NCBI GenBank assembly: GCA_965116905.1
Contig: OZ220732.1
Coordinates: 1,344,001-1,408,000 of the forward strand
Length of the DNA stretch: 64,000 nt
Reading direction: 5' to 3'
DNA from: Longimicrobiales bacterium
GTDB lineage: Bacteria > Gemmatimonadota > Gemmatimonadetes > Longimicrobiales > Gaopeijiaceae
The translations under genes and the position numbers were made by a program. Shown here in pieces: positions 1 through 64,000 of the stretch. Numbering within the stretch: position 1 is the stretch's first letter; each line of letters opens with the position of its first letter. The notes beneath the pieces were generated by a model. That model was not told the DNA's origin, made no database searches, and worked only from the letters and a program-made list of their open reading frames with translations.

Positions 1-616
1 CGACCGGTTCCTGCTCTTCTGCACCAAGAACGGGGTCGTCAAGAAGACGCCGCTGTCGGCGTACGGCAACGTGCGCGCGGTGGGCATCTACGCGATCAAG
101 TTCCGCGAAGGCGACGAGCTCATCGACGTGCGCATCACCGACGGGACCAACCAGGTGGTGCTGGCGACGCGTCTGGGCAAGGCCATCCGCTTCAGCGAGT
201 CCGACGTGCGCTCGATGGGGCGCAACACGGAAGGGGTGATGGGGATCCGGCTGGGCAAGGACGACGAGGTCGTGGGAATGGTGGTGGTGCGCCGTCCGGA
301 CGAGACGCTGCTGACGGCGACCGAGCACGGCATGGGGAAGCGGAGCGAGATCGGGAACTATCGGTTCCAGGGCCGCGGCGGGATGGGTGTCATCAACCTG
401 AAAGTGTCCGGGAAGTCGGGACCGGTGGTCGCGGTCAGGGCCGTGACGGACGATGACCAGCTCATGGTGATCACCCGTAACGGGGTCGTGAACCGCCAGC
501 CGGTCTCCGACATGCGCGTGATCGGGAGATTGGCCCAGGGGGTGCGGCTGGTCAACCTGGATGAGGGCGATTCAGTGGTCGATGTCGGACGCGTCGTGGG
601 CGATGAAGAGGACTGA
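1..616 (+). CDS. gyrA: DNA gyrase subunit A, C-terminal beta-pinwheel (5' truncated by window edge)
   Basis: Repeated blades (LLFCTKNGVVKKT, LATRLGKAIRF, GRNTEGVMGI, QGRGGMGV, GRLAQGVRLVNL) and acidic tail. Confidence 0.93.
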   Translation, partial: DRFLLFCTKNGVVKKTPLSAYGNVRAVGIYAIKFREGDELIDVRITDGTNQVVLATRLGKAIRFSESDVRSMGRNTEGVMGIRLGKDDEVVGMVVVRRPDETLLTATEHGMGKRSEIGNYRFQGRGGMGVINLKVSGKSGPVVAVRAVTDDDQLMVITRNGVVNRQPVSDMRVIGRLAQGVRLVNLDEGDSVVDVGRVVGDEED

Positions 617-1625
617 CGCGCCTTCGATCCGGGACACCGCCGCCGACCTCGTCTCGCTGGCCGAGATCCGGGCCGCGGCCGCGCGTATCCGCGGCACGGT
701 CGTCCGCACGCCGCTGATCCCGGACGCCGACCTTTCGCGCGTGGTGGGCGGCGAGGTTCGTCTCAAGTGCGAGTCCCTGCAGAAGGCCGGCGCCTTCAAG
801 GCGCGGGGCGCCTGCAACTTTTTGGCGCGGCTGCCCGAGGAAGAGCTGGCCCGCGGCGTCATCACCTACTCCTCGGGCAACCACGCCCAGGCGGTCGCGT
901 TCGCGGCCGGACTCCGGGGCGTCCGCGCCGTGGTGGTCATGCCGACGACGGCGCCGCAGGTCAAGAGCGACGGGGCCCGCAGCCTGGGCGCCCGCGTCGA
1001 GTTCGCGGGCACGACGTCCGAGCATCGCAGGGTGCGCGCCGAGGAGATCGCGGCCGAAGAGGGCCTGGTCATGGTGCCGCCCTTCGATCACTCCTGGATC
1101 ATCGCGGGACAGGGAACCGTCGCGCTGGAAGTCCACGAGGACTGGCCCGAGGTCGACACGCTGCTGGTGCCGATCGGAGGAGGAGGACAGATGGCGGGCT
1201 GCGCGGCTGCGCTCCGGCGCCTGAACCCGGACGCGGCCGTGATCGGCGTCGAGCCCGCGGGAGCGCCCACCATGCGGCGGGCGCTCGACGCGGGGCAGCC
1301 GTCCACGCTGGAGCGCATCGACACGATCGCAGATGGTCTCGCACCCACCCGGGCCGGCGACCTGACCTTCGCCCACGCGGCCGCTCTCCTGGACGACGTG
1401 GTGCTCGTCGAGGACGACGACATCCGGCGCGCGGCCGCCCACCTCATCACGCTGCGCAAGCTCGTGGTCGAGTACTCGGGCGCCGCCACGGTCGCCGCGC
1501 TCCTGTCCGGCCGCGTCGATGCGACGGGACGCAAGGTCTGCGCGGTCCTCTCCGGGGGCAATCTCGACACCTCCCTGCTGGGCGAGATCCTGGACGTGGA
1601 CGTGGACGTGGACCCCGCGGCCTAG
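603..1625 (+). CDS. PLP-dependent threonine/serine dehydratase family protein
   Basis: KCESLQKAGAFKARGA (PLP lysine), SSGNHAQ, PIGGGG, SGGN motifs; no ACT domain; ATG 603 overlaps end of gyrA. Confidence 0.9.
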   Translation: MKRTDAPSIRDTAADLVSLAEIRAAAARIRGTVVRTPLIPDADLSRVVGGEVRLKCESLQKAGAFKARGACNFLARLPEEELARGVITYSSGNHAQAVAFAAGLRGVRAVVVMPTTAPQVKSDGARSLGARVEFAGTTSEHRRVRAEEIAAEEGLVMVPPFDHSWIIAGQGTVALEVHEDWPEVDTLLVPIGGGGQMAGCAAALRRLNPDAAVIGVEPAGAPTMRRALDAGQPSTLERIDTIADGLAPTRAGDLTFAHAAALLDDVVLVEDDDIRRAAAHLITLRKLVVEYSGAATVAALLSGRVDATGRKVCAVLSGGNLDTSLLGEILDVDVDVDPAA

Positions 1626-1702
1626 CAGCCCGTGGACAAAATCCCCCCGGCATTCGAACGTCGATGCATCCGGGCCGGACGCTCGGCCTCACCTCATCAA
1701 AC

Positions 1703-1741
1703 TGTAAATCAAAATTTACACGATGTCATGTTTACCTTACA
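1703..1741. repeat. 39-bp double-palindrome element, copy 1
   Basis: TGTAAATCAAAATTTACA-cga-TGTCATGTTTACCTTACA; AT-rich island in intergenic DNA. Confidence 0.85.
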
Positions 1742-1926
1742 TATTCGGTTGTCGGGGCCGCACTCTTCGTTGCTCCTCGGGCCCGTAGCGCTGCTACTGG
1801 CCCTTCGTCGCGCCTTGCCGGCCCGGCGCCTCGCCGCTCTCGGTGCTCGGGCGGCTTCATCCGCGGACTAGTCCGCACGGCCTGGCCGCCCGTGGACGCA
1901 ATCCCCTCGGCAATCGAGCGGCGCTG

Positions 1927-2607
1927 GTGCTGATCCTCTTCGACATCGACGGCACCCTCACGACCGGCGGCCCCGCCCGGTCGGCGTTTCAACTCGCGCT
2001 GGAAGAGACCTACGGGACGGCCGGGCCCATCGCCACCCACGACTTCTCGGGCAAGACCGACCCCCGCATCACGCGGGAACTCCTGACCGCCGCCGGCTGC
2101 CGCCCCCGCGACATCGAGGCCGGGCTGCCGCGCTTCTGGACGCGCTACCTGTCCGAACTGGAGGCGCGGATCGACGGACATCCCGTGACCGTGCTGCCCG
2201 GGGTCCACGAGCTGCTCACCGCACTCGCAGCGCGCGACGACGTGCATCTCGGCCTCGTTACCGGCAACGTGGCGGGCGGCGCCCGGCTGAAGCTGCTTTC
2301 CGCGCGGCTCTGGCATCACTTCCCGGTCGGCGGTTTCGGTTCCGACAACGAGGTGCGCAACGAGCTGCCCCGCGTCGCGCTTGACCGGGCATCGGCGCAC
2401 TGGGGCCGGGCGTTCCGGGGAACCGATGCCGTGATTGTCGGCGACACCCCCCGCGACGTGGCGTGCGGGAAGGCGGTCGGCGCGGCCACCGTGGCGGTCG
2501 CGACGGGCCGGTTCTCGCGCGCCCAGCTGCTCGACACGGCCGCGGACCGCGTCCTGTCCGACCTGGCGGACACCGCGGCGGCCATCGAAGCACTGACCGG
2601 CCTCTAG
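1927..2607 (+). CDS. HAD-superfamily hydrolase (phosphatase-like)
   Basis: LFDIDGTL motif I, LVTGN motif II, IVGDTPRD motif IV; GTG start inferred. Confidence 0.88.
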   Translation: MLILFDIDGTLTTGGPARSAFQLALEETYGTAGPIATHDFSGKTDPRITRELLTAAGCRPRDIEAGLPRFWTRYLSELEARIDGHPVTVLPGVHELLTALAARDDVHLGLVTGNVAGGARLKLLSARLWHHFPVGGFGSDNEVRNELPRVALDRASAHWGRAFRGTDAVIVGDTPRDVACGKAVGAATVAVATGRFSRAQLLDTAADRVLSDLADTAAAIEALTGL

Positions 2608-2690
2608 CAGCCTTTCGTCGCGGCCGCCCCTGCGGGCGCGCCACGGCGATGTCGACATCCTCACCGGGCCCGCGGCACCCATCTTCGCCC

Positions 2691-2757
2691 CGTTACCCGC
2701 GCGTTACACGGCCAATCCTGAAGCGTTACACGCCCAATCCTGACGCGTTACACGCCC
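2691..2757 (+). promoter_or_regulatory. Phased direct repeats upstream of TonB receptor (possible OmpR/PhoB-type boxes)
   Basis: CGTTAC at 2691, 2702, 2724, 2746 (11/22/22-bp spacing); 22-bp unit GCGTTACACGSCCAATCCTGAM. Confidence 0.5.
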
Positions 2758-2884
2758 TCCCTACCTTCCGTTCGACAACCGGACGGAGCCCTGTGCTCCC
2801 GTGCACATCGGCAACCGCAAGGACCGCCTTGGACAACCTTGAACTCCGCTAGCCAGCGTCGCTCAACCCTCTCACGGAGATACG

Positions 2885-5698
2885 ATGTTTCGAAGCACAA
2901 TCACCATCCTCGCGTGTCTTTCGGCACCGGTCGGGCTGGCCGCCCAGGGGCCCGTCAACGGGGAATACGGCCGCATCGTCGGCCACGTCTTCAGCACACA
3001 GACCGGCGACGTGGTGCCGAGCGTCCGGGTCTTCATCGCCGGCACCGCGATCGGCACGCTCACCTCTCCCGACGGACGCTTCGTTCTCAGGAACGTGCCG
3101 GTCGGCACCCACAGCGTACAGGTCGAGATGATCGGATACGGCTCGAAGATCGTATCGGACGTGGCGGTTACCAACGGTGGTGATCCGGTCGTGCTGGACA
3201 TCACGATCGATCCGCAGGCGATCGAACTGGAGGGACTGACCATCTCGGCCGAGGTCGAGCGCGGGAACACCGCAGCCCTCCTCGGCGCGCGCCGCCGGGC
3301 CGCGGTGGTGGTGGACGCCATCGGCCAGGACCAGATTTCGCGCTCCCCGGACGGGGACGCGGGGGCTGTGCTGAAGCGCGTGCCCGGTGTCTCGCTGGTG
3401 GACGGCAAATACGCCTTCGTACGAGGTCTGGGCGAGCGCTACAGCGCCACCACGCTGAACGGCACCCGGCTCGCATCGCCGGTTCCCGACAAGAAGGTCA
3501 TCCCGCTCGACGTGATTCCTTCGGGGATGCTCGAGAGCATCGTCACGGCCAAGACCTATTCCCCCGACCAGCCCGGCGACTACTCGGGGGGTCTGGTGCA
3601 GATGCGCACCAGGGACTTCCCTGCATCGCGCATCTTCTCGATCAGCTCGAGCAGCGGCTGGAACTCGGTGACCACTTTCAAGGACGGCCTGGGGTATGCC
3701 GGCGGATCGCTGGACTTTCTGGGCCTGGACGACGGAACCCGGGGCTTGCCGTCGGCCATCCCCCCGGACGCCGCCGTCCGGTACTCCCGAAACGGCCTGA
3801 GCCGTAACGACCTCGCGACCATCGGCCGGAGCTTCGGCGGTGACTGGGGACCGACGCCGGTGACGCTGTCGCCCGACCACAGCTTCAGCGCATCCCTGGG
3901 CGACGAATTCGATCTGTTCGGCCGTTCGTTCGGCTTCCTCGCCTCGGTGTCCCAGTCGCGCAGCTATTCGCAGCAGGCCGACCTGGTTGAACGTGTCTTC
4001 GCGACGGGCGGAGGCGCCGACGAACCCGAGGTGGACTACGCCGGCGACCTCACCACGGCATCCGCCTCCATCGGCGGGCTGATGAACCTGTCCTACGAGC
4101 TGGCGCCGGCTCACAAGATCAGTGCCAACCTGGTGTACAACCGTCTCGCCGACGACGAGGCGAGGTCGCTCGAGGGCTACAACCTCGACTCCGGCACCGA
4201 CCAGCTCAACACGCGCCTCCGCTACGTTTCCCAGTCGCTCGCCAACGCCCAGCTGGAGGGCACGCACGTGCTTCGGGGCCTGGGCGGGTCGTCGTTCAGG
4301 TGGCGCAGTACCTACACGCGAGCAGAGCGCTACGAGCCCAACACCCGCGAGGTGCTCTATCGCGCCTCCGGCGGCACCTTCATCTACGACGACTTCATCC
4401 AGAGCGGCAGCGTCTTCCACCAGGACATGATGGAAGACGGGCTGAGCGGAGGGGCGGACATGGAGGTGCCCTTCCAACTACGCTCGCTGCCCGCCTCCAT
4501 CCGCTTCGGGGTGAGCAGCGACCGCCGCCAGCGCGACAACTTCTCCCGCCGCTTCCGCTTCCGTCCGCGGCGCGGCGGGGACATCAACAGCAGCGTGCTG
4601 GCGCTTCCGCCGAACGAGTTGCTTGCCCCGCGGTACATCTCCCCGACCGGGTTCGAGATCCAGGAGGCGACCTTCCGCGCCGACAACTACGACGCGGAGG
4701 AAATCGTAGACGCCGGTTATCTGATTATGGACGCGGAGATTCTTCCCCGCGTGAGGCTCGTGGGCGGGGCGCGCGTTGAGCGGACACGGCAGGCCGTGGC
4801 GCCGGTGGATCTCTTTCCGGTGCCGGGACTGGAGCCGCTGGTGGGCGCGGACGTCAACGAGACCCAGTGGCTTCCCGCGCTGAACCTCACCTACGCGGTG
4901 AGCGCCGCCACCAACATCCGGGCGAGCGTTTCCCAGACGCTGGCGCGGCCCCAACTGCGCGAGCTGGCGCCGTTTTCCTTCGCCGACTACGCGGGCGGAT
5001 ACCTGGTGGTCGGCAATCCGGAGCTCACCGTCTCGCGCATCCGCAACTTCGATTTGCGCTGGGAGTGGTTCTTCCGACCCGGCGCGCTGATCGCGGTCAG
5101 CGGGTTCTACAAGCAGTTCCACAATCCCATCGAGGCGCTCACCTTCCCTTCCACCGAGCTGATTCGCAGCTGGGTGAACGCGCCCGAGGCCAACAACTAC
5201 GGGACCGAGATCGAGCTCCGCACCGGTTTGGCCTTCCTGTCCGAGTCGCTGGAGAACCTGTCGCTCAACACCAACCTGACGCTGGTGAACTCGACGGTCG
5301 CGACCGGCGGAACCGCGCGCATCTACCTCCAGGGCTCCGGGGCGACCGATCTCGCCGTCGTGGATCGTGAGCGCGGGCTGCAGGGACAGTCGCCCTACAT
5401 GGTCAACTTCAGCTTCGCCTACGCGTCGAGGTCCGCAGACACCCGCGCCTCGATCTTCTACAATCGCTTCGGCCGTCGCATCGACGCCATCGGCGGGCAG
5501 GCCACGCCCGACATCTACGAGGAAGCGCGGGGCACCATGGATGCCGTCCTCGAACAGAGGCTGCCGGGCGATTTCTCGATGAAGCTCTCTCTCACGCGCC
5601 TGTTCGGGAACGTGGTCCGGTTTACGCAGGGCGACGGCACCGTCCGTCAGTACGACGGCGGCCGCCGGGTATCGCTCTCACTGCGTTGGGGAAGCTGA
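2885..5698 (+). CDS. TonB-dependent receptor with N-terminal carboxypeptidase-regulatory-like domain
   Basis: Signal peptide, plug motif VRGLGERYSATTLNG..IPLDVIP, barrel motifs RPQLRELAPF, GNPEL, aromatic C-terminal strand. Confidence 0.93.
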   Translation: MFRSTITILACLSAPVGLAAQGPVNGEYGRIVGHVFSTQTGDVVPSVRVFIAGTAIGTLTSPDGRFVLRNVPVGTHSVQVEMIGYGSKIVSDVAVTNGGDPVVLDITIDPQAIELEGLTISAEVERGNTAALLGARRRAAVVVDAIGQDQISRSPDGDAGAVLKRVPGVSLVDGKYAFVRGLGERYSATTLNGTRLASPVPDKKVIPLDVIPSGMLESIVTAKTYSPDQPGDYSGGLVQMRTRDFPASRIFSISSSSGWNSVTTFKDGLGYAGGSLDFLGLDDGTRGLPSAIPPDAAVRYSRNGLSRNDLATIGRSFGGDWGPTPVTLSPDHSFSASLGDEFDLFGRSFGFLASVSQSRSYSQQADLVERVFATGGGADEPEVDYAGDLTTASASIGGLMNLSYELAPAHKISANLVYNRLADDEARSLEGYNLDSGTDQLNTRLRYVSQSLANAQLEGTHVLRGLGGSSFRWRSTYTRAERYEPNTREVLYRASGGTFIYDDFIQSGSVFHQDMMEDGLSGGADMEVPFQLRSLPASIRFGVSSDRRQRDNFSRRFRFRPRRGGDINSSVLALPPNELLAPRYISPTGFEIQEATFRADNYDAEEIVDAGYLIMDAEILPRVRLVGGARVERTRQAVAPVDLFPVPGLEPLVGADVNETQWLPALNLTYAVSAATNIRASVSQTLARPQLRELAPFSFADYAGGYLVVGNPELTVSRIRNFDLRWEWFFRPGALIAVSGFYKQFHNPIEALTFPSTELIRSWVNAPEANNYGTEIELRTGLAFLSESLENLSLNTNLTLVNSTVATGGTARIYLQGSGATDLAVVDRERGLQGQSPYMVNFSFAYASRSADTRASIFYNRFGRRIDAIGGQATPDIYEEARGTMDAVLEQRLPGDFSMKLSLTRLFGNVVRFTQGDGTVRQYDGGRRVSLSLRWGS

Positions 5699-5772
5699 GC
5701 GTGGCCATCATCGAGAGAAACCCACGGATGTTCAAGAGAAACAGTCGATTCCTACACAGGAGAAACCCACGG

Positions 5773-7434
5773 ATGTCTGAGAAAAACAGTCGATACCTGT
5801 TCACGGCAATCGCTGCCGGTTCCCTCGTTCTCGCAGGATGTGGCGGCGACGAGCTGTCACCCGTTGCACCGCCGCCGGGCGCGCCCTCTACCCCTGCCAA
5901 CGTGCAGGCCACGCTCGACATGGCGACCCACCACGTGACCGTGACCTGGGGCGCCGCCGCGAATGCGACCACCTATACCGTAGAGAGAAACCTGGTCGGA
6001 AGCGGCGAGGGGTTCGGGGCGCTTCAGTCCGGAATCAGCGGAACCTCGTACGTGGACGAGAATCCACCTTTCGGCACCCTGCAGTACAGGGTCATCGCGG
6101 TCGGCACGGGCGGCTCCTCCGGGGCGAGTGATCCGGCCGAGGTGGTCAACGAACAGATGATGGTGCCCATGGCGACGCTCTCGACCCGGGTTGGCCCCGG
6201 GGAGATCCGCACCCTGTCCGCGGACACGGTCTATACGCTCCAGGGTGTGGTTACCGTCGAGGATGGCGGCGAGCTTCATATTCCGGCCGGCACCCAAATC
6301 CAGGGTTCCACCGAGGTACAGCCCAGCGCGCTGATCGTCCGGGTCGGTGGCAAGCTCTTCTCGGAGGGCACCGAGGATGAGCCGGTCGTTTTCACCAGCT
6401 CGAATCCGCCAGAGGAGAGGAGCAAGGGTGACTGGGGCGGCATCGTGCTGAACGGCCGGTCGCTCTGCAACTTCCCCGCAGGCGAGTGCGTGGGTGAAGG
6501 CAGCTCGGGGCAGTACGGTGGCACCGACCGCAACGACAACTCCGGCACGATCGTGTACACGCGCATCGAGTACGCCGGGTTCGAGGTCAGCTTCGGCAAC
6601 GAGCTCAACGCGCTCACCATGAACGGGGTGGGCGACGGCACGACCATCCACCATGTGCAGACGCACGCGGGATCGGACGACGGGTTCGAGTGGTTCGGGG
6701 GGACCGTCAATACTCACCACCTCCTTGCAACCGACATTTCGGACGACTCGTTCGACTACTCCACCGGCTTCCAGGGCATGGGACAGTTCTGGCTCGCCCA
6801 GCAGGACCCCGATGACGGCGACAACGGCTTCGAGGTGGACGGAAACGAGGACGACTACAACGCCGAGCCGTTCACCGTCCCGCTGCTTGTCAACGTGACC
6901 CTGATCGGCAAGGGCATGAACGGCGAGGGCGGCACCGAAGGTGAGTCCGTCGATGGCTTCAGGCTGCGTCGCGGCACCGGCGGCCACATCGTCAACGCCC
7001 TGGTCATCGGCTTCGGCGGCGACGGGCTCGACATCGACAACGACGAGACCGTTGCCCGGATGCAGGCGGGGCTGTTCAGCATCAGGAACTCGATCATCGC
7101 CCTGAACGCGGACGCTTTCGAGGGCGCCGAGGAAGAGGCGATTTTCAACACCGAGGGTTGGGGCAACCGGGTCGGCGTGGACCCGATGCTTGGCGATCCC
7201 TTCGACCGGGTGGATCCCGACTTCCAGCCGCAGGCGGACTCTCCCGCGCTGGAGGGGGCCGCGAGCCTGGTGGAACTGGCACCCCTCCTCGCGACGCTGC
7301 CCCCTGAGTTGCAGCAGCAGTTCGCGACGGCGGCGACCTTCTTCGACCTAACCGCCGACTACGTCGGTGCGGTCGGTCCCGACCACGACTGGACCCAGGA
7401 GCCGTGGACCCGCTTCGGCGCCGATGAAAGCTGA
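5773..7434 (+). CDS. Acidic lipoprotein with FN3-like domain and beta-helix-like domain (TBDT partner)
   Basis: Lipobox LAGC; VTVTW..Y.V.R..YVD..YRV FN3 pattern; GDWGGIVL, NGVGDGT, DDGFEWFGGTV, DDSFD motifs; alternative in-frame ATG at 5728. Confidence 0.8.
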   Translation: MSEKNSRYLFTAIAAGSLVLAGCGGDELSPVAPPPGAPSTPANVQATLDMATHHVTVTWGAAANATTYTVERNLVGSGEGFGALQSGISGTSYVDENPPFGTLQYRVIAVGTGGSSGASDPAEVVNEQMMVPMATLSTRVGPGEIRTLSADTVYTLQGVVTVEDGGELHIPAGTQIQGSTEVQPSALIVRVGGKLFSEGTEDEPVVFTSSNPPEERSKGDWGGIVLNGRSLCNFPAGECVGEGSSGQYGGTDRNDNSGTIVYTRIEYAGFEVSFGNELNALTMNGVGDGTTIHHVQTHAGSDDGFEWFGGTVNTHHLLATDISDDSFDYSTGFQGMGQFWLAQQDPDDGDNGFEVDGNEDDYNAEPFTVPLLVNVTLIGKGMNGEGGTEGESVDGFRLRRGTGGHIVNALVIGFGGDGLDIDNDETVARMQAGLFSIRNSIIALNADAFEGAEEEAIFNTEGWGNRVGVDPMLGDPFDRVDPDFQPQADSPALEGAASLVELAPLLATLPPELQQQFATAATFFDLTADYVGAVGPDHDWTQEPWTRFGADES

Positions 7435-8131
7435 GGCTCCTCGCTCCAATCTGGTTCCCGCGTGCCTGCTCGCCTGTCTGCTCGGAACCGGCTGCGACAG
7501 GCCCCAGCCGCTCGGCGAAGCTGCGTTTCCGGGATCCTCGCTTTCCGTGGAGGCGCTTGCTCGCGATGCGCTGCGCGGCCTGGCCGCGTCGGACGCCATG
7601 CTGCTCAATCGGCTCCGCCTCACGGAAACCGAGCACAACGAAGTCGTATGGCCCGAGCTTCCCGCGTCGGCACCGGAGATCGGCTTCCCCGTGGATTTCG
7701 CCTGGAGAAACATCCAGTTGCGCAACGAGTCGGCGCTGGAGCGCGTGGCTGGCTGGTATCGATCGAACCCGGTGCGCTACCAGGTGGCGGAGTGCAGGAG
7801 CGAAACCCGGGCATTCACGACCTTCCGGGTCCACACCGATTGCTGGGTCCTCTTCCTCACAGGCCGGGGAGAGCTTCTGGAAGTTCAGCTCTTCAAGGAT
7901 GTGCTGGAGCGCGACGGCGGGTACAAGATCTTCCGCTACTACGACGAGCTTCCGAGGCGCGCCCGACGTGCGGGCGATGAACCCGGCAACCGGGAAGGCT
8001 CCGGTGCTGCCCCGCCGGGTGCCAGTATTGTCCCGGTACCCCCGTCTGCCCATCTTGCTATGTTTCCGCCCGCGCATCCGCGGCATCTGGAGGACTGCGG
8101 ACATCTCAAGATCTGGAGCGCATCGACATGA
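7424..8131 (+). CDS. Hypothetical lipoprotein
   Basis: Hydrophobic leader ending GTGC; overlaps upstream stop and downstream start. Confidence 0.6.
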   Translation: MKAEAPRSNLVPACLLACLLGTGCDRPQPLGEAAFPGSSLSVEALARDALRGLAASDAMLLNRLRLTETEHNEVVWPELPASAPEIGFPVDFAWRNIQLRNESALERVAGWYRSNPVRYQVAECRSETRAFTTFRVHTDCWVLFLTGRGELLEVQLFKDVLERDGGYKIFRYYDELPRRARRAGDEPGNREGSGAAPPGASIVPVPPSAHLAMFPPAHPRHLEDCGHLKIWSAST

Positions 8132-8802
8132 AGAATTTTTACATCATCCTCGGGGTCGTGGCGGTCGGCGGGATCGCGACGATCGCCCTGGTGCTCAGGG
8201 GCGGCGGCTCTGCGGCAACCGAGCCCGTCGACCTGGGCGAACTGGCGGACGCGGAGTTGCTGGAGCTGGCGCAGGGCATGGTCGCCGGCGACCCGAACGC
8301 GCCCGTCACGATCATGGAGTTCGGCAACTACCAGTGCAATTCCTGCCGGCAGTTCGCGCTGCTGGTCAAGCCGCAGGTGGACATGGCCTACGTCGAAACC
8401 GGCCAGGCCAAGTTCGTGTACTACGACTACCCGTCAGCCCAATTCCCGCACTCGTTCCTGGCGGCCCGGGCCGCCCGCTGCGCCGGTGACCAGGACCGCT
8501 ACTTCGACTATCACGACGCGGTGTACCGAACGTTCGACGACTGGGCCCTGCAGCGCAGCATCGGCGACCACTTCGAGGACCTGGCCGACGACATCGGTCT
8601 CGACACCGGCGCCTTCGAGGAGTGCCTGAACAGCGACCGCTTCGCCGATGTCGTCACCGCCAACATCACCCTGGGCCAGAGGCTGGGCGTACCCGGCACG
8701 CCGGGGATCTTCGTCCACCACGGCACGGGTTCGGCCCAACGGCTGGGCGGCTTCCAGTTCATCGACATCCAGCAGGCCATGGAAGCGGGCCCGGGGAACT
8801 GA
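8128..8802 (+). CDS. DsbA-family thioredoxin-fold oxidoreductase
   Basis: N-terminal TM anchor, GDPNAPVTIMEFGNYQCNSC (CxxC), GVPGTP cis-Pro loop. Confidence 0.9.
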   Translation: MKNFYIILGVVAVGGIATIALVLRGGGSAATEPVDLGELADAELLELAQGMVAGDPNAPVTIMEFGNYQCNSCRQFALLVKPQVDMAYVETGQAKFVYYDYPSAQFPHSFLAARAARCAGDQDRYFDYHDAVYRTFDDWALQRSIGDHFEDLADDIGLDTGAFEECLNSDRFADVVTANITLGQRLGVPGTPGIFVHHGTGSAQRLGGFQFIDIQQAMEAGPGN

Positions 8803-8803
8803 C

Positions 8804-9319
8804 TTGAGCGAGTCGGCGGACAGCGGCGGGCAGGCCGCCGTCGGCGAGCACGGGCGGGACCCCGTTGCCGGCGGACCACCCCGCAACAGGATGCTGATTG
8901 CCGTCCTCACGCTGGGCGGTGCGTTCCTGGCCTTCTACCTGGTGGCGTACAGCATGGGATGGACGCCGCCGATACCGTGCGGCACCGGCCAATGTGCCAC
9001 GGTGCAGTCGTCGAAGTACGCGTGGGTGGGCCCCATCCCGGTGTCCGCGATCGGTCTGGCGGGATACCTGGCGCTCTTCGGGCTGTCGATCGCGGGGCTG
9101 CAGGGGCCGTTCGCGTCGTCGCGCGCCACGGCCTTCCTGCTCTTCGGCGGCGCCCTGTTCGGGGTCCTCTTCAGCGCCTACCTCACGTACATCGAAGCAG
9201 CGGTCCTTCGAGCCTGGTGCCGCTACTGCGTCGTCTCCGCCGTCCTCATCTCGATCGTGTTCCTGGCGACCCTGCCCGAACTCAAGCGCATTCGCGGATC
9301 CGGCGGGGGATCACCGTGA
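8804..9319 (+). CDS. Vitamin K epoxide reductase (VKOR) family membrane protein
   Basis: CGTGQC..VQSSKY loop, TM helices, WCRYC redox motif; start 8804 (TTG) or 8891 (ATG). Confidence 0.88.
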   Translation: MSESADSGGQAAVGEHGRDPVAGGPPRNRMLIAVLTLGGAFLAFYLVAYSMGWTPPIPCGTGQCATVQSSKYAWVGPIPVSAIGLAGYLALFGLSIAGLQGPFASSRATAFLLFGGALFGVLFSAYLTYIEAAVLRAWCRYCVVSAVLISIVFLATLPELKRIRGSGGGSP

Positions 9320-9525
9320 GCGGAGAACGGATTCGCGTCCGCCTGCTGTACGCCGAGGGCGGCGGCTACCACACCGAGGTGATTTCGGTCCCGGGCGGCG
9401 GACTGCCGGACTACGAGCGCCTGATCGATTTCCTGCGGGAAGACGAGGCCGTCGCCGCCGAGTGCTATGTCAACGCCGCGAGGCTCTGTTCGGCGCAGCT
9501 GCTGGAGGCGGACGAAGAAGCCTGA
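9316..9525 (+). CDS. Small hypothetical protein (69 aa)
   Basis: GTGA overlap with VKOR stop; protein-like composition (YERLIDFLRED). Confidence 0.65.
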   Translation: MSGERIRVRLLYAEGGGYHTEVISVPGGGLPDYERLIDFLREDEAVAAECYVNAARLCSAQLLEADEEA

Positions 9526-9578
9526 CCGCGGAAACACGGGAGCCTGACCGCGGAATCCTGCCCGCGGCGGACGCTCGA

Positions 9579-10154
9579 CTAGAGGGACTGCAGCACGTTC
9601 AGCGCCCGGGCCAGCGACCACTCGCCCACCACCGGCGGGGGCCAGGCGTTTGCGCTGTGAGCATGCACAAGGGCATCGGCTTCGGCGCGGGCCCGCTCCG
9701 CCGTCTTCCCGTCGACGTGCCCGGCGTCCTCCGCTTCGCTCAGCTCGTCCTCATCCAAAACCCGGACCGGGCCCCACCGCGGGACCCAGACGTCGAGACA
9801 CAGATCCGTGGTCGACCAGGTGCGGGCGTCGACGAAATCCACCGGTGTGAGGACATTGGCGTACGTTCCCGTATGGGCGCCGTTGTTGCGGAAGAAAAGG
9901 CCGATATCGTGCCACTTGCCCGGGAACGTGAACCATATGACGGGCGAACGCGGCTCCAGAATCGTGAGATCATCGACGATAATCGGGTGCTCGATGGGCG
10001 TGCGGGGCTGAAATGTGACGACCATCTCCGGATTGCTGTCCAGCACAAAAAGCCGATACGTATCTTCCGGCTTCCCGATCCGCCGGTAGTAGATGTCGAC
10101 GAAGTCGCCGTCCCTGGGCAGGATGAGCCGCTGGCTCGTCGCGGAGCCCGTCAC
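9579..10154 (-). CDS. DUF402-family protein
   Basis: WFTFPGKWHDIG, GTYANVLTP, TDLCLDVWV, VLDEDEL motifs; GTGA coupling to upstream gene. Confidence 0.8.
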   Translation of the reverse strand: MTGSATSQRLILPRDGDFVDIYYRRIGKPEDTYRLFVLDSNPEMVVTFQPRTPIEHPIIVDDLTILEPRSPVIWFTFPGKWHDIGLFFRNNGAHTGTYANVLTPVDFVDARTWSTTDLCLDVWVPRWGPVRVLDEDELSEAEDAGHVDGKTAERARAEADALVHAHSANAWPPPVVGEWSLARALNVLQSL

Positions 10155-10480
10155 GAGTCGTCGAACTGTTCGGGGTTGGCGCGTTCGACGAACACGTCCA
10201 TGATCCCGCCGCACACCGCGGGGCTCCATGTGGTGAAGTCGTCGGTCAGGTCGACGCGAACCGTCCTCGGCGGCCCGCCCGCAAGCAGTTCATCGGCGGC
10301 CGCAAGCACTTCACCTTCGCCGCAACCTCCGCCGACGGTGCCGGCGATCACGCCGTCCCGCCCGACCAGCATCCGTGCGCCGGTCTTGCGCGGTGTCGAT
10401 CCCCTGGCGGCCACGATCGTCGCCAGTACGGCGGGCTCGCGCAGCGCCGCCAGCTGGCCCAGCAGCTCCTTTTCGTCCAA
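10151..10480 (-). CDS. Stand-alone XdhC/CoxI N-terminal domain protein
   Basis: LATIV..RGSTPRKTGARMLV, GTVGGGCGE, CGGIMDVFVE; AGGAGG before TTG start. Confidence 0.88.
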   Translation of the reverse strand: MDEKELLGQLAALREPAVLATIVAARGSTPRKTGARMLVGRDGVIAGTVGGGCGEGEVLAAADELLAGGPPRTVRVDLTDDFTTWSPAVCGGIMDVFVERANPEQFDDS

Positions 10481-10523
10481 CTCGGTCCTCCTGTGTCCGC
10501 TCGGCTCCCGGCAGCGTGACGTG

Positions 10524-11972
10524 CTACCGGTCCCCGAAAAAGCGCTCGACGACCCGTTCCTTCTCCACGAGGGGCGCTCCCGTGCCCCCCGCGTGAAACA
10601 GTATGATCTCCGCCACTACCGACACCGCGATCTCAGCCGGGGTCTGACCACCCAGATCCAGACCGACCGGGGCTCGCACCTGGCGCATTTCGGCGGTCGT
10701 GAAGCCCTCCCGAGCGAGCTGCTCGTGGGTTGCACGCACCCGGCGGCGACTCCCGATCATACCGATGTAGCCCGGCGGCGCGGGCATGCGCAACAGGCGC
10801 ACCAGACACTCGTAGTCGAAGCTGTGCCCACGCGTGACCAGCACGATGTGGTCGGAAGGGCCCAGATCAATGTCCGCGAAGGGGTCGTGGAAGTCGATCA
10901 CGCGCACCTCGGAGGCCTCCGGAAAACGCTCCGCCGCGGCAAACTCCGGGCGATCGTCCAGCACTTCGACCCGCATCCCCAGCATCGCAGCCATCCGGGA
11001 CAGGGGAATGGCGATATGGCCCGCACCCACGATCACCATCCGCGCGGGCGGCCCGTGCAGTTCGATGTAGACCGTGGCCGTGGCCGCGCGGTCGCCGTCC
11101 GCGTAACCAAAGTCCCGGCTGAGGGCGCCGCGGGATTCCCTTGGGGGGAAGAGCGCCGGCACCGCCGCGGCAACCGCCTCGTCAAGCGCCGGGCTTCCGA
11201 GTGTGCCCCCGTGTCGCCTGCCGGAGAGCCACCACCGCCGCCCGATCAGCGCGGGGTCGGGCGCGCCGGTCACCACCGCGGTGTATATGCGTTCGCCCCG
11301 GCCGAGCGCCTCCAGGACCCGGGCGGCTACATGCGCGGCGGACGGATTCATGCGGATGCGCCGCCGGTATCGCTCGGGCGTGTCGATATCCTCCACGGCG
11401 CCCGGATCCGCGACCTCGACCTCGATCACCCTGCCGGGGTCACGCCTCACCACCGTGCGCGCCCCGTCCGGCAGGCCGGCCTCGTGGAACTCGTGCGCGA
11501 TGCTCATGTCGGCCAGCACGGGATGCCCGCGCCGATCCCCGTAGCGGGGCAGCACAATGGCGGGACGGGCGGCGCGCCACGCGGCGATCAGCGCCTCAAC
11601 GGTTGCGGGCGCGACCGCGGGGTTGTCGACCGGGGTGAAGACCGTCGCGGCGGGCGGATCCGCACCCTGCGCCAGCCACGCGAGCCCGGCCCGCAGCGAG
11701 CCGATCTGGCCACCCGCGCCGTCCGGGTTGACCACGAGGCGCGCACCCGCCCGAGCCGCCTCGTCGGCCACGCCGCCCGTGCGGGCAGGTGCGACAACGA
11801 CGACGGGGTCACAACCGGCGCTGGTCAGCGTCTGCACCAGCCGTCCCACGAACGTCATCCCGTCCGCGTCCAGGAGCGCCTTCGCGGTGCCCATCCGCGA
11901 CGATCCGCCCGCGGCGAGCACGATGCCGGCTACACGCGGCTCCGGTTCCGGCCGCACGCCTGCCGCGCTCAT
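10524..11972 (-). CDS. MocA-like molybdenum cofactor nucleotidyltransferase fused to XdhC Rossmann domain
   Basis: N-half IVLAAGGSSRMG..KALL, GHPVL, DIDTPE; C-half IVGAGHIA, TRGHSFD, YIGMIGSRRR, PVGLDLGGQTPAEIAVS. Confidence 0.88.
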   Translation of the reverse strand: MSAAGVRPEPEPRVAGIVLAAGGSSRMGTAKALLDADGMTFVGRLVQTLTSAGCDPVVVVAPARTGGVADEAARAGARLVVNPDGAGGQIGSLRAGLAWLAQGADPPAATVFTPVDNPAVAPATVEALIAAWRAARPAIVLPRYGDRRGHPVLADMSIAHEFHEAGLPDGARTVVRRDPGRVIEVEVADPGAVEDIDTPERYRRRIRMNPSAAHVAARVLEALGRGERIYTAVVTGAPDPALIGRRWWLSGRRHGGTLGSPALDEAVAAAVPALFPPRESRGALSRDFGYADGDRAATATVYIELHGPPARMVIVGAGHIAIPLSRMAAMLGMRVEVLDDRPEFAAAERFPEASEVRVIDFHDPFADIDLGPSDHIVLVTRGHSFDYECLVRLLRMPAPPGYIGMIGSRRRVRATHEQLAREGFTTAEMRQVRAPVGLDLGGQTPAEIAVSVVAEIILFHAGGTGAPLVEKERVVERFFGDR

Positions 11973-14173
11973 TCCCGCCCCGCCCGCGCGCCGTCGGCGG
12001 ACGGGAACGCGCCGTGGAAGGTCTCGCCCGCCTCGGCCAGCCGCGAGAGGAGGGCACTGGGCTCGAAGCGGCTCCCGTGCGCGTCGCAAAACGACGAAAG
12101 GGCCGCGACGACTTCGTCCAGACCGCGGTTGTCCGCGTACCTAAGAAGACCGCCACGGAAGGGCGGGAAGCCGGCGCCCATGATCATGCCGAGATCCACC
12201 GCGGAGGCGTCGGACACGATCCCGTCCTCGAGCACACGGGCGGCCTCGTTGACCATGGCCAGTATCGTCCGGTCCCGCGCGCCGGCGGCGTCCAGGTCGG
12301 AGCGTGGCGAGGACACGCCCATGTCCGCGTACATGGAAGGATCGATACCCTTCGGCTTGGCCCCTTCGTACAGGTAGAAGCCTCTGCCGCCCTTCTGGCC
12401 CGGCCGGTTCGACCTCGCCAGGGCCGTGAGGGACCGGGCAGGCGCCAGGCGCTCACCGAATGCGGCGGCCAGCGCCTGGCCCGCGTGATAGGCGACCTCC
12501 ATGCCGATCGTGTCGATCAGGCGGCAGGGACCCATCGGCATGCCGAACCGGGTCCATACGCGGTCCAGAGCGGCCGCGTCCCAGCCCTCGTCGAGCAGGT
12601 GTCCGGCCTCGTTCAACCCGGGTCCGATGATGCGATTGACCAGGAAGCCGGGCCCGTCCCGCGTGATGACGGGGACCTTGCCGAGTCGGACCGCGAGGGC
12701 GGCAATGGTCTCGATCGTGTCGGCGCTGGTCGCCTCGCCCGCCACCACCTCCACGAGGGGCATGCGGTGAACCGGGTGGAAGAAGTGCATCCCGGCGAAC
12801 CTGCCGGGCCGTTCCAGGATGGTGGCCATTTCGTCGATCGACAGCGACGAGGTGTTGGTCACGATCACCGCACCGGGGCTCACGACCGCCTCGACCTCCC
12901 TGAGCACGGCCTGCTTGATGTCCATGCGCTCGACGACCGCCTCGACCACCAGGCCGGCCAGCGCCACGCCCGAGTCGTCGAGCCCCCCCGAGATCATCGC
13001 CATTTTCCTCATGGCGTCCCGGCGGCGGAGCCTGCGGCGTTTCACAGCCCCGTCGAAGACCGAACGCGCGTAGGCAAGCCCCCCCGCCACGGCCTCGTGG
13101 CGCACGTCCTTCATCCGCACGGGGAGATCATTGTACGCAGCCAACTGTGCGATCCCGGCTCCCAGCTGGCCGGCCCCGACCACCGCGATCCTGTCCACCC
13201 GCCCGTCACGGCCCCCATCCGACCACGGTCCCTTTCGGGCCGCCTCGCGCCAGCCGAAGAGACCGAGCAGATGGCCGCACACGGGCGACGCGATCAGGTC
13301 CCTGATCGCTTCGGCCTCCGCGTCGAACCCCGCCCTCGCTCCCCCGCGCAGCCCACGGCGCACCACGCTCAGGATCCTGAGGGGCGCGGGGTACCTGCCA
13401 CCGGTAAGCTTCAGCACGCGCTTCGCGGCCATCCGCAGCACGAGCCACCTTCCCGGCGCGGTCCCGTCCAGCAGCAGGGCCGTGATCCCGCGTCGCCTCC
13501 GGCGGCCGCCGGGCAGTCCGCGCGTGCGCCGCCCCCGTCCTTCGCGGTCCGCCAGGGCGCGGGCGAAGTCCAGGCAGCGCTCGCGGAACTGGTGCCGCGG
13601 GAAGACCTGGTCCACCAGCCCGATTCGTTTCGCCCTGGAGACGCGCGCGGGCTTGCCGGTGAGCAGAAGGTCCAGCGCGGCACGCAGTCCCACCAGCCGT
13701 GGCAGGCGAGTGGTACCGCCCCAGCCGGGCAGGATGCCCAACTGGACCTCCGGCAGACCGATGCGCGTGCGGTCGTCGTCGTCGCCGACCCGATAGTGGC
13801 AGGCCAGAGCGATCTCGGTGCCGCCGCCCAGGCAGATCCCCTGGATCGCGGCGATTGTCGGTACCGGCATGTCGGCAATGCGTGCGAACAGGGCCTGGAC
13901 CCGGCGCGAGATCTCGACGCCCCGCTCGCGGTCCCGGACAGCCGCGATGGCGGTGATCGCTCCTACGTCGGCCCCGGCCACAAATGAAGCCGGCTTGGCG
14001 GAAGTGACGAGCAGCGCCCGAAGTCGACCCTGTCCAGCGGCTTCGCGCGCCTGCGCAGCCACCTGTTCCAGGTCGAGCAGCACCTCCTCCGTAAGGACGT
14101 TATGTGCCCGCTGGGGATCGTCGAAGATGATCTGCCCGATGCCGTCCGCGTTGAGGACGAAGCGCGGATTCAT
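11969..14173 (-). CDS. fadJ: Fatty-acid oxidation complex alpha subunit (enoyl-CoA hydratase / 3-hydroxyacyl-CoA dehydrogenase)
   Basis: FVAGAD, CLGGGTE, GLPEVQLGILPGWGGT, VVGAGQLG, NTSSL, GMHFF, GFPPFRGG. Confidence 0.85.
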   Translation of the reverse strand: MNPRFVLNADGIGQIIFDDPQRAHNVLTEEVLLDLEQVAAQAREAAGQGRLRALLVTSAKPASFVAGADVGAITAIAAVRDRERGVEISRRVQALFARIADMPVPTIAAIQGICLGGGTEIALACHYRVGDDDDRTRIGLPEVQLGILPGWGGTTRLPRLVGLRAALDLLLTGKPARVSRAKRIGLVDQVFPRHQFRERCLDFARALADREGRGRRTRGLPGGRRRRRGITALLLDGTAPGRWLVLRMAAKRVLKLTGGRYPAPLRILSVVRRGLRGGARAGFDAEAEAIRDLIASPVCGHLLGLFGWREAARKGPWSDGGRDGRVDRIAVVGAGQLGAGIAQLAAYNDLPVRMKDVRHEAVAGGLAYARSVFDGAVKRRRLRRRDAMRKMAMISGGLDDSGVALAGLVVEAVVERMDIKQAVLREVEAVVSPGAVIVTNTSSLSIDEMATILERPGRFAGMHFFHPVHRMPLVEVVAGEATSADTIETIAALAVRLGKVPVITRDGPGFLVNRIIGPGLNEAGHLLDEGWDAAALDRVWTRFGMPMGPCRLIDTIGMEVAYHAGQALAAAFGERLAPARSLTALARSNRPGQKGGRGFYLYEGAKPKGIDPSMYADMGVSSPRSDLDAAGARDRTILAMVNEAARVLEDGIVSDASAVDLGMIMGAGFPPFRGGLLRYADNRGLDEVVAALSSFCDAHGSRFEPSALLSRLAEAGETFHGAFPSADGARAGRE

Positions 14174-14315
14174 CGGTCGGCTACGCCGGGCGGGCCGTGC
14201 TTGCGGGCGGGCGGTGTCTGCGGACGGGCGGCCTGCGGGCGGGCGGCTTGCGGGCGGCCGGCTTGCAGGTGGGCAACGCCCGGTGCCGTGGGCCGCCGCG
14301 GACCGCCGCGGGCCG

Positions 14316-15098
14316 CTAGAAGATCTGTCTCACGACCGCGTTGTCGCGGTTGAGCTGCAGGACGACGGGTTCCTCGCGCGAGATCACTATCGAGATGTTC
14401 CAATAGAGTTCGTTGTACGGAAGTTCGTGACGCGCGTAGACCCAGTACTCCCCCGGCGCGGCCTCGAACGCGGCCACGCCGTCGACACCGGTCGTGTCCG
14501 CGTGTTCCTCGAGTCCGGACAGTTCGGTCTTGGCCGCGATGATCAGACCCACATCCTCGAACGCCTGGTCGGCCCAGTCCGCCTGGACGATGTTGATGCT
14601 GTCCATACGCCCGATGGCCGCATCCTGAAGCGACGTGAAATTGTCGAAGAGTCTTCCGACCTGCTGCTCCGCGCGATTGTATTCGCCTTCCAGGTCCTGA
14701 TACTCGTTGTAGAGCGTCAGATACGCGCGCTGGGCCCGGTTCAGCCCCTCCATGGCATCGTTCAGCGTCTGGAGCGAGTCGCGCAGGATGTTCCACCGCG
14801 TCTCCGTGTCACGCCACTCCTGCTGGGCCTGCGCGATCTCCTCCTGTGCCGCAAGCAGATCCGGGGGGACTTCCGGTTCGGGCATTCCGGCGTCGGCCGC
14901 CACCGCGGTCAGGGAATCGAAGATCTGGTCCCGGTCATACGGCAAGAGCCGGACTTCGACCCCTTCGATGGCGTTTCCGTCTTCGGCGGCCTCGTCTCCG
15001 AGCCCGACGATGACCGTGGCTTCACCCGGCCCGCAGGCCGCCAGAATCGTGGTGGCCAGGATTGCAACCAACCCTGTGCCGGTGCTGCTTCGCTTCAT
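14316..15098 (-). CDS. Hypothetical lipoprotein with central coiled coil
   Basis: Lipobox LAAC; long Q/E/L-rich helical segment flanked by beta-rich ends. Confidence 0.75.
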   Translation of the reverse strand: MKRSSTGTGLVAILATTILAACGPGEATVIVGLGDEAAEDGNAIEGVEVRLLPYDRDQIFDSLTAVAADAGMPEPEVPPDLLAAQEEIAQAQQEWRDTETRWNILRDSLQTLNDAMEGLNRAQRAYLTLYNEYQDLEGEYNRAEQQVGRLFDNFTSLQDAAIGRMDSINIVQADWADQAFEDVGLIIAAKTELSGLEEHADTTGVDGVAAFEAAPGEYWVYARHELPYNELYWNISIVISREEPVVLQLNRDNAVVRQIF

Positions 15099-15218
15099 GA
15101 CTTCGCTCCCTGAAGTTGGCCGTACGGTTTCCGCCGCCCGAAGGACCGCGTGCGGCCCAAGGTAAGGACGAAAAAGGACTGCATCAAGACGGAGGAAGAC
15201 GGTCGGGAGGGACCGGTC

Positions 15219-16148
15219 CTACGGGAGGGTGCGGGCGAGGACGTAGTTCAGCGGATCGACCGGCGTGCCGTTCCGGTGGACTTCGTAGTGGACGTGCGGC
15301 GCCGTGCAGGTCCCGGTGCATCCCACTTCGGCGACGACCTCGTCCCGGCGAACCCTCTTGCCCACGTAGGCAAGCAGCCGGGAAGCGTGGGCGTAGCGCG
15401 TGACGTAGCCATAGCCGTGGTCGATCTCGATCAGGTTCCCGTATCCGGGCTTTTGCCCCGCGTAGATGACGACACCGGCGCCGGTGGCCACGATCGGAGT
15501 TCCGTAGATGGCGTGGACGTCTATACCCTCATGGGGCCGGTCGACCAGGTGTATGGGATGCCGCCGGCTCCGGCTGAACCTGGACGACAACACGCCGCCC
15601 ACCGGCGAGATCGACGGAATCGCCACGAGGCGCTGCGCGTCGGATTCGAGCGCGGCGGTCGTCTCGTCGAAGCTTTCGTCGAGCAGATCCACCTTCCGTT
15701 CGAGCACAGCAAGGTCGTAGCGGAACGCGTACGCCGCTTCCGAGGCCTCCGGGTCGAGCCGCCAGAGTTCGTCTTCGCCGAGTGATTCGAGCCCCGGGCC
15801 ACCGACGCCGACCTCGAAGACCTCTTCGTCAAAGCCGATCCGGCCGGTAAGTAGCCGTGCGTGGCGATCCTTCTCGGCGAGGTCGGCGATCTCCCGGTTG
15901 AGGTCGCCGAGCCTCCCGTGGTAGCTGGCGAGCTCCTCTTCCAGAAGGCGGTTTTCCCTGGCCAGATTAGCGGCGCGCAGGCGCGCTCCACTGTCGTACG
16001 CCAGGAATGCCGCGGCCACGAGGAAGAGCGCCCCGCACACACCCAAAGCCAATCCCGCCCGCCGTACGGTCGAGTGCGGCATCGAGTACTGCCGCACTGA
16101 TTCATCGTCGCCCTTGAGCAGGAGGACGGTCCATCGTTCCGTAAACAT
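15219..16148 (-). CDS. M23-family metallopeptidase (murein hydrolase-like)
   Basis: TM, coiled coil, HEGID, GYGN, TRYAH, PHVHYEV, PVDP. Confidence 0.92.
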   Translation of the reverse strand: MFTERWTVLLLKGDDESVRQYSMPHSTVRRAGLALGVCGALFLVAAAFLAYDSGARLRAANLARENRLLEEELASYHGRLGDLNREIADLAEKDRHARLLTGRIGFDEEVFEVGVGGPGLESLGEDELWRLDPEASEAAYAFRYDLAVLERKVDLLDESFDETTAALESDAQRLVAIPSISPVGGVLSSRFSRSRRHPIHLVDRPHEGIDVHAIYGTPIVATGAGVVIYAGQKPGYGNLIEIDHGYGYVTRYAHASRLLAYVGKRVRRDEVVAEVGCTGTCTAPHVHYEVHRNGTPVDPLNYVLARTLP

Positions 16149-16182
16149 GTGGCAGATAGGTTACTTGTGTGACACCACCGGG

Positions 16183-17751
16183 TCAAGTAACCGGTGGATT
16201 CTCCTGATCGGCGATACCCGGCTCCACGCGCGGGAAGAGGGGTTTGCCGACCGCCGTCGCGCGCCCGGCAAGGTCGACGGTTGCCAGATCCGCCAGGAGC
16301 GGCACGCCGTCCAAACCCAGCCGCAACGCCAGCTCACGCGCCTGTACGGGCATGACGGGTTCGAACATCACGGCGAGCACGGCAAGCGTTCGCGCAAGGG
16401 TGGCCAGGGTCTCGTCGAGTTCGCCGGCGCGGGCAGAATCACGCGCAAGTGCCCACGGTTCCCGCGCTTCCACGAATCCGTTCGCGGTCCTCGCCAGGTC
16501 CATCGCGGCCGCAAATCCCTCGTGGAACCGGTATCCGTCAAGGCCTTGCCGGTACGCGGTCAGGGCTTTTCCGGTCTCAAGGGCCAGGCCGTCGGCGGGG
16601 GCGTCGGGAACGATGCCCTTCCGGTACCGCTTCACCATGGAGAGGGCGCGGTGCGCCAGGTTGCCGAAGATGTTGCGCAGCTCGTCGTAGCGGATGAGGA
16701 AGCGGTCCGGGGTGTAGGACGCATCCTGGCCGGTCGGCATCTCGCGCATCAGGTACCAGCGAACGGCGTCGGTCCCGAACTGTTCCCTGAGGTCGAGCGG
16801 ATCCACCACGTTGCCGAGCGACTTGGACATCTTGGTGTCGCCCACGACCCACCATCCGTGCGCGAGTATCTTGCGGGGCAGGGGAAGGTCGGCCCCCATC
16901 AGCAGCGTCGGCCAGTACACGGCGTGCGTGGTGAGGATGTCCTTGCCCATGAGGTGCACGTCGCAGGGCCACCACGATCGGCGCCGGCCGTCGCCGAAGC
17001 CGCGTTGTTCCCTGGGCGCGCCGGGTTCGATGGCTCCCGAGGCCGTGACGTAGTTGGTCAGCGCGTCCACCCACACGTAGGTCACCTGGTCGGCGTCCCA
17101 GGGCAGGGGGATGCCCCAGTGGATGCGCGAGCGCGGCCGGGAGATCGACAGATCGGCGAGCCCCTGGCCGAGGAACCCCAGGACCTCGTTGCGGCGCGTC
17201 GCGGGCACGATCCACTCCGGGTTGTCCTCGATGTGCCGGACCAGCCTGTCGCGGAAATCGCTCATCTTGAAGAAGTAGTTCTTCTCGCGGATCCGCTCGA
17301 CCGGTCCGCCCGCGATGGGATCCACCCGCTCGGGCCCGATCTCCTTCTCCGTGAAGTACCGTTCCTGGCCGACGGAGTACCACCCCGCGTACTCGGACTC
17401 GTAGATGAGCCCGTTGTCGTACAGGCGCTCCAGGAGGGCCCGCACGACCGCGATGTGCTCCGGCTCGGTGGTGCGGATGAAGCGGTCGTGGGAGATCCCC
17501 ATCTCGTCCCACGCGGCCTCGAAGCGCACCGCCATGATGTCGCACAGCTCGAGCGGCGTGACCCCCTGGGCCGCGGCCGCCTCCTGGATCTTCTGCCCGT
17601 GTTCGTCGGTTCCGGTCAGGAACAGGACATCGTCGCCGGCGCGGCGCCTGTACCGCGCCAGAACGTCGGCCAGGATGGTCGTGTAGGCGTGACCGATGTG
17701 CGGCTCGCCCGAGGCGTAGTAGATCGGTGTGGAGAGGTAGAAGGATCCCAT
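16183..17751 (-). CDS. metG: Methionyl-tRNA synthetase (short form)
   Basis: FYLSTPIYY..PHIGH, TGTDEHGQK, YVWVDAL, GKDI, KMSKS. Confidence 0.96.
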   Translation of the reverse strand: MGSFYLSTPIYYASGEPHIGHAYTTILADVLARYRRRAGDDVLFLTGTDEHGQKIQEAAAAQGVTPLELCDIMAVRFEAAWDEMGISHDRFIRTTEPEHIAVVRALLERLYDNGLIYESEYAGWYSVGQERYFTEKEIGPERVDPIAGGPVERIREKNYFFKMSDFRDRLVRHIEDNPEWIVPATRRNEVLGFLGQGLADLSISRPRSRIHWGIPLPWDADQVTYVWVDALTNYVTASGAIEPGAPREQRGFGDGRRRSWWPCDVHLMGKDILTTHAVYWPTLLMGADLPLPRKILAHGWWVVGDTKMSKSLGNVVDPLDLREQFGTDAVRWYLMREMPTGQDASYTPDRFLIRYDELRNIFGNLAHRALSMVKRYRKGIVPDAPADGLALETGKALTAYRQGLDGYRFHEGFAAAMDLARTANGFVEAREPWALARDSARAGELDETLATLARTLAVLAVMFEPVMPVQARELALRLGLDGVPLLADLATVDLAGRATAVGKPLFPRVEPGIADQENPPVT

Positions 17752-17756
17752 GGCGC

Positions 17757-18329
17757 TCAGCCTTCCTCCGAGTCCATCGCGGCCCCGATCGCGCGGGCAT
17801 ACCAGTCGAGTGTCTCGATGAAGCCGGCAAAGGACTTTTCGTAGTGCGGCGCCGCGGGTTCGCCGTCTTCGCCGAAGCTGCCCGACACCCTGGAGACGTG
17901 CATTCCGGCCACCGGCAGGGCCTTGAGGCGGAGGAACAGGAGCTGCAGGTGGTTGTGCACCTGGACACCGCCAAAACCCCCCGCGGACACGGTCACGATT
18001 CCGACCGGCTTGCGGAACCACTCGCCGTAGATGTAGTCGAGCGCGTTCTTGAGAACGCCCGGGATGGAGCCGTTGTATTCGGGACTGACGACCACGACGG
18101 CGTCGGCGGCCCTCACCGCCTCCGAGAAGCGGACCAGCCCCGGCGGCGGGTCGTCCCGCATGTGCAGGCGCTCCTCCATGATCGGCAGGTCCAGGCTGCG
18201 AAGGTCCAGCAGCGGCGCGTCGGCCCCCGCCTGTCCGAGCCGGTCGCCGGCGAAGCGTGCCACCCTGATGGACTGGCGGCCGCGGCGTACCGAGCCCACG
18301 AGAACCGGGATGCGCAGCGGACGGTTCAC
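17757..18329 (-). CDS. NADPH-dependent FMN reductase
   Basis: GSVRRGRQS, SPEYNGSIPGVLKNALD, KPVGIV; GTGA-coupled to upstream ligase. Confidence 0.9.
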   Translation of the reverse strand: MNRPLRIPVLVGSVRRGRQSIRVARFAGDRLGQAGADAPLLDLRSLDLPIMEERLHMRDDPPPGLVRFSEAVRAADAVVVVSPEYNGSIPGVLKNALDYIYGEWFRKPVGIVTVSAGGFGGVQVHNHLQLLFLRLKALPVAGMHVSRVSGSFGEDGEPAAPHYEKSFAGFIETLDWYARAIGAAMDSEEG

Positions 18330-19918
18330 CGGGGACGGCCGGACGCGCCGGTCGTGGTCGGAGCACCCGAATCCCGGCCGGATGCGCGCACCTCCCGTTT
18401 CAGCGCTCCGCGGTCCACCTTGCCCAGGTGCGTGCGCGGCAGGTCGGCCAGGATATGGATCGCGCGCGGGTGCTTGTAGGACTCCAGCCGGGCGGCGACG
18501 TGGGCGCGGAGGCCGGCGACGTTTCCGCGGGGGTCGTCCTCGCGGGGCACAAGCACCACGAACGCCTCCGGAACCGTCAGTCCGTCTTCGGTCTCGATCC
18601 CCACCACCGCCGCCTCCTTTACACGCGGGTGTTGCAGCAGGCACTCCTCGGCCTCCCCGGGCGAAAACCACTTCCCCGAGACCTTGAGCAGGTCGTCGGC
18701 GCGTCCCTGGTAGCTGAAGCACCCGTCCTGGTCGCGCGTCATCATGTCGCCCGAAATGTACCACTCCCCGGCGAACGCGTGGCGCGTCGCTTCCGGGTGC
18801 TGCCAGTAGCCGTGCGCGAGGGACCCGCCCCGCACCCGCATCCGGCCGACTTCGCCGGTCTCCACCTCGTTGCCGTCGTCGTCGCAGAGCAGGACCTCGA
18901 ATCCGGGAACCGCGCGGCCGAGCGTCCCGGGCCGCACCTCGCCGGGCCGATTCGAGATGAAGACGTGCCACATCTCGGCCGTGCCGAGCCCATCGAGGAG
19001 TTCGACGCCGAAGGTGTCGTCCCAGCGGTGGTGCAGGGTGGGCGGCAGGGGTTCGCCGGCCGAGGTGGACAGCCGCAGACAGCTCAGGTCCCGGGCGTGC
19101 GCGTCCGGGTGGGCGACCATGTGATTCACCATGGTAGGGACGTTGACCAGGATCGTGGGGCGGTGGCGGGCGATCTGCGTGAACAGCTCGTCGGCGGTGC
19201 AGCGCTCCGGAAAGAGCACGGCCGAGGCGCCTGCGGCGAGGGGAAAAAAGAGGTTGGAGCCGGTGGCGTACCCGAAGTAGAGCTTGGGCACCGAGAGGGT
19301 GATGTCCTCGGGCGCGTAGCGGAGAACGCCCTTCGCGTAGCATTCGGTGGTGTTGGCAAACGACGCGTGGCTCTGGATCACGCCCTTGGGGCGACCGGTC
19401 GTGCCGCCCGAGAACAGCCAGATCGCGGGGTCGTCGAAATGTGAAGTAAAGTTGACATAATGTAAACTGGAGTTGTCAACAAGAGCATCGTCGTCGGGGG
19501 TGCCGAGGACGAGCAGACGGGGTGGATTGGGCGCGCCGCGCGCCGCCTCCAGGAAGGTCGCCGCGTGGTCCGAGTGGATTACGGCGGCTGTCGCGCGCGT
19601 GTAGTCGTACATGTCGCGGACTCGCGACGCGCCCAGGTAGCAGTTCACCATCACGCCGACCGCGCCCATCTTGAGCGCACCGAAGAGCGCGGCGGGGAAG
19701 TCCGGAACGTCGGGGAGACCCACGAGCACGCGGTCTCCGGGACGAACGCCGGCCGCTTCCAGGGCGTTGGCAAACTGGTTGGCGCGGGCCTGCAGCGCCG
19801 CGTAGCTGACGGTGCCGTCGCGTGTCCGCAGGGCGATCCGCTCACCGAGCCCCTCCCGGATCCGGTCGTCCAGGAAGTAGTCGGCGATGTTGAAGGGGTC
19901 GGGAGGGTCGAAGCGCAT
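18326..19918 (-). CDS. Benzoate/2-aminobenzoate-CoA ligase family
   Basis: WLFSGGTTGRPKG, KLYFGYATG, SAGE, DGLGTAE, GRADDLLKVSG, LPRTHLGK; divergent from anthraniloyl-CoA cluster. Confidence 0.9.
   Translation of the reverse strand: MRFDPPDPFNIADYFLDDRIREGLGERIALRTRDGTVSYAALQARANQFANALEAAGVRPGDRVLVGLPDVPDFPAALFGALKMGAVGVMVNCYLGASRVRDMYDYTRATAAVIHSDHAATFLEAARGAPNPPRLLVLGTPDDDALVDNSSLHYVNFTSHFDDPAIWLFSGGTTGRPKGVIQSHASFANTTECYAKGVLRYAPEDITLSVPKLYFGYATGSNLFFPLAAGASAVLFPERCTADELFTQIARHRPTILVNVPTMVNHMVAHPDAHARDLSCLRLSTSAGEPLPPTLHHRWDDTFGVELLDGLGTAEMWHVFISNRPGEVRPGTLGRAVPGFEVLLCDDDGNEVETGEVGRMRVRGGSLAHGYWQHPEATRHAFAGEWYISGDMMTRDQDGCFSYQGRADDLLKVSGKWFSPGEAEECLLQHPRVKEAAVVGIETEDGLTVPEAFVVLVPREDDPRGNVAGLRAHVAARLESYKHPRAIHILADLPRTHLGKVDRGALKREVRASGRDSGAPTTTGASGRPR
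19440..19478. repeat. 39-bp double-palindrome element, copy 2 (inside CDS)
   Basis: TGTGAAGTAAAGTTGACA-taa-TGTAAACTGGAGTTGTCA; read in-frame on the minus strand as VDNSSLHYVNFTSH. Confidence 0.85.
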
Positions 19919-19979
19919 CGGTCAGACGGTTTGGGCGGTTGGGTGGCGATTATGTTTAGAGACGAAGGAGGGATCGTCA

Positions 19980-20966
19980 ATGGAGAACCACCTCTGGGGC
20001 CAGGCGACGTGGACGGAGCTGGCGCGTCTCGGTCTTGCCGTCCGTGAACGAGGCGGCCCGGACACCGAGAGCGGCGGCGCGGACGGGAGTGCCCACGCCC
20101 CACCCGGCTCCCGCGTCGTCGCGTTGCTCCCGACCGGCGCGGTCGAGGCCCACGGCCCCCATCTCCCGCTCACCACCGACGTCACGATCGCGAACGCCGC
20201 CGCGCAGGCCGCGCTGCCCGGTCTCCGGCGCCTGGGCCTCCATCCGGTCATTCTGCCCCCCCTGCCGTACACGGCCGCCCCTTTCGCGGCGGGCTTCCCG
20301 GGCACGATCTCGGTGCGTCCCGCGACCGTCACCGCGCTGCTGGCCGACGTGGCGGCCTCGCTGGAACGACAGGGTGCGGCCGCGCTCGTCGTCGTCAACG
20401 CGCACCTCGACCCGGCCCACCTGGACGCGATCCGGAAGGTGGTGCGCGGCGGGAACGCTGCGGGCGCGGCGGTGCCCTCGCGGCACCCGGGTGAGGCCCC
20501 CGCTCGGGACGCGGCTCCGGCTCGCGACGAGGCCCCCACGCGCGACGGGGCCCCCGCTCGCCACGAGGCCCCCACGCGCGACGAAGCCACCGCTCGCGAC
20601 CAGGGCTGGCCCATGCCCGTCATCCACCCCGACCTCACCGAGCGGCGCTGGGCCTCGCGCCTGACCGCGGAATTCAGGAGCGGGGCGTGTCATGCCGGGT
20701 CCTACGAGACCTCGGTGGTGATGGTCGCGGCCCCGGAGCTGGTTCGCGAGGACGAGCGGCGTGGATTGGCCAAAAACCCGGCCTCGCTGTCGGTCGCGAT
20801 CCGTGAGGGCGCGGCCACCTTCGAGGAGGCCGGGGTCACGGCGGCCTACTGCGGCGATCCCGCCGCGGCGACCCGGGAAGAGGGGGAGGAGACCCTGGAG
20901 GTGCTGGCGCGGATCGTGGTCGAAGCGGTGGAAGAGCGGCTGGGGCGAGAGACGAGGCCGGCATGA
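19980..20966 (+). CDS. Creatininase-family amidohydrolase
   Basis: LPTGAVEAHGPHLPLTTD, FPGTIS, VNAH, HAGSYETS, GDPAAATREEG; AGGAGG RBS. Confidence 0.9.
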   Translation: MENHLWGQATWTELARLGLAVRERGGPDTESGGADGSAHAPPGSRVVALLPTGAVEAHGPHLPLTTDVTIANAAAQAALPGLRRLGLHPVILPPLPYTAAPFAAGFPGTISVRPATVTALLADVAASLERQGAAALVVVNAHLDPAHLDAIRKVVRGGNAAGAAVPSRHPGEAPARDAAPARDEAPTRDGAPARHEAPTRDEATARDQGWPMPVIHPDLTERRWASRLTAEFRSGACHAGSYETSVVMVAAPELVREDERRGLAKNPASLSVAIREGAATFEEAGVTAAYCGDPAAATREEGEETLEVLARIVVEAVEERLGRETRPA

Positions 20967-21799
20967 AGCGCGATGCGGGCAAGGCGATTGGCGCCACGGT
21001 GCGCGAGGCGCTGGACGATCGCCCCCGGGGCGCGCCGGATCTGGCTGGACGCGGCGCCGTCGTCACGGGCGGAGGGCGGGGGATCGGGCTGGCGGTTGCC
21101 CGGGCGCTGACCCGTGAAGGGGCGGCCGTGGTTGTCACTGCACGCACGGCGGCCGAGATCGAAGCCGTCGCGGAACGGTTGCGCGCGGAGGGCCGCACCG
21201 CGCACGCGGTGTCCTGCGACGTCACGGACCCCGACTCGGTGGCTGCGATGGCCGCCCGCGCCGGCGAGTTGCTGGGTGGCGTCGACATCCTGGTCAACAA
21301 CGCCGGGGTCGCGGCTTCCGCACCCTTCGGCAAGGTCACCGTGGAGCAGTGGGAGTGGGTGCATCGCGTGAACGCGACCGGTCCGCTTCTATGTACCCAG
21401 GCGTTCCTGCCCGCCATGGTGGAAGGGGGATGGGGCCGCATCGTCAACGTCGCGTCGGTCGCGAGCCTCGAGGGCGCGCGCTACATCACATCGTACGCCG
21501 CCTCGAAACACGCGCTGCTGGGAATGACGCGCTGTCTCGCGGCCGAACTGGCCGGAACCGGCGTCACGGCCAACTCCGTGTGCCCCAGCTACGTGGACAC
21601 GCCCATGACGGACGAGAACATCGCGCGGATCGCGGCGAAGACGGGGCGCGGCGCATCCGACATTCGGGCGGGCCTGGAAGACAGGCAGCCCGGGGGGCGG
21701 TTCATCACCGTCGAGGAGGTGGCGCACGCCGTGATGACGTTTATGCCCGACGGCGCGGCGTCGCTGCAGGGCAGTGAGCTGGTGGTCCGCGGCCGATGA
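20963..21799 (+). CDS. Short-chain dehydrogenase/reductase
   Basis: TGGGRGIG, NNAG, YAASK, CPSYVDT. Confidence 0.92.
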   Translation: MKRDAGKAIGATVREALDDRPRGAPDLAGRGAVVTGGGRGIGLAVARALTREGAAVVVTARTAAEIEAVAERLRAEGRTAHAVSCDVTDPDSVAAMAARAGELLGGVDILVNNAGVAASAPFGKVTVEQWEWVHRVNATGPLLCTQAFLPAMVEGGWGRIVNVASVASLEGARYITSYAASKHALLGMTRCLAAELAGTGVTANSVCPSYVDTPMTDENIARIAAKTGRGASDIRAGLEDRQPGGRFITVEEVAHAVMTFMPDGAASLQGSELVVRGR

Positions 21800-22323
21800 C
21801 CTTCGAGATCGTGAACCCGGCGGCGCTTGGCTCTCCGCGTGGCTGGAACAACGGGATGCTCGCGCCGGAGGGCGGCAGGGTGCTCTTCGTCGCCGGACAG
21901 ATCGGGGTGGCGGGCGAAGGGGAGAGACGCGATCCGGAGGGAGGCGGTCGCGACGGGGCCGGTCGGGAGGGGGCCGAATCGCGGGATCGAGAGGCCGGCG
22001 GCAGCCCGCTGGTGCGGCAGTTCGGCGCGGCGCTGGCCAACGTCCGGCGTGTGGTCGAGGCGACCGGGGGAGGGGTTGCCGACGTCGGGCGGCTCACCAT
22101 CTACGTGACCGACATGGATGCCTATCGCGGGTCTCTGCCCGAAATCGGGGCCGCGTACAGGGCGGTGTTCGGGAAGCACTTCCCGGCCATGGCGCTGGTG
22201 GCGGTCACCGAGCTGGTGGATCCGCGTGCGGTGGTGGAGGTCGAGGCCACGGCGGTAATCCCGCAGGCGCAATTGGGTGGGCACGCCGCCACCCGACCGC
22301 CCACCGTGAAGGAGAAGCCATGA
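21796..22323 (+). CDS. RidA/YjgF-family enamine deaminase
   Basis: NPAALGSPRGW, LFVAGQIG, HFPAMALV.V..L..VEVEATA. Confidence 0.88.
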   Translation: MTFEIVNPAALGSPRGWNNGMLAPEGGRVLFVAGQIGVAGEGERRDPEGGGRDGAGREGAESRDREAGGSPLVRQFGAALANVRRVVEATGGGVADVGRLTIYVTDMDAYRGSLPEIGAAYRAVFGKHFPAMALVAVTELVDPRAVVEVEATAVIPQAQLGGHAATRPPTVKEKP

Positions 22324-23141
22324 CCGACCTCAAATCCCCTCTCCTGGAGGCTCCGCGCTCGTTTCTCCTGGATTGGGACACCGAGACGAGCGTCGCGCGG
22401 ATCACGCTCAACCGGCCGGAGCGTCTGAACGCGCTGACCTTCGAGGTCTACGACGAGTTGCGGAACACGTTTCGGGCGCTGGACAGCGAGCCCGAGGTGC
22501 GCGCGGTCGTGATCACGGGTGCGGGGCGCGGGTTCTGTACGGGGGGGGATGTCGAGGACATCATTGGGCCGCTGTTCGAGCGGGACTTCGAGGGGCTGCT
22601 GGAGTTCACGCGCATGACCTGCGACCTGATTCTGGCGATGCGGCAGTGCCGTCAGCCGGTGATCGGGGCGCTGAACGGGACGGTGGCGGGTGCGGGCGCG
22701 GTGATTGCCACGGCTTGCGATGTGCGGATCGCGGCGGAGTCGGCCCGGATCGCGTATCTGTTTACACGGGTCGGGCTGTCGGGCGCGGACATGGGCGCGG
22801 CGTGGCTGCTGCCGCGGATCGTCGGTTTCGGGCGGGCGAGTGAGCTGCTCATGACCGGCGAGTTCGTCGATGCGGCCGAGGCCCACCGGATCGGGCTCTA
22901 CAACCGGGTGGTGCCCGACGGCGAGGTGCTCGATGCGGCGACGGCGTTCGCGGAGAAGCTGGCGCGCGGGCCGTCCTTTGCGCTGCGGATGACCAAGGAA
23001 GCGCTCAACCGGGAGGCGCACATGGAGCTGGAGCAGGCGCTCGAGGCCGAGGCGCGGGTGCAGGCGGCCTGCATGCTCAACCCGAACTTCCGCGAGGCAT
23101 ACGAGGCGTTCGTGGAGAAGCGGAAACCCCGTTTTGTTTGA
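22320..23141 (+). CDS. Enoyl-CoA hydratase/isomerase
   Basis: LNRPERLNAL, FCTGGDV, AGAG, GLSGADMG, EKRKPRF. Confidence 0.92.
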   Translation: MTDLKSPLLEAPRSFLLDWDTETSVARITLNRPERLNALTFEVYDELRNTFRALDSEPEVRAVVITGAGRGFCTGGDVEDIIGPLFERDFEGLLEFTRMTCDLILAMRQCRQPVIGALNGTVAGAGAVIATACDVRIAAESARIAYLFTRVGLSGADMGAAWLLPRIVGFGRASELLMTGEFVDAAEAHRIGLYNRVVPDGEVLDAATAFAEKLARGPSFALRMTKEALNREAHMELEQALEAEARVQAACMLNPNFREAYEAFVEKRKPRFV

Positions 23142-24291
23142 CGGCGGCGGACTGTCGCTGGAGCCGGTGGCGGCGTTCATCGAGCCGTCGCACCGGGAGT
23201 ACCGCGAGCGGGTCCTGTCGTTTTGCGAGGAGGAGATCGGGGACGGGCGCGATCCGGACACCGATGCGGCGGCGCGGGCGCGGGCGCGGGAGCTGGTGGA
23301 GCGGATGGGGGCGGCGGGGCTCTTCCGGCCGATTGCCGAGGGGGATGTGCGGGGCTGTCTGGTCGCGCGCGAGGTGCTGGCGTGGTGGTCGCCGCTCGCG
23401 GACACGGTCTTTGCGTTGCAGGGGCTGAGCGCGACCCCGGGCCTGATCCGGGACGTGGATCCCGGAGGGTGGGTGGAGCGCGCGGTGGCGGGCGAAGCAA
23501 TGGGTGCATTTGCCATGACCGAGTGGGCGGCGGGCTCCGATGTGGGGTCGATGACCACCGTGGCGGTGCCCGACGGGTCCGGGTTCAGGCTGAACGGCGG
23601 GAAGGCGTTCATTTCCAATGCCGGCATCGCGGATTTCTACGTCGTTTTCGCGTCGACCGACCCCGATGCGGGGACGTGGGGGATCTCGTGCTTCGTCGTG
23701 CCTGCCGACGCGGACGGGTTCGAGTTCACCGGGTCGCTGGTCATGAGCGCGCCGCATCCGCTGGGAGAGGTGAAGTTCAATGACTGTGTGGTGCCGGGCA
23801 GTGCCCTTCTGGGCGAGGTGGGCGGCGGATTCAAGATCGGCATGGCGACGCTCGACCGGCTGCGTCCCACGGTGGCGGCGGCAGCCTGCGGGATGGCGGG
23901 CAGGGCGCTTCGGGAGGCGGTGGACCACGCGCGCGGACGAGAACAGTTCGGGAAGCGCCTGGCTTCGTTCCAGCTGGTCCAGGAGAAGCTGTCCTCTTCG
24001 GCCATTGACCTGACCGCGGGGCGCCTGCTCGCCTACCGGGCCGGGTGGGAGAAGGACCGGGGGGCGGAACGGATCACGATGGAGGCCGCCATGGCGAAGG
24101 CCTTCTCGACCGAAGCTGCGCAGCGGATCGTGGACCGGGCGGTGCAGGTGTTGGGGGGGCGGGGCGTCCTGGCGGGTCATCCGGTCGACCATCTGTATCG
24201 GTGCGTGCGGGCGCTGAGGATCTACGAGGGGACGACCGAGATTCAGCACCTGATCATCGGGGGCGGGCTCGTGCGGGGTGATGCGGGGTGA
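23134..24291 (+). CDS. Acyl-CoA dehydrogenase
   Basis: [40 protein letters not shown]. Confidence 0.93.
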
Positions 24292-26693
24292 AGGTCAATG
24301 TGATCGGCGGTGGGCCCGGCGGACTTTTTGCCGCCCTGCTGCTCAAGAAGTCGGATCCGGCGCGAAGGATCGAGGTCTTCGAGCGCAACCGGCCGGATGA
24401 CACCTTCGGCTTCGGGGTTGTCTTCTCCGATGCGACGCTCGAGGAGGTGGCCGAGGCGGATCCGGCGACGTTCCGCGCGATCGAGGAGCGCTTCTATCAC
24501 TGGGACGACATCCACATCCACTACCAGGGTGAACTCCTGGAGTCGACGGGGCACGGGTTCGCGGGACTGTCGCGCCGCGAGCTTCTGCTGCTGCTCCAGC
24601 GGCGCTGCCGGGAGGTCGGGGTCGGGTTGCACTTCGAGACCGCAGTCGGCGATCCGCCGGCTGGGGGAGCGACCGGCGTGCCTCTGGCATCCCGTTTTCT
24701 CGACGCCGACGTCGTGATCGGTGCCGACGGACTCAACAGCGTGGTGCGGGAGCGGTTTGCGGAGGCGTTCGAGCCGGCTGTCGACCTGAGGCCGAACCGC
24801 TTCGTCTGGCTCGGTACGACGCGGCCCTTCCCGGCATTCACCTTCTACTTCCGCGAGGACGAGCACGGGCTCTGGCGCGTGCACGCGTACCAGTACGACG
24901 CTTCGGGGAAGTCGACGTTCATCGTGGAGGCTACCGAACGAACCTGGCGCCGGGCAGGCATGGATACGGCCAGCGAGCAGGAGACGGTGTGCTTTCTGAC
25001 GCGCCTGTTCGCGGAGGAACTCGACGGGCACCCGCTGATATGCAACCGCTCGGTTTGGCGGCGGTTCCCCACCGTAGTGAACGCGCGCTGGTCGGCCGAC
25101 AACGTGGTCCTGATCGGAGATGCGGCGCACACGGCGCACTTCTCGGTGGGATCGGGGACCCGGTTGGCGATGTTGGACGCGATTGCGCTCGCCGGGGCGA
25201 TGGAAGGGGTGGGCGGGACGGGGGGCAGGCCGGTGGGCGACGCCTCCGCGGGCACCCTCGCCGATGCCCTCGCCGCCTACGAGTCGGAGCGGCGTCGGCC
25301 CGTGGAGTCGCTGCAGCGGGCGGCGCAGGCGAGCCTGCAATGGTTCGAGGACACGGAGCGCTACTTCCGTCTCGAGCCGGTCCAGTTCGGTTTCTCGCTG
25401 CTTACGAGAAGTCTGCGGATCTCGCACGAAAACCTGCGGGAGCGCGACCCTGCGTTCGTGGATCGTGTGGACCGATGGGTGGCCCGGCAGGCGGAGGCGC
25501 AGGCCGGCGTGACCATTGCCGGGAACGAGGCGGCCCTGGGAATCGACCGAGCCCCCGGGGACCGCTCGCCTCCTCCTCCCCTTTTCACGCCGTTCCGCCT
25601 GCGCGACCTGGTGCTGGCCAACCGGGTGGGCGTGTCGGCGATGTGCCAGTACTCGGCCGACGACGGGACGGTCGACGACTGGCACCTCGTGAACCTCGGC
25701 TCGCGTGCGGTCGGCGGGGCGGGGCTCGTGATGGCCGAGATGACCGCGGTCGGGCGGGACGGCCGCATTTCGCCGGGTTGCGCGGGCATCTACGACGAGG
25801 GGCACGTGGTTGCGTGGCGCCGACTGGTCGAGTTTGTGAAACGTTTCACAAGCGCGCGCGTCGGCATCCAGCTCGGCCACGCGGGCCGCAAGGCTTCGAC
25901 GCGGCTGGATTGGGAGGGCCCGAACGAGCCGCTGGAAGAAGGCGGGTGGCCGATCGTGTCGGCCTCGCCGATCGGTTTTTTCGAACACAGCCCGGTGCCG
26001 GCGGAGTTGGACGAGGCGGGGATGGAGGCGCTGATCGCGGAATTCGAGCGCTCCACGGCAATGGCGGATGCGGCCGGCTTCGACATGGTCGAGATCCACA
26101 TGGCGCACGGCTACCTCCTCGCGAGCTTCCTGTCCCCCCTGACCAACGAGCGCACGGACCGCTACGGCGGCAGCCTCGAGAACCGGCTGCGCTTTCCGCT
26201 GCGTGTGGTCGACGCGGTGCGGTCGCTGTGGCCGGACGAGCGTCCGCTCTCGGTCCGTCTTTCCGCGGTGGACTGGTGGCCCGGCGGCAACGAGCCCGAA
26301 GACGCGGTGGATATCGCCCGCGCGCTGAATGCCCACGGCTGCGACATCGTGGACGTGTCGACGGGACAGACGGTGCCCTACCAGCAACCCAGGTACGGCC
26401 GCCAGTTCCAGACGCCCTTCGCCGACCGGATTCGGCACGAGGTCGGGATCGCGACCATGGCCGTGGGCAACATCTCGTCGTTCGAGGACGTCAACGGGAT
26501 CATCGCGGCGGGGCGCGCGGACCTCTGCCTCATGGCGCGCGCCCACCTGTGGGATCCATACTGGACAAGGCACGCCGCGTACGCGCTGGGGTATCCGCTG
26601 CCGTGGCCCCCCCAGTACGAGACGCTGAACAACTACACGCCGCGGTTCGGGTCGGCCGCCGGCGCGTACGGACCGGACACCGGAAATGAGTAA
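24288..26693 (+). CDS. abmA: Bifunctional anthraniloyl-CoA (salicylyl-CoA) monooxygenase/reductase: FAD monooxygenase plus old-yellow-enzyme domain
   Basis: GGGPGG, DTFGFGVVFSD, GDAAHTAHFSVGSGT; OYE part AMCQYSA, QLGHAGRK, HMAHGYL, YGGSLENR. Confidence 0.88.
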   Translation: MKVNVIGGGPGGLFAALLLKKSDPARRIEVFERNRPDDTFGFGVVFSDATLEEVAEADPATFRAIEERFYHWDDIHIHYQGELLESTGHGFAGLSRRELLLLLQRRCREVGVGLHFETAVGDPPAGGATGVPLASRFLDADVVIGADGLNSVVRERFAEAFEPAVDLRPNRFVWLGTTRPFPAFTFYFREDEHGLWRVHAYQYDASGKSTFIVEATERTWRRAGMDTASEQETVCFLTRLFAEELDGHPLICNRSVWRRFPTVVNARWSADNVVLIGDAAHTAHFSVGSGTRLAMLDAIALAGAMEGVGGTGGRPVGDASAGTLADALAAYESERRRPVESLQRAAQASLQWFEDTERYFRLEPVQFGFSLLTRSLRISHENLRERDPAFVDRVDRWVARQAEAQAGVTIAGNEAALGIDRAPGDRSPPPPLFTPFRLRDLVLANRVGVSAMCQYSADDGTVDDWHLVNLGSRAVGGAGLVMAEMTAVGRDGRISPGCAGIYDEGHVVAWRRLVEFVKRFTSARVGIQLGHAGRKASTRLDWEGPNEPLEEGGWPIVSASPIGFFEHSPVPAELDEAGMEALIAEFERSTAMADAAGFDMVEIHMAHGYLLASFLSPLTNERTDRYGGSLENRLRFPLRVVDAVRSLWPDERPLSVRLSAVDWWPGGNEPEDAVDIARALNAHGCDIVDVSTGQTVPYQQPRYGRQFQTPFADRIRHEVGIATMAVGNISSFEDVNGIIAAGRADLCLMARAHLWDPYWTRHAAYALGYPLPWPPQYETLNNYTPRFGSAAGAYGPDTGNE

Positions 26694-27477
26694 CGGCGAC
26701 GAAACGATGAACTACCAGCGCTTCGCCATGCTTCCGGAGCTGCTTTCCCTCCAGCGGCCGCTGTCCGACCCGCCGGAGCACGACGAGATGCTCTTCATCA
26801 TCGTGCACCAGGTACACGAGCTCTGGTTCAAGGCGGCGCTTCACGAACTCGACCACGCACGGGAGCTGCTTGTGGGCGGCGATGAGGCCCGGGTGGCCGC
26901 GACCCTCAAGCGTGTGCGTTCCATCATGAAGGTGCTGGTGGGCCAGCTGGACATCCTGGAAACGATGACACCCGTCGAGTTCGAGTCCTTCCGCGATCGC
27001 CTCGACACGGCCAGCGGCTTCCAGTCGGCCCAGTTCCGGGAGCTGGAGTTCGCGCTGGGAATCAAGCGGGCGTCGGTGCTCAAGACGTTTCCCGATTCCG
27101 ACGAAAACCGGCGGCTGCAACAGAGACTCGAGGAGCCATCGCTCTGGGACGCCTTCCTGCGGTTCCTGGACGGCAGAGGGTACAGGGTCCCGGACGGGGC
27201 CCTGGCCCGCGACGTGACCGAACCCGTCACGCCCGACCCCGAGTTGCAGGGAGTGCTGGTCGATGCCTACCGCTCCGATCCGGGGCTGATCAACCTCTGC
27301 GAGCGCCTGGTCGATCTCGACGAGGGGTTCCAGGAGTGGCGCTACCGGCACATCAAGATGGTCGAGCGTACAATCGGCAACAAACCGGGAACGGGCGACA
27401 GCGCCGGGGTGGCCTACCTGGTGACCACGATGACCGCGGCGTTCCCGGACCTGTGGGAGATGAGGTCGGCGCTGTGA
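26686..27477 (+). CDS. kynA: Tryptophan 2,3-dioxygenase
   Basis: HDEMLFIIVHQVHELWFK, SGFQSAQFR, WRYRHIKMVERTIG.KPGTG. Confidence 0.95.
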   Translation: MSNGDETMNYQRFAMLPELLSLQRPLSDPPEHDEMLFIIVHQVHELWFKAALHELDHARELLVGGDEARVAATLKRVRSIMKVLVGQLDILETMTPVEFESFRDRLDTASGFQSAQFRELEFALGIKRASVLKTFPDSDENRRLQQRLEEPSLWDAFLRFLDGRGYRVPDGALARDVTEPVTPDPELQGVLVDAYRSDPGLINLCERLVDLDEGFQEWRYRHIKMVERTIGNKPGTGDSAGVAYLVTTMTAAFPDLWEMRSAL

Positions 27478-27516
27478 CCGAGGGGGACACCGGGCCGCGC
27501 CCCGACGGGACAGACC

Positions 27517-28623
27517 CTAGCGCCGCGTCCAGATCACGATGAGCCCGCAGGATGATCCGGTTCCCCCGTACTTCACCGGGATCCCCGCCGTTCTCGTGTA
27601 GACCTCCACACCCGCAAGGGCGCTGCGCATAAGGAGGATGTCGAGCTCGGCGGGCAGGTCCGAGCCTCCTCCCACCATCATGTCATCGAGCACTACACGG
27701 GGGAAGCACCGCCGGTCGCGACCGGCGCTGAGCATGACATGCCGCCGGCCCGTGGGGCCCGCAACCAACGTGACGCCCGCCAGTCCCAGGAACAGGTCGC
27801 TCATGTTTCCGGGAGGTCGCTTCTCGATATCGTCGCGGTCGAGGAACTTCCCGAATCCGATGGCCTCGCGGCGGTAGAATCCCGCCTGCTCAAGCACGAT
27901 GTCGCGCCTCTCGACGCTCACCTCGATCGGATCCAGCTGCACGGGGTCGGCCGAGAGCAATACGCGGATGTTGCTCATCCTCCCGTACTCGACGCCGATC
28001 GAGTCGGCGCGCGTCGCGTACCCAAGGTGGGAGAACCGGACGAGGTGTTGGCCGGGATACAGCCTGGTGAAGGTGAAACGGCCCCGTCCATCCGTCTGCG
28101 TCGCCTGGGGTGCGGCCGCCGTCCACACGGTGGCTCCGGCCACCGGCCTGCCGTCGACGCCGTCCCTCACCACGCCGGTGATGCCCGTCATCAACCCGTC
28201 CTCCAGGTACTCGATGGGCTGCATGGCCGTGGCGAATTCGCCGCTGCCGAGGACCGTGAAGTCGTCCACAAAGGTCTGATAGCCCGGGTGGGAAAGCCCG
28301 AGCTTGTATGCGCCGATGGGGATCCGGGTGATCGTGAACCGTCCGTTGTCGTCGGACTCGAGCCGCACGTCCGCACCGTCGACCACGACGACGACGCCGG
28401 CCAGGGGCTCTCCGGTGACTGCATCCACGACGGTGCCCCTGACCGTGACCAGGGGACGGTCGCGCACCTCCTGGGCAGCACCGCCCGTCGCCCAGGCCAG
28501 TCCCGCCGCGCACACGAGAGGAGCCGCTGCCCTCAGGATCGGGCACCGTCGCTCGGCGCTCTGGGCCAGACGAGGGCGCCACCGGCGGTACGCTCGCGCG
28601 GGGAGTGTTGTGCCCGCAAACAT
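27517..28623 (-). CDS. Exported protein: two carboxypeptidase-regulatory-like domains plus TonB-plug-like domain, no barrel
   Basis: VRGTVVDAVTGEPL and ITGVVRD..RPV repeats, GFYRR, GVEVY, CGLIVIWTR end; start uncertain. Confidence 0.75.
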   Translation of the reverse strand: MFAGTTLPARAYRRWRPRLAQSAERRCPILRAAAPLVCAAGLAWATGGAAQEVRDRPLVTVRGTVVDAVTGEPLAGVVVVVDGADVRLESDDNGRFTITRIPIGAYKLGLSHPGYQTFVDDFTVLGSGEFATAMQPIEYLEDGLMTGITGVVRDGVDGRPVAGATVWTAAAPQATQTDGRGRFTFTRLYPGQHLVRFSHLGYATRADSIGVEYGRMSNIRVLLSADPVQLDPIEVSVERRDIVLEQAGFYRREAIGFGKFLDRDDIEKRPPGNMSDLFLGLAGVTLVAGPTGRRHVMLSAGRDRRCFPRVVLDDMMVGGGSDLPAELDILLMRSALAGVEVYTRTAGIPVKYGGTGSSCGLIVIWTRR

Positions 28624-28661
28624 GGTCAGTAGATACTTCAGCGAAGGAGGCAACGTTCCTG

Positions 28662-29960
28662 ATGAATACTACCACGGCCATGCTGGCTCGGCACTACGCC
28701 CGCTTCCGGGTGTCCGAGCGTGTGCTGCTCACCGGGCACTCCCACCAGGCGTGGCCGGATGTGGCGTTTTCCGCCCAGAAGCAGGCGTGGCTGGATGCCG
28801 CGGAACTCGTCGACGACAAGTGGGGACGCGCCTTCGAGGCGGCCGACGAGGTGCGGGCCGGCTTCCGACGGCTTCTGGACGACCCGGACGGCCACATCGC
28901 GCTGGGGCAGAATACGCACGAGCTGCTGATCCGGTTCCTGTCGGCGCTGCCGCTGCGGGAACGGCCGCGCCTGGTCACGACCGACGGCGAATTCCACACG
29001 ATCCGGCGCCAGCTCGACCGCCTGGAGGCAGAGGGGATCGAGATCGTGCGGGTGACGACGGGAACGGGTCACGGGGCGGGTGGAGCCGGCGCGAGTGGAG
29101 ACGGCGCGAGTGGACACGGCGCGGTAGCCGAGGGAATCGTGGACGCCGTGGACGACCGCACCGCCGCCGTGCTGGTATCGTCGGTGCTGTTCCGGGACGC
29201 GCGAATCGTGGAGGGGCTGGACGAGGTGGCCGCGGCATGCGCCCGCGTCGGCGCCGAGCTGCTGGTCGACGCCTACCACTCGCTCAACGCAGTGCCGTTT
29301 TCGGTCGCCGAGCTGGGGCTGGAGGGCGCGTTCGTGGTGGGCGGCGGGTACAAGTACTGCCAGCTGGGCGAAGGGAACTGCTTCCTCAGATTCCCGCGGG
29401 ACTGCGCGTTGCGGCCCGTGCTGACGGGCTGGTTCGCGGAGTTCGGGACGCTGGCCGACGAGCCTGGAGGGGGCGGCAAGCCGACCGATGGCGGCGTTGC
29501 ATATGGAGAAGGCCACCTGCGGTTCGCGGGGTCCACCTACGACCCGGTCAGCCACTACCGGGCGGCGGCGGTTTTCGGCTTCTTCCGGGAGCACGAGCTG
29601 AATGTGGAGCGGCTGCGCGAGATCGGACTGAGCCAGATCCGGCGACTGGCCGCGAGCGTGGACGCGCTGGACGCGGATCCGGCCGTGCTCAAGCGGGATC
29701 GCACCGTGCGGTTGTCACGCCGCGCCGGCTTTCTGACCATGGAAGCGCCCCGCGCCGGTGAGATCTGTTGCAAGCTGCGCGGACTCGGGGTCTACGCGGA
29801 TTTCCGGGGCCGCGTGCTTCGCCTGGGGCCCGCGCCGTACGTGACCGGGGAGCAGCTGGATGAGGGGGTCGCCGCGCTGGGGGAGGTGGTGGACCAGCTG
29901 GTCACCACGACCGCCTCATCGACCAGCCGGCCCCAGGCGTCATATCCCGTCAAGGATTGA
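28662..29960 (+). CDS. kynU: Kynureninase-like PLP enzyme (aminotransferase class V)
   Basis: LLTGHSHQAWPD, DAYH, GGGYKYCQLGEG, GWFA, D.RG..LRLGPAPY; next to kynA. Confidence 0.8.
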   Translation: MNTTTAMLARHYARFRVSERVLLTGHSHQAWPDVAFSAQKQAWLDAAELVDDKWGRAFEAADEVRAGFRRLLDDPDGHIALGQNTHELLIRFLSALPLRERPRLVTTDGEFHTIRRQLDRLEAEGIEIVRVTTGTGHGAGGAGASGDGASGHGAVAEGIVDAVDDRTAAVLVSSVLFRDARIVEGLDEVAAACARVGAELLVDAYHSLNAVPFSVAELGLEGAFVVGGGYKYCQLGEGNCFLRFPRDCALRPVLTGWFAEFGTLADEPGGGGKPTDGGVAYGEGHLRFAGSTYDPVSHYRAAAVFGFFREHELNVERLREIGLSQIRRLAASVDALDADPAVLKRDRTVRLSRRAGFLTMEAPRAGEICCKLRGLGVYADFRGRVLRLGPAPYVTGEQLDEGVAALGEVVDQLVTTTASSTSRPQASYPVKD

Positions 29961-31353
29961 CCAACCGCTCCAACTCCTCCGGCGCCCGCGGCAGCCCCGA
30001 CGTCAGCACCTCCACGCCGTCCTCGGTCACCAGAACCACCTCTTCGACGAACACCGAGACCCCGAGTTCGTGGTTGTAGTACCACGGCTCGATCGTGAAG
30101 ATCATGCCGGGCGCGAGCGGCTCGTCGAGCAGCGCCGGGTCGCCCGCCGATAGCCCGATGTGGTGGCCGAAAAACGACGGCGTCTGCATGTGCGCCTCTT
30201 CGTGATCCGGAATCGCGGCGTACGCGACCGCGGTCAGCTCCCGAAGGGTCACACCCGGTCGGACTGCCGCGATGATCGCCTCGGCGGCGCGTGTGCTGAC
30301 CATGAGCTTCTCGCGCTGCACCTCGGTGAAGGTCCCGTTGACCGGAAACGTCCGCCCGATATCGCTCACATAGCCATTGACTTCGCACCCCACGTCGAAA
30401 ACCACCAGGTCGCCGTCGCGCAGCCCCCGATTGCGACGGTCGTAGTGGGCGGCGAGGATCCGCCACGGCCATAGGCTGTTGGGCCCGGATTTCACGATCG
30501 GCGTGAACGGGATCGACTGCGAGCCGAAGGTCCGGCACGTCCGCTCGAACTCGCCCTGCAGCGTGCGCTCATCCACACCCGCACGAATCCGGCTGGCGGC
30601 CGTGCGGATTCCGGCCATGGTGGCGTCCGCGGCAGCCCGCATCCGCACGATTTCGGCCGGCGTCTTGATCATGCGGAGCCGGGCCACGGGCTCGAACGCA
30701 TTCCGAATCTCGGCCCCGGGGTAGTCGGTTTGAAGTCGGTGGATGAGGGCGGCGGTGGCATCGAGGGTGCCGATCAACGGAACCACCTGCCCGGAAACGG
30801 GCCCTGCGGTGCCTGCATTGACACGCAACGCGGTTCCCCCGGCGACCCGTTCCCGCACAAAGGCGTCCAGTTCCGCGATGTCGCGGTACCGGTCGATCCC
30901 GGCGATGCTCCGCAGCTGATAGTCGTCCAGCAGTGGCCGGCCCGGGAAGTCGTTCGGCCGGCCCGGATTCTCGAAGCGGGGGTCGCGCGGCGGCATGAAG
31001 AGGATCGAGAGGCCCTGGTCGGCGTCGAGGACCAGCATCGACGACGGCACTTCCAGCCCGGTGAGGTACCAGAAGTCTTCAAGTTGCCGGAACGTGCCTC
31101 CGTGCGTCGTGCCGTCGGAGGACGGCGTCAGCAGGAGGCCGCCGCCGGTGACGCGCAGTCCGTCCAGGAGTCGGCCCCGCCGGTACTGGTACTCCTGCGG
31201 TCGGAAATCGGGGCGAGCCCAGTCCGTGTAGCGCTGCTCGGGCGTCTGCGCGGCGAGCGACGTCGGTGAGGCCGCCGCCAGCCAGACCGCGGCGGCGGTG
31301 CCCGATGCGATCATCAGGCGCGTGACGATGCGGCGACACCGTGGTCCCGTCAT
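29950..31353 (-). CDS. Exported Xaa-Pro aminopeptidase (M24B)
   Basis: Signal peptide, FRQLEDFWYLTG, DVGC..YVSDIGRTFP, GHHIG, TIEP. Confidence 0.88.
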   Translation of the reverse strand: MTGPRCRRIVTRLMIASGTAAAVWLAAASPTSLAAQTPEQRYTDWARPDFRPQEYQYRRGRLLDGLRVTGGGLLLTPSSDGTTHGGTFRQLEDFWYLTGLEVPSSMLVLDADQGLSILFMPPRDPRFENPGRPNDFPGRPLLDDYQLRSIAGIDRYRDIAELDAFVRERVAGGTALRVNAGTAGPVSGQVVPLIGTLDATAALIHRLQTDYPGAEIRNAFEPVARLRMIKTPAEIVRMRAAADATMAGIRTAASRIRAGVDERTLQGEFERTCRTFGSQSIPFTPIVKSGPNSLWPWRILAAHYDRRNRGLRDGDLVVFDVGCEVNGYVSDIGRTFPVNGTFTEVQREKLMVSTRAAEAIIAAVRPGVTLRELTAVAYAAIPDHEEAHMQTPSFFGHHIGLSAGDPALLDEPLAPGMIFTIEPWYYNHELGVSVFVEEVVLVTEDGVEVLTSGLPRAPEELERLVNP

Positions 31354-31404
31354 GATCCCGTCCTCCTCTTTGAGTTGCTGCGCGGCTACGGTAACTTCGC
31401 GACC

Positions 31405-32391
31405 ATGAAGATTGCCATCTATGGCGCGGGCGGTGTCGGCGGCTACTACGGCGGCGTACTCGCGCGCGAGGGCCAGGGTCGCGCGGGTCACGACGTCGCG
31501 CTGCTGGCCCGCGGCGACCACCTCGCCGCCATCCGGGAATCCGGTCTCCGGGTGCGCTCCCCCCGGGGAGGTTTCGTCGCGCGGCCCGCCCTCGCCACCG
31601 ACGACCCCGGCGAGATCGGCCCGGTGGATGCGGTCATCGTCGCGGTCAAAACGCTGCACCTGCCGGCCGTGCGCGACGGCATCGGGCCGCTGCTGGGTCC
31701 CCACACGCTCGTCGTTCCGCTTCTCAACGGCGTCGACGCGCACGAGGTGCTCGTCCCGGCGGTGGGGCGGGCGCGGATGGGCAAGGGACTCACGCGCATC
31801 ATCAGCGAGATCGCGGCCCCGGGGGAGATCCGGCACATCGGCGTGGATCCGTACATGGCCATGGCCGAATGGGACGGCAGCGCCTCGGCACGGGTCGACG
31901 CCCTGGTGGCCGCGCTGCGCGATGCGGGCGTCGACGCCGAGGTGCCTCCCGACATCGATGCGGCGCTCTGGCTGAAGTTCCTGTTCATCTGCTCGGTGGG
32001 TGGTGTCGGCGCGGTGTGCCGCATGCCCCTGGGCACGGTGCGCACACAGCCGGAGACCCGGGAGCTCCTGCGGCGGGCGATGGAAGAGATCGTAGCGGTG
32101 GCGACCGCCCACGGCGTCTCATTGTCCCACGAAGCGGTCACGTTCGCGATGAAGACCGTGGACGGCTTCCCCGCCGAGGGGACCTCGTCGCTGCAGCGGG
32201 ACATCGTGGCCGGGGTACCGTCCGAACTGGACGCGTGGAGCGGTGCGGCGGCGCGGCTGGGTGCCGAAGCGGGCGTGCCCACCCCCGTCCATTCGTTCAT
32301 CCACTCGGTCCTGCTGCCCGCCGAACTGGAGGCGCGGCGTGCGGCCGAAACCGGTACATTCGTGGAAACGGATCGCGGGTCGCGCACGTAG
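31405..32391 (+). CDS. panE: 2-dehydropantoate 2-reductase
   Basis: MKIAIYGAGGVGG, AVK, LNG, LWLKF, SSLQRD..G..SELD. Confidence 0.9.
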   Translation: MKIAIYGAGGVGGYYGGVLAREGQGRAGHDVALLARGDHLAAIRESGLRVRSPRGGFVARPALATDDPGEIGPVDAVIVAVKTLHLPAVRDGIGPLLGPHTLVVPLLNGVDAHEVLVPAVGRARMGKGLTRIISEIAAPGEIRHIGVDPYMAMAEWDGSASARVDALVAALRDAGVDAEVPPDIDAALWLKFLFICSVGGVGAVCRMPLGTVRTQPETRELLRRAMEEIVAVATAHGVSLSHEAVTFAMKTVDGFPAEGTSSLQRDIVAGVPSELDAWSGAAARLGAEAGVPTPVHSFIHSVLLPAELEARRAAETGTFVETDRGSRT

Positions 32392-32489
32392 AAGAGGCAC
32401 GTGGAAGTGGCACGCAGAAGAGGCGAGCGTCCGACCGGGGGACGGGAGGCCTCGCAAACAGTGGACTGGACGAGCGAACAATCGTGTTG

Positions 32490-33254
32490 ATGACGCCCTG
32501 GGTACAGCGGCTCCTCATGGCGAACGTCGTCATGTATCTGGTGACGCGGCTCGCTCCGGGCCTCGTTCAGGGCCTTGCACTGGTTCCCGCCTTTATTCCG
32601 TACCAGCCGTGGACTCTCGTCACGTACATGTTCCTCCACGGCGGCTTCACGCACATCCTGTTCAACATGCTGATGCTGTTCTTTTTCGGCCCGCGGCTGG
32701 AGGAGCGCCTCGGCAGCCGGACGTTCATCTGGTTCTACCTGGCGTGCGGCGTGGGCGGGGCGCTTCTCTCCTTCATGACGCCATTTTCGGCGATCGTGGG
32801 GGCTTCGGGAGCGATCTACGGGGTGGTCATCGGTTTCGCGCGGTACTGGCCGCGCGAGGACATCTACATCTGGGGCATTCTGCCGATCCAGGCCCGCATG
32901 CTGGCGATCTTCATGGTGGCCCTGAGCCTTTTCGCGGGGTTCACTGGGGCCCAGGACGGGATTGCCCACTTCGCTCACCTCGGGGGACTTCTGGCCGGCT
33001 GGGTGTTCCTCAGGAGCTGGGAAAAGCGTCGCAAGCAGCGGGTGGTCCGGCGTTCGCCGACACGCTCGAGGATGTCGGGGATTCGCGACACGGACGCAAT
33101 TCAGAGCTGGGAGGCGATCCCGCGGGAGAAGCTGCACGAGATCAACCGCGAAGAGGTGGACTACCTGCTGGCCAAGGTCCGGAAGATGGGCGTCGGTTCG
33201 CTGACCACGGAGCAGCGGGCGTTTCTGGACCGGATGGCCAAACCCCGATTGTGA
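32490..33254 (+). CDS. Rhomboid-family intramembrane serine protease
   Basis: PWTLVTYMFLH, HILFNM, GASG, AHLGG; C-terminal helical tail. Confidence 0.93.
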   Translation: MTPWVQRLLMANVVMYLVTRLAPGLVQGLALVPAFIPYQPWTLVTYMFLHGGFTHILFNMLMLFFFGPRLEERLGSRTFIWFYLACGVGGALLSFMTPFSAIVGASGAIYGVVIGFARYWPREDIYIWGILPIQARMLAIFMVALSLFAGFTGAQDGIAHFAHLGGLLAGWVFLRSWEKRRKQRVVRRSPTRSRMSGIRDTDAIQSWEAIPREKLHEINREEVDYLLAKVRKMGVGSLTTEQRAFLDRMAKPRL

Positions 33255-33267
33255 GTCGGCCGGTACG

Positions 33268-33729
33268 TCAGCCCGTACCGCTGGACTCGCGCTTCGGGAT
33301 GATCTTCCCGGTCTCGCGGTCGTAGTCGACGATGTTCTCCCATTCCGAGGCATCGGAGCGCGCGACCACGGCCACGACGTCCTCCGTGTCGCTGACGTTG
33401 ACGACCTCGTGGGGGACCCCCGGCTCGATGAAGATGAAGTCGCCGGCGTGGTTCACGATCGATTCCCCGAGATGGGGCCCGAAGTCATGGCGCACGGTGC
33501 CCTCGAGGATGTAGAGCATGACCTCGAAGTCGACGTGGATGTGGGCGAATGCCACGCCGCGGGGCGGGATCCGGGCCACGTTCATGGAAAGCTCTCGGGC
33601 GGGGACGTTCTTTGCCGAGAGGCCCGTCTTGTAGTGGATCCCGTTCCAGCCCCGGTGAATCCCGCTGGCGCGGATGGTGTGGATGCCGTCGCGGCCGTCT
33701 GGCGTGCCGGGCCGGTCGTCCGCGCTCAC
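33268..33729 (-). CDS. Cupin-domain protein
   Basis: AHIHVDFE and GDFIFIEPGVPH cupin motifs. Confidence 0.88.
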   Translation of the reverse strand: MSADDRPGTPDGRDGIHTIRASGIHRGWNGIHYKTGLSAKNVPARELSMNVARIPPRGVAFAHIHVDFEVMLYILEGTVRHDFGPHLGESIVNHAGDFIFIEPGVPHEVVNVSDTEDVVAVVARSDASEWENIVDYDRETGKIIPKRESSGTG

Positions 33730-34466
33730 GAGTCCTCCAGCAACAGCCTGGCCAGCCCGGCCATGTCCGGGACCTCGGCGTCGGGCCGGGCCGGGGAGAC
33801 CGGTGTTGCACCCGTCGCTCCGCCGCGGCTCTTCCGGTTCACGTGCACGGTGGCGTAGCCGAGCGCGGAGGCCGGCGCGATGTCATGGAAGAGGCTCTGC
33901 GCGACGTGCAGGGTGCGCTCCCGCGCGATCCCCGAACGGGCGGCCATTTCCTCGAAGTGCGTCGGGGCGGGTTTGTAGCTGCCCACCTGCTGCGCCGTGA
34001 CGACCCAGTCGAAGTCGATGTCGAGCCGCTTCCGGGTCTCGGCGAAAAGGTCGTCGTCGACGTTGGAGACGATCCCGAGCCGGAAGCGCGCGCCCAGGCG
34101 GCGAAGCGCGTTCACGGTGTCCGGGAAGGGCGGCCAGTCGCCCACTGACGCCGCAAAGGCGTCGCACTCCGCCGCCGTGGGGCCAAAGCCGAGCGCGGAG
34201 CCCATCCGGCGCAGGGTCAGTGCGAGCACCTCGCGATAGCTGCGGTACCGCTCCCCCTGGACCACGTGCTCGGCGTCGCCGAACGCCTTGAGGATGGTTG
34301 CGGCATCGGCGGAGCGCCCTTGCGCGGCGCAGACCGTCCGCACGCCCTCGATGATCCCCGTCTCCCAATCCACCAGCGTGCCGTAGCAGTCGAAGGTGAG
34401 GAGATCGAAACGGTCGGGGTCGAGCCGGTCGGGGTCGAGCCGGTCGGGGTCGAGCCGGTCGGTCAT
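33726..34466 (-). CDS. Haloacid dehalogenase type II-like HAD hydrolase
   Basis: TFDCYGTLVDWE, SNVD, SYKP, LHVAQSLFHD. Confidence 0.9.
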   Translation of the reverse strand: MTDRLDPDRLDPDRLDPDRFDLLTFDCYGTLVDWETGIIEGVRTVCAAQGRSADAATILKAFGDAEHVVQGERYRSYREVLALTLRRMGSALGFGPTAAECDAFAASVGDWPPFPDTVNALRRLGARFRLGIVSNVDDDLFAETRKRLDIDFDWVVTAQQVGSYKPAPTHFEEMAARSGIARERTLHVAQSLFHDIAPASALGYATVHVNRKSRGGATGATPVSPARPDAEVPDMAGLARLLLEDS

Positions 34467-34481
34467 GTGCGAGTCCCGCGT

Positions 34482-34988
34482 CTACATCTCGTCGAAATCG
34501 GCCGTTGGTCCGAACAACTGCGGAACCGGGATGTCGAGCAGCCGAAGATAGACGCCGAGTTGGGCCCGGTGGTGGATCATGTGGTCCAGGATGAAGGTCC
34601 GCAGGACGACCTTCTTCGGAAGGGTAAAGCGGGCTTCACCGGCGACCAGCATCGTCCAGGGGCTGTCCAGGTCCTCTTCGGAAGAGCCCTCGATCGCGCT
34701 GCGAGCCGCCGCGGCACTGTTGTTCAGCGCGTCGACCAGTTCGGCGCTCGAGCCGAGTGGGGCCATGGGGGGCGGCCCGCCCTCGGCGGGCGCGATGTCG
34801 AACTCGGACATGGACAGGGTGGCGATCGTCCAGTTGGGAAGGTTGGAGATGTGGGTCGCGAGTTCGCCCAGCGTCCACGACCTGTCGTGGGGGCGCCAGT
34901 CCAGACGATCGTCGGGCACGGCCTCCAGCAAGGTCCTGGCCCCGGCGATGATCTGGTCGAACGCGGCGAGCTGACCTCGTACGGACAT
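34482..34988 (-). CDS. DinB-family protein
   Basis: WRPHDRSWTLGELATH, HMIHHRAQLGVYLR; alternative start 35003. Confidence 0.9.
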   Translation of the reverse strand: MSVRGQLAAFDQIIAGARTLLEAVPDDRLDWRPHDRSWTLGELATHISNLPNWTIATLSMSEFDIAPAEGGPPPMAPLGSSAELVDALNNSAAAARSAIEGSSEEDLDSPWTMLVAGEARFTLPKKVVLRTFILDHMIHHRAQLGVYLRLLDIPVPQLFGPTADFDEM

Positions 34989-35084
34989 GTGTCGTCCTTT
35001 CAATGAACGTTTTGGGGGCGAAAGGTAGAGAAAGGCGGCGGGCGAAGGAATAGCCGGGGCGGATCAGGCCAGGCGACCGTCCCG

Positions 35085-36425
35085 CTACCCTGGTCTCACC
35101 CGGCGGAAGAGCCGGTCGGCGAGGACCGCGGCGGCCGGGGCGCCAACCGTCGCCATGATGATCCCGAGGCCGCGCGAACCGGTGAACCCGTCTTCCTCGG
35201 TCGTCAGGGCGAGGACGACGCCGGGTGCGGAGAGTATCGCGCTGGCCACCGCGTTCCTCCACATGCTCCCGCGCGACAGGTCCGTGCCGCCGACGCGCGC
35301 GACGACGAATCCCACCCCGGCCTGGGGAGCGCCGTACAGAGCAAGGCGCGAGCCGGCGTTGACGAGAAACCCGCATTCGGCCTCGTAGAAGTGTTGGGCG
35401 AGGGACTCGAAGTTCAGGCAGCGATTCGACAGCGCATAGCCCGCCAGGAGGCCGAGAGCATTGGCTGCGCTCGCGGCCGCCAGCGCCTTGCCCCACGGAT
35501 ACGGCCTGGATTCCAGCGCCCAGTTGTACAGCCCCGTGGGCGCGGCCCGCGTGCCGTCTGCCACAGCCATGCCGGAGCGGGTCTCGATGAGGATCACGCC
35601 GGCGTTCGAGTCGGCTCCGTACCGCACCCCGGCTTCTCCCGGCGGCACGGCCTCGACGCTCTGGATCTCGTTGATCGGAAGCGTGTTGAGGGTCACCAGC
35701 CCGTTGGACTGACGGACGTTGTCGACGATGACGATCGGTGTAAGGCAGCCGGGCTGGGCAAAGCTGGTGACGCCCCGAAACTCGAGGCACACGAGTTCAC
35801 CCGGCTGGCTGCGTCCGCTGCGGACCCGCACGCCCGGCAACAGTTGCGCGAGGGCGTTGGCGAGGTGGTTGCCGGTGCTGGCGATCGGTGCCAGCTGCTC
35901 CGACGTGACCCGTCGGCGGGCCGTACCGAGCGCGCGCGTGCCGCGCCGATCCCGGGACGCGACCTCGACCACAACCGGATCGAGCGAAATCGCGGTGGGC
36001 GACAGCGTCACCCGCAGCGCGAGCCGCTCCCCCGGCGCCACCGTCACCTCCTCCCTGAACGTCCCGTACGCGATGTGCGTCACCGTGAGCGCGTATGCGC
36101 CGGGAGCGGCTCGCTCGAACTGGAACAATCCCACGCCGTCGGTGACCTGTTCGGCCCGGGCCGAATCCGCCGCCTCCTCGCGGAGAGGCACCAGCACGAG
36201 CTCCGCGCCCTCCACGCCGGCGCCCGTGTCGCGGTCGAGCACGCGGCCGGAGATGCGGGGCGGCTCCTCCTGCGCGGCGAGCGCGCCCACGCCCCCATGC
36301 GGCGTCCCGCCGATCCCACACAGCCAGATAAGCGTCCCATACACGCATATCGCGCGCCCACGGGATATCGCCCCCCCACGGGATATCGCCCGCCCACGGG
36401 ACCATCCCGCGCCCCCGCCTACCAC
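35085..36425 (-). CDS. Exported carboxypeptidase-regulatory-like plus plug-like protein with hydrophobic C-terminal region
   Basis: ISGRVLDRDTG, IIVDNV, IQSVE..YG..AGVILIETR, then hydrophobic helices; start approximate. Confidence 0.65.
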   Translation of the reverse strand: MVGGGAGWSRGRAISRGGAISRGRAICVYGTLIWLCGIGGTPHGGVGALAAQEEPPRISGRVLDRDTGAGVEGAELVLVPLREEAADSARAEQVTDGVGLFQFERAAPGAYALTVTHIAYGTFREEVTVAPGERLALRVTLSPTAISLDPVVVEVASRDRRGTRALGTARRRVTSEQLAPIASTGNHLANALAQLLPGVRVRSGRSQPGELVCLEFRGVTSFAQPGCLTPIVIVDNVRQSNGLVTLNTLPINEIQSVEAVPPGEAGVRYGADSNAGVILIETRSGMAVADGTRAAPTGLYNWALESRPYPWGKALAAASAANALGLLAGYALSNRCLNFESLAQHFYEAECGFLVNAGSRLALYGAPQAGVGFVVARVGGTDLSRGSMWRNAVASAILSAPGVVLALTTEEDGFTGSRGLGIIMATVGAPAAAVLADRLFRRVRPG

Positions 36426-39400
36426 TCGATGCGCCAGATCTGCCCCCCTTCTCCCGCGGCCCAGCCCACCCGGCCGCCCGGCGCAAACTCGACCGCCCAC
36501 GCACTCACGCCGTCGAGCGGCTGCCAGGTGACGCCCATGTCGGCGGTGAAGGCGGCGCCGGGCGGGGCCACCGCGACGATGTTCCGGTAGGGGCCCCAGC
36601 GACCGACCGCACTCCCGTACACGGCTCCGGCGATCGGCACGGGGCTGGCGGCAGTCCAGCTGCGGCCCCCGTCCCTGGTGACCGCCGCGTTCGCCTCGAC
36701 CACCTCGCCGCGCGCGCCCAGATCGCCGCCCAGCGCCATGACCGGCGACCCGTCCGCCATGGCCAGCGTGAAGATCCCGGCCGCATCGCCCGTCGCCATC
36801 GGCACGGCGACCTCGCTCCAGGTCGCGCCGTAGTCGTCCGTGGCCAGGATCCGGGCCGAGCCGCTCGCGCCCGTCCCGATCCACCCCCGTCCCGAATCGC
36901 CCGCGCGGGCGCACGTGCCGCTGGCCGCGAAGCCGCCCTCGCCCTCGTTGGCCGCCGGGGCGGCATCGGCGGGAACGCGCGCCCAGCTCCGTCCGCCGTC
37001 CTCGGTGAGGAGGATGTACGGGACGCCGTCGAAGGAGTCGCCGTACGCGAAGCCGCGCTCGCCGTCCCAGAAGTCGAGGCAGTCGAGGAAGCCCTCGGGT
37101 GCGTCCATCAGGAAGCGGAGCGTCCACGTCTCGCCGCTGTCGGCAGTGCGGTAGATGCGCGACGCCGGTCCCGTGCCCGCGGTCAGCGCAATGGCTGCGC
37201 GGGACGAGAATCCGTGGATGTCGCGGAACTGGAGCGAATCGCCCGCCGGCGCGGCGACCCGCTGCCACGCCTCGCCCCCGTCGACCGTGCGCAGGATCGC
37301 CCCGCCGTGCCCGCTCGCCCACACGGTTTCGGCCGAGACCGGGCTGATCGCCTGCAGGACCTCGGTCGTGCCGCTGGACTGCCCGGTGACGGTGGGGGCG
37401 GGTGTGCCGGGGTTGCGCGCCGTGCCGGGGTCGCCGCCCGCTCGACCCGCGTCGTCTTCCGCCTCCGCCCCCCGCCGCCGGTACACCTCGCGCGCCTCCT
37501 CGAACTGCCTGAAGACATGCTCCTCTTCCCGCTCCGAACGCCACCCCGGCCACAACTCCGCCATCAGCTGCAGCTTGTCGATCCAGCGCAGCGCATAGTC
37601 CGCGGCGTCGGCGCTCCGGATCGGGCGGCCCGCGACCGTCACCCAGACGGGGTTGGTGAACGCCTGCGGATACGACGTGTCGAGCGGCCAGCGGTCCTCG
37701 GGGGCGCCCTCGACGCGCAGGTGGATCCAGCCGCTCGCTCCCATGGACAGGGTGTCGTCGATGTCGAGAGACTTCCTGTCGCCCGTGAGTTCCCAGGTGC
37801 GGACCACGTCGCCGTCGACGACCAACTCGACCCTTTCCATCGGCACCACGCTCCACACCCGGCCACGCACCTGCACCTCGCCGGGTCGGTCAAGGTCAAC
37901 CTCTTCCCCCGGCCCTCTGCCATCGACCGTGAAAGCGATCAGGGGGCCGGAGCTGACGAACGAGTTGCCGTCGCGAATCCCCTGGAACCACCCGTCCATG
38001 GTGAGTTCACCGTCCGGGGTGCGCACGTACGTCCGCATCGACCCCACCAGCGGCGTCGCGTGCAGGCTGGAGATCGAGTCTTCGCCCCCCACCACCGTCG
38101 CGCGAATGCCGCTGCTCCACACGGCGTAGACCGGGGGCCAGCCGTCCTGTGGGGTGGACCACTCGACGGCGTCTGCAGCCGCAAGCGCGGCGTCGACGAT
38201 GAAGCCCTTGGCACCGCCCAGGTTCCCCTCGAGCGGGTCGCCGTTGTAGAACGAGTGGACGTAGGCGGTCGTCGCCCCCTGGGCCTTGGCCTTCAGCATC
38301 ATGTCCGTGTTGCTCGGGTAGAGGCTCTCGATTCCGGTGCCTTCGTACCCCATCGCGTACGGCGCGATCAGGTGCTCCCGATGGCCGAACATGAAGACGT
38401 GTCCATAGAAGGGCGGGCGGTACTCCTGCCCGACGACGAGCAGGCGGTCCGGCTCCGAAAGGGGGTGCGGGCCCCCGCCCGGGATCCAGTACTGGTGATC
38501 GAGGATGCGGTTGTCCTTGTTGGCGACCTGCTCGGCGACGACGTCCTGGTCCTCCGCAGCGGACATCATCATCAGGTTGGCGAGGCTGTTGCGCAGGTTG
38601 CCGGCGTAGTTCATGTGGACGTGGGTGGAACCCGAGAACCAGCCCTCGTCGGAGAGGTCGGATATCTCCGTGAGCGTGACCTCCATCACGGTCGTTTCGC
38701 CGGGGCGGACGGTGGCGGTGTAGGTCACGGGGGCGGTTTCGAAGCCGCGCACCACGGTCATCTCGGCTTCGCCCGCCGGGAGGTCGACGGTGAACGACCC
38801 CGGATGATGGAAGATCCGGTCGCCTTCGCGGGCCACGCGGGCATAGGCGTCGGCGGGTGCATGGAACTTGCCGTCCGCAGCGGTCAGGTGGATCCGGCTG
38901 GCCAGCGGCTCGCCCTCTCGGTCGACGGTGGTCACGGCGAGGGTGCCCGTCGGCCGCGCCCAGTGCCGTTCGGTGATGTCGACGCGCCGCAGTCTGCCGC
39001 CGTTGGCCTCCAGCAGGTACAGCTGCGGGAGACCGGTCGGGTGTTGCGGCCCTCCCGCGGCGGCCGGCCCGCCTTCCGCGGCCGGCCCGTCCCCTGCGGT
39101 CGGTCCGTCCTCCGCGGTCGGCGCGTCCCCGGCAACCGGCCCGCCGCCGTTGGCCACGAAGGCGATCCACTCCGCGTCCGGCGACCAGCGCGGGTGGAAG
39201 GCGTCGTGGTCGAAGAAGGTCAGCTTGTACGGCTCGCCACCGGTCGTGGGCTGGACGTACAGGTTCTGGAACTGGTCCGCGGCGCCCGCGGTCGAGGAGT
39301 AGACGAAGCGCTGGCCGTCGTACGAAACGTGTGGCTGGGTGCGGTAGAGGGTCTGCTCGGCGAGGACGAGCTGGCGGTCCTCGATGCCGCCGGCCCGGGC

Positions 39401-40129
39401 GGGAACGCGGTAGACGTTGCCGCTGCCGAGTGCGACGTCGCGGTTGGAGACGATCAGCAGTTCCTCGCCGTTCGGCAGCCACGCGGGGGAGATGTGCATG
39501 TCCCAGGAGCCGAAGTACAGCCGGTCGCGGCCGAAGGAATTGTCGGACGTGACCGAGACTTCCGGCCCGGTCCAGCCGCCGTCGGCGAAGGGGCGGATGT
39601 AGACGTTGAAGTAGCCGCTCGGGGCGGTCGAGACGTAGGCGATCCGGCCGCCGTCCGGCGAGAAGCGGGGGTCGGTGTGGATGTGGGCGCCTTCGGTGAG
39701 ACGGTGGCGCTCGCCGGTGGCCGTGTTCATGACCTCGAGGTCGATCGTGCCGCCGCCGTCGTCCGCCGTGTAGAGCAGCCACGCGCCGTCGGGCGAGTAG
39801 TTGGGGGACGAATGGTAGTCGGGGCCGTACACGATCTCGTGGGCGTCGCCGGTCGCGATGTCGACCTCCCAGAGCGAGCCGCTCATCGCCACCGCGACGC
39901 GCTCGCCGCCGGGGTGCCACTCGGGGTACCAGGGCGATGAGGAGGGCGCCGGGGGGAAATGGAAGTTGTGCATGTAGTTGCCGCCGTGTGAGGCGGCGGG
40001 GTACGCGCGCTGCGCCGCGAGGGGGGCGGCGGCGAGGAGGAGGGCGGCGAGGGTGGCCAGGGTGGCCAGGGTGGCCAGGGTGGCGGCGGGAGTGCGCCGC
40101 CGCGCGACGAAGGAGCCGATTCGGGACAT
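36419..40129 (-). CDS. Large exported fusion: TolB-like (PD40) propeller, CehA/McbA-type PHP metallohydrolase and Ycf48/BNR propeller
   Basis: Repeated PxxSPDG motifs; SGSTHVHM, GQEY, GHV, AFTNPVWV; C-terminal RTxDGGxxW Asp-boxes. Confidence 0.8.
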   Translation of the reverse strand: MSRIGSFVARRRTPAATLATLATLATLAALLLAAAPLAAQRAYPAASHGGNYMHNFHFPPAPSSSPWYPEWHPGGERVAVAMSGSLWEVDIATGDAHEIVYGPDYHSSPNYSPDGAWLLYTADDGGGTIDLEVMNTATGERHRLTEGAHIHTDPRFSPDGGRIAYVSTAPSGYFNVYIRPFADGGWTGPEVSVTSDNSFGRDRLYFGSWDMHISPAWLPNGEELLIVSNRDVALGSGNVYRVPARAGGIEDRQLVLAEQTLYRTQPHVSYDGQRFVYSSTAGAADQFQNLYVQPTTGGEPYKLTFFDHDAFHPRWSPDAEWIAFVANGGGPVAGDAPTAEDGPTAGDGPAAEGGPAAAGGPQHPTGLPQLYLLEANGGRLRRVDITERHWARPTGTLAVTTVDREGEPLASRIHLTAADGKFHAPADAYARVAREGDRIFHHPGSFTVDLPAGEAEMTVVRGFETAPVTYTATVRPGETTVMEVTLTEISDLSDEGWFSGSTHVHMNYAGNLRNSLANLMMMSAAEDQDVVAEQVANKDNRILDHQYWIPGGGPHPLSEPDRLLVVGQEYRPPFYGHVFMFGHREHLIAPYAMGYEGTGIESLYPSNTDMMLKAKAQGATTAYVHSFYNGDPLEGNLGGAKGFIVDAALAAADAVEWSTPQDGWPPVYAVWSSGIRATVVGGEDSISSLHATPLVGSMRTYVRTPDGELTMDGWFQGIRDGNSFVSSGPLIAFTVDGRGPGEEVDLDRPGEVQVRGRVWSVVPMERVELVVDGDVVRTWELTGDRKSLDIDDTLSMGASGWIHLRVEGAPEDRWPLDTSYPQAFTNPVWVTVAGRPIRSADAADYALRWIDKLQLMAELWPGWRSEREEEHVFRQFEEAREVYRRRGAEAEDDAGRAGGDPGTARNPGTPAPTVTGQSSGTTEVLQAISPVSAETVWASGHGGAILRTVDGGEAWQRVAAPAGDSLQFRDIHGFSSRAAIALTAGTGPASRIYRTADSGETWTLRFLMDAPEGFLDCLDFWDGERGFAYGDSFDGVPYILLTEDGGRSWARVPADAAPAANEGEGGFAASGTCARAGDSGRGWIGTGASGSARILATDDYGATWSEVAVPMATGDAAGIFTLAMADGSPVMALGGDLGARGEVVEANAAVTRDGGRSWTAASPVPIAGAVYGSAVGRWGPYRNIVAVAPPGAAFTADMGVTWQPLDGVSAWAVEFAPGGRVGWAAGEGGQIWRIEW

Positions 40130-40294
40130 GCTCGCATCCGGGCGGGGGGTGGTGCCGCGCCCGGGTGGGGTGGGCACGGGCGTGCAGGGATCGTACCGCG
40201 CGGAGGGGGGGTGGGCCAGTGACGGCCGGTTTGCCACCGGCGGCACGGGGTGGCTACATATCCCGGCGGAACATCCCGCAGGCTCGTTGTCGAA

Positions 40295-40333
40295 TGTCAA
40301 CTAAAGGTTACGTATTGTAATGTTTACTTTACA
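40295..40333. repeat. 39-bp double-palindrome element, copy 3 (contains the amidase ATG)
   Basis: TGTCAACTAAAGGTTACG-tat-TGTAATGTTTACTTTACA. Confidence 0.8.
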
Positions 40334-41912
40334 TTTGTGGTCGCTCTTCAAGCCCCATCATACGCTCGCGGCGCTCAGCCTGACCTTCGCGTTCGGCGGC
40401 AACCCGCTGGGGGGCCAGAGCTTCGAGCTCGAAGAGGCGACGATCGCCGAGGTCCACGCCGCCTTCCTCTCGGGCGACCTCACCTGTGTGGACCTCGTGC
40501 AGTCGTACCTGGACCGGATCGCCGCGTACGACAACCAGGGCCCGCGGCTCAACACGATCGCGACCCTGAACCCGCGCGCCCTCGACGAAGCGGCGCGGCT
40601 GGACGAGGCGCTCGCGGCCGGCGGGCTTACTGGGCCGCTGCACTGTATTCCGGTGCTGCTGAAGGACCAGGTCGAGACCAGCGACATGCCCACGACCTAC
40701 GGCTCCGCGCTCTTCGCGGAGTTTGTGCCGGAGCGGGACGCGACAATAGTCAAACGGGTCAGGGAGGCGGGCGCGATCATCCACGCCAAGACCAACATGG
40801 GCGAGTTCGCGTCGCGCTACGTGGGGTCGGGATTCGGCGTGATCCGCAACGCGTACGACCCGCGCCGCAACCCCAGCGGCTCGTCGGGCGGCACCAGCGT
40901 GGGCATCGCGGCCAACCTCGGCATGGTCGGGATCGGCGAGGACACGGGCGGCTCGATCCGCGGTCCGGCGGCGGTGGCGTCGTTGGTCGGTCTGCGGCCC
41001 ACCCTGGAGCTTGTGAGCCGCTTCGGCCTGATGCCCGCCAACCCCACGACCGACACGCAGGGCCCGATCACGCGCACGGTCATGGACGCGGCCATTCTGC
41101 TCGGCGTCATCGCGGGGTACGATCCGAACGATCCCGTGACCGCCCGTGCGGTGGGGCGTGTGCCGGAGGCGTATGAGAGCGGACTTGGCAGCGAGGGGTT
41201 GCAGGGCGCGCGCATCGGAGTCATCCGCGACGCCATGGACGAGTCGGTGGATCCGGGCTCTGAGGGGTTCCGGCAGGTGCGCTCCCGCGTCGACGCGGCG
41301 GTGGCCGATCTGCGGCGGCTCGGGGCCCAGGTCGTGGACCCGGTCACGATCGAGGGAATCGAGACGGTGAACCGGGTGTTCGGGAGCAACTCGTACGAGA
41401 CCGAGGAGGCGACCGACAACTACCTGTCCGAACATGCAAGCGCCCCGTACAAGACGCTGCGCTCGATTCTGCTCAGCGGGCGGGTGACGCCGTGGCGCGC
41501 GGCGGGTCTCGCGAACTCGCTGGGCAAGTCGACCGGCGACCCTGGGTACCTGGAGTACCTGCTCGGCCGCGACCGGATTCGGCAGAACGTGCTCGTGGCC
41601 ATGGCCGAACAAGACCTCGACGCTCTCGTCTACGCCACCTTCGACCACCAAGTGACGCTGATCGCCGAGGACGCCGAGACGAATCCCGCGCCAGCCGATC
41701 AGTACGGCCTGGGCGACAACCGGCTGTTGAGCCCGGTGACGGGGTTCCCGGCGCTGACGGTGCCTGCGGGGTTCACGCCGGACGGGCTACCCGTGGGGAT
41801 CGAGTTCCTGGGGCGCCCGTTCACCGAGGCGATGCTGCTGCGGTTCGGCTATGCGTTCGAACAGGGGACGGGGTATCGGCGACCGCCGGAGAGTGCGCCA
41901 CCGCTGGGTTAG
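40320..41912 (+). CDS. Amidase-signature family enzyme (exported)
   Basis: GPLHCIPVLLKD, KTNM, SGSSGG, GEDTGGSIRGP, GLPVG; signal-like N-terminus. Confidence 0.92.
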   Translation: MFTLHLWSLFKPHHTLAALSLTFAFGGNPLGGQSFELEEATIAEVHAAFLSGDLTCVDLVQSYLDRIAAYDNQGPRLNTIATLNPRALDEAARLDEALAAGGLTGPLHCIPVLLKDQVETSDMPTTYGSALFAEFVPERDATIVKRVREAGAIIHAKTNMGEFASRYVGSGFGVIRNAYDPRRNPSGSSGGTSVGIAANLGMVGIGEDTGGSIRGPAAVASLVGLRPTLELVSRFGLMPANPTTDTQGPITRTVMDAAILLGVIAGYDPNDPVTARAVGRVPEAYESGLGSEGLQGARIGVIRDAMDESVDPGSEGFRQVRSRVDAAVADLRRLGAQVVDPVTIEGIETVNRVFGSNSYETEEATDNYLSEHASAPYKTLRSILLSGRVTPWRAAGLANSLGKSTGDPGYLEYLLGRDRIRQNVLVAMAEQDLDALVYATFDHQVTLIAEDAETNPAPADQYGLGDNRLLSPVTGFPALTVPAGFTPDGLPVGIEFLGRPFTEAMLLRFGYAFEQGTGYRRPPESAPPLG

Positions 41913-43372
41913 CCGCCGCGCCGCCGCATTGCGAAGACACCGTTCAGGTAGTGCGTCGCGCGACCGTTGCCATCGTCGCCCCAGAAGGCGACGTCCCAGC
42001 CGCGGTTGCCGCCCATCGCCGGATTGCGGGGCAGAAACCGGTCGCCGCCGAGCGGGATGAGTTCGGACTCCAACGTGCTGCCGACCTCCGACCGCGCCAT
42101 CAGCCGGTCACTATCCACGGAGAACGAGAACCGGCTACCAAACGCCTCGAACTGCCCCACGTAGCGCTCGAGTTCGACCTCCTGGGGCGTCACCGTGTCC
42201 GGCTTCGGTGTCTGGGGCTTGTCGATGCCGAAGACCTCCGGAAACAGGGTGTCGAACACCTTGTCGGCCAGCGGGTAGCCCTGGCTCGGCACGTTGGCGA
42301 TCGTTGCGGCCGCGACGCCTCTGCTCGGACACCAGAGCAGCAGTGAGGACCCCCCGCTGTTGGTGCCGCTGTGCCCGTAGATCACCTCGCCGCCCCAGCG
42401 CTTCCAGTACGGCCCCGTGCACCACCTCTGGGCGATGATCCGGGTCGGCATGTCGATCTCGGGCGTGTGCATCGTCTCGACGGCTCCCTCCGACAGCACC
42501 TGCCGCCCGTCGGCCGAGCGTCCATCCCGCAGGAACATCCGGGCGAATCGCACGAGGTCGCCGGCGCTGCAGCACAGGGTTGCCCCGGCCGGGGCGATGC
42601 TGCGCGGCAGCCCCCAGAACGGCACCCGCTCGCCTTCGGGGTTGGCGGGGGTCGGCGAGTAGCCGAGCGCTACCGGGTGAAAGAGCAGGTCCTCCGGGAA
42701 GGTCGCCGAGTGCTCGAGCCCCAGCGGCTGGAGGATGCGTTCGGCGAGCAGGGTCTCCCAGTTCCTGCCCATCACCCGCTGGGCCACAAACCCGGCGACG
42801 GCGGTACCCGCGTTCGAGTAGCCGTAGGCCGTGCCCGGCTCGAAGATGACGGGCAGCTCGGCAAGTGAAGCGACGTACCGGCCCAGCGCGTCATCGCCGC
42901 GGCCGTGATCCGTGTACGGCCCGTTGTCGAGCCCCGACGACATCGAGAGCAGTTGGCGCAGGGTCATGTCCACGGGCGGGACATCGCTCGTGAGCGACGC
43001 GCCGTCGAGGTAGCTTGCGACGGGTCCGTCCAGGTCGAGCGTGCCCTCGTCGACCAGGGCCATGACCACGGCGGCGTTGAAGACCTTGGTCGTCGAGCCG
43101 ATCTGGAACAGCGTGTCCGGCGTGACGGCCACGTTGCGTTCACGAATCGCCAGACCGGTCGCGAACTCCTGGACCGACTCGCCGTCGAACACCGCGAGCT
43201 GGGCACCGACGATGCCGAGGCTCTCGGCCGATTCGTCGAGGAGCTGCTGGAGGTCGCGCCGGTCAAAACGCACCTGCGGCGGAGCGGAGATTGCCGCGAG
43301 GTGTCGCGCTGACGCGACGATCGGCAGGGCAGCCGCGGCCGCACCGGCCTTGAGTAGTGACCGTCGGTTCAT
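41909..43372 (-). CDS. Tat-exported serine hydrolase (class C beta-lactamase family)
   Basis: NRRSLLK Tat motif, FQIGSTTK (SxxK), YSN, HSG. Confidence 0.9.
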   Translation of the reverse strand: MNRRSLLKAGAAAAALPIVASARHLAAISAPPQVRFDRRDLQQLLDESAESLGIVGAQLAVFDGESVQEFATGLAIRERNVAVTPDTLFQIGSTTKVFNAAVVMALVDEGTLDLDGPVASYLDGASLTSDVPPVDMTLRQLLSMSSGLDNGPYTDHGRGDDALGRYVASLAELPVIFEPGTAYGYSNAGTAVAGFVAQRVMGRNWETLLAERILQPLGLEHSATFPEDLLFHPVALGYSPTPANPEGERVPFWGLPRSIAPAGATLCCSAGDLVRFARMFLRDGRSADGRQVLSEGAVETMHTPEIDMPTRIIAQRWCTGPYWKRWGGEVIYGHSGTNSGGSSLLLWCPSRGVAAATIANVPSQGYPLADKVFDTLFPEVFGIDKPQTPKPDTVTPQEVELERYVGQFEAFGSRFSFSVDSDRLMARSEVGSTLESELIPLGGDRFLPRNPAMGGNRGWDVAFWGDDGNGRATHYLNGVFAMRRRGG

Positions 43373-43617
43373 CTGGCACTCTCCATGTTCGTGGTCCGTG
43401 ACCGCATCCGGCCGGAGAAGGGCTTGCTCGGTACCCTTCCCGTCTCCTCACAGAATTCGAGGTAGTCATCGACGGCGCGTCGCATCGACTCCTTCAACTC
43501 ATCGACAGAGGATCCTTCGAAGTTGATTCCGTCTCGCGTGTCCACGACATGACCCGAGAAAAACTCGTATTCCTCATCGTACTCGAAGACGCCCGTGTAG
43601 CCGCGGTACTCGATCAT
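43369..43617 (-). pseudogene. hicB: HicB-family antitoxin, C-terminally truncated
   Basis: MIEYRGYTG..FEG.SVDEL..AVDDYL..C...KPFSG, then similarity ends; the RHH domain seen in the 57223 paralog is absent. Confidence 0.75.
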
Positions 43618-43817
43618 GGTCTCACCCCTGCACGTTCCAGGAACACACGCAACCGCTTGACGAGACCCTTTCCGCACTCGGGACGGGGATGGGGTCTATG
43701 CACGGTCTCGACCTCTCCGTTCAAGACGATGATCACGGATGATCCCCGTCTCTCGTGAACCTCGGCACCCAGAGCGCGGAACATATCAAGGATGGTCTGA
43801 CACGGCGATCTTGCCAT
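43614..43817 (-). pseudogene. hicA: HicA-family toxin, apparently lacking its N-terminus
   Basis: FRALGAEVHERRGS..HRPHPRPE..FLERAGVRP; ATGA overlap with hicB. Confidence 0.7.
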
Positions 43818-43894
43818 GGCGACACCTGAACCGTAGGCTGGCCTCACGGGCACGGGAATGTTCCGTTGCGCCCACTATGGCACGGGAGGCGCTC

Positions 43895-45118
43895 ATGAAG
43901 CCGCATCCTCTCCTGGCCTTGATGTCCCTGGCCGCGTTTGCCTGCGACCAGGGCCAGGAATCTGCGCCCTTCCCCACCACCCAGGTCCGCGACAGCGCGG
44001 GAATCCGGATCGTCGAGAACCCGCGTCCGTCGGACAGGTCGCGGCTCCCCTGGCGGATCGGTCCGGAGCCCGCCGTGTCCATCGGTGCCGTGGAGGGCGA
44101 CGAGCCCTACATGCTCGTCGGGGCCATCGACGCCACCAGGCTAAGCGACGGTCGCATCGTCGTTGTGAATGGCGGAACGAGCGAGCTGCGCGTGTTCGAC
44201 GCAGTGGGGGATCACGTCGCAACCTGGGGCGGCCGCGGAGAGGGTCCGGGCGAATTCGGAGGCCTCTACGCGGTCGAGCGATGGCCGGGAAACTCGATCA
44301 TCGCCTGGTACACAACGCGCCTGGGGATTTCGGCCTTCGACGCGCAGGGGAACTACGGCCGCACGTGGGAACTCGTGCAGGAGGGGTCCATCCCGCTAAT
44401 GCTTGGCTTCCGGCCCGAGTACGCGATGCACGACGGCTCGATTCTCGCGGTTCACATGCCCGAGTCTTCGGATACCGTCGTCGTTCAGCTCAGGGACGGT
44501 GAGGGAAGGATACGGGGTTCGCTAGGGACGCACAGGGTCGCCGAACCGTATATCCATTCCCCGGGAACCGACCAATCACTGCTGCTCGAGAAGACCTTCG
44601 GGCACGAACCGGTCTGGACACCGTGGGGAGGCCTGGTCGTTATCGCCCACACGGGTCGGTACGAACTGAGGGCCTTCGCGGCGGACGGTTCTCTGGCGCG
44701 GATCGTCAGGCGCGACCATGTGCCCCGTTCTCCGACCCCGGCCCAGATCGAGGCTTACATCGAGGGACAACTCGCCTGGACCACCGACGTGGCCGAGAGC
44801 CAGAGAGCGCGGTGGCGTGAGGGATACGAGTCGGCGCCGGTAGCGGAGCACCTTCCGGCGTTCGAGTCGGTCATGTCCGACGCGGCGGGCCACCTTTGGG
44901 TTGCGGAATACGAGTTCTCAACGGCGGCTCGGGGCACATACGAGGAGCGACCGCCCCGACTCTGGACGGTTTTCGATCCGGAAGGCAGGGTGTTGGGCAA
45001 TGTCGAGACGCCGGAGGACCTGTGGATCCACGAAATCGGCGAAGACTACATCCTTGGCGTGGTTCTCGACGAACTCAATGTGGAGTATGTACAGGTGTGG
45101 ACGCTCGAGCGGCTATGA
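43895..45118 (+). CDS. 6-bladed beta-propeller lipoprotein, paralog 1
   Basis: Lipobox AFAC, RDSAGIRIVEN, GEGPGEF, WTVFDPEG, EIGEDY. Confidence 0.85.
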   Translation: MKPHPLLALMSLAAFACDQGQESAPFPTTQVRDSAGIRIVENPRPSDRSRLPWRIGPEPAVSIGAVEGDEPYMLVGAIDATRLSDGRIVVVNGGTSELRVFDAVGDHVATWGGRGEGPGEFGGLYAVERWPGNSIIAWYTTRLGISAFDAQGNYGRTWELVQEGSIPLMLGFRPEYAMHDGSILAVHMPESSDTVVVQLRDGEGRIRGSLGTHRVAEPYIHSPGTDQSLLLEKTFGHEPVWTPWGGLVVIAHTGRYELRAFAADGSLARIVRRDHVPRSPTPAQIEAYIEGQLAWTTDVAESQRARWREGYESAPVAEHLPAFESVMSDAAGHLWVAEYEFSTAARGTYEERPPRLWTVFDPEGRVLGNVETPEDLWIHEIGEDYILGVVLDELNVEYVQVWTLERL

Positions 45119-45207
45119 TCCGCGTTGCGGGAACGATGCTTCAGGATAGGCTGGCCCTTTGGGCGCGCGAATGTTCAGATGGGCCTAATTTCCACCGGGA
45201 GGCTTTT

Positions 45208-46410
45208 GTGAGGCTGAATCCTCTCCTTGGCCTGATGTCTGTGGCCGCGCTTGCCTGTGAGCAGGGCCGGCAATCACCGCTCTCTCTCCCCACTCAAACA
45301 CGCGACAGCGCGGGAATCCGGATCGTCGAGAACGCGCAGCCGCCGGAGGGGTCGCGGCTCTCGTGGCGGATCGGCCCGGAGCCCGCCGTCTCCATCGGAG
45401 CCGTTGAAGGCGACGAGCCCTACATGCTCGACGGGGCCATCGACGCCACCAGGCTGAGCGACGGACGCATCGTCGTCGCCAACGTGGGCACACAGGAGCT
45501 GCGGGTCTTCGACCCAGCGGGGAACCATCTCGCGACCTGGGGTGGCCAGGGGGAGGGGCCGGGGGAATTCACGGGTCTCTGGCAGGTGGAGCCGTGGCCG
45601 GGCGACTCGATCGTGGCCTGGAGTGCACCACGCTTCGGGATCTCGGTCTTCGATGGGCGGGGGACCTACGCTCGCACGTTCAGGCTGGTGCACGACGAAG
45701 CCACATCACCGATGCAGCGCTTCTGGCCACAGTCGACGACGCGAGACGGAGCCCTTCTCGCGGTGCACGGGCCCGAAGACGCGGACACAGTCGTCGTTCA
45801 ACTCAGAGACGGCCAAGGCGGAGTCCGGAGCTCGTTCGGCACCCATCCCGGCAGTGAGCCATACATCCACCGCGAGGGGGACCGGTCGATGCTGTTCTGG
45901 AAGATCTTCGGGCGGCAGTCGGTGTGGAGTCCGTGGAGCGACCTGACCGTCGTCGCCCACACCGGCCGCTACGAACTCACGGCGTTCGGTTCCGATGGGT
46001 CCCTGAGCCGGATCGTCAGGCGAGATCATATCCCGCGCGCGCCCTCGGAGACTGACGTCGAAGCCTTTGTCGAGTGGCAGATCGGGCGCAGCAGGCGCAG
46101 CTCCGAGAGCGAAATGGCCGAGTCGCGACGGCGGTATCGGAGCGTGCCGGTCGCCGAGCACTTTCCGGCTTTCGAGTCGATCTTGAGCGATGCCCGCAAC
46201 CACCTCTGGGTTGAGGAATACGAGCTGCCGGGAGAAGAGGAGCCGGGAACGCTCTGGACCGTTTTCGATTCGGAAGGCCGCGCGCTGGGGTTCATGGAGA
46301 CGCCGGAGGGTCTGTGGATCCACGAGATCGGAGAGGACTATATCCTCGGCCGTGCCCTCGACGAACTCAATGTGGAGTACGTGCAGGTGTGGACGCTGGA
46401 GCGTTCCTAG
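45208..46410 (+). CDS. 6-bladed beta-propeller lipoprotein, paralog 2
   Basis: Same motifs; GGGAGG RBS before GTG; very similar to paralog 1. Confidence 0.85.
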   Translation: MRLNPLLGLMSVAALACEQGRQSPLSLPTQTRDSAGIRIVENAQPPEGSRLSWRIGPEPAVSIGAVEGDEPYMLDGAIDATRLSDGRIVVANVGTQELRVFDPAGNHLATWGGQGEGPGEFTGLWQVEPWPGDSIVAWSAPRFGISVFDGRGTYARTFRLVHDEATSPMQRFWPQSTTRDGALLAVHGPEDADTVVVQLRDGQGGVRSSFGTHPGSEPYIHREGDRSMLFWKIFGRQSVWSPWSDLTVVAHTGRYELTAFGSDGSLSRIVRRDHIPRAPSETDVEAFVEWQIGRSRRSSESEMAESRRRYRSVPVAEHFPAFESILSDARNHLWVEEYELPGEEEPGTLWTVFDSEGRALGFMETPEGLWIHEIGEDYILGRALDELNVEYVQVWTLERS

Positions 46411-46431
46411 GGCCGTCGGGGTAGGAGACGT

Positions 46432-47640
46432 ATGAGGATTCGCATTGTCGGTGTGATGCTCGCGCTCAGCGCGTTGGCCTGCCAGCAGGACCCCGGCACT
46501 CGTACCGCGCTGGCCAGTGCGGCCCGCGACAGCGCCGGCGTCCGGATCGTCGAGAACGCGCGGCCCCCGGACGGTTCGCGCCTGGGATGGACAATCGGAC
46601 CTGAACCTGCGGTTTCGATCGGTGTTTTCGAAGGCGAAGAGCCGTACATGCTGCACTGGGCCGACGATGCGACGCGGCTCCGGGACGGTCGGATTGTCGT
46701 GGCGAACAATGGGAGCAACGAACTGAGGGTGTTCGACGCAGACGGAACTCACGTGGCTACATGGGGCAGAGATGGGGAGGGGCCGTCGGACTTTGCTGCT
46801 CTCACGGAGGTAGATGCCTGGCCGGGCGACTCCATCATAGCCTGGTACACGGGTGCATTCGGAATGGCCGTTTACGACTCGGACGGGACTTTCGGGCGCA
46901 CGTTTGTGCTGCAGAGCCAGGAGAACGTCAATGGGCTCAGACCCCGACTTGACGCCGCGCGCGCGGATGGCACGTTGCTGTCGACAAGGGACGTGGAGGA
47001 CCTGGATTCAGCCATCGTAGAGGTATGGACGAGCCAAGGGGCGCTGTCCGCATCCATGGGAGCGCATCCCGCCGAGGAGATACTGATCACGGGCGAGGGA
47101 CGCGGACGAACGCTGAGCAGACTCGCGTACAGCCGCCAACTTGTCACAGGCCTGTGGGGCGACCTGGTTGTCATCAGTCACAACAGCCGCTACGAGATCA
47201 TGGCGTACCGCGTGGACGGCGTTCTCGACCGGGTCGTCAGGCGGGACCATTTGCTTCGATCCCCAACCGAGGCCGACCGCGAGCCCTTTGTCGAAGAACA
47301 GCTGTCGCTGCTTGAGGGCGCCGACATTCCCGAGTTCGTGGAGCGGGCAGCACGCCAGGAGTTCGAAACAACGCCCTTGGCCGACTTCTTCCCTGCCTTC
47401 GTGTCGGTCCTGGGCGACGCCGCCGGCCACCTCTGGTTGGAGGAGTACGAGTTCCCGCGAGAGAATCGCCCCGGCACGCTATGGACCGTGTTCGATCCCG
47501 AGGGAGACGCTCTCGGGTTTGTGGAGACGGCGGAGGGATTGGAGATCTACGAGATTGGTGAGGACTACATTCTGGGCCGGGTCAAGAACGAACTCGGCGT
47601 GGAGTCGATTCAGCTCTGGCCGCTGGACCGGTCCGGCTGA
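46432..47640 (+). CDS. 6-bladed beta-propeller lipoprotein, paralog 3
   Basis: ALAC lipobox, RDSAGVRIVEN, EIGEDY; AGGAG RBS. Confidence 0.85.
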   Translation: MRIRIVGVMLALSALACQQDPGTRTALASAARDSAGVRIVENARPPDGSRLGWTIGPEPAVSIGVFEGEEPYMLHWADDATRLRDGRIVVANNGSNELRVFDADGTHVATWGRDGEGPSDFAALTEVDAWPGDSIIAWYTGAFGMAVYDSDGTFGRTFVLQSQENVNGLRPRLDAARADGTLLSTRDVEDLDSAIVEVWTSQGALSASMGAHPAEEILITGEGRGRTLSRLAYSRQLVTGLWGDLVVISHNSRYEIMAYRVDGVLDRVVRRDHLLRSPTEADREPFVEEQLSLLEGADIPEFVERAARQEFETTPLADFFPAFVSVLGDAAGHLWLEEYEFPRENRPGTLWTVFDPEGDALGFVETAEGLEIYEIGEDYILGRVKNELGVESIQLWPLDRSG

Positions 47641-47681
47641 CGCCGGGAACAGCCCTCCAGGAGAGAAGGGACACAGGTTCG

Positions 47682-49034
47682 ATGCGTGGCCATTGCTCCC
47701 CGAGCACCCTGGCAACTCGTGGACTGCCAGTACTCGCAGGGTTGCTGCTGGTGTTCGCCGGATGCCAGGAGGGCCAGGCTCCAACGGCCGGTGCTTTCGT
47801 GGTCCGCGACAGCGCTGGCATCGAGATCGTCGAGAGTATGGCACCGGCCTGGGACGGAGATGGTTGGACCGTGTCGGGGACGCCGAGCCTGGTCATCGGT
47901 CAGATGGGGGGAGACGAGCGCTACCTGTTCGGGGAAGTGGCCGGCGCCGTCATGCTCCGCGATGGGCGAATCGCGGTGCTCGACGGGCAGAGCGCACTGA
48001 TCCGCGTGTACTCGCCCGAGGGCGAGCACATCGAGGACTGGGGAGGACAAGGGGAAGGCCCGGGAGAGTTCACCTCCGCCCAAACCATTTCGTCGTATCG
48101 GGGCGACTCGATCCTCGTGAGCGAGTTTGTCGCACGCCGGCTTGTGATCTTCGACGACCGGGGACGGCTCGGGAGAAGCATCGTCCCGGAGATGAGGATG
48201 TCATTTGCAACCGAACAGCGCAGGCGCATGGCAGAAGGGGACCGCTCGACGGTTCCCGGGTGGAGCTGCTGCAGACTCTGGGGCTCGCTCCGGACCGGCG
48301 CCTTCCTCCTCTCCTACCCCGAGATGATCCCCAACGAGGGGAGCGGGACAAAGAGGGCGTCGGTCACGGCGGCCATCATGCCGGATGCCGGCGGGGCGGC
48401 CGAATCCGTCGGCGTCTTCGGGGGGATGACCTATGAGCTCGGCCTGCAGGGATCGCGGTCCCGATTGCAGCTCCAACCGTGGTTCAACATGGTCCCGGGA
48501 CCCGATGGGTACTATGCCACGCAGGGAGACTCCTATTCGATTGATGCATACGACCTGGGCGGCAACCTAAGGCGAATCATCCGGCTCGCCCGCGAAACCC
48601 GACCCGTCACCGATGAGATCAAGGCGGCCTACGAAGCCGGACTTCGAGATCGGCTCATGGCGCCCGGCGCGTTTATCGACGCCGACTCTCCCGAGGAAAT
48701 GCTGGACATATTGCTCGCCGGTCCCTATCCCCCACATCTCCCCACGTTCTTTCAGCTCCTCGTGGACCCGGATGGCAACATCTGGGCCGGTCAGCGTCGG
48801 TACGGTGCGGGTGATTCCGGCGCGGGCGGCACCGACGACGGCACCGTGAACGACGACTCCCAGCCGTCCGAAATGAACGAGTTCATCGTCTTCGGAGCCG
48901 ACGGGCGGTACCTCGGCATGGTCGAGCTGACAGCCGATTTTCAGGTGCTTCTTATCGGCACGGACTTCATTCTCGGGGCGCTGAGGGATGACCTCGGCGT
49001 AGCCTGCGTCCACGTTTACCGGATTGAGAAGTAG
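47682..49034 (+). CDS. 6-bladed beta-propeller lipoprotein, paralog 4 (divergent)
   Basis: FAGC lipobox, RDSAGIEIVES, GEGPGEF. Confidence 0.82.
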   Translation: MRGHCSPSTLATRGLPVLAGLLLVFAGCQEGQAPTAGAFVVRDSAGIEIVESMAPAWDGDGWTVSGTPSLVIGQMGGDERYLFGEVAGAVMLRDGRIAVLDGQSALIRVYSPEGEHIEDWGGQGEGPGEFTSAQTISSYRGDSILVSEFVARRLVIFDDRGRLGRSIVPEMRMSFATEQRRRMAEGDRSTVPGWSCCRLWGSLRTGAFLLSYPEMIPNEGSGTKRASVTAAIMPDAGGAAESVGVFGGMTYELGLQGSRSRLQLQPWFNMVPGPDGYYATQGDSYSIDAYDLGGNLRRIIRLARETRPVTDEIKAAYEAGLRDRLMAPGAFIDADSPEEMLDILLAGPYPPHLPTFFQLLVDPDGNIWAGQRRYGAGDSGAGGTDDGTVNDDSQPSEMNEFIVFGADGRYLGMVELTADFQVLLIGTDFILGALRDDLGVACVHVYRIEK

Positions 49035-49054
49035 GGACTACTGCGTCAGCGCGT

Positions 49055-49093
49055 TGTCAACTACACTTTACATGATGTGACGTAAAGTTTACA
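49055..49093. repeat. 39-bp double-palindrome element, copy 4 (between convergent genes)
   Basis: TGTCAACTACACTTTACA-tga-TGTGACGTAAAGTTTACA. Confidence 0.85.
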
Positions 49094-49108
49094 CACAGGC
49101 CGCAAAAT

Positions 49109-49145
49109 CCTTGCAAATCCAGCACGCCATACCGGATTTGCAAGG
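49109..49145. terminator. Hairpin between convergent genes (possible bidirectional terminator)
   Basis: CCTTGCAAATCC-N13-GGATTTGCAAGG perfect 12-bp inverted repeat; only a short T-tract on the minus strand. Confidence 0.5.
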
Positions 49146-49177
49146 TTCGCTCGTCTTGACCACATCCCGCCCGCCCC

Positions 49178-50944
49178 CTAGACCTCCCCCCGCCTTGCCG
49201 CCCACACCGCGTAGTGACTCGCTCTCGCCGCGAACGCCATGTAGGTCAGCGACGGGTTCTGGCAGCCGGACGACGCCATCGACGCGCCGTCGATCACGAA
49301 CAGGTTGGGCACGTCCCACGCCTGGTTGTGGGCGTTGAGCACGGAAGTGGCCGGGTCGCGGCCCATGCGCGCCGTGCCCATCTCGTGGATGGTCAGCCCG
49401 GGCGGGGTCATCTCGGTGTCGATCGTGATGTCGCGGCCGCCGCCGGCCTCGAGCATTTCGGCGGCCTGCAGGGCGGCGTCGCGCATCATAGCGCGCTCGT
49501 TGTCGCTCCAGGTGCAGCTGATGCGCAGCGTGGGGATTCCCCACTTGTCGACCTGCTCGGGGTCGAGGGCCACGTGGTTCTCCTCGCGCGGGAGGCACTC
49601 GCCGAATCCCTCGATTCCGAACGACCACGGCCCCGGGCGGAGCAGGTCGCTCTTGAAATCCCCTCCAAAACCCGGCATCGACATGCCCCGCCCCCATCCT
49701 TCCCTTCTCGCCGAGCCCTGGTACCCGTACCCGCGCACGAAATCGGGCGAAGGCTCGGTGACATTGCGGAAACGGGCGATGTAGATGCCGTTGGGGCGCC
49801 GGCCACGAGTAGTGCGGTCCTCCCAGCCGGGGAAGGTCGCGCGCGCGCCGACGTCCATCGTGTGGTCCATGAGGTATTTGCCGAGCACGCCGCTTGAGTT
49901 GGCGAGACCGTCTGGGAAGTCGGCCGACATCGAGTTGAGCAGAATGCGCGTCGATTCCAGCGCGGAGGCGCCGAGGAAGACGGTGCGCGCGCGGTACTCG
50001 GACTCTTCGTGGGTCTCGGCGTCGATCACGCGGACCCCGCTGACCCGCCCGGCCCTCGGATCCCAGACGACCTCGGCGACGACGCTGTTGGGGCGCAGGG
50101 TCATGCGGCCGGTGGCCTCGGCGGCGGGGAGGGTGGCGTTGAGCGAGCTGAAGTAGCTGCGGGTACGGCATCCCCGGTGGCAGGGGCCGCAGTAGTGGCA
50201 GGCGCGCCGGCCCTTGTGATCGCGCGTGAGGACGGCGGTGCGGCCGATCGTCATGCGCCGGGTGCCGCCGAACGCGCTGTCGATCACGCCCGCCACATGC
50301 TCCTCGACGCAGGACATCTGCATCGGCGGCAGGAAGACCCCGTCCGGAACCTGCGGCAGCCCCTCCGCGCGCCCGCTGATGCCGACGAACGCTTCGACGT
50401 GGTCGTACCAGGGCGCCAGGTCGGCGTAGCGGATGGGCCAGTCGACCCCGTATCCCTCACGCGCGTTGGCCTCGAAGTCCAGGTCCGACAGCCGGTAGCA
50501 CTGCCGCGCCCACATGATCGACCGGCCGCCCACCTGCCGTCCGCGGATCCACAGAAAGGGCTTGTCCGGATCGGTCGTGTACGGGTTCTCGATGTCGTTG
50601 ACGAAGAACTTGCGGCCCACTTCGTCGCAGGCGTAGCACTGGCCCTGGACCGGCTGCTCGGCCGCCACCGCCTTGCGGTCGTTCCAGCCGCGGTACGGCA
50701 TCTGGTACGTGGGGAGGTGCTCGGCGTAGTCGCGTTCGGGCACGATCATCGGCCCCGCCTCGAGGACGAGCACGTTGGCGCCCAGTTCGGTCAGCTCCTT
50801 GGCGGCCCACCCGCCCGACATCCCCGAGCCGACGATGATCGCGTCGTACTCCTGGCGGCGCGGACGGATGTGGAACGGCCGCACGCGAAAGAGGTCCCGG
50901 CGCGCGACGGTCAGCGGCCGGCCAGCCGGTTGCCCGTCGGTCAT
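49178..50944 (-). CDS. GMC oxidoreductase flavoprotein (glycoside 3-dehydrogenase-like)
   Basis: IVGSGMSGGWAAKEL, GGRSIMW, CHYCGPC, GKYLMDH, IHEMGTARMG, CQNPSLT. Confidence 0.92.
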   Translation of the reverse strand: MTDGQPAGRPLTVARRDLFRVRPFHIRPRRQEYDAIIVGSGMSGGWAAKELTELGANVLVLEAGPMIVPERDYAEHLPTYQMPYRGWNDRKAVAAEQPVQGQCYACDEVGRKFFVNDIENPYTTDPDKPFLWIRGRQVGGRSIMWARQCYRLSDLDFEANAREGYGVDWPIRYADLAPWYDHVEAFVGISGRAEGLPQVPDGVFLPPMQMSCVEEHVAGVIDSAFGGTRRMTIGRTAVLTRDHKGRRACHYCGPCHRGCRTRSYFSSLNATLPAAEATGRMTLRPNSVVAEVVWDPRAGRVSGVRVIDAETHEESEYRARTVFLGASALESTRILLNSMSADFPDGLANSSGVLGKYLMDHTMDVGARATFPGWEDRTTRGRRPNGIYIARFRNVTEPSPDFVRGYGYQGSARREGWGRGMSMPGFGGDFKSDLLRPGPWSFGIEGFGECLPREENHVALDPEQVDKWGIPTLRISCTWSDNERAMMRDAALQAAEMLEAGGGRDITIDTEMTPPGLTIHEMGTARMGRDPATSVLNAHNQAWDVPNLFVIDGASMASSGCQNPSLTYMAFAARASHYAVWAARRGEV

Positions 50945-51597
50945 CGGCCTGCCTCCGTCGGCGTCAGCGGCGCGCACCCCTCGAAGGTGCGGAACGTGGT
51001 GCGGTACCCCAGCGCGTCCAGCCCCGGTTCCGACGTGAAGTAGGCGGTCAAGGTGAAGCGTTTGACGTCGTGGAAGAAGTGTTGAGTCTCGTCCGCGGCA
51101 GGGTCCTCGCGCAGACGGGTCAGTTCCTGGTCGAGGTCGCGGACGAAGGCCGCCTGCTCACCCGGCGCGCACTCCGCGAATGGGCTTCCGAAGCGCTCGC
51201 GGCACGCGGGGTCCACCGTATCGAGCCCGGCGAGAAAGCGGTCGCGGTCGTCGTCGTCCAGCCACCCGTCGACGAGCGCGGCCACGAACTCGATCACCCC
51301 CGCCTCCGAGGCCCCCGGCGTGTCCGTCTCCGGGATGATGATCTCGGCGAGGGCCTCCATGACACGGGCGCGCTCGGGGGTGAACAGGGACGGGGTCTGG
51401 GTGGTGGCGCCATCGGCTGCGTGGTCGGTGTCCCCGTCGCCTTCCGGCCCGCGGCCCGCCCCGTCACCACCTGCCTGCCCCGCCGAGCCAAGCACGCGCT
51501 CGCGCCAGGCCAGCAGGCGTCCGACCTCGTCGGGGGCCATGACCAGCGGCGCTCCAACGACCCCGCTCAGGACTCCGATGGCCTGCCGTCGCTTCAT
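50941..51597 (-). CDS. Gluconate 2-dehydrogenase subunit 3 family (Tat-signal partner subunit)
   Basis: MKRRQAI Tat motif, IIPETDTPGA, TLTAYFTSEPG. Confidence 0.88.
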   Translation of the reverse strand: MKRRQAIGVLSGVVGAPLVMAPDEVGRLLAWRERVLGSAGQAGGDGAGRGPEGDGDTDHAADGATTQTPSLFTPERARVMEALAEIIIPETDTPGASEAGVIEFVAALVDGWLDDDDRDRFLAGLDTVDPACRERFGSPFAECAPGEQAAFVRDLDQELTRLREDPAADETQHFFHDVKRFTLTAYFTSEPGLDALGYRTTFRTFEGCAPLTPTEAGR

Positions 51598-51645
51598 GCG
51601 TTACCGTTTCCGCCGCTTTGACGCGGTCTTGCTGGAGGACGACGG

Positions 51646-52554
<909 letters not shown>

Positions 52555-52651
52555 CCGATAATCACCAGCCCATCACAAATCATATTCAGAGCATGTATGG
52601 ACCATCATCTATCATGATCTGACATCCCACCACACCCCAGCACGGAAACCC

Positions 52652-53557
52652 ATGCTCGAAATACGAGATCTCGTCAAAGTCTACCCCGGACCCGTCGCGG
52701 CCCTGCAGGGCGTCTCGATCGATGTCTCCAGGGGAATGTTCGGTCTCCTCGGCCCCAACGGCGCGGGGAAGACCACCCTGATGCGCATCGTCGCCGGCCT
52801 GCTGGAGCCCACCTCCGGCGCGGTTCGCTTCAACGGCGAGGACGTCGTCGCCGACCCGCGGCGCATCCGCAAACAGCTCGGCTACCTGCCCCAGGACTTC
52901 GGCTTCTACCCGCATCTGACCGGCGAGGCGATGCTGCGCTACCTCCTCGTCCTCAAGGGCGTGCGTGCGCCGCAGGGCCTCAAGCGGCTCGCGGCGGAAC
53001 TCCTCGACCGGGTCAACATGTCCCACGCCGCCAAGCGCAAGGTCAAGGGCTATTCGGGCGGAATGCGTCAGCGGCTGGGGATCGCCCAGGCGCTTGCGGG
53101 TGACCCGGCCCTCATCATCGTGGACGAACCGACCGCCGGTCTGGATCCCGAGGAACGCATCCGCTTCTACCGGCTCCTGGCCGAGCTGGCCGAAGACCGC
53201 ACGGTGCTCCTGTCCACGCACATCGTCGAGGACATCTCGGTGCTGTGCCCGCGCGTGGCGATCATGTACGACGGGCGCTTCGTGGCCGATACGACGCCGG
53301 CGGAGGCTCGTGACCGGCTGGCGGGCACGATCTACCAGGGTGCCGTCGAGCAGGACGACCTCGATGAGATCGAGCGTCGCTACCGAATCACGCAGGCGAT
53401 CCTGATCGAGGGACGGAACCAGGTTCGGATCCACGTGGCGGGCGACGAGGCCGCAGACACCGGTTTGCCCGAAGGGTTCGACTCCGTGCCGCCGACGCTT
53501 GAGGACGCGTACCTGCTGCTGGCGCAGGCGAACGGATCCGCAGAGGCCGCCTCGTGA
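52652..53557 (+). CDS. ABC transporter ATP-binding protein
   Basis: GPNGAGKT, YSGGMRQR, IVDEPT, STH. Confidence 0.95.
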   Translation: MLEIRDLVKVYPGPVAALQGVSIDVSRGMFGLLGPNGAGKTTLMRIVAGLLEPTSGAVRFNGEDVVADPRRIRKQLGYLPQDFGFYPHLTGEAMLRYLLVLKGVRAPQGLKRLAAELLDRVNMSHAAKRKVKGYSGGMRQRLGIAQALAGDPALIIVDEPTAGLDPEERIRFYRLLAELAEDRTVLLSTHIVEDISVLCPRVAIMYDGRFVADTTPAEARDRLAGTIYQGAVEQDDLDEIERRYRITQAILIEGRNQVRIHVAGDEAADTGLPEGFDSVPPTLEDAYLLLAQANGSAEAAS

Positions 53558-56500
53558 GCGCCATCGCCCGCTGGTGGGAAGTCGCCCGGAGAGAGGTGCT
53601 TTCCGGCCTCCGTCGCCCGGCCTACTGGGTGTTGTTCGTCCTCCTGGCACTCCTGGCCTGGGGCTTCTCGGAGGGGGGCGTGACGATCTCCTCCGGCGAT
53701 GCCACCGTCGGAGGTGAACGTGCCCACATCACTTCCATGTTCGGTCAGGGCCTCATTCAAACCGTCCTGATCATGGGCTTCGGCGCCTGGTTCCTCGCGA
53801 TCGCAGCCGGCCTGGTGGTCATCCGCGACCTGGAGCTGGGTGTCGTCGAACTCTTCCACGCGACGCGGCTGACGCCGCGGGAATACGTCTGGGGCAAGTT
53901 CGCCGGCGCACTGGGGATCTTCCTCGTCGTGTGGCTGCTCTACCTGTGCGTGGCCGCCGGGGTGAACCACATCGTGGAGGGGGGAGACGCCGAGCACATC
54001 GGAACATTCGCGCTCGCCAACTACCTGTACCCGACGCTGCTCTTCGGACTTCCGCAAATCCTGCTCTTCGCGGGGGTGCCCTTCTTCCTGGGGACCTGGA
54101 CGCGGCAGCCGATCGTCGTCTTCGCGTTCCCGGTGGCGGTACTGCTTTTCACCCTGTTTTTCCTGACGACCTGGTCCCCCGACTGGCTTTCGCCGGAGAC
54201 CAACCGCCTGCTCATGCTCGTCGATCCGTCCGGCTTCCGCTGGCTCAACGAGACGTTCCTGACGGTAGACCGGGGGGTCGCGTTCTACAATTCGGCGCCC
54301 ATTCAACCCGATACCGGATTCCTGCTGAGCCGGGCGGCCTTCGGCGTGCTGGGGCTGGCCGCGGTGGCGGGCGCCACAAGGAGCTACGCGGGCAGGCTGC
54401 GCCGGGGTGGCAGCGATTCGCGGGTGGCCCGCTTCTTCCGCAGGCGCCGCGAACGCCGCGAGGGCTCGTTTGCGACCGTGGAGCCGGCCGCCGCTTCCCT
54501 TCGCGGCCTCGACATGGCCACCCGCCCGCTGGGCTTCTGGAGGGCGGCTCAGGCGATCGGCCGCGAGGAGATCCGCGAACTGATCCGGCGTCCGGGGATG
54601 TACCTCTTCGTGCCGCTGATCCTCTGGCAGGCAATCGTCAACTCGCTGTTCGCGATCGGCCCCTTCAATTCGCAGGTCCTGCTCACGCCGGGAGTCATGG
54701 CGGCGCGGCAACTGAACACGCTGGCGCTGCTGATCTGCGTCCTCCTGCTGTTCTACACCGTGGAGTCCCTGCACAAGGAGCGAGGGCGCCAGCTGGCCGA
54801 GATCTTCAATTCAACGCCCATTCCGACCGGGTCGATCCTTCTGGGCAAGACGATCGGCAACAGCGTGGTGGCGGGTCTGATCCTGGTGATCGGCGTGATC
54901 GCCTGCGCGATTGTCATGCTCTACCGGCAGCTCTTCCAGGGAAGCCCGGTCGGCTTCGACGTCGTCCCCTTTGTGGTGACCTGGGGCGGTGTGCTCGTGC
55001 CCACGTTCATATTCTGGACGGCGCTGGTCACCGCTCTCTTCGCCCTGTTCCGGAATCGCTACGCGGTATACGCGGTCGGGCTCTTCCTGATCATCTTCAC
55101 GGCTGTCCGGATGGCGTTTCTCGAACCGTTCGGCTGGGTCCGGAACTGGATGGCCTGGAACGCCGTCCAGTGGACCGACATGGGTACGTTTTCGCTCAAT
55201 GGACGGGAGCTGCTGCTCAATCGGATCCTGTACCTGAGCCTGGTGCCGCTGCTCGTTTTCATGGCCGTAAAGTGGTTCGGCCGCCAGGACCGCGACGCCA
55301 CGCGGGTTTTGCACCGAATACGGCCCAGGCCGATCCTGTTCGGCACCCCGCGCGTGCTCGCCTTCGCCGCGCCCGCGATCGTGCTGGCGTCGGTGCTGTT
55401 CTTCGGCGGACGGGCGGGGCGGCAGGGAGAGGCTGCCGAAGAGGCCGGCAAGGACTACTGGCGCGAAAACGTGGCGACCTGGACCGACTTCGAGATGCCG
55501 TCGGTCTCCGATGTCGACGTCAGTCTCGAATTCGAGCCTGCCGAGCGAACGGCCGCGGTGGAGGGCGAATACACCTTCTACAACCACCGGGACTACGCCT
55601 ATGAGCACCTTCCGGTCACGGCCGGTCAGTGGGATCCCATCGAATGGACGTTGAACGGGGAGGCGCACGAACCCGATGACCGTTCCAACCTCTTCGTCTT
55701 CACCCTCGAAGACCCGCTGGAACCCGGCGACTCGCTCACGATTGGCTTCAGCTACGACCTGGAGTTCCCGCAAGGCATGAGCCGGCGCGCCGGCGGTGAG
55801 GGGCAGTTCATCCTCGAGTCCGGGATCGTACTGACCGCTTTCACGCCCACGTTCATGCCCACTCCCGGATACCTCGACGGCATCGGCGTGGACGACGACA
55901 ACTCATCCGAGCCCAGGGACTACCCGGACGACTTCTACGAGGGCGAAACCGAGCCCCTGTTCGGCTGGGGCGGGGAGCCCTTCACCGTGCGCACGCAAAT
56001 CACGCTGCCGGAGGAATACACGGCCAACGGCGTCGGGCAGAAGGTCAGCGACCGGGTCGCGGACGGGCGGCGGACGGTGGTCTGGGAGACCGATCACCCC
56101 GTGGTCCTGTTCAACGTCGTGGCGGGCAAGTACGCCGTGAAGGAGGGAGACGGGACCGCGCTCTACTACCACCCGGAGCACGACTACAACATCGAGGAGA
56201 TGTCGGCCGCGCTCGACGCCGCGCGCAAGTACTACTCGGAGTGGTTCTATCCGTTCCCGTGGGATCTGCTCAAGATCTCGGAGTTCGCGGCATTTGCGAC
56301 CTATGCGCAGGGGTTCCCCACGAACATCACCTTCAGCGAGGGGATCGGTTTTCTTGCGAAGAGCGACCCCAGGTCGCACGTGGCCTTCATGGTTGTGGCG
56401 CACGAGGCCGCGCACCAGTGGTGGGGCAACCTGCTGACGCCCGGCCAGGGTCCCGGCGGCAACATCCTCTCGGAGGGGATGGCGCACTACTCGACGATGC

Positions 56501-57180
56501 TGCTGCACGAACAGGTGTACGGCGACCGCTACCGGATCGAGTTCGGCAAGCGGCTGGAGCAACAGTATGGCGACCAGCGTTTCGTGGACTCCGAGCGCCC
56601 CATGGTCGAGATCGACGGGACCCGGTCCGGGGACGGAACGGTGACCTATGACAAGGGTGGCTGGGTGCCGTGGATGCTGCAGCAGGAGATGGGGCGCGAG
56701 AACATCCTCGCCGGGCTCCAGGCCTTCATCGCGAAGTACAACCCCGACTCGGATTTCCCCGTCATTCAGGACATGCTGGCCGTGCTGCGGGACTTTGCAC
56801 CCGACACGACCGCGTTCGATGCGTTCGCCGAGCAGTGGTTCTTCGATGTGGTCGTGCCGGAGTACCGGTTCTCGGACGTGACGAAGACGGAGGAAGGGGG
56901 CGAGTGGGTGGTGCGGGGAACGCTGGAGAACGCGGGAACCGGGCGGATGCGCGTACAGGTGGGCGCGACCGCGGGAGAGCGGTGGTCGGACGAGGGTGAG
57001 GACGGGAGCCGGACCGTGGTGAACGAGGACTACCGCGACGCCCGCACCGAGGTGGAACTGGGGGCGGGGGAGTCGGCCGAGTTCGTGATTCGTGCGGACT
57101 TCGAGCCCGAGCGCGTGGTGATCGACCCGGATGTGCTGGTGCTGCAGCTGAACCGGGACGCGGCGGTGTTCGAGTTTTAG
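53554..57180 (+). CDS. ABC-2-type permease fused to C-terminal M1 aminopeptidase domain
   Basis: About 600 aa of TM helices, then HEAAHQWWG..LSEG zinc motif and YDKG; GTGA-coupled to the ATPase. Confidence 0.9.
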   Translation: MSAIARWWEVARREVLSGLRRPAYWVLFVLLALLAWGFSEGGVTISSGDATVGGERAHITSMFGQGLIQTVLIMGFGAWFLAIAAGLVVIRDLELGVVELFHATRLTPREYVWGKFAGALGIFLVVWLLYLCVAAGVNHIVEGGDAEHIGTFALANYLYPTLLFGLPQILLFAGVPFFLGTWTRQPIVVFAFPVAVLLFTLFFLTTWSPDWLSPETNRLLMLVDPSGFRWLNETFLTVDRGVAFYNSAPIQPDTGFLLSRAAFGVLGLAAVAGATRSYAGRLRRGGSDSRVARFFRRRRERREGSFATVEPAAASLRGLDMATRPLGFWRAAQAIGREEIRELIRRPGMYLFVPLILWQAIVNSLFAIGPFNSQVLLTPGVMAARQLNTLALLICVLLLFYTVESLHKERGRQLAEIFNSTPIPTGSILLGKTIGNSVVAGLILVIGVIACAIVMLYRQLFQGSPVGFDVVPFVVTWGGVLVPTFIFWTALVTALFALFRNRYAVYAVGLFLIIFTAVRMAFLEPFGWVRNWMAWNAVQWTDMGTFSLNGRELLLNRILYLSLVPLLVFMAVKWFGRQDRDATRVLHRIRPRPILFGTPRVLAFAAPAIVLASVLFFGGRAGRQGEAAEEAGKDYWRENVATWTDFEMPSVSDVDVSLEFEPAERTAAVEGEYTFYNHRDYAYEHLPVTAGQWDPIEWTLNGEAHEPDDRSNLFVFTLEDPLEPGDSLTIGFSYDLEFPQGMSRRAGGEGQFILESGIVLTAFTPTFMPTPGYLDGIGVDDDNSSEPRDYPDDFYEGETEPLFGWGGEPFTVRTQITLPEEYTANGVGQKVSDRVADGRRTVVWETDHPVVLFNVVAGKYAVKEGDGTALYYHPEHDYNIEEMSAALDAARKYYSEWFYPFPWDLLKISEFAAFATYAQGFPTNITFSEGIGFLAKSDPRSHVAFMVVAHEAAHQWWGNLLTPGQGPGGNILSEGMAHYSTMLLHEQVYGDRYRIEFGKRLEQQYGDQRFVDSERPMVEIDGTRSGDGTVTYDKGGWVPWMLQQEMGRENILAGLQAFIAKYNPDSDFPVIQDMLAVLRDFAPDTTAFDAFAEQWFFDVVVPEYRFSDVTKTEEGGEWVVRGTLENAGTGRMRVQVGATAGERWSDEGEDGSRTVVNEDYRDARTEVELGAGESAEFVIRADFEPERVVIDPDVLVLQLNRDAAVFEF

Positions 57181-57222
57181 GGGTGGAAGCCGTGTGGCGC
57201 GGGTTACGCCGACGGAATCATG

Positions 57223-57609
57223 TCATCTGCGCTCGGCATCCATGGCTCGGTCGGCATCCAGGCCGTGGTCGGTCCCCCTGACGCTGATACTCCTGCGCAA
57301 GGCCTGCACTATCCACGAATTTATGCTCATTCGGTTGGCGACTGCCGCCTCGGCCACGACGGCGTGAAGTTCAGAGCCAAGGCGCAGGTTCAGCTTCCCT
57401 GAGAACGGCCGTCTGGGCTCGACTCCGTCTTCCTTGCACCACTTGAGGTAGTCATCCACCGACCGTTCGAACTCCCTGCGTAGCTTCTTGGTATCCGTTG
57501 CCTCGAAAGTTGCGATTGGATACGGACCACTGTTGACGATCCGTCCATGCAGGACGTCGATGGAGTCGTCGAACTCCACCTCGGCGACGTATCCCTTGTA
57601 CTCCATCAT
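57223..57609 (-). CDS. hicB: HicB-family antitoxin (full length, orphan)
   Basis: MEYKGY, SVDDYL.WC, PFSGKLNLRL..ELH, SINSWI RHH domain. Confidence 0.88.
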   Translation of the reverse strand: MMEYKGYVAEVEFDDSIDVLHGRIVNSGPYPIATFEATDTKKLRREFERSVDDYLKWCKEDGVEPRRPFSGKLNLRLGSELHAVVAEAAVANRMSINSWIVQALRRSISVRGTDHGLDADRAMDAERR

Positions 57610-57628
57610 GGCTCCACTCCCGCGGCTC

Positions 57629-58453
57629 TCAGACCGGTGCCTCCCCCTGGATCGTGACCCGGTAGCCCGACCTTGTCGCCGGCCAGTAGTCCCAGATCGC
57701 GTGATGCTGGGCGGAGCGGTTGTCCCAGAACGCGATCGAATTCCTGCGCCAGCGGAAGCGGCACTGGAAATCCGGGCGCGCGACGTGCTCGTACAGCAGA
57801 GCCAGAATCCCGCGGCTCTCCGCCGGCGGCAGCCCCACGATGTACTGCGTGAACATCGGGTTCACGAAGAGTGCCTTGCGGCCGGTGACCGGATGCGTGC
57901 GCACGACCGGATGCTCCGCCGACGGATAGCTGCGGCCGCCGTCGTCACGGCCGATGATCCGGTTCGTTTCGCGATAGTACGGCCCGCCGTCGTGCACCGC
58001 GGTCAGGCCGTCGAGAAAGGTCCGCATCCGCTCCGAGAGCGCCTCGTAGGCGGCGTACATGTTCGCGAAGAGCGTGTCGCCCCCGGTCTCGGGCACCGTG
58101 TGCAGCCGCAGAATCGACCCCATCGGGGGCAGCGGATCGCACGACACGTCGGAGTGCCACTGCTCACCCGCGACCCGCCGCGAGTTCTCGTCCGCGTGGA
58201 TGGGCATGACCTCGGGGTGGCCGTCGACCCCGGGGTCGTTCGGGTGCGCGACCAGCTCCCCGAAGCGAGCGCCGAGTTCCTTCTGGCTCTCGATCGAGAT
58301 GTCCTGATCGCGGAAGAAGATGACGCAGTGATCCATGAGGGCGTCGTGAATCAGCTGGAAGTCGGCATCGGTGATGTCGTCGAGGTCCAGACCATGGACT
58401 TCGGCGCCGATCACCGGCGTGACGGGTCTGACCTGCGGGCTTGTTGTGCTCAT
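57629..58453 (-). CDS. TauD/TfdA-family 2-oxoglutarate-dependent dioxygenase
   Basis: IGAEV.GLDL, WHSDVS, GGDTLF, HPVVRTHPVTG, WDNRSAQH. Confidence 0.93.
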   Translation of the reverse strand: MSTTSPQVRPVTPVIGAEVHGLDLDDITDADFQLIHDALMDHCVIFFRDQDISIESQKELGARFGELVAHPNDPGVDGHPEVMPIHADENSRRVAGEQWHSDVSCDPLPPMGSILRLHTVPETGGDTLFANMYAAYEALSERMRTFLDGLTAVHDGGPYYRETNRIIGRDDGGRSYPSAEHPVVRTHPVTGRKALFVNPMFTQYIVGLPPAESRGILALLYEHVARPDFQCRFRWRRNSIAFWDNRSAQHHAIWDYWPATRSGYRVTIQGEAPV

Positions 58454-58597
58454 GCGCCGAATATCGACGGACTCGCCGCAGTGGGCAACGACCGGCATCG
58501 TGCTGGAAATCACCCCGGCGCCGGGCTAGCATTGTGGAAGCAGCCCGACCCACACGCCCGGTCACTTGCCACAGGCCCGGAGGAGACCACGCCAACG

Positions 58598-60529
58598 ATG
58601 TCAGTTGAACGTCTGATGAGAGCCGCGATCGCATTTCTGCTGACCCTCGGCGCATGGGCCTGCGACTCACCCGGTGCGCCTGCGGGAGGCTCGCCCTGGG
58701 AGCGCACCCGCGAGGCCGCGAACGGTGGCGACCCGGCCCACCTGGCCTGGCTCGAGGACAACTACGACAAGAGCGAGCACATGGTCTCCATGCGGGACGG
58801 CGCACAGCTGTACACGATCGTCTACACGCCCCGCTTCACGACCGAGCCGGTGCCGGTCATGCTGTTCCGCACACCGTACTCGATCGCACCGTACGAGCCG
58901 GATCAGTACCGCAACCCGCTCGGGCCGTCCGCCGAGTTCGACCGGGCGGGCTACGTGTTCGTTTTCCAGGACGTGCGCGGCAAGTTCCGGTCCGAGGGCG
59001 ACTTCGAGGTCATCCGCCCGCTGGCGCCCAAGCCCAAAGGGCCGACGACGGTCGACGAGAGTACCGACAACCACGACGCGATCGACTGGGCGCTCGCGAA
59101 CGTGGAGGGCCACAACGGCAGGGTGGGGCAGTGGGGGATTTCCTACCCGGGCTGGCAGACCGTCATGGGGATGGTGGATGCGCATCCGGCGCTCGCCGCG
59201 TCGTCTCCTCAAGCTTCCCCCTCCGACATGTTCATAGGGGACGACTGGCACCACAACGGCGCCTTCAGAGTCATGTACGCCTTCTCCTGGCTCGCCAGAA
59301 ACGCACGCAGGCGAGATGCGCCCACCGACGCGCGGGAGGGTCCCTTCGACTACGGCACCGACTCCGGCTACGACTTCTTTCTGGCCGCGGGGTCGGCGGC
59401 GAACATCAACGACCTGTACTTCCATGGCGATGTTCCGGCCTGGAACGATTTCATCGAGCACGACACGTACGACGAATACTGGCAGCGGCAGAACGCGCTA
59501 CCGCACCTGCGCGGCATCCGGCACCCGATCCTGAACGTCGCGGGTTGGTTCGACACCGAGGATTTCTACGGGCCCATGTCGATCTACAGGACGATCGAGG
59601 CGGAGAATCCGGGCACCGAGAACACGCTCGTGGCGGGTCCGTGGCTGCATGGCGGGTGGTCGCGCATGCTCGGCGACAACCTGGGGTGCATCGAGTTTGT
59701 CGACGAGACTTCGGTGACCTTCCAGCGGGAGGTTCAGTTCCCGTTCTTCGAGCATCATCTGCGGGGGGTGGAGGGTTGGGCGGCGCCTGAAGCGTTCGTC
59801 TTCGAGACCGGGTCGAATGTGTGGCGCACGCACGAGACCTGGCCGCCGGCGGGCGTCGAGCCGGTGTCACTTTACCTGGCCGACGATCGTGGCCTTTCCT
59901 TCGATCCGCCGTCCGGGCCGGGTGGCTCGGACAGCTATGTCAGCGACCCGAACAATCCCGTTCCATTCTCGGCAGAGGAGCGGACGACGCTCGGGCATCT
60001 CTGGAAGGTCGAGGATCAGCGCTTCGCGTCGGCGCGGCGGGACGTGCTGGTGTACGAGTCGGAGCCGCTCGCGGAGGACCTGACCATCGCGGGACCGATC
60101 CTGGCGGACATCTTCGTATCGACGACCGGCACCGATTCCGACTGGATCGTGAAGGTGATCGACGTCTATCCGGACGATGCCCCGGACTCGCCCTTCTGCG
60201 ACGTGCCGATGGGTGGCTACCAGATGCACCTGGCGGGCGAGATCATGCGCGGCCGCTTCCGCAACAGCCTGGAGCACCCGGAGGCGATGGTGTCGGGCGA
60301 AGTCACGCCGATCCACATCGACCTGAGGGACCGCTACCACACCTTCAAGGCCGGCCACCGGATCATGGTGCACGTGCAGAGTTCGTGGTTCCCCGCGTAC
60401 GACCGCAATCCGCAGCAGTTCGTCAACACGTACACCGCCAGTCCCGAGGACTATGTGGTGGCGTCGCAGACGGTGCACCGGGGCCCGAACTACCCATCGC
60501 GGGTGACGTTCGGGGTGGTGAGGGACTGA
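58598..60529 (+). CDS. CocE/NonD-family hydrolase (alpha-amino acid ester hydrolase-like lipoprotein)
   Basis: MRDG..L, RTPY, QDVRG, GISYPG nucleophile, GWFDTED, GPWLHG; AWAC lipobox; GGAGG RBS. Confidence 0.92.
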   Translation: MSVERLMRAAIAFLLTLGAWACDSPGAPAGGSPWERTREAANGGDPAHLAWLEDNYDKSEHMVSMRDGAQLYTIVYTPRFTTEPVPVMLFRTPYSIAPYEPDQYRNPLGPSAEFDRAGYVFVFQDVRGKFRSEGDFEVIRPLAPKPKGPTTVDESTDNHDAIDWALANVEGHNGRVGQWGISYPGWQTVMGMVDAHPALAASSPQASPSDMFIGDDWHHNGAFRVMYAFSWLARNARRRDAPTDAREGPFDYGTDSGYDFFLAAGSAANINDLYFHGDVPAWNDFIEHDTYDEYWQRQNALPHLRGIRHPILNVAGWFDTEDFYGPMSIYRTIEAENPGTENTLVAGPWLHGGWSRMLGDNLGCIEFVDETSVTFQREVQFPFFEHHLRGVEGWAAPEAFVFETGSNVWRTHETWPPAGVEPVSLYLADDRGLSFDPPSGPGGSDSYVSDPNNPVPFSAEERTTLGHLWKVEDQRFASARRDVLVYESEPLAEDLTIAGPILADIFVSTTGTDSDWIVKVIDVYPDDAPDSPFCDVPMGGYQMHLAGEIMRGRFRNSLEHPEAMVSGEVTPIHIDLRDRYHTFKAGHRIMVHVQSSWFPAYDRNPQQFVNTYTASPEDYVVASQTVHRGPNYPSRVTFGVVRD

Positions 60530-60532
60530 AAC

Positions 60533-60571
60533 TGTAAACTCCGGTTGACATGATGTGAACTGGAGTTGACA
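60533..60571. repeat. 39-bp double-palindrome element, copy 5
   Basis: TGTAAACTCCGGTTGACA-tga-TGTGAACTGGAGTTGACA, 3 nt after the CocE stop. Confidence 0.85.
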
Positions 60572-60579
60572 TCCGCAGG

Positions 60580-60627
60580 TTGCCGGTTGGCGGTCCTCAC
60601 TGCATATTGCTCCTAAACATTTAGGAG
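60580..60627 (+). promoter_or_regulatory. Putative sigma70 promoter followed by a palindrome over the RBS
   Basis: TTGCCG-N17-CATATT, then CTCCTAAA-ca-TTTAGGAG (60610-60627). Confidence 0.5.
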
Positions 60628-60636
60628 ACGCCAGCT

Positions 60637-61899
60637 ATGCTCGACCTCCAACTATGCTCAAGGGGGCCCGCAAATCCAGCGCCCGCCCGTTTCGCGCCGC
60701 TGTTCGCGGCCGTCCTCCATGTGGCCGTCTTCCACGCGGCCGCGGCCTGCCAGGACGGTGCGCTGCAGAACCTCCCCGCTTCGCAAGTCCGGGACAGCAC
60801 CGGTATCCGAATTGTCGAGAACGCCCGCCCCGCCGACGATTCGCGATTGCCCTGGCGAATCGGCCGAGAGCCCTCGGTGTCGATCGGCGAAGTGACCGGT
60901 GAGGAAGCGTACATGCTGCACCGGGTGGACGACGCCGTGATGCTGCCGGACGGCCGTATCGTCGTCGCGAACACCGGGACAAGCGAGATCCGCGTTTTCG
61001 ATGCTTCCGGGATGCACCAGGCGACCTGGGGCCGGGAGGGAGGGGGGCCCGGGGAATTCACGGCTCTCGCCGGCGTGGCCCCCTGGCCGGGCGACTCCAT
61101 AGTCGCGTGGGACACGCGGACCGATGCCATCGCCGTCTTCGACTCGGTAGGAGCGTTGGGGCGCTCGTTTGTTCTCGAGGCGGAGGGTCGCCCCGCCGAG
61201 CCCCGGATGCCCATGAACGACGGCACGATTCTGGGGCGGATCGTGGATGCCGGGAGCGGCCCGGGCTACAGGCGCGAGCAGATCACGCACGAAGTGCGCG
61301 ATTCCGACGGACGCATGCTCGTCTCGCTGGGGGAGCACGCCGGGCGCGAGTCCTTCATCAACATGGACGGCCGCATGGCGGTGTTCGGCCTGCTGCCGTT
61401 CAGCCGCTCGCTGCACGAGGCGCTTTGGGGCGAGATGGTCATCCTCGCTCCGGACGATCACTACGAGATCCGTGCCTACGACCGGACGACCGGACGACTC
61501 GCGCGCATCGTTCGCCGCGACTACGCCAATCGTGCACCGACGCGCGAAGAGGTCGACCGGGCGATCGACGACGCCCTGGAACGGACCAACCTGAGCGGCG
61601 ATCGCCTCGAATGGACGCGCGAGGGCTACAAGGACATGCCGCTGGTGGAGGGCTTCCCGGCGTTTCGGTCACTCCTGGTCGATGTGCTGGACCATCTCTG
61701 GGTGCGGGAAGCGACCCTTCCGGGCATGGACAGGCCCGCACCCTTGTGGACGGTCTTCAACGCAGAAGGGCGGGTCCTGGGGTTCATTGAGACGCCCGAG
61801 GGGCTGACGGTGCTCGAGATCGGCGCCGACTACATCCTGGGGCAGGCCGCCGATGACCTGGGGGTCGAGTCGGTGCAGGTGTGGCCGCTGGAGCGGTAG
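60637..61899 (+). CDS. 6-bladed beta-propeller lipoprotein, paralog 5
   Basis: AAAC lipobox, RDSTGIRIVEN, GPGEF, WTVFN, EIGADY. Confidence 0.85.
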   Translation: MLDLQLCSRGPANPAPARFAPLFAAVLHVAVFHAAAACQDGALQNLPASQVRDSTGIRIVENARPADDSRLPWRIGREPSVSIGEVTGEEAYMLHRVDDAVMLPDGRIVVANTGTSEIRVFDASGMHQATWGREGGGPGEFTALAGVAPWPGDSIVAWDTRTDAIAVFDSVGALGRSFVLEAEGRPAEPRMPMNDGTILGRIVDAGSGPGYRREQITHEVRDSDGRMLVSLGEHAGRESFINMDGRMAVFGLLPFSRSLHEALWGEMVILAPDDHYEIRAYDRTTGRLARIVRRDYANRAPTREEVDRAIDDALERTNLSGDRLEWTREGYKDMPLVEGFPAFRSLLVDVLDHLWVREATLPGMDRPAPLWTVFNAEGRVLGFIETPEGLTVLEIGADYILGQAADDLGVESVQVWPLER

Positions 61900-61905
61900 C
61901 GGGTG

Positions 61906-63279
61906 TCACCACTCCAACACGGGCAACACGTCCTCCTGTAGCCGCCACATCTCGTTGATGAGGCTCACTGCCTGGCGGTAGGACTCGGTGGTGGGGTCCA
62001 GGAGCAGGGCCTGAAGCAGGGGGCGGCGGGAGCCGGATTTGAATGCGTCCACCAGCAGCCGAGTGATGCTGGTCTGCGTGCGGAGCAGTGCGAGGATGCC
62101 CTCGGGGAGTGGTTGCATGGTGAGCGGGTGAAGACCGGATCCGTCGACGGTCGCGGGGACTTCGACCACGGCGCCGTCGGGCAGGCCGGGAACGTACCCG
62201 GCGTTGGGGACATTGACCGCGTCAAGATGATGTTCGACGCCACGCAGGACCCCTTCCAGCAACGGTGCGGCGAGTTCGCCGGAAGGCTCCAGGGGCGCCT
62301 GCTCGGCCTCGCCCGCCCGCTCCTCCCGGCTTCCGCGCGCCCGCTCTCGCCGCGTGTCTGGAAACAGCGGTGTTTCGGTGGGATTGTCCCCGAGGTTGTA
62401 GATCCACGTGGGGACTTCGCCGGTGTCCCAGGGATGGCCCTCGGTGGGGTCGTAAAAGAACTGGAGCGTGCTGCTGGCCAGGAATTCGCCCGCCCAGCGG
62501 ATGTATTCGCCGATGTGGTTGGCGCCGGGGCTCGGGAAGCGTCCGAAGACGCGAAAGAGCGTGCGGCTGAGCGCGATCTCATCCCAGTCGTGCAGCCAGT
62601 CAGCGGCGCGCTCCCGGGCGATTAGGCGCGGGTACAGGTCCTCGCCCGTCTCGCGATCACGTACGGATTCGAACCAGGCGAAGTGGTTCAGCCCACTGGC
62701 GCGTGCGTCGAGGCGGCCGGGCGGCAGGTCGAGAAGCCGGGCCATCTGTTCGATCCCGTGGAAGACGCCGTGGCAGAGCCCGACGACGCGGACGTCGGTC
62801 AGGCGGCTCACCGATTCGCTCAGCCTGGTGAGCGGGTTGGTGTAGTTGACGAGCCATGCGTCGGGACAATGCCGCTCCATGGCACGGGCGACCTCGAGGG
62901 TCGGACCCATATTCCGTAGAGCGTGGAAGAGTCCGCCGGGTCCGCCGTTCTCGCCGTAGATCTGGCGGAAGCCGAAGCTCCGGGGAACGTGGAAGTCCTG
63001 TGCCCAGTAGAAGTAGCGGTTGATCTCGATGGAGAGGACGACGGCGTCGGCACTGGGAAGGGCGTCTGCCACGCGGGTCGAGGCGGACACGGTGGCAGAG
63101 CGGCCCAGGCGGTCAGCGACGGCTTCGGCGTAGGCCTGGGCGCGGGGGAGGCCGGACGGGTCGATGTCCACCAGCGCGATCTCGATGCCTCCATTGCAGA
63201 GGGCGTCGCTGAGAAGGATGTCGCGGGTGGACGCGGGGCCGAATTCGCGGCTGCCCGCGCCGACGAGGACGATCTTCAT
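61906..63279 (-). CDS. Glycoside hydrolase family 4 (NAD+-dependent, alpha-galactosidase-like)
   Basis: MKIVLVGAGS, GENGGPGG, NYTNP, GLCH, GLNH, ALLLDP. Confidence 0.92.
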   Translation of the reverse strand: MKIVLVGAGSREFGPASTRDILLSDALCNGGIEIALVDIDPSGLPRAQAYAEAVADRLGRSATVSASTRVADALPSADAVVLSIEINRYFYWAQDFHVPRSFGFRQIYGENGGPGGLFHALRNMGPTLEVARAMERHCPDAWLVNYTNPLTRLSESVSRLTDVRVVGLCHGVFHGIEQMARLLDLPPGRLDARASGLNHFAWFESVRDRETGEDLYPRLIARERAADWLHDWDEIALSRTLFRVFGRFPSPGANHIGEYIRWAGEFLASSTLQFFYDPTEGHPWDTGEVPTWIYNLGDNPTETPLFPDTRRERARGSREERAGEAEQAPLEPSGELAAPLLEGVLRGVEHHLDAVNVPNAGYVPGLPDGAVVEVPATVDGSGLHPLTMQPLPEGILALLRTQTSITRLLVDAFKSGSRRPLLQALLLDPTTESYRQAVSLINEMWRLQEDVLPVLEW

Positions 63280-64000
63280 GGGGCGGGGGAGGGTGGGTGG
63301 GGAGCCGTGTCGCGGTCTGCGAGCCTCACGGTTGCGACCGCGGCAGCCATGGACACGCCCAGCAGCAGGAGGCCGACTCCGGCCCGCCCGGTGAGCATGC
63401 AACCGATCCCGAGCAGACTGCCGTAGACGAACAGCCCGCCGAGGACGAAGCCGGTCCACATGCGGGAAGCGGGGGGATCCGACGACACCACGCCGGTTCG
63501 GGCGGCTACGGGTGCCCACCATCCGCCGGGTCGCACGCGGCGATGGAAGCGATCGAGGACATCGTCCCTTTCGGGGCTTGTGAAACGAATCACAATCAGC
63601 CAGAGCAGTGTGCAGGTGACCAGGATGACTACGGCGCGTACGAGGTCCATCTCGGGGGCGTAGAAGGCATTCGCCATCTCCAGCAATGACGCGGGCATGG
63701 GAATGGCGCTTTGTGCCGCGCTGAGCAGCAGCCGGCCGTTGGCCAGGACGATCGAACCCGCCATGGCCGCAATCTCGGCCCACGCGTTCACCCGCCACCA
63801 GTACCACCGGAGCAGCCATACGATCGCCACGCCCGCCGTCAGCTCGATGATGTAGATCCACCCCCGCTGGATCGACTCCATCTGCCAGGCGACGAGAGCC
63901 GCGAGCACCGCCAGTCCTACCACCGCCACCCGCGACGCGGTCACGTAATGGCGTTCGGCCGCGTCGCGTTTCACGAATCGGCGGTACACGTCGTTAACCA
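63276..64000 (-). CDS. Sodium:solute symporter family protein (5' truncated by window edge)
   Basis: VNDVYRRF, LLRWYWWRVNAWAEI, F..RVRP.GWW, multiple TM helices; ATGA-coupled to GH4. Confidence 0.85.
   Translation of the reverse strand, partial: VNDVYRRFVKRDAAERHYVTASRVAVVGLAVLAALVAWQMESIQRGWIYIIELTAGVAIVWLLRWYWWRVNAWAEIAAMAGSIVLANGRLLLSAAQSAIPMPASLLEMANAFYAPEMDLVRAVVILVTCTLLWLIVIRFTSPERDDVLDRFHRRVRPGGWWAPVAARTGVVSSDPPASRMWTGFVLGGLFVYGSLLGIGCMLTGRAGVGLLLLGVSMAAAVATVRLADRDTAPHPPSPAP

Follow-up and report, generated by a model that had tools for sequence, protein, structure and literature searches.

A 39-base signal that recurs along the chromosomes of one sponge-associated bacterial genus is very probably the tandem operator of a CylR2-type repressor, an XRE-PBP_like protein, as judged from sequence comparison. 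In the reading favored here, to which a probability of roughly 0.45 is assigned, this local repressor may have been co-opted in the genus as a sequence-specific, position-independent chromosome-binding protein. The signal is present in 11–299 copies per genome in 38 of 44 genomes of the genus and in 0–6 copies per genome in 369 other genomes of the class. Elsewhere, the XRE repressor likely controls only its own molybdate-uptake genes; in this genus, it likely has a chromosome-wide, promoter-independent job. A local repressor appears here in the course of becoming a chromosome-wide DNA-binding system, and extant genomes still show the stages: distant homologs have a single box, the related genus g14 has one tandem operator plus a few strays, and the genus itself has tens to 299 copies, with sensor loss in the site-densest clade and decay in G003, G011, and G016.

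The window, a 64-kb stretch of the studied genome (G000; 4.207 Mb, 67.7% GC), contains five copies of the signal, each comprising two 18-bp boxes separated by 3 bp. The coordinates and placements given for these copies in an earlier sequence-only reading were borne out, and the pattern TGT-N12-ACA-N3-TGT-N12-ACA is exact in three of the five copies and carries one mismatch in the other two. The features of the window are as follows.

1625–1869, no strand assigned: MITE carrier, 245 bp, with 16-bp terminal inverted repeats; preceded by a CTAG, right end slightly decayed
1703–1741, no strand assigned: double box copy 1, 52.5 bits, in the middle of the MITE
18326–19918, minus strand: benzoate-CoA ligase family gene, host of copy 2 (TIGR02262, 461 bits, over the cut-off)
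19440–19478, no strand assigned: double box copy 2, 55.9 bits, an indel-free site in CoA ligase codons 147–160
40295–40333, no strand assigned: double box copy 3, 56.3 bits, between divergent genes
40320–41912, plus strand: amidase gene with a predicted start codon, its first codons shared with copy 3
49055–49093, no strand assigned: double box copy 4, 55.5 bits, between convergent genes
60533–60571, no strand assigned: double box copy 5, 53.4 bits, 4 bp beyond the stop codon of a CocE/NonD hydrolase gene

Copy 2 is kept in 20 of 21 orthologs from the genus and in none of six outgroup orthologs. Copy 3, which overlaps the start predicted for the amidase, is conserved in G001 and G005, and copy 5 is conserved in G005. 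Copy 4 was not found in the syntenic stretches of G001 and G005, which have a different upstream gene. The whole window gave no matches in Rfam or tRNA scans. As had been noted from the letters, no candidate cognate protein is seen in the window; the likely binder is encoded outside it.

The geometry of the signal is strict. Among exact matches in G000, 16 have the 3-bp spacer, with 0–1 at each of the 15 other spacers from 0 to 15 bp, and 16 have an inner length of 12, with none at 9–11 or 13–15; the 3-bp spacer, and with it the 21-bp box spacing, is strict over this range. An iterated matrix trained on the sites themselves recovers 38 sites of at least 30 bits in G000 and none between 22 and 30 bits, and the maximum in three 100-bp block shuffles never exceeds 14 bits, in agreement with the predicted genome-wide excess over shuffled sequence. 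Single boxes above 12 bits are paired at 3 bp in 72 of 99 cases in G000 and in 90 of 100 cases in 366 kb of G019. Recognition as a hairpin or single strand was considered and rejected: complementarity within boxes is 0.547 versus 0.532 in shuffled sequence, and across the center 0.531 versus 0.527. Viral contigs scanned with the strict pattern gave no matches.

The candidate binder is encoded by an XRE-PBP_like fusion gene (G000, 977773–978885), the first gene of the modABC operon, and its protein combines the Pfam domains HTH_3 and PBP_like. A search profile built from small XREs that adjoin the boxes in other phyla, and whose closest solved relatives are CylR2 chains, has one strong match per genome; in G000, the XRE-PBP_like protein is the sole CylR2-type XRE helix-turn-helix (profile E 6.6e-29). 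Co-occurrence with a DNA-binding protein, a check that had been suggested, is seen for this locus: the gene and an upstream double box of 35–60 bits are present in 38 of 38 site-positive genomes of the genus, and the gene is absent in five of the six site-free genomes; in the sixth (G023), the recognition helix is changed and the box is missing. These genomes are kin, such that the correlation between gene and sites reflects a single gain and a small number of losses. In g14, which has 0–6 sites per genome, the operator of the XRE-PBP_like locus accounts for 6 of 16 fetched sites. Outside Gemmatimonadota, 10 of the 12 matches listed from a GTDB scan, representing about four independent lineages, have the 18+3+18 box on the 5′ side of either a small XRE gene or an operon of membrane protein and XRE, and a single box lies upstream of five distant homologs (37–40% identity; three of them near-identical to one another). 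The array of sites for a dimer of dimers that was proposed from the letters is supported, with binding itself a prediction from sequence. The binder is likely a regulator of molybdate transport rather than a known segregation or recombination factor, as that proposal had it. The TyrR lead was not sustained: the consensus TGTAAA-N6-TTTACA of TyrR/PhhR fits some boxes, but a TyrR-type HTH (TIGR04381) is absent from 41 of 41 genomes, with E. coli as a positive control.

The XRE-PBP_like gene alone is not sufficient for many sites, as seen in G003, G060, and g14. G003 keeps the gene and its operator, yet its smc, valS, and ligase sites are lost, and two residues of its recognition helix are different; in G060, where the helix is similar, there is one site. 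Conversely to the favored reading, G017 retains 20 sites, with the double box upstream of the XRE-PBP_like gene present, despite a frameshift in the HTH, which may be an artifact of assembly or reflect a loss that is recent.

A structural model of the XRE-PBP_like protein was based on alignments; a single-sequence fold (pLDDT 37) was set aside. The modeled homodimer has an ipSAE of 0.79, compared with 0.00 for the best control, and a pLDDT of at least 84, with at least 84% of contacts in agreement among runs; of the solved homodimers, 20 of 30 attain the mark used, compared with 1 of 23 single chains. In the model, the interface excludes the HTH, and the 25 best-resolved contacts lie outside the residues that are deleted in the site-densest clade. 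This clade (G140, G019, and G064, with 299, 241, and 88 sites, respectively, in genomes of 2.1–2.9 Mb) shares a 263-residue form of the protein that lacks approximately residues 230–321, in which half of the sensor domain is gone and the HTH is kept. The sensor domain is dispensable in this sense. In the proposed mechanism, each 18-bp box would be bound by one HTH pair, and two pairs would bind cooperatively on the same face of the DNA. A second dimer surface based on the linker and PBP_like domain would join the boxes or bridge distant sites. Given XRE-PBP_like as the binder, the chances of an architectural role appear about even. Every site would be weakly beneficial regardless of location, and sites would be gained and lost lineage by lineage because of this.

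Similar to the 39-mer system, small CylR2-type XRE repressors (HTH_3, PF01381) in other phyla have the box with its 3-bp pairing upstream of their gene. They differ in having one local operator per genome instead of 11–299 dispersed, partly intragenic copies, and they lack the added linker and PBP_like domain. The related regulator GakR has two 20-bp inverted repeats that are 2 bp apart (10.64898/2026.09.04.749385). In E. coli, SlmA/SBS and MatP/matS likewise use tens of dispersed sequence-specific sites. SlmA has a TetR transcription-factor fold, and its sites are mainly coding, with no apparent regulatory role (PMC3116907). The 39-mer sites are much longer, show no terminus exclusion or restriction, vary in number by lineage, and are partly MITE-borne, and their likely protein is still at its mod operator. 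The 39-mer sites do not fit parS, the 16-bp ParB site that clusters at oriC; two ordinary parS sites adjoin parB and dnaA, apart from the 39-mers. DNA uptake sequences (DUS/USS) build up in coding sequence by indel-free substitution at any position; the 39-mer differs in having tens to hundreds of copies, not thousands, and in being the palindromic operator of a putative cytoplasmic repressor. Tandem ARG boxes of ArgR have the 18+3+18 geometry, and the 39-mer consensus differs from the ARG box. A literature search found no report of the motif or its spread; 223 XRE motif clusters (PMC12565409, Table S1) may include the single box.

Copy number within the genus spans a range of about 27-fold, and several sites still present in sister genomes are lost from G000; because of this range and these losses, single sites appear to be dispensable. 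GC pressure was rejected as a driver of copy number: in 25 genomes, rho is 0.18 (p = 0.39). The tree used was built with FastTree. Two routes of spread are seen, carriage on the MITE and substitution in place. Sites in smc, valS, an AAA_27 ATPase gene, and the CoA ligase gene of the window differ from their orthologs by substitutions only, with no indels, and one in-gene site directly follows an intact Walker A lysine. The signal reaches the codons of essential genes, and 39-base sites have been made by point substitution within conserved proteins. Bases fixed in the motif diverge by 0–0.018, compared with 0.25–0.30 at free positions (18 close pairs, 11 sites); flanks align through to G000 for 12 of 109 sites in one comparison and 34 of 79 in another, the rest being dropped. 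Fourfold diversity is 0.22 within sites versus 0.45, and AT3 is 0.77 versus 0.10.

In the main rival reading, which we consider unlikely, the same binder spread its sites by non-adaptive drive. Tightly bound alleles would be shielded from replacement through homologous recombination, and perhaps from deletion, such that better-binding alleles would win gene conversion anywhere and operator-bearing MITEs would persist; a transcription factor would thus drive its own operator genome-wide, recoding even SMC and valyl-tRNA synthetase, although the cell would gain nothing from it. Complete position independence and the turnover among 11–299 copies are as expected from drive. In site-bearing orthologs, AT at fourfold sites falls with distance (0.40, 0.17, 0.15, 0.12, 0.10), and it is flat at 0.08–0.12 in site-free orthologs (four genes, related genomes), a gradient that could instead reflect selection on DNA shape. 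G016 lacks the XRE, and the five MITE copies listed from it are of an operator-less short form. However, an appreciable force is needed for the amino acid changes in SMC and ValRS, third-position divergence beside sites is not raised (0.21–0.24 versus 0.20), and a spread of this kind is not known for other tight repressors. Drive, if true, would form a mirror image to PRDM9 hotspot erosion and provide a new molecular-drive route in bacteria. How SlmA/MatP-like systems originate, and whether binding sites are gained by selection or by drive, can be tested with a single named protein and its named site.

Slightly less probable still is that the binder acts as a global transcription regulator tuned by oxyanions, combining promoter repression with intragenic roadblocks. 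Of the 38 sites in G000, 33 lie between genes or across gene ends, several lie over predicted starts, and sister species share many of the positions. A TT(G/T)ACA...17 bp...TAnnnT arrangement, resembling −35 and −10 elements, occurs in 23% of 193 dereplicated sites; the full arrangement is absent from the other 77%, and a bidirectional sigma-70 promoter was rejected as a general role, with none found in window positions 40100–49300. The gene-orientation classes (18 codirectional, 10 divergent, and 5 convergent) are as in intergenic DNA (expected 54–60%, 26–33%, and 13–14%), convergent sites included. Neighboring genes are functionally unrelated and are not aromatic amino acid genes, and mobile tyrosine recombinases are found near some sites. 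A molybdenum regulon does not fit, as only 1 of 38 sites is at modABC and none lies within 13 kb of any of the four molybdopterin oxidoreductase (PF00384) genes. The sensor deletion in the site-richest clade also speaks against this reading, and the earlier view that the sites form no ordinary regulon holds; placement ignores promoters, and neighbors share no function.

Site counts from ter to ori in quintiles are 22, 35, 32, 41, and 38 (p = 0.17; 168 sites in six chromosomes, with partial lists for G009 and G010), and no ori/ter or macrodomain bias was found in this set, unlike for SlmA or MatP. The likeness to parS, matS, and SlmA sites drawn by the sequence-only reading extends to dispersed, partly intragenic sites and not to ori/ter bias.

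It is very improbable that the sites are XDS-like arrays of XerD half-sites, at which XerD would act without recombining, for example, in SMC unloading. The XDS of Bacillus subtilis are dif-like sites in the terminus (PMC11840125, PMC11894783). The half-site equals the local dif XerD arm: the commonest half-sites with the spacer match that arm, TTATGT(A/C)AA(C/G)(T/C), seen in 38 of 41 genomes. However, T occupies 25–45% of half-sites where dif arms have A, the geometry is not 11-6-11, and the 39-mers are genome-wide, lack terminus enrichment, and follow the XRE gene in their distribution. Of 41 genomes, 40 have XerD, the stretch of alignment examined shows no diagnostic change that sets site-rich genomes apart from site-free ones, and equal geometry is found 5′ of XRE genes in other phyla.

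The weakest reading, that the sites are functionless relics of mobile elements, draws on young MITE insertions and on the share of sites that lie in MITE copies (G000, 8 of 38; G019, 22 of 47; another genome, 12 of 22), and it is already largely refuted by the 30 of 38 G000 sites without MITE arms, the conserved motif bases, and the indel-free alignment of four in-gene sites. Terminal repeats of 16 bp, 4-bp CTAG-type target duplications, and empty alleles all belong to the 245-bp carrier, and the insertion around copy 1 is missing in the G001 ortholog and in one contig (record 7) of run X3. The 39-mer itself has no target duplications, as first noted, and no other MITE hallmarks; a domesticated miniature element, also proposed, accounts for the eight carrier-borne sites of G000 and not for those built by substitution within genes. 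Among eight MITE copies, diversity is 0.40 within 10 bp of the site versus 0.03–0.06 in the distal arms; local hypermutation, which this gradient suggested, is not seen in unique DNA, and the gradient is attributed to constraint on the arms, which are conserved even between species.

All five 39-bp double boxes that the sequence-only reading had claimed in the window are real, and the pattern recurs throughout the 4.207-Mb chromosome (67.7% GC) of the genome containing it, G000. A site matrix, itself trained on sites, yields 38 matches of at least 30 bits in G000, nothing between 22 and 30 bits, and less than 14 bits in shuffled sequence, leaving a clean gap below the 38 sites. The 3-bp spacer, described as exact from the window, holds across the chromosome, with the exact pattern occurring 16 times at 3 bp vs 0–1 times at every other spacer from 0 to 15. 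The consensus comprises four half-sites, TGT(A/C)A(A/T)(C/G)(T/C), whose orientation alternates and which are bordered by short A-rich stretches; boxes are paired in 72 of 99 cases in G000 and in 90 of 100 in part of a relative, G019. TyrR, whose box the motif had been seen to resemble, is excluded. No hairpin covariation was found in the sites, and thus recognition likely occurs on double-stranded DNA. Four G000 sites (914958, 988475, 2867214, and 854468) are damaged: in one the spacer is 5 bp, in another a box carries a 2-bp insertion, and two have decayed; close relatives carry the last three in intact form.

This genome-wide expansion is real and genus-restricted. Allowing at most one mismatch to the pattern, 20 of 24 same-genus genomes contain 11–241 matches, and all 16 genomes from other families of the order contain none. 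Among 401 genomes drawn from across the class, 19–299 copies occur in 26 of 31 genus relatives, and the 369 genomes outside the genus have 0–6, with any copy at all in 23. Taken together, the two draws give 38 site-positive genomes among 44 from the genus; close strains are also contained in sponge metagenome runs. In the trees, the positive clade excludes G008 and G023 (no sites) but contains G011 and G016 (no sites) and G003 (11 sites), so sites were gained a single time and subsequently lost in some lineages.

The expanded 39-mer is likely the operator of an XRE regulator, judging from gene neighborhoods and co-occurrence. Among the matches listed from a strict-pattern scan of GTDB (80 of 121 loci), at least 12 are from other phyla, and in 10 of the 12 listed the box precedes either a small XRE gene or an operon of membrane-protein and XRE genes; these 10 come from about four lineages. 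Two loci, L121 (Acidobacteriaceae) and L124 (Bacteroidales), have perfect double boxes with further boxes close by and lack any XRE gene within 1.5 kb; these are possibly independent strays. A profile seeded by five XREs from the box-adjacent other-phyla loci has one strong match in G000, a 370-aa HTH_3 and PBP_like protein (977773–978885) that heads modABC, with a site (978942) 57 bp upstream. A gene of the GPP34 (Golgi phosphoprotein 3) family (L191:9145–9798; G000 979145–979798) adjoins this operon and operator, as it does in G017.

By profile search, the XRE-PBP_like gene is present in 19 of 20 positive relatives. In the twentieth, G017, the HTH carries two frameshifts (locus L239, G017:887541 onward), and the operator, the remaining gene, and at least 20 sites persist; the frameshifts reflect either assembly error or very recent loss. 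In a forward test, the gene was found in 17 of 17 further positive genomes and was missing from both further site-free genomes. A double box of 35–60 bits lies upstream of the XRE locus in all 38 positive genomes. In the related genus g14, 6 of 16 fetched sites are the XRE operator, the others being scattered intergenic strays, and five homologs (37–40% identity) have a single box 59–74 bp upstream. The closest solved relatives of the HTH are CylR2 proteins. GakR, a related regulator, recognizes a pair of 20-bp inverted repeats separated by 2 bp (bioRxiv 10.64898/2026.09.04.749385). The structure model (pLDDT 89.8) comprises the HTH, a β-rich linker, and a type II PBP/LysR-effector-like domain. 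A homodimer model scores 0.79 vs 0.00 for the best control (contact agreement and pLDDT each at least 84, the former in percent); 20 of 30 solved homodimers attain the score mark, as does 1 of 23 single chains. The model's contact surface is formed by the linker and PBP domain, with the HTH uninvolved. The model supports, rather than shows, a dimer. Three genomes in which sites are dense have in common the loss of ~92 residues from the sensor domain, with HTH and operator retained.

Sites have spread by two routes. The first is a MITE of 245 bp with 16-bp terminal repeats, 4-bp target duplications, and the site at its center:

Window 1625–1869, with about 50 further positions across G000: one MITE family, in forms of 245, 170, 97, and 41 bp

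In G000, 8 of the 38 sites are MITE-borne; in the part of G019 that was sampled, the figure is 22 of 47. Of five relatives, none has the insertions at trpB–trpA and atpH–atpA. The copy in the window is also polymorphic. The 170-bp form lacks the site and is the sole form among five displayed copies from G016, which has no XRE gene. MITE ends contain a DnaA-box-like 9-mer, and the arms are nearly identical across species. A search of G000 for a cognate transposase with matching ends found none. The copies in G003 resemble the G019 family across clades, which suggests transfer.

In the second route, sites formed in place by substitution and align without indels to site-free orthologs. Such sites occur in 20 of 21 genus orthologs of a CoA ligase, 19 of 24 of valS, 18 of 25 of smc (>25 bits, with two more at 22–25 bits), and 11 of 25 of an AAA_27 ATPase, the last limited to two related subclades. 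AT-rich codons have replaced GC-rich ones, altering some residues and leaving the Walker A motif intact. Between close species (18 pairs, 11 sites), divergence is 0–0.018 at motif-fixed bases vs 0.25–0.30 at free positions, and 4-fold diversity inside sites is half the gene background. Several sites kept by sisters have been lost in G000 through deletion, a 2-bp insertion, or decay.

The best reading, held tentatively at a probability of about 0.45, is that the mod repressor has been co-opted as a chromosome-binding protein that acts independently of position. The two boxes on one DNA face would be filled by HTH pairs, boxes would be coupled or loci bridged through a second dimer surface, and weak selection per site would account for in-place gain and turnover. 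The proposed working mode is like that of SlmA/MatP-type systems (PMC3116907), from which the sites differ in showing no macrodomain bias. The absence of this bias counts against co-option, and no ori–ter bias was found among 168 sites on six chromosomes. Also against it, G003 retains the XRE gene and has lost in-gene sites, with two otherwise nearly invariant residues of its recognition helix changed, and G060 and g14 carry the gene yet few sites. Binding-biased recombination drive, weakly hinted at by an AT gradient 15–45 bp outside the sites, is an unlikely alternative.

A global regulon is an improbable one. By gene calls made in this analysis, 5 G000 sites lie inside genes and 33 in gaps (18 codirectional, 10 divergent, 5 convergent), a split like that of intergenic DNA generally. 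Site-flanking genes show no common function, and no G000 site lies within 13 kb of a molybdopterin oxidoreductase gene. Two genes at window 10151–11972 look, on visual inspection, as if they encode accessory proteins of xanthine dehydrogenase or Moco-modifying proteins; they have no adjacent double box. At window 43739–49034 and 60637–61899, related lipoprotein genes, likely β-propellers, form a tandem array that varies among strains by whole-gene deletions. As far as literature searches reach, the expansion of this likely XRE operator is undescribed: no description of such dispersal was found in the literature searched, and no string in the main text of PMC12565409, on XRE motifs, matches the motif.

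That the sites are XerD arrays is very improbable: the half-site truly matches the XerD arm of dif (G000:2929977; likewise in 38 of 41 relatives), but geometry and distribution contradict this reading. XDS, the XerD sites of Bacillus subtilis, resemble dif and lie in the terminus (PMC11840125, PMC11894783). The match makes it possible that half of dif is bound by the repressor, or that XerD has weak affinity for the 39-bp sites. That the sites are mobile-element relics is the least credible of these accounts. Multicopy tyrosine recombinases occur at ten G000 loci, seven in one family of ~390 aa and one of phage-integrase type; two of another family lie near large repeat-rich surface-protein genes at 3.41–3.60 Mb.

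Follow-up and report, generated by a model that had tools for sequence, protein, structure and literature searches.

A dispersed 39-bp tandem palindrome, a likely XRE-repressor operator, overwrites a ligase linker in sponge-associated bacteria

The DNA uptake sequences DUS and USS of Neisseriaceae and Pasteurellaceae are read by a surface receptor. Rickettsia palindromic elements, which are palindromic repeats lying within open frames, add residues to proteins. The tandem ARG boxes of ArgR have an 18+3+18 layout, and the TyrR consensus resembles the 18-bp box described below. SlmA sites, which act in nucleoid occlusion, share with the present site a protein of transcription-factor fold, a dimer of dimers, and many chromosomal positions, as far as the consulted portions of the literature describe them. 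According to excerpts of PMC3709268, CylR2 of Enterococcus faecalis represses by binding its promoter. Uptake sequences are presented in excerpts of PMC2397512 and PMC2817400 as dispersed, conserved, and under selection or drive.

The 39-bp site reported here comes from a genus of sponge-associated bacteria. It is like uptake sequences in its distribution and like SlmA sites in the repressor fold of its likely reader, and is a member of neither group. In common with DUS and USS, it is a dispersed and highly conserved motif that occupies permissive places in core genes. In contrast to them, it is 39 bp long and doubly palindromic and numbers tens to hundreds of copies, of which 2-8% lie in genes (3/142 in the distant genome G082), against 35-65% in the excerpted sources on uptake sequences; and its likely reader is a cytoplasmic repressor. 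Unlike SlmA sites, it is associated with an XRE fold, shows no origin bias, varies greatly in copy number, and is carried by a miniature element (MITE). The likeness to TyrR and ArgR concerns the boxes only, and what surrounds the motif in genomes indicates an XRE protein. No account of the 39-bp motif or of the XRE-PBP protein was found in the part of the literature searched.

The window, that is, the whole 64-kb stretch of DNA analysed, belongs to genome G000 (4.2 Mb, contig C1); other G and L codes denote compared genomes and loci. The site at window positions 19440..19478 reads TGTGAAGTAAAGTTGACA TAA TGTAAACTGGAGTTGTCA and comprises two imperfect 18-bp palindromes with 3 bp between them. 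The left box (19440..19457) is of the TGTnAA-N6-TTnACA type, and the centre of the right box (19461..19478) lies 21 bp from its own. Both boxes are contained in an open frame on the minus strand (18326..19918) that encodes a ligase of 530 aa. The site begins at the last base of codon 147, ends in codon 160, and touches 14 codons (VDNSSLHYVNFTSH), and the reading frame is not aligned with its boundaries. A weight matrix built from the G000 copies gives the ligase site 55.9 bits, and the highest score in three locally shuffled genomes is 13.4, which excludes a chance match. The in-frame element of the preliminary description is thus real, with the frame open throughout. The site likely serves as an operator for two XRE dimers.

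The host gene passes the cut-off of the benzoate-CoA ligase family TIGR02262 (461.4 vs 375.25 bits). The preliminary description had called it an aminobenzoate-CoA ligase; the family holds, and the "aminobenzoate" part has its sole basis in neighbouring genes, a PRK08255-like hydroxylase and a Trp 2,3-dioxygenase-like gene, which resemble an anthranilate pathway. An FMN reductase gene and then metG come after the ligase gene. The region is covered by contigs of a sponge metatranscriptome, which cannot give transcript starts or levels. The codons within the site are rare for G000: TTA accounts for 0.1% of the codons for Leu, ACT for 3% of those for Thr, and TCA for 3% of those for Ser.

Insertion into the linker and overwriting of it had both been proposed. 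Among 121 aligned proteins, the distance between the anchors is 29 residues in all 57 proteins with the signature peptide and in 43 of the 64 without it; it is 28 residues in seven, and the remainder are longer. The 13-residue gap expected of an insertion was looked for among the 121 and not found. Because the orthologues are of equal length, the linker, a variable and tolerant part of the ligase, was overwritten by the 39-bp site and nothing was inserted. The DNA match would be incidental if orthologues from genomes lacking the element had the same peptide; they carry a different one, with GC-rich codons. The site is kept in 40/42 ligases of the genus and is absent from four outgroup ligases, with three more outgroup ligases unparsed.

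The constraint acts on the DNA. Across 40 genomes, third-position differences amount to 0.11 inside the site and to 0.26-0.52 in nine flanking windows; among nine close genomes the values are 0.02 inside and 0.14-0.46 outside. A/T occupies 0.62 of third positions inside the site and 0.09 downstream, and the letters kept are position-specific, TTA included. The proposed dual coding is therefore borne out by synonymous positions that are nearly frozen and by rare A/T-rich codons kept across the genus. No covariation between the arms of the site was detected, as arm complementarity equals that of a row-shuffled control, and the DNA hairpin of the 39 bp has only -2.6 kcal/mol. Frozen third positions together with absent arm covariation indicate a constraint on the double-stranded sequence. 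A hairpin or structured-RNA reading was rejected, since the arms do not covary and the MITE has no Rfam match.

The Rickettsia precedent fares worse than overwriting, as the ligase site adds no residues and has no conserved hairpin. An insertion of that type is refuted at the ligase locus by the equal length, and for the site in general an in-frame mobile palindrome is extremely improbable. Its length is a multiple of three and 8/37 of the G000 copies sit in a MITE, as such a reading would expect, but the ligase length is unchanged, the sites in smc and valS fall at the same residue and align with orthologues that lack them, the coding copies are free of MITE sequence, and the arms show no covariation.

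A weight-matrix scan of G000 finds 39 sites above 18 bits, 37 of them above 30 bits. Among its half-sites, 35/40 close pairs are 21 bp apart and nine boxes stand alone. The window holds five copies. The second (1703..1741) lies inside a MITE (1627..1869) of 243 bp with terminal inverted repeats and hairpin-forming arms, where it occupies the central module. The third (40295..40333) overlaps the point at which an amidase gene is predicted to start, the fourth (49055..49093) lies between two convergent genes, and the fifth (60533..60571) lies 3 bp past the stop codon of a CocE/NonD hydrolase. G000 also contains a pair of strong boxes spaced 5 bp instead of 3 (C1:914958-914998), the sole such pair, and a weak site of 28 bits with one good box inside an HpcH/HpaI aldolase gene (C1:1667575), which is possibly arising or decaying. 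The site at C1:448566, with a metallophosphoesterase gene on one side and a 746-aa gene on the other, recurs at the corresponding position in distant G082; the loci read for G003, G011, G023, and G044 did not show it.

The 243-bp MITE is common across the genus. G000 has eight full copies, which carry the 8/37 sites mentioned above, and three short copies without the central module. Even the trpB-trpA and atpH-atpA gaps contain an insertion. An autonomous transposon partner was not found in G000; a single 2-kb pair of MITE ends was rejected as a transposon because it encloses an ordinary membrane protein gene. No MITE sequence surrounds the coding copies of the site in G000, and repeated flanks accompany 81/142 sites in G082. 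The central module diverges by 0.25-0.31 and the arms by 0.05-0.075; this fits a shielding of the module from conversion, but hairpin constraint on the arms confounds the comparison, and it is not counted as support. A phage origin of the motif was rejected, as neither of the two exact matches in viral contigs was informative.

The same site is found in frame within smc (G000:C1:2878934) and valS (C1:3087775), two genes that flank the replication terminus in G000. It lies at residue 349 of smc in 18/24 genus genomes read and near the gene end of valS in 18/25, in a different reading frame. Both show the same third-position constraint and align with site-less orthologues, the site being at the same residue. 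Within the genus, 47/53 genomes have 11-302 motif matches (median 58) and six have 0-1; the counting pattern came from G000 and, as the genomes are related, the counts are not independent. Density among site-bearing genomes ranges from ~2 to 104 per Mb. In other genera of the order, 2/32 genomes have one or two matches.

Outside the genus, the motif leads to a protein family. An exact-match scan of species genomes returned at least 123 motif loci. Among the matches listed, a small XRE gene is present at 20/26 loci from beyond Gemmatimonadota, in many cases together with a gene for a membrane protein, and at 14/20 once the six loci that built the XRE profile are set aside; four of the six loci without an XRE gene are short. 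None of the 97 Gemmatimonadota motif loci among the matches listed has such a small XRE gene. The motif occurs at one locus per genome in 5/5 outside-phylum genomes checked. At L089, L121, L128, L129, and others, it is an operator-like site that precedes small XRE and membrane-protein gene pairs in many phyla. Locus L092 has three boxes in a row.

The XRE profile has one strong match in G000 (65.9 bits, the next 29.2) and one in the 1.2 Mb of G082 read (68.9, the next 26.1). The G000 match (C1:977773-978885) combines HTH_3 with a PBP_like domain and is the first gene before modA-modB-modC. The motif lies 56 bp upstream of it and precedes the gene in 39/39 site-bearing genus genomes read; an outside homologue has a weaker motif upstream (25.5 bits). 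The best PDB match of its helix-turn-helix is CylR2 (E 5.6e-9). Two structural models are poor (mean pLDDT 37 and 43), with only the helix-turn-helix confident. In contrast to CylR2, the domain here is fused to PBP_like and heads modABC, and the motif extends beyond its own locus to the 11-302 copies given above. The family PF12727 is present on a MoeA protein, according to excerpts of PMC10102598. The binding protein, unnamed in the preliminary description, is likely this XRE-PBP protein, a putative repressor of molybdate transport at the head of modABC, which very probably binds the 39-bp site. As with operators of CylR2-like XRE repressors, the motif lies upstream of the gene, and motif and protein are lost together, with G023 as the exception.

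It is improbable that another protein of the same specificity uses the dispersed sites and that the XRE-PBP gene merely follows. G003 and G023, which keep the gene and have lost most or all sites, would suit such a protein, but G000 and G082 (1.2 Mb) each have one protein of this XRE subfamily, and the XRE-PBP gene accompanies the sites in every site-bearing genome.

The positions of the sites bear on what they are for. Gene calls for the placement counts come from our own codon model, and G082 was read in 1.2 of 2.9 Mb. Convergent gaps hold 5/34 non-coding sites in G000 (5.1 expected) and 26/139 sites in G082 (20-22 expected), and divergent gaps in G082 hold 20 (27-31 expected). In 56 cases the promoter-like strand faces the following gene and in 58 it faces the other way; 86 genes have a site upstream and 108 downstream. 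Neither an enrichment at gene starts nor an absence between convergent genes, as a regulon predicts, was found. Across 165 sites on five chromosomes, the ori-ter distribution is uniform (KS p 0.15), where the position of ter was taken from skew in G000 and from an smc/valS proxy in the four others, and no bias of the parS, matS, or SlmA type relative to ori or ter was seen. Spacing is random (CV 1.14 in G000 and 0.97 in G082), and a 0.70-Mb site-free gap in G000 is borderline (p 0.05). Neighbouring genes in G000 are of unrelated function, and some sites lie inside the trp and atp operons. A metabolic regulon was rejected because the neighbours share no function, and an ori/ter-linked site was rejected because there is no bias. 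That the site matters apart from promoters, as had been suggested, agrees with the missing strand bias, the convergent gaps that are not avoided, and the coding copies that are kept.

In a global metal-responsive regulon, the sites would each act as a sigma-70-type promoter open to repression or as a roadblock to transcription, with the one in the ligase tuning the ligase-FMN reductase-metG transcript. This reading is unlikely. The family acts elsewhere by local autoregulation, and the motif reads as -35/17/-10 in 18/20 operators of other phyla. Moreover, the genes that follow the ligase mostly keep their order, and five G000 positions recur in the part read of distant G082, in addition to valS genus-wide. 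On the other side stand the placement counts just given, from convergent and divergent gaps to strand, the unrelated neighbours, and the imperfect sense -10 of the ligase site. The ligand domain is also deleted where sites are densest: the repressor match ends near residue 228 in G019, G038, and G082, which in the two that were read, G019 and G038, is due to an internal deletion, and these three repressors, which are without much of the domain, belong to genomes with 84, 38, and 104 sites per Mb. In site density the three genomes between them take ranks 1, 2, and 4.

The repressor may instead have been co-opted as a chromosome organiser that bridges or anchors distant sites, each of which ordinary selection keeps; we regard this as rather unlikely. 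The sites ignore gene function and orientation, the densest genomes can dispense with the ligand domain, and the TetR-family protein SlmA offers a precedent for co-option in the consulted parts of PMC5519180 and PMC4117426. However, SlmA sites favour the origin side in the portions of the literature consulted, and there is no ori or ter pattern here. The random spacing, the wide range of densities, and the loss of the system in several lineages also speak against an organiser, as does G082, which keeps its ligase site despite another 2.7 kb away, although that neighbour may be young.

The reading we prefer, with a rough probability of 0.4, is that the sites persist by a transformation-dependent molecular drive, as DNA uptake sequences do; dispersal, conservation, and permissive coding positions, the traits of uptake sequences, are all found for the 39-bp site. 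The 39 bases in the ligase are held at the DNA level after the linker was overwritten. The tandem site is likely bound by two dimers of the repressor, whose CylR2-like XRE part is joined to a domain resembling a molybdate-binding one, and the tight hold of this protein on the recipient chromosome would impede the exchange of strands across the site. Alleles with a site would then replace site-less alleles more often than the reverse, and each site would be kept on its own, anywhere, while binder and DNA uptake both exist. The MITE would bring new copies into intergenic DNA, with gene copies rare and old. It is more doubtful that the repressor operator became a selfish chromosomal mark, whose bound copies resist replacement, accumulate, ride the MITE, and rewrite SMC, ValS, and the ligase. 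Drive is favoured by the position-blind spread, the per-site conservation, and the G023 exception. Chromosome architecture and regulation are serious competitors. We know of no precedent for drive by a cytoplasmic repressor, and transformation in the genus is inferred from genes.

The losses of genes and sites are informative here. All 47 site-bearing genus genomes have the XRE-PBP gene, and five of the six genomes without sites lack it; G023 alone has the gene and no sites. modA is kept in 14/14 genomes checked, including all five gene-less ones, and in G011, G016, G044, and G046 the repressor gene and its operator are gone from between syntenic neighbours. A quick tree was built from valS (31 rows, without the site region, supported by SH-aLRT alone). 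It places G044, and likewise the clade of G011/G016/G046, within the site-bearing genomes, and G008+G023 are basal. Motif remnants in valS of G008 and G044 indicate that sites were lost there. By these comparisons, the repressor gene was likely lost three independent times.

ComEC, ComM, and the secretin are present in 51/53 genus genomes and missing from G008 and G023, in which ComEA, ComF, and PilB were also not found (five genomes tested); G023 has only a weaker DprA-family match. The whole type IV pilus and competence set was not found in these two, unlike in the other 51. Both genomes are small, and their clade counts as one evolutionary event. The G023 repressor has diverged at 21/128 conserved columns and its operator has decayed to 1.6 bits, a divergence that alone could explain the absent sites.

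Further points stand against drive: the uptake genes were lost in one event only, G003 has all tested genes yet no coding sites, and G017 retains 20 sites with a frameshifted helix-turn-helix, which is either a recent loss or a sequencing error. G003 keeps the repressor, the operator, all uptake genes tested, and MutS, and has 11 sites; the ligase, smc, and valS sites are lost, and 3/7 sites read lie in the MITE. The changes in its repressor (7/128 columns) stay within what other genomes show, and its operator reads CATAAC where close relatives have TATAAT. In G044, there is no smc match at E 1e-100, the ComM match is short, and the ComEC frame is short, which suggests a broad decay of chromosome and uptake functions. 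Matches to mutS of G011, G016, and G046 and to several valS and smc loci are split in very long open frames; for MutS, this suggests in-frame insertions such as inteins.

A long dispersed motif gains a likely protein partner here, and an XRE subfamily that is widespread across many phyla gains an operator consensus. The three gene losses and the one uptake-gene loss serve as natural knock-outs for a 39-bp site that shapes core protein sequences. If drive is true, occupancy by a protein alone can bias bacterial gene conversion and sites can spread without regulatory benefit; such a drive, acting through recombination and governed by a cytoplasmic transcription factor, would be the mirror image of hotspot erosion. 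If the architectural reading is true, the XRE repressor is a new case of co-option.

Other repeats were seen in the window and genome. A creatininase-like gene contains 18-bp tandem repeats at window 20495-20600, an added low-complexity insert. Five paralogous genes of ~400 aa without family matches, four of them in tandem, lie at 43895-49034 and 60721-61899. G000 also has near-identical, possibly mobile genes of 460-495 aa in several copies (C1:319774, 1011118, and 4179087; 1144388 and 3587799), which form three pairs of paralogues, tentatively labelled HNH-like.
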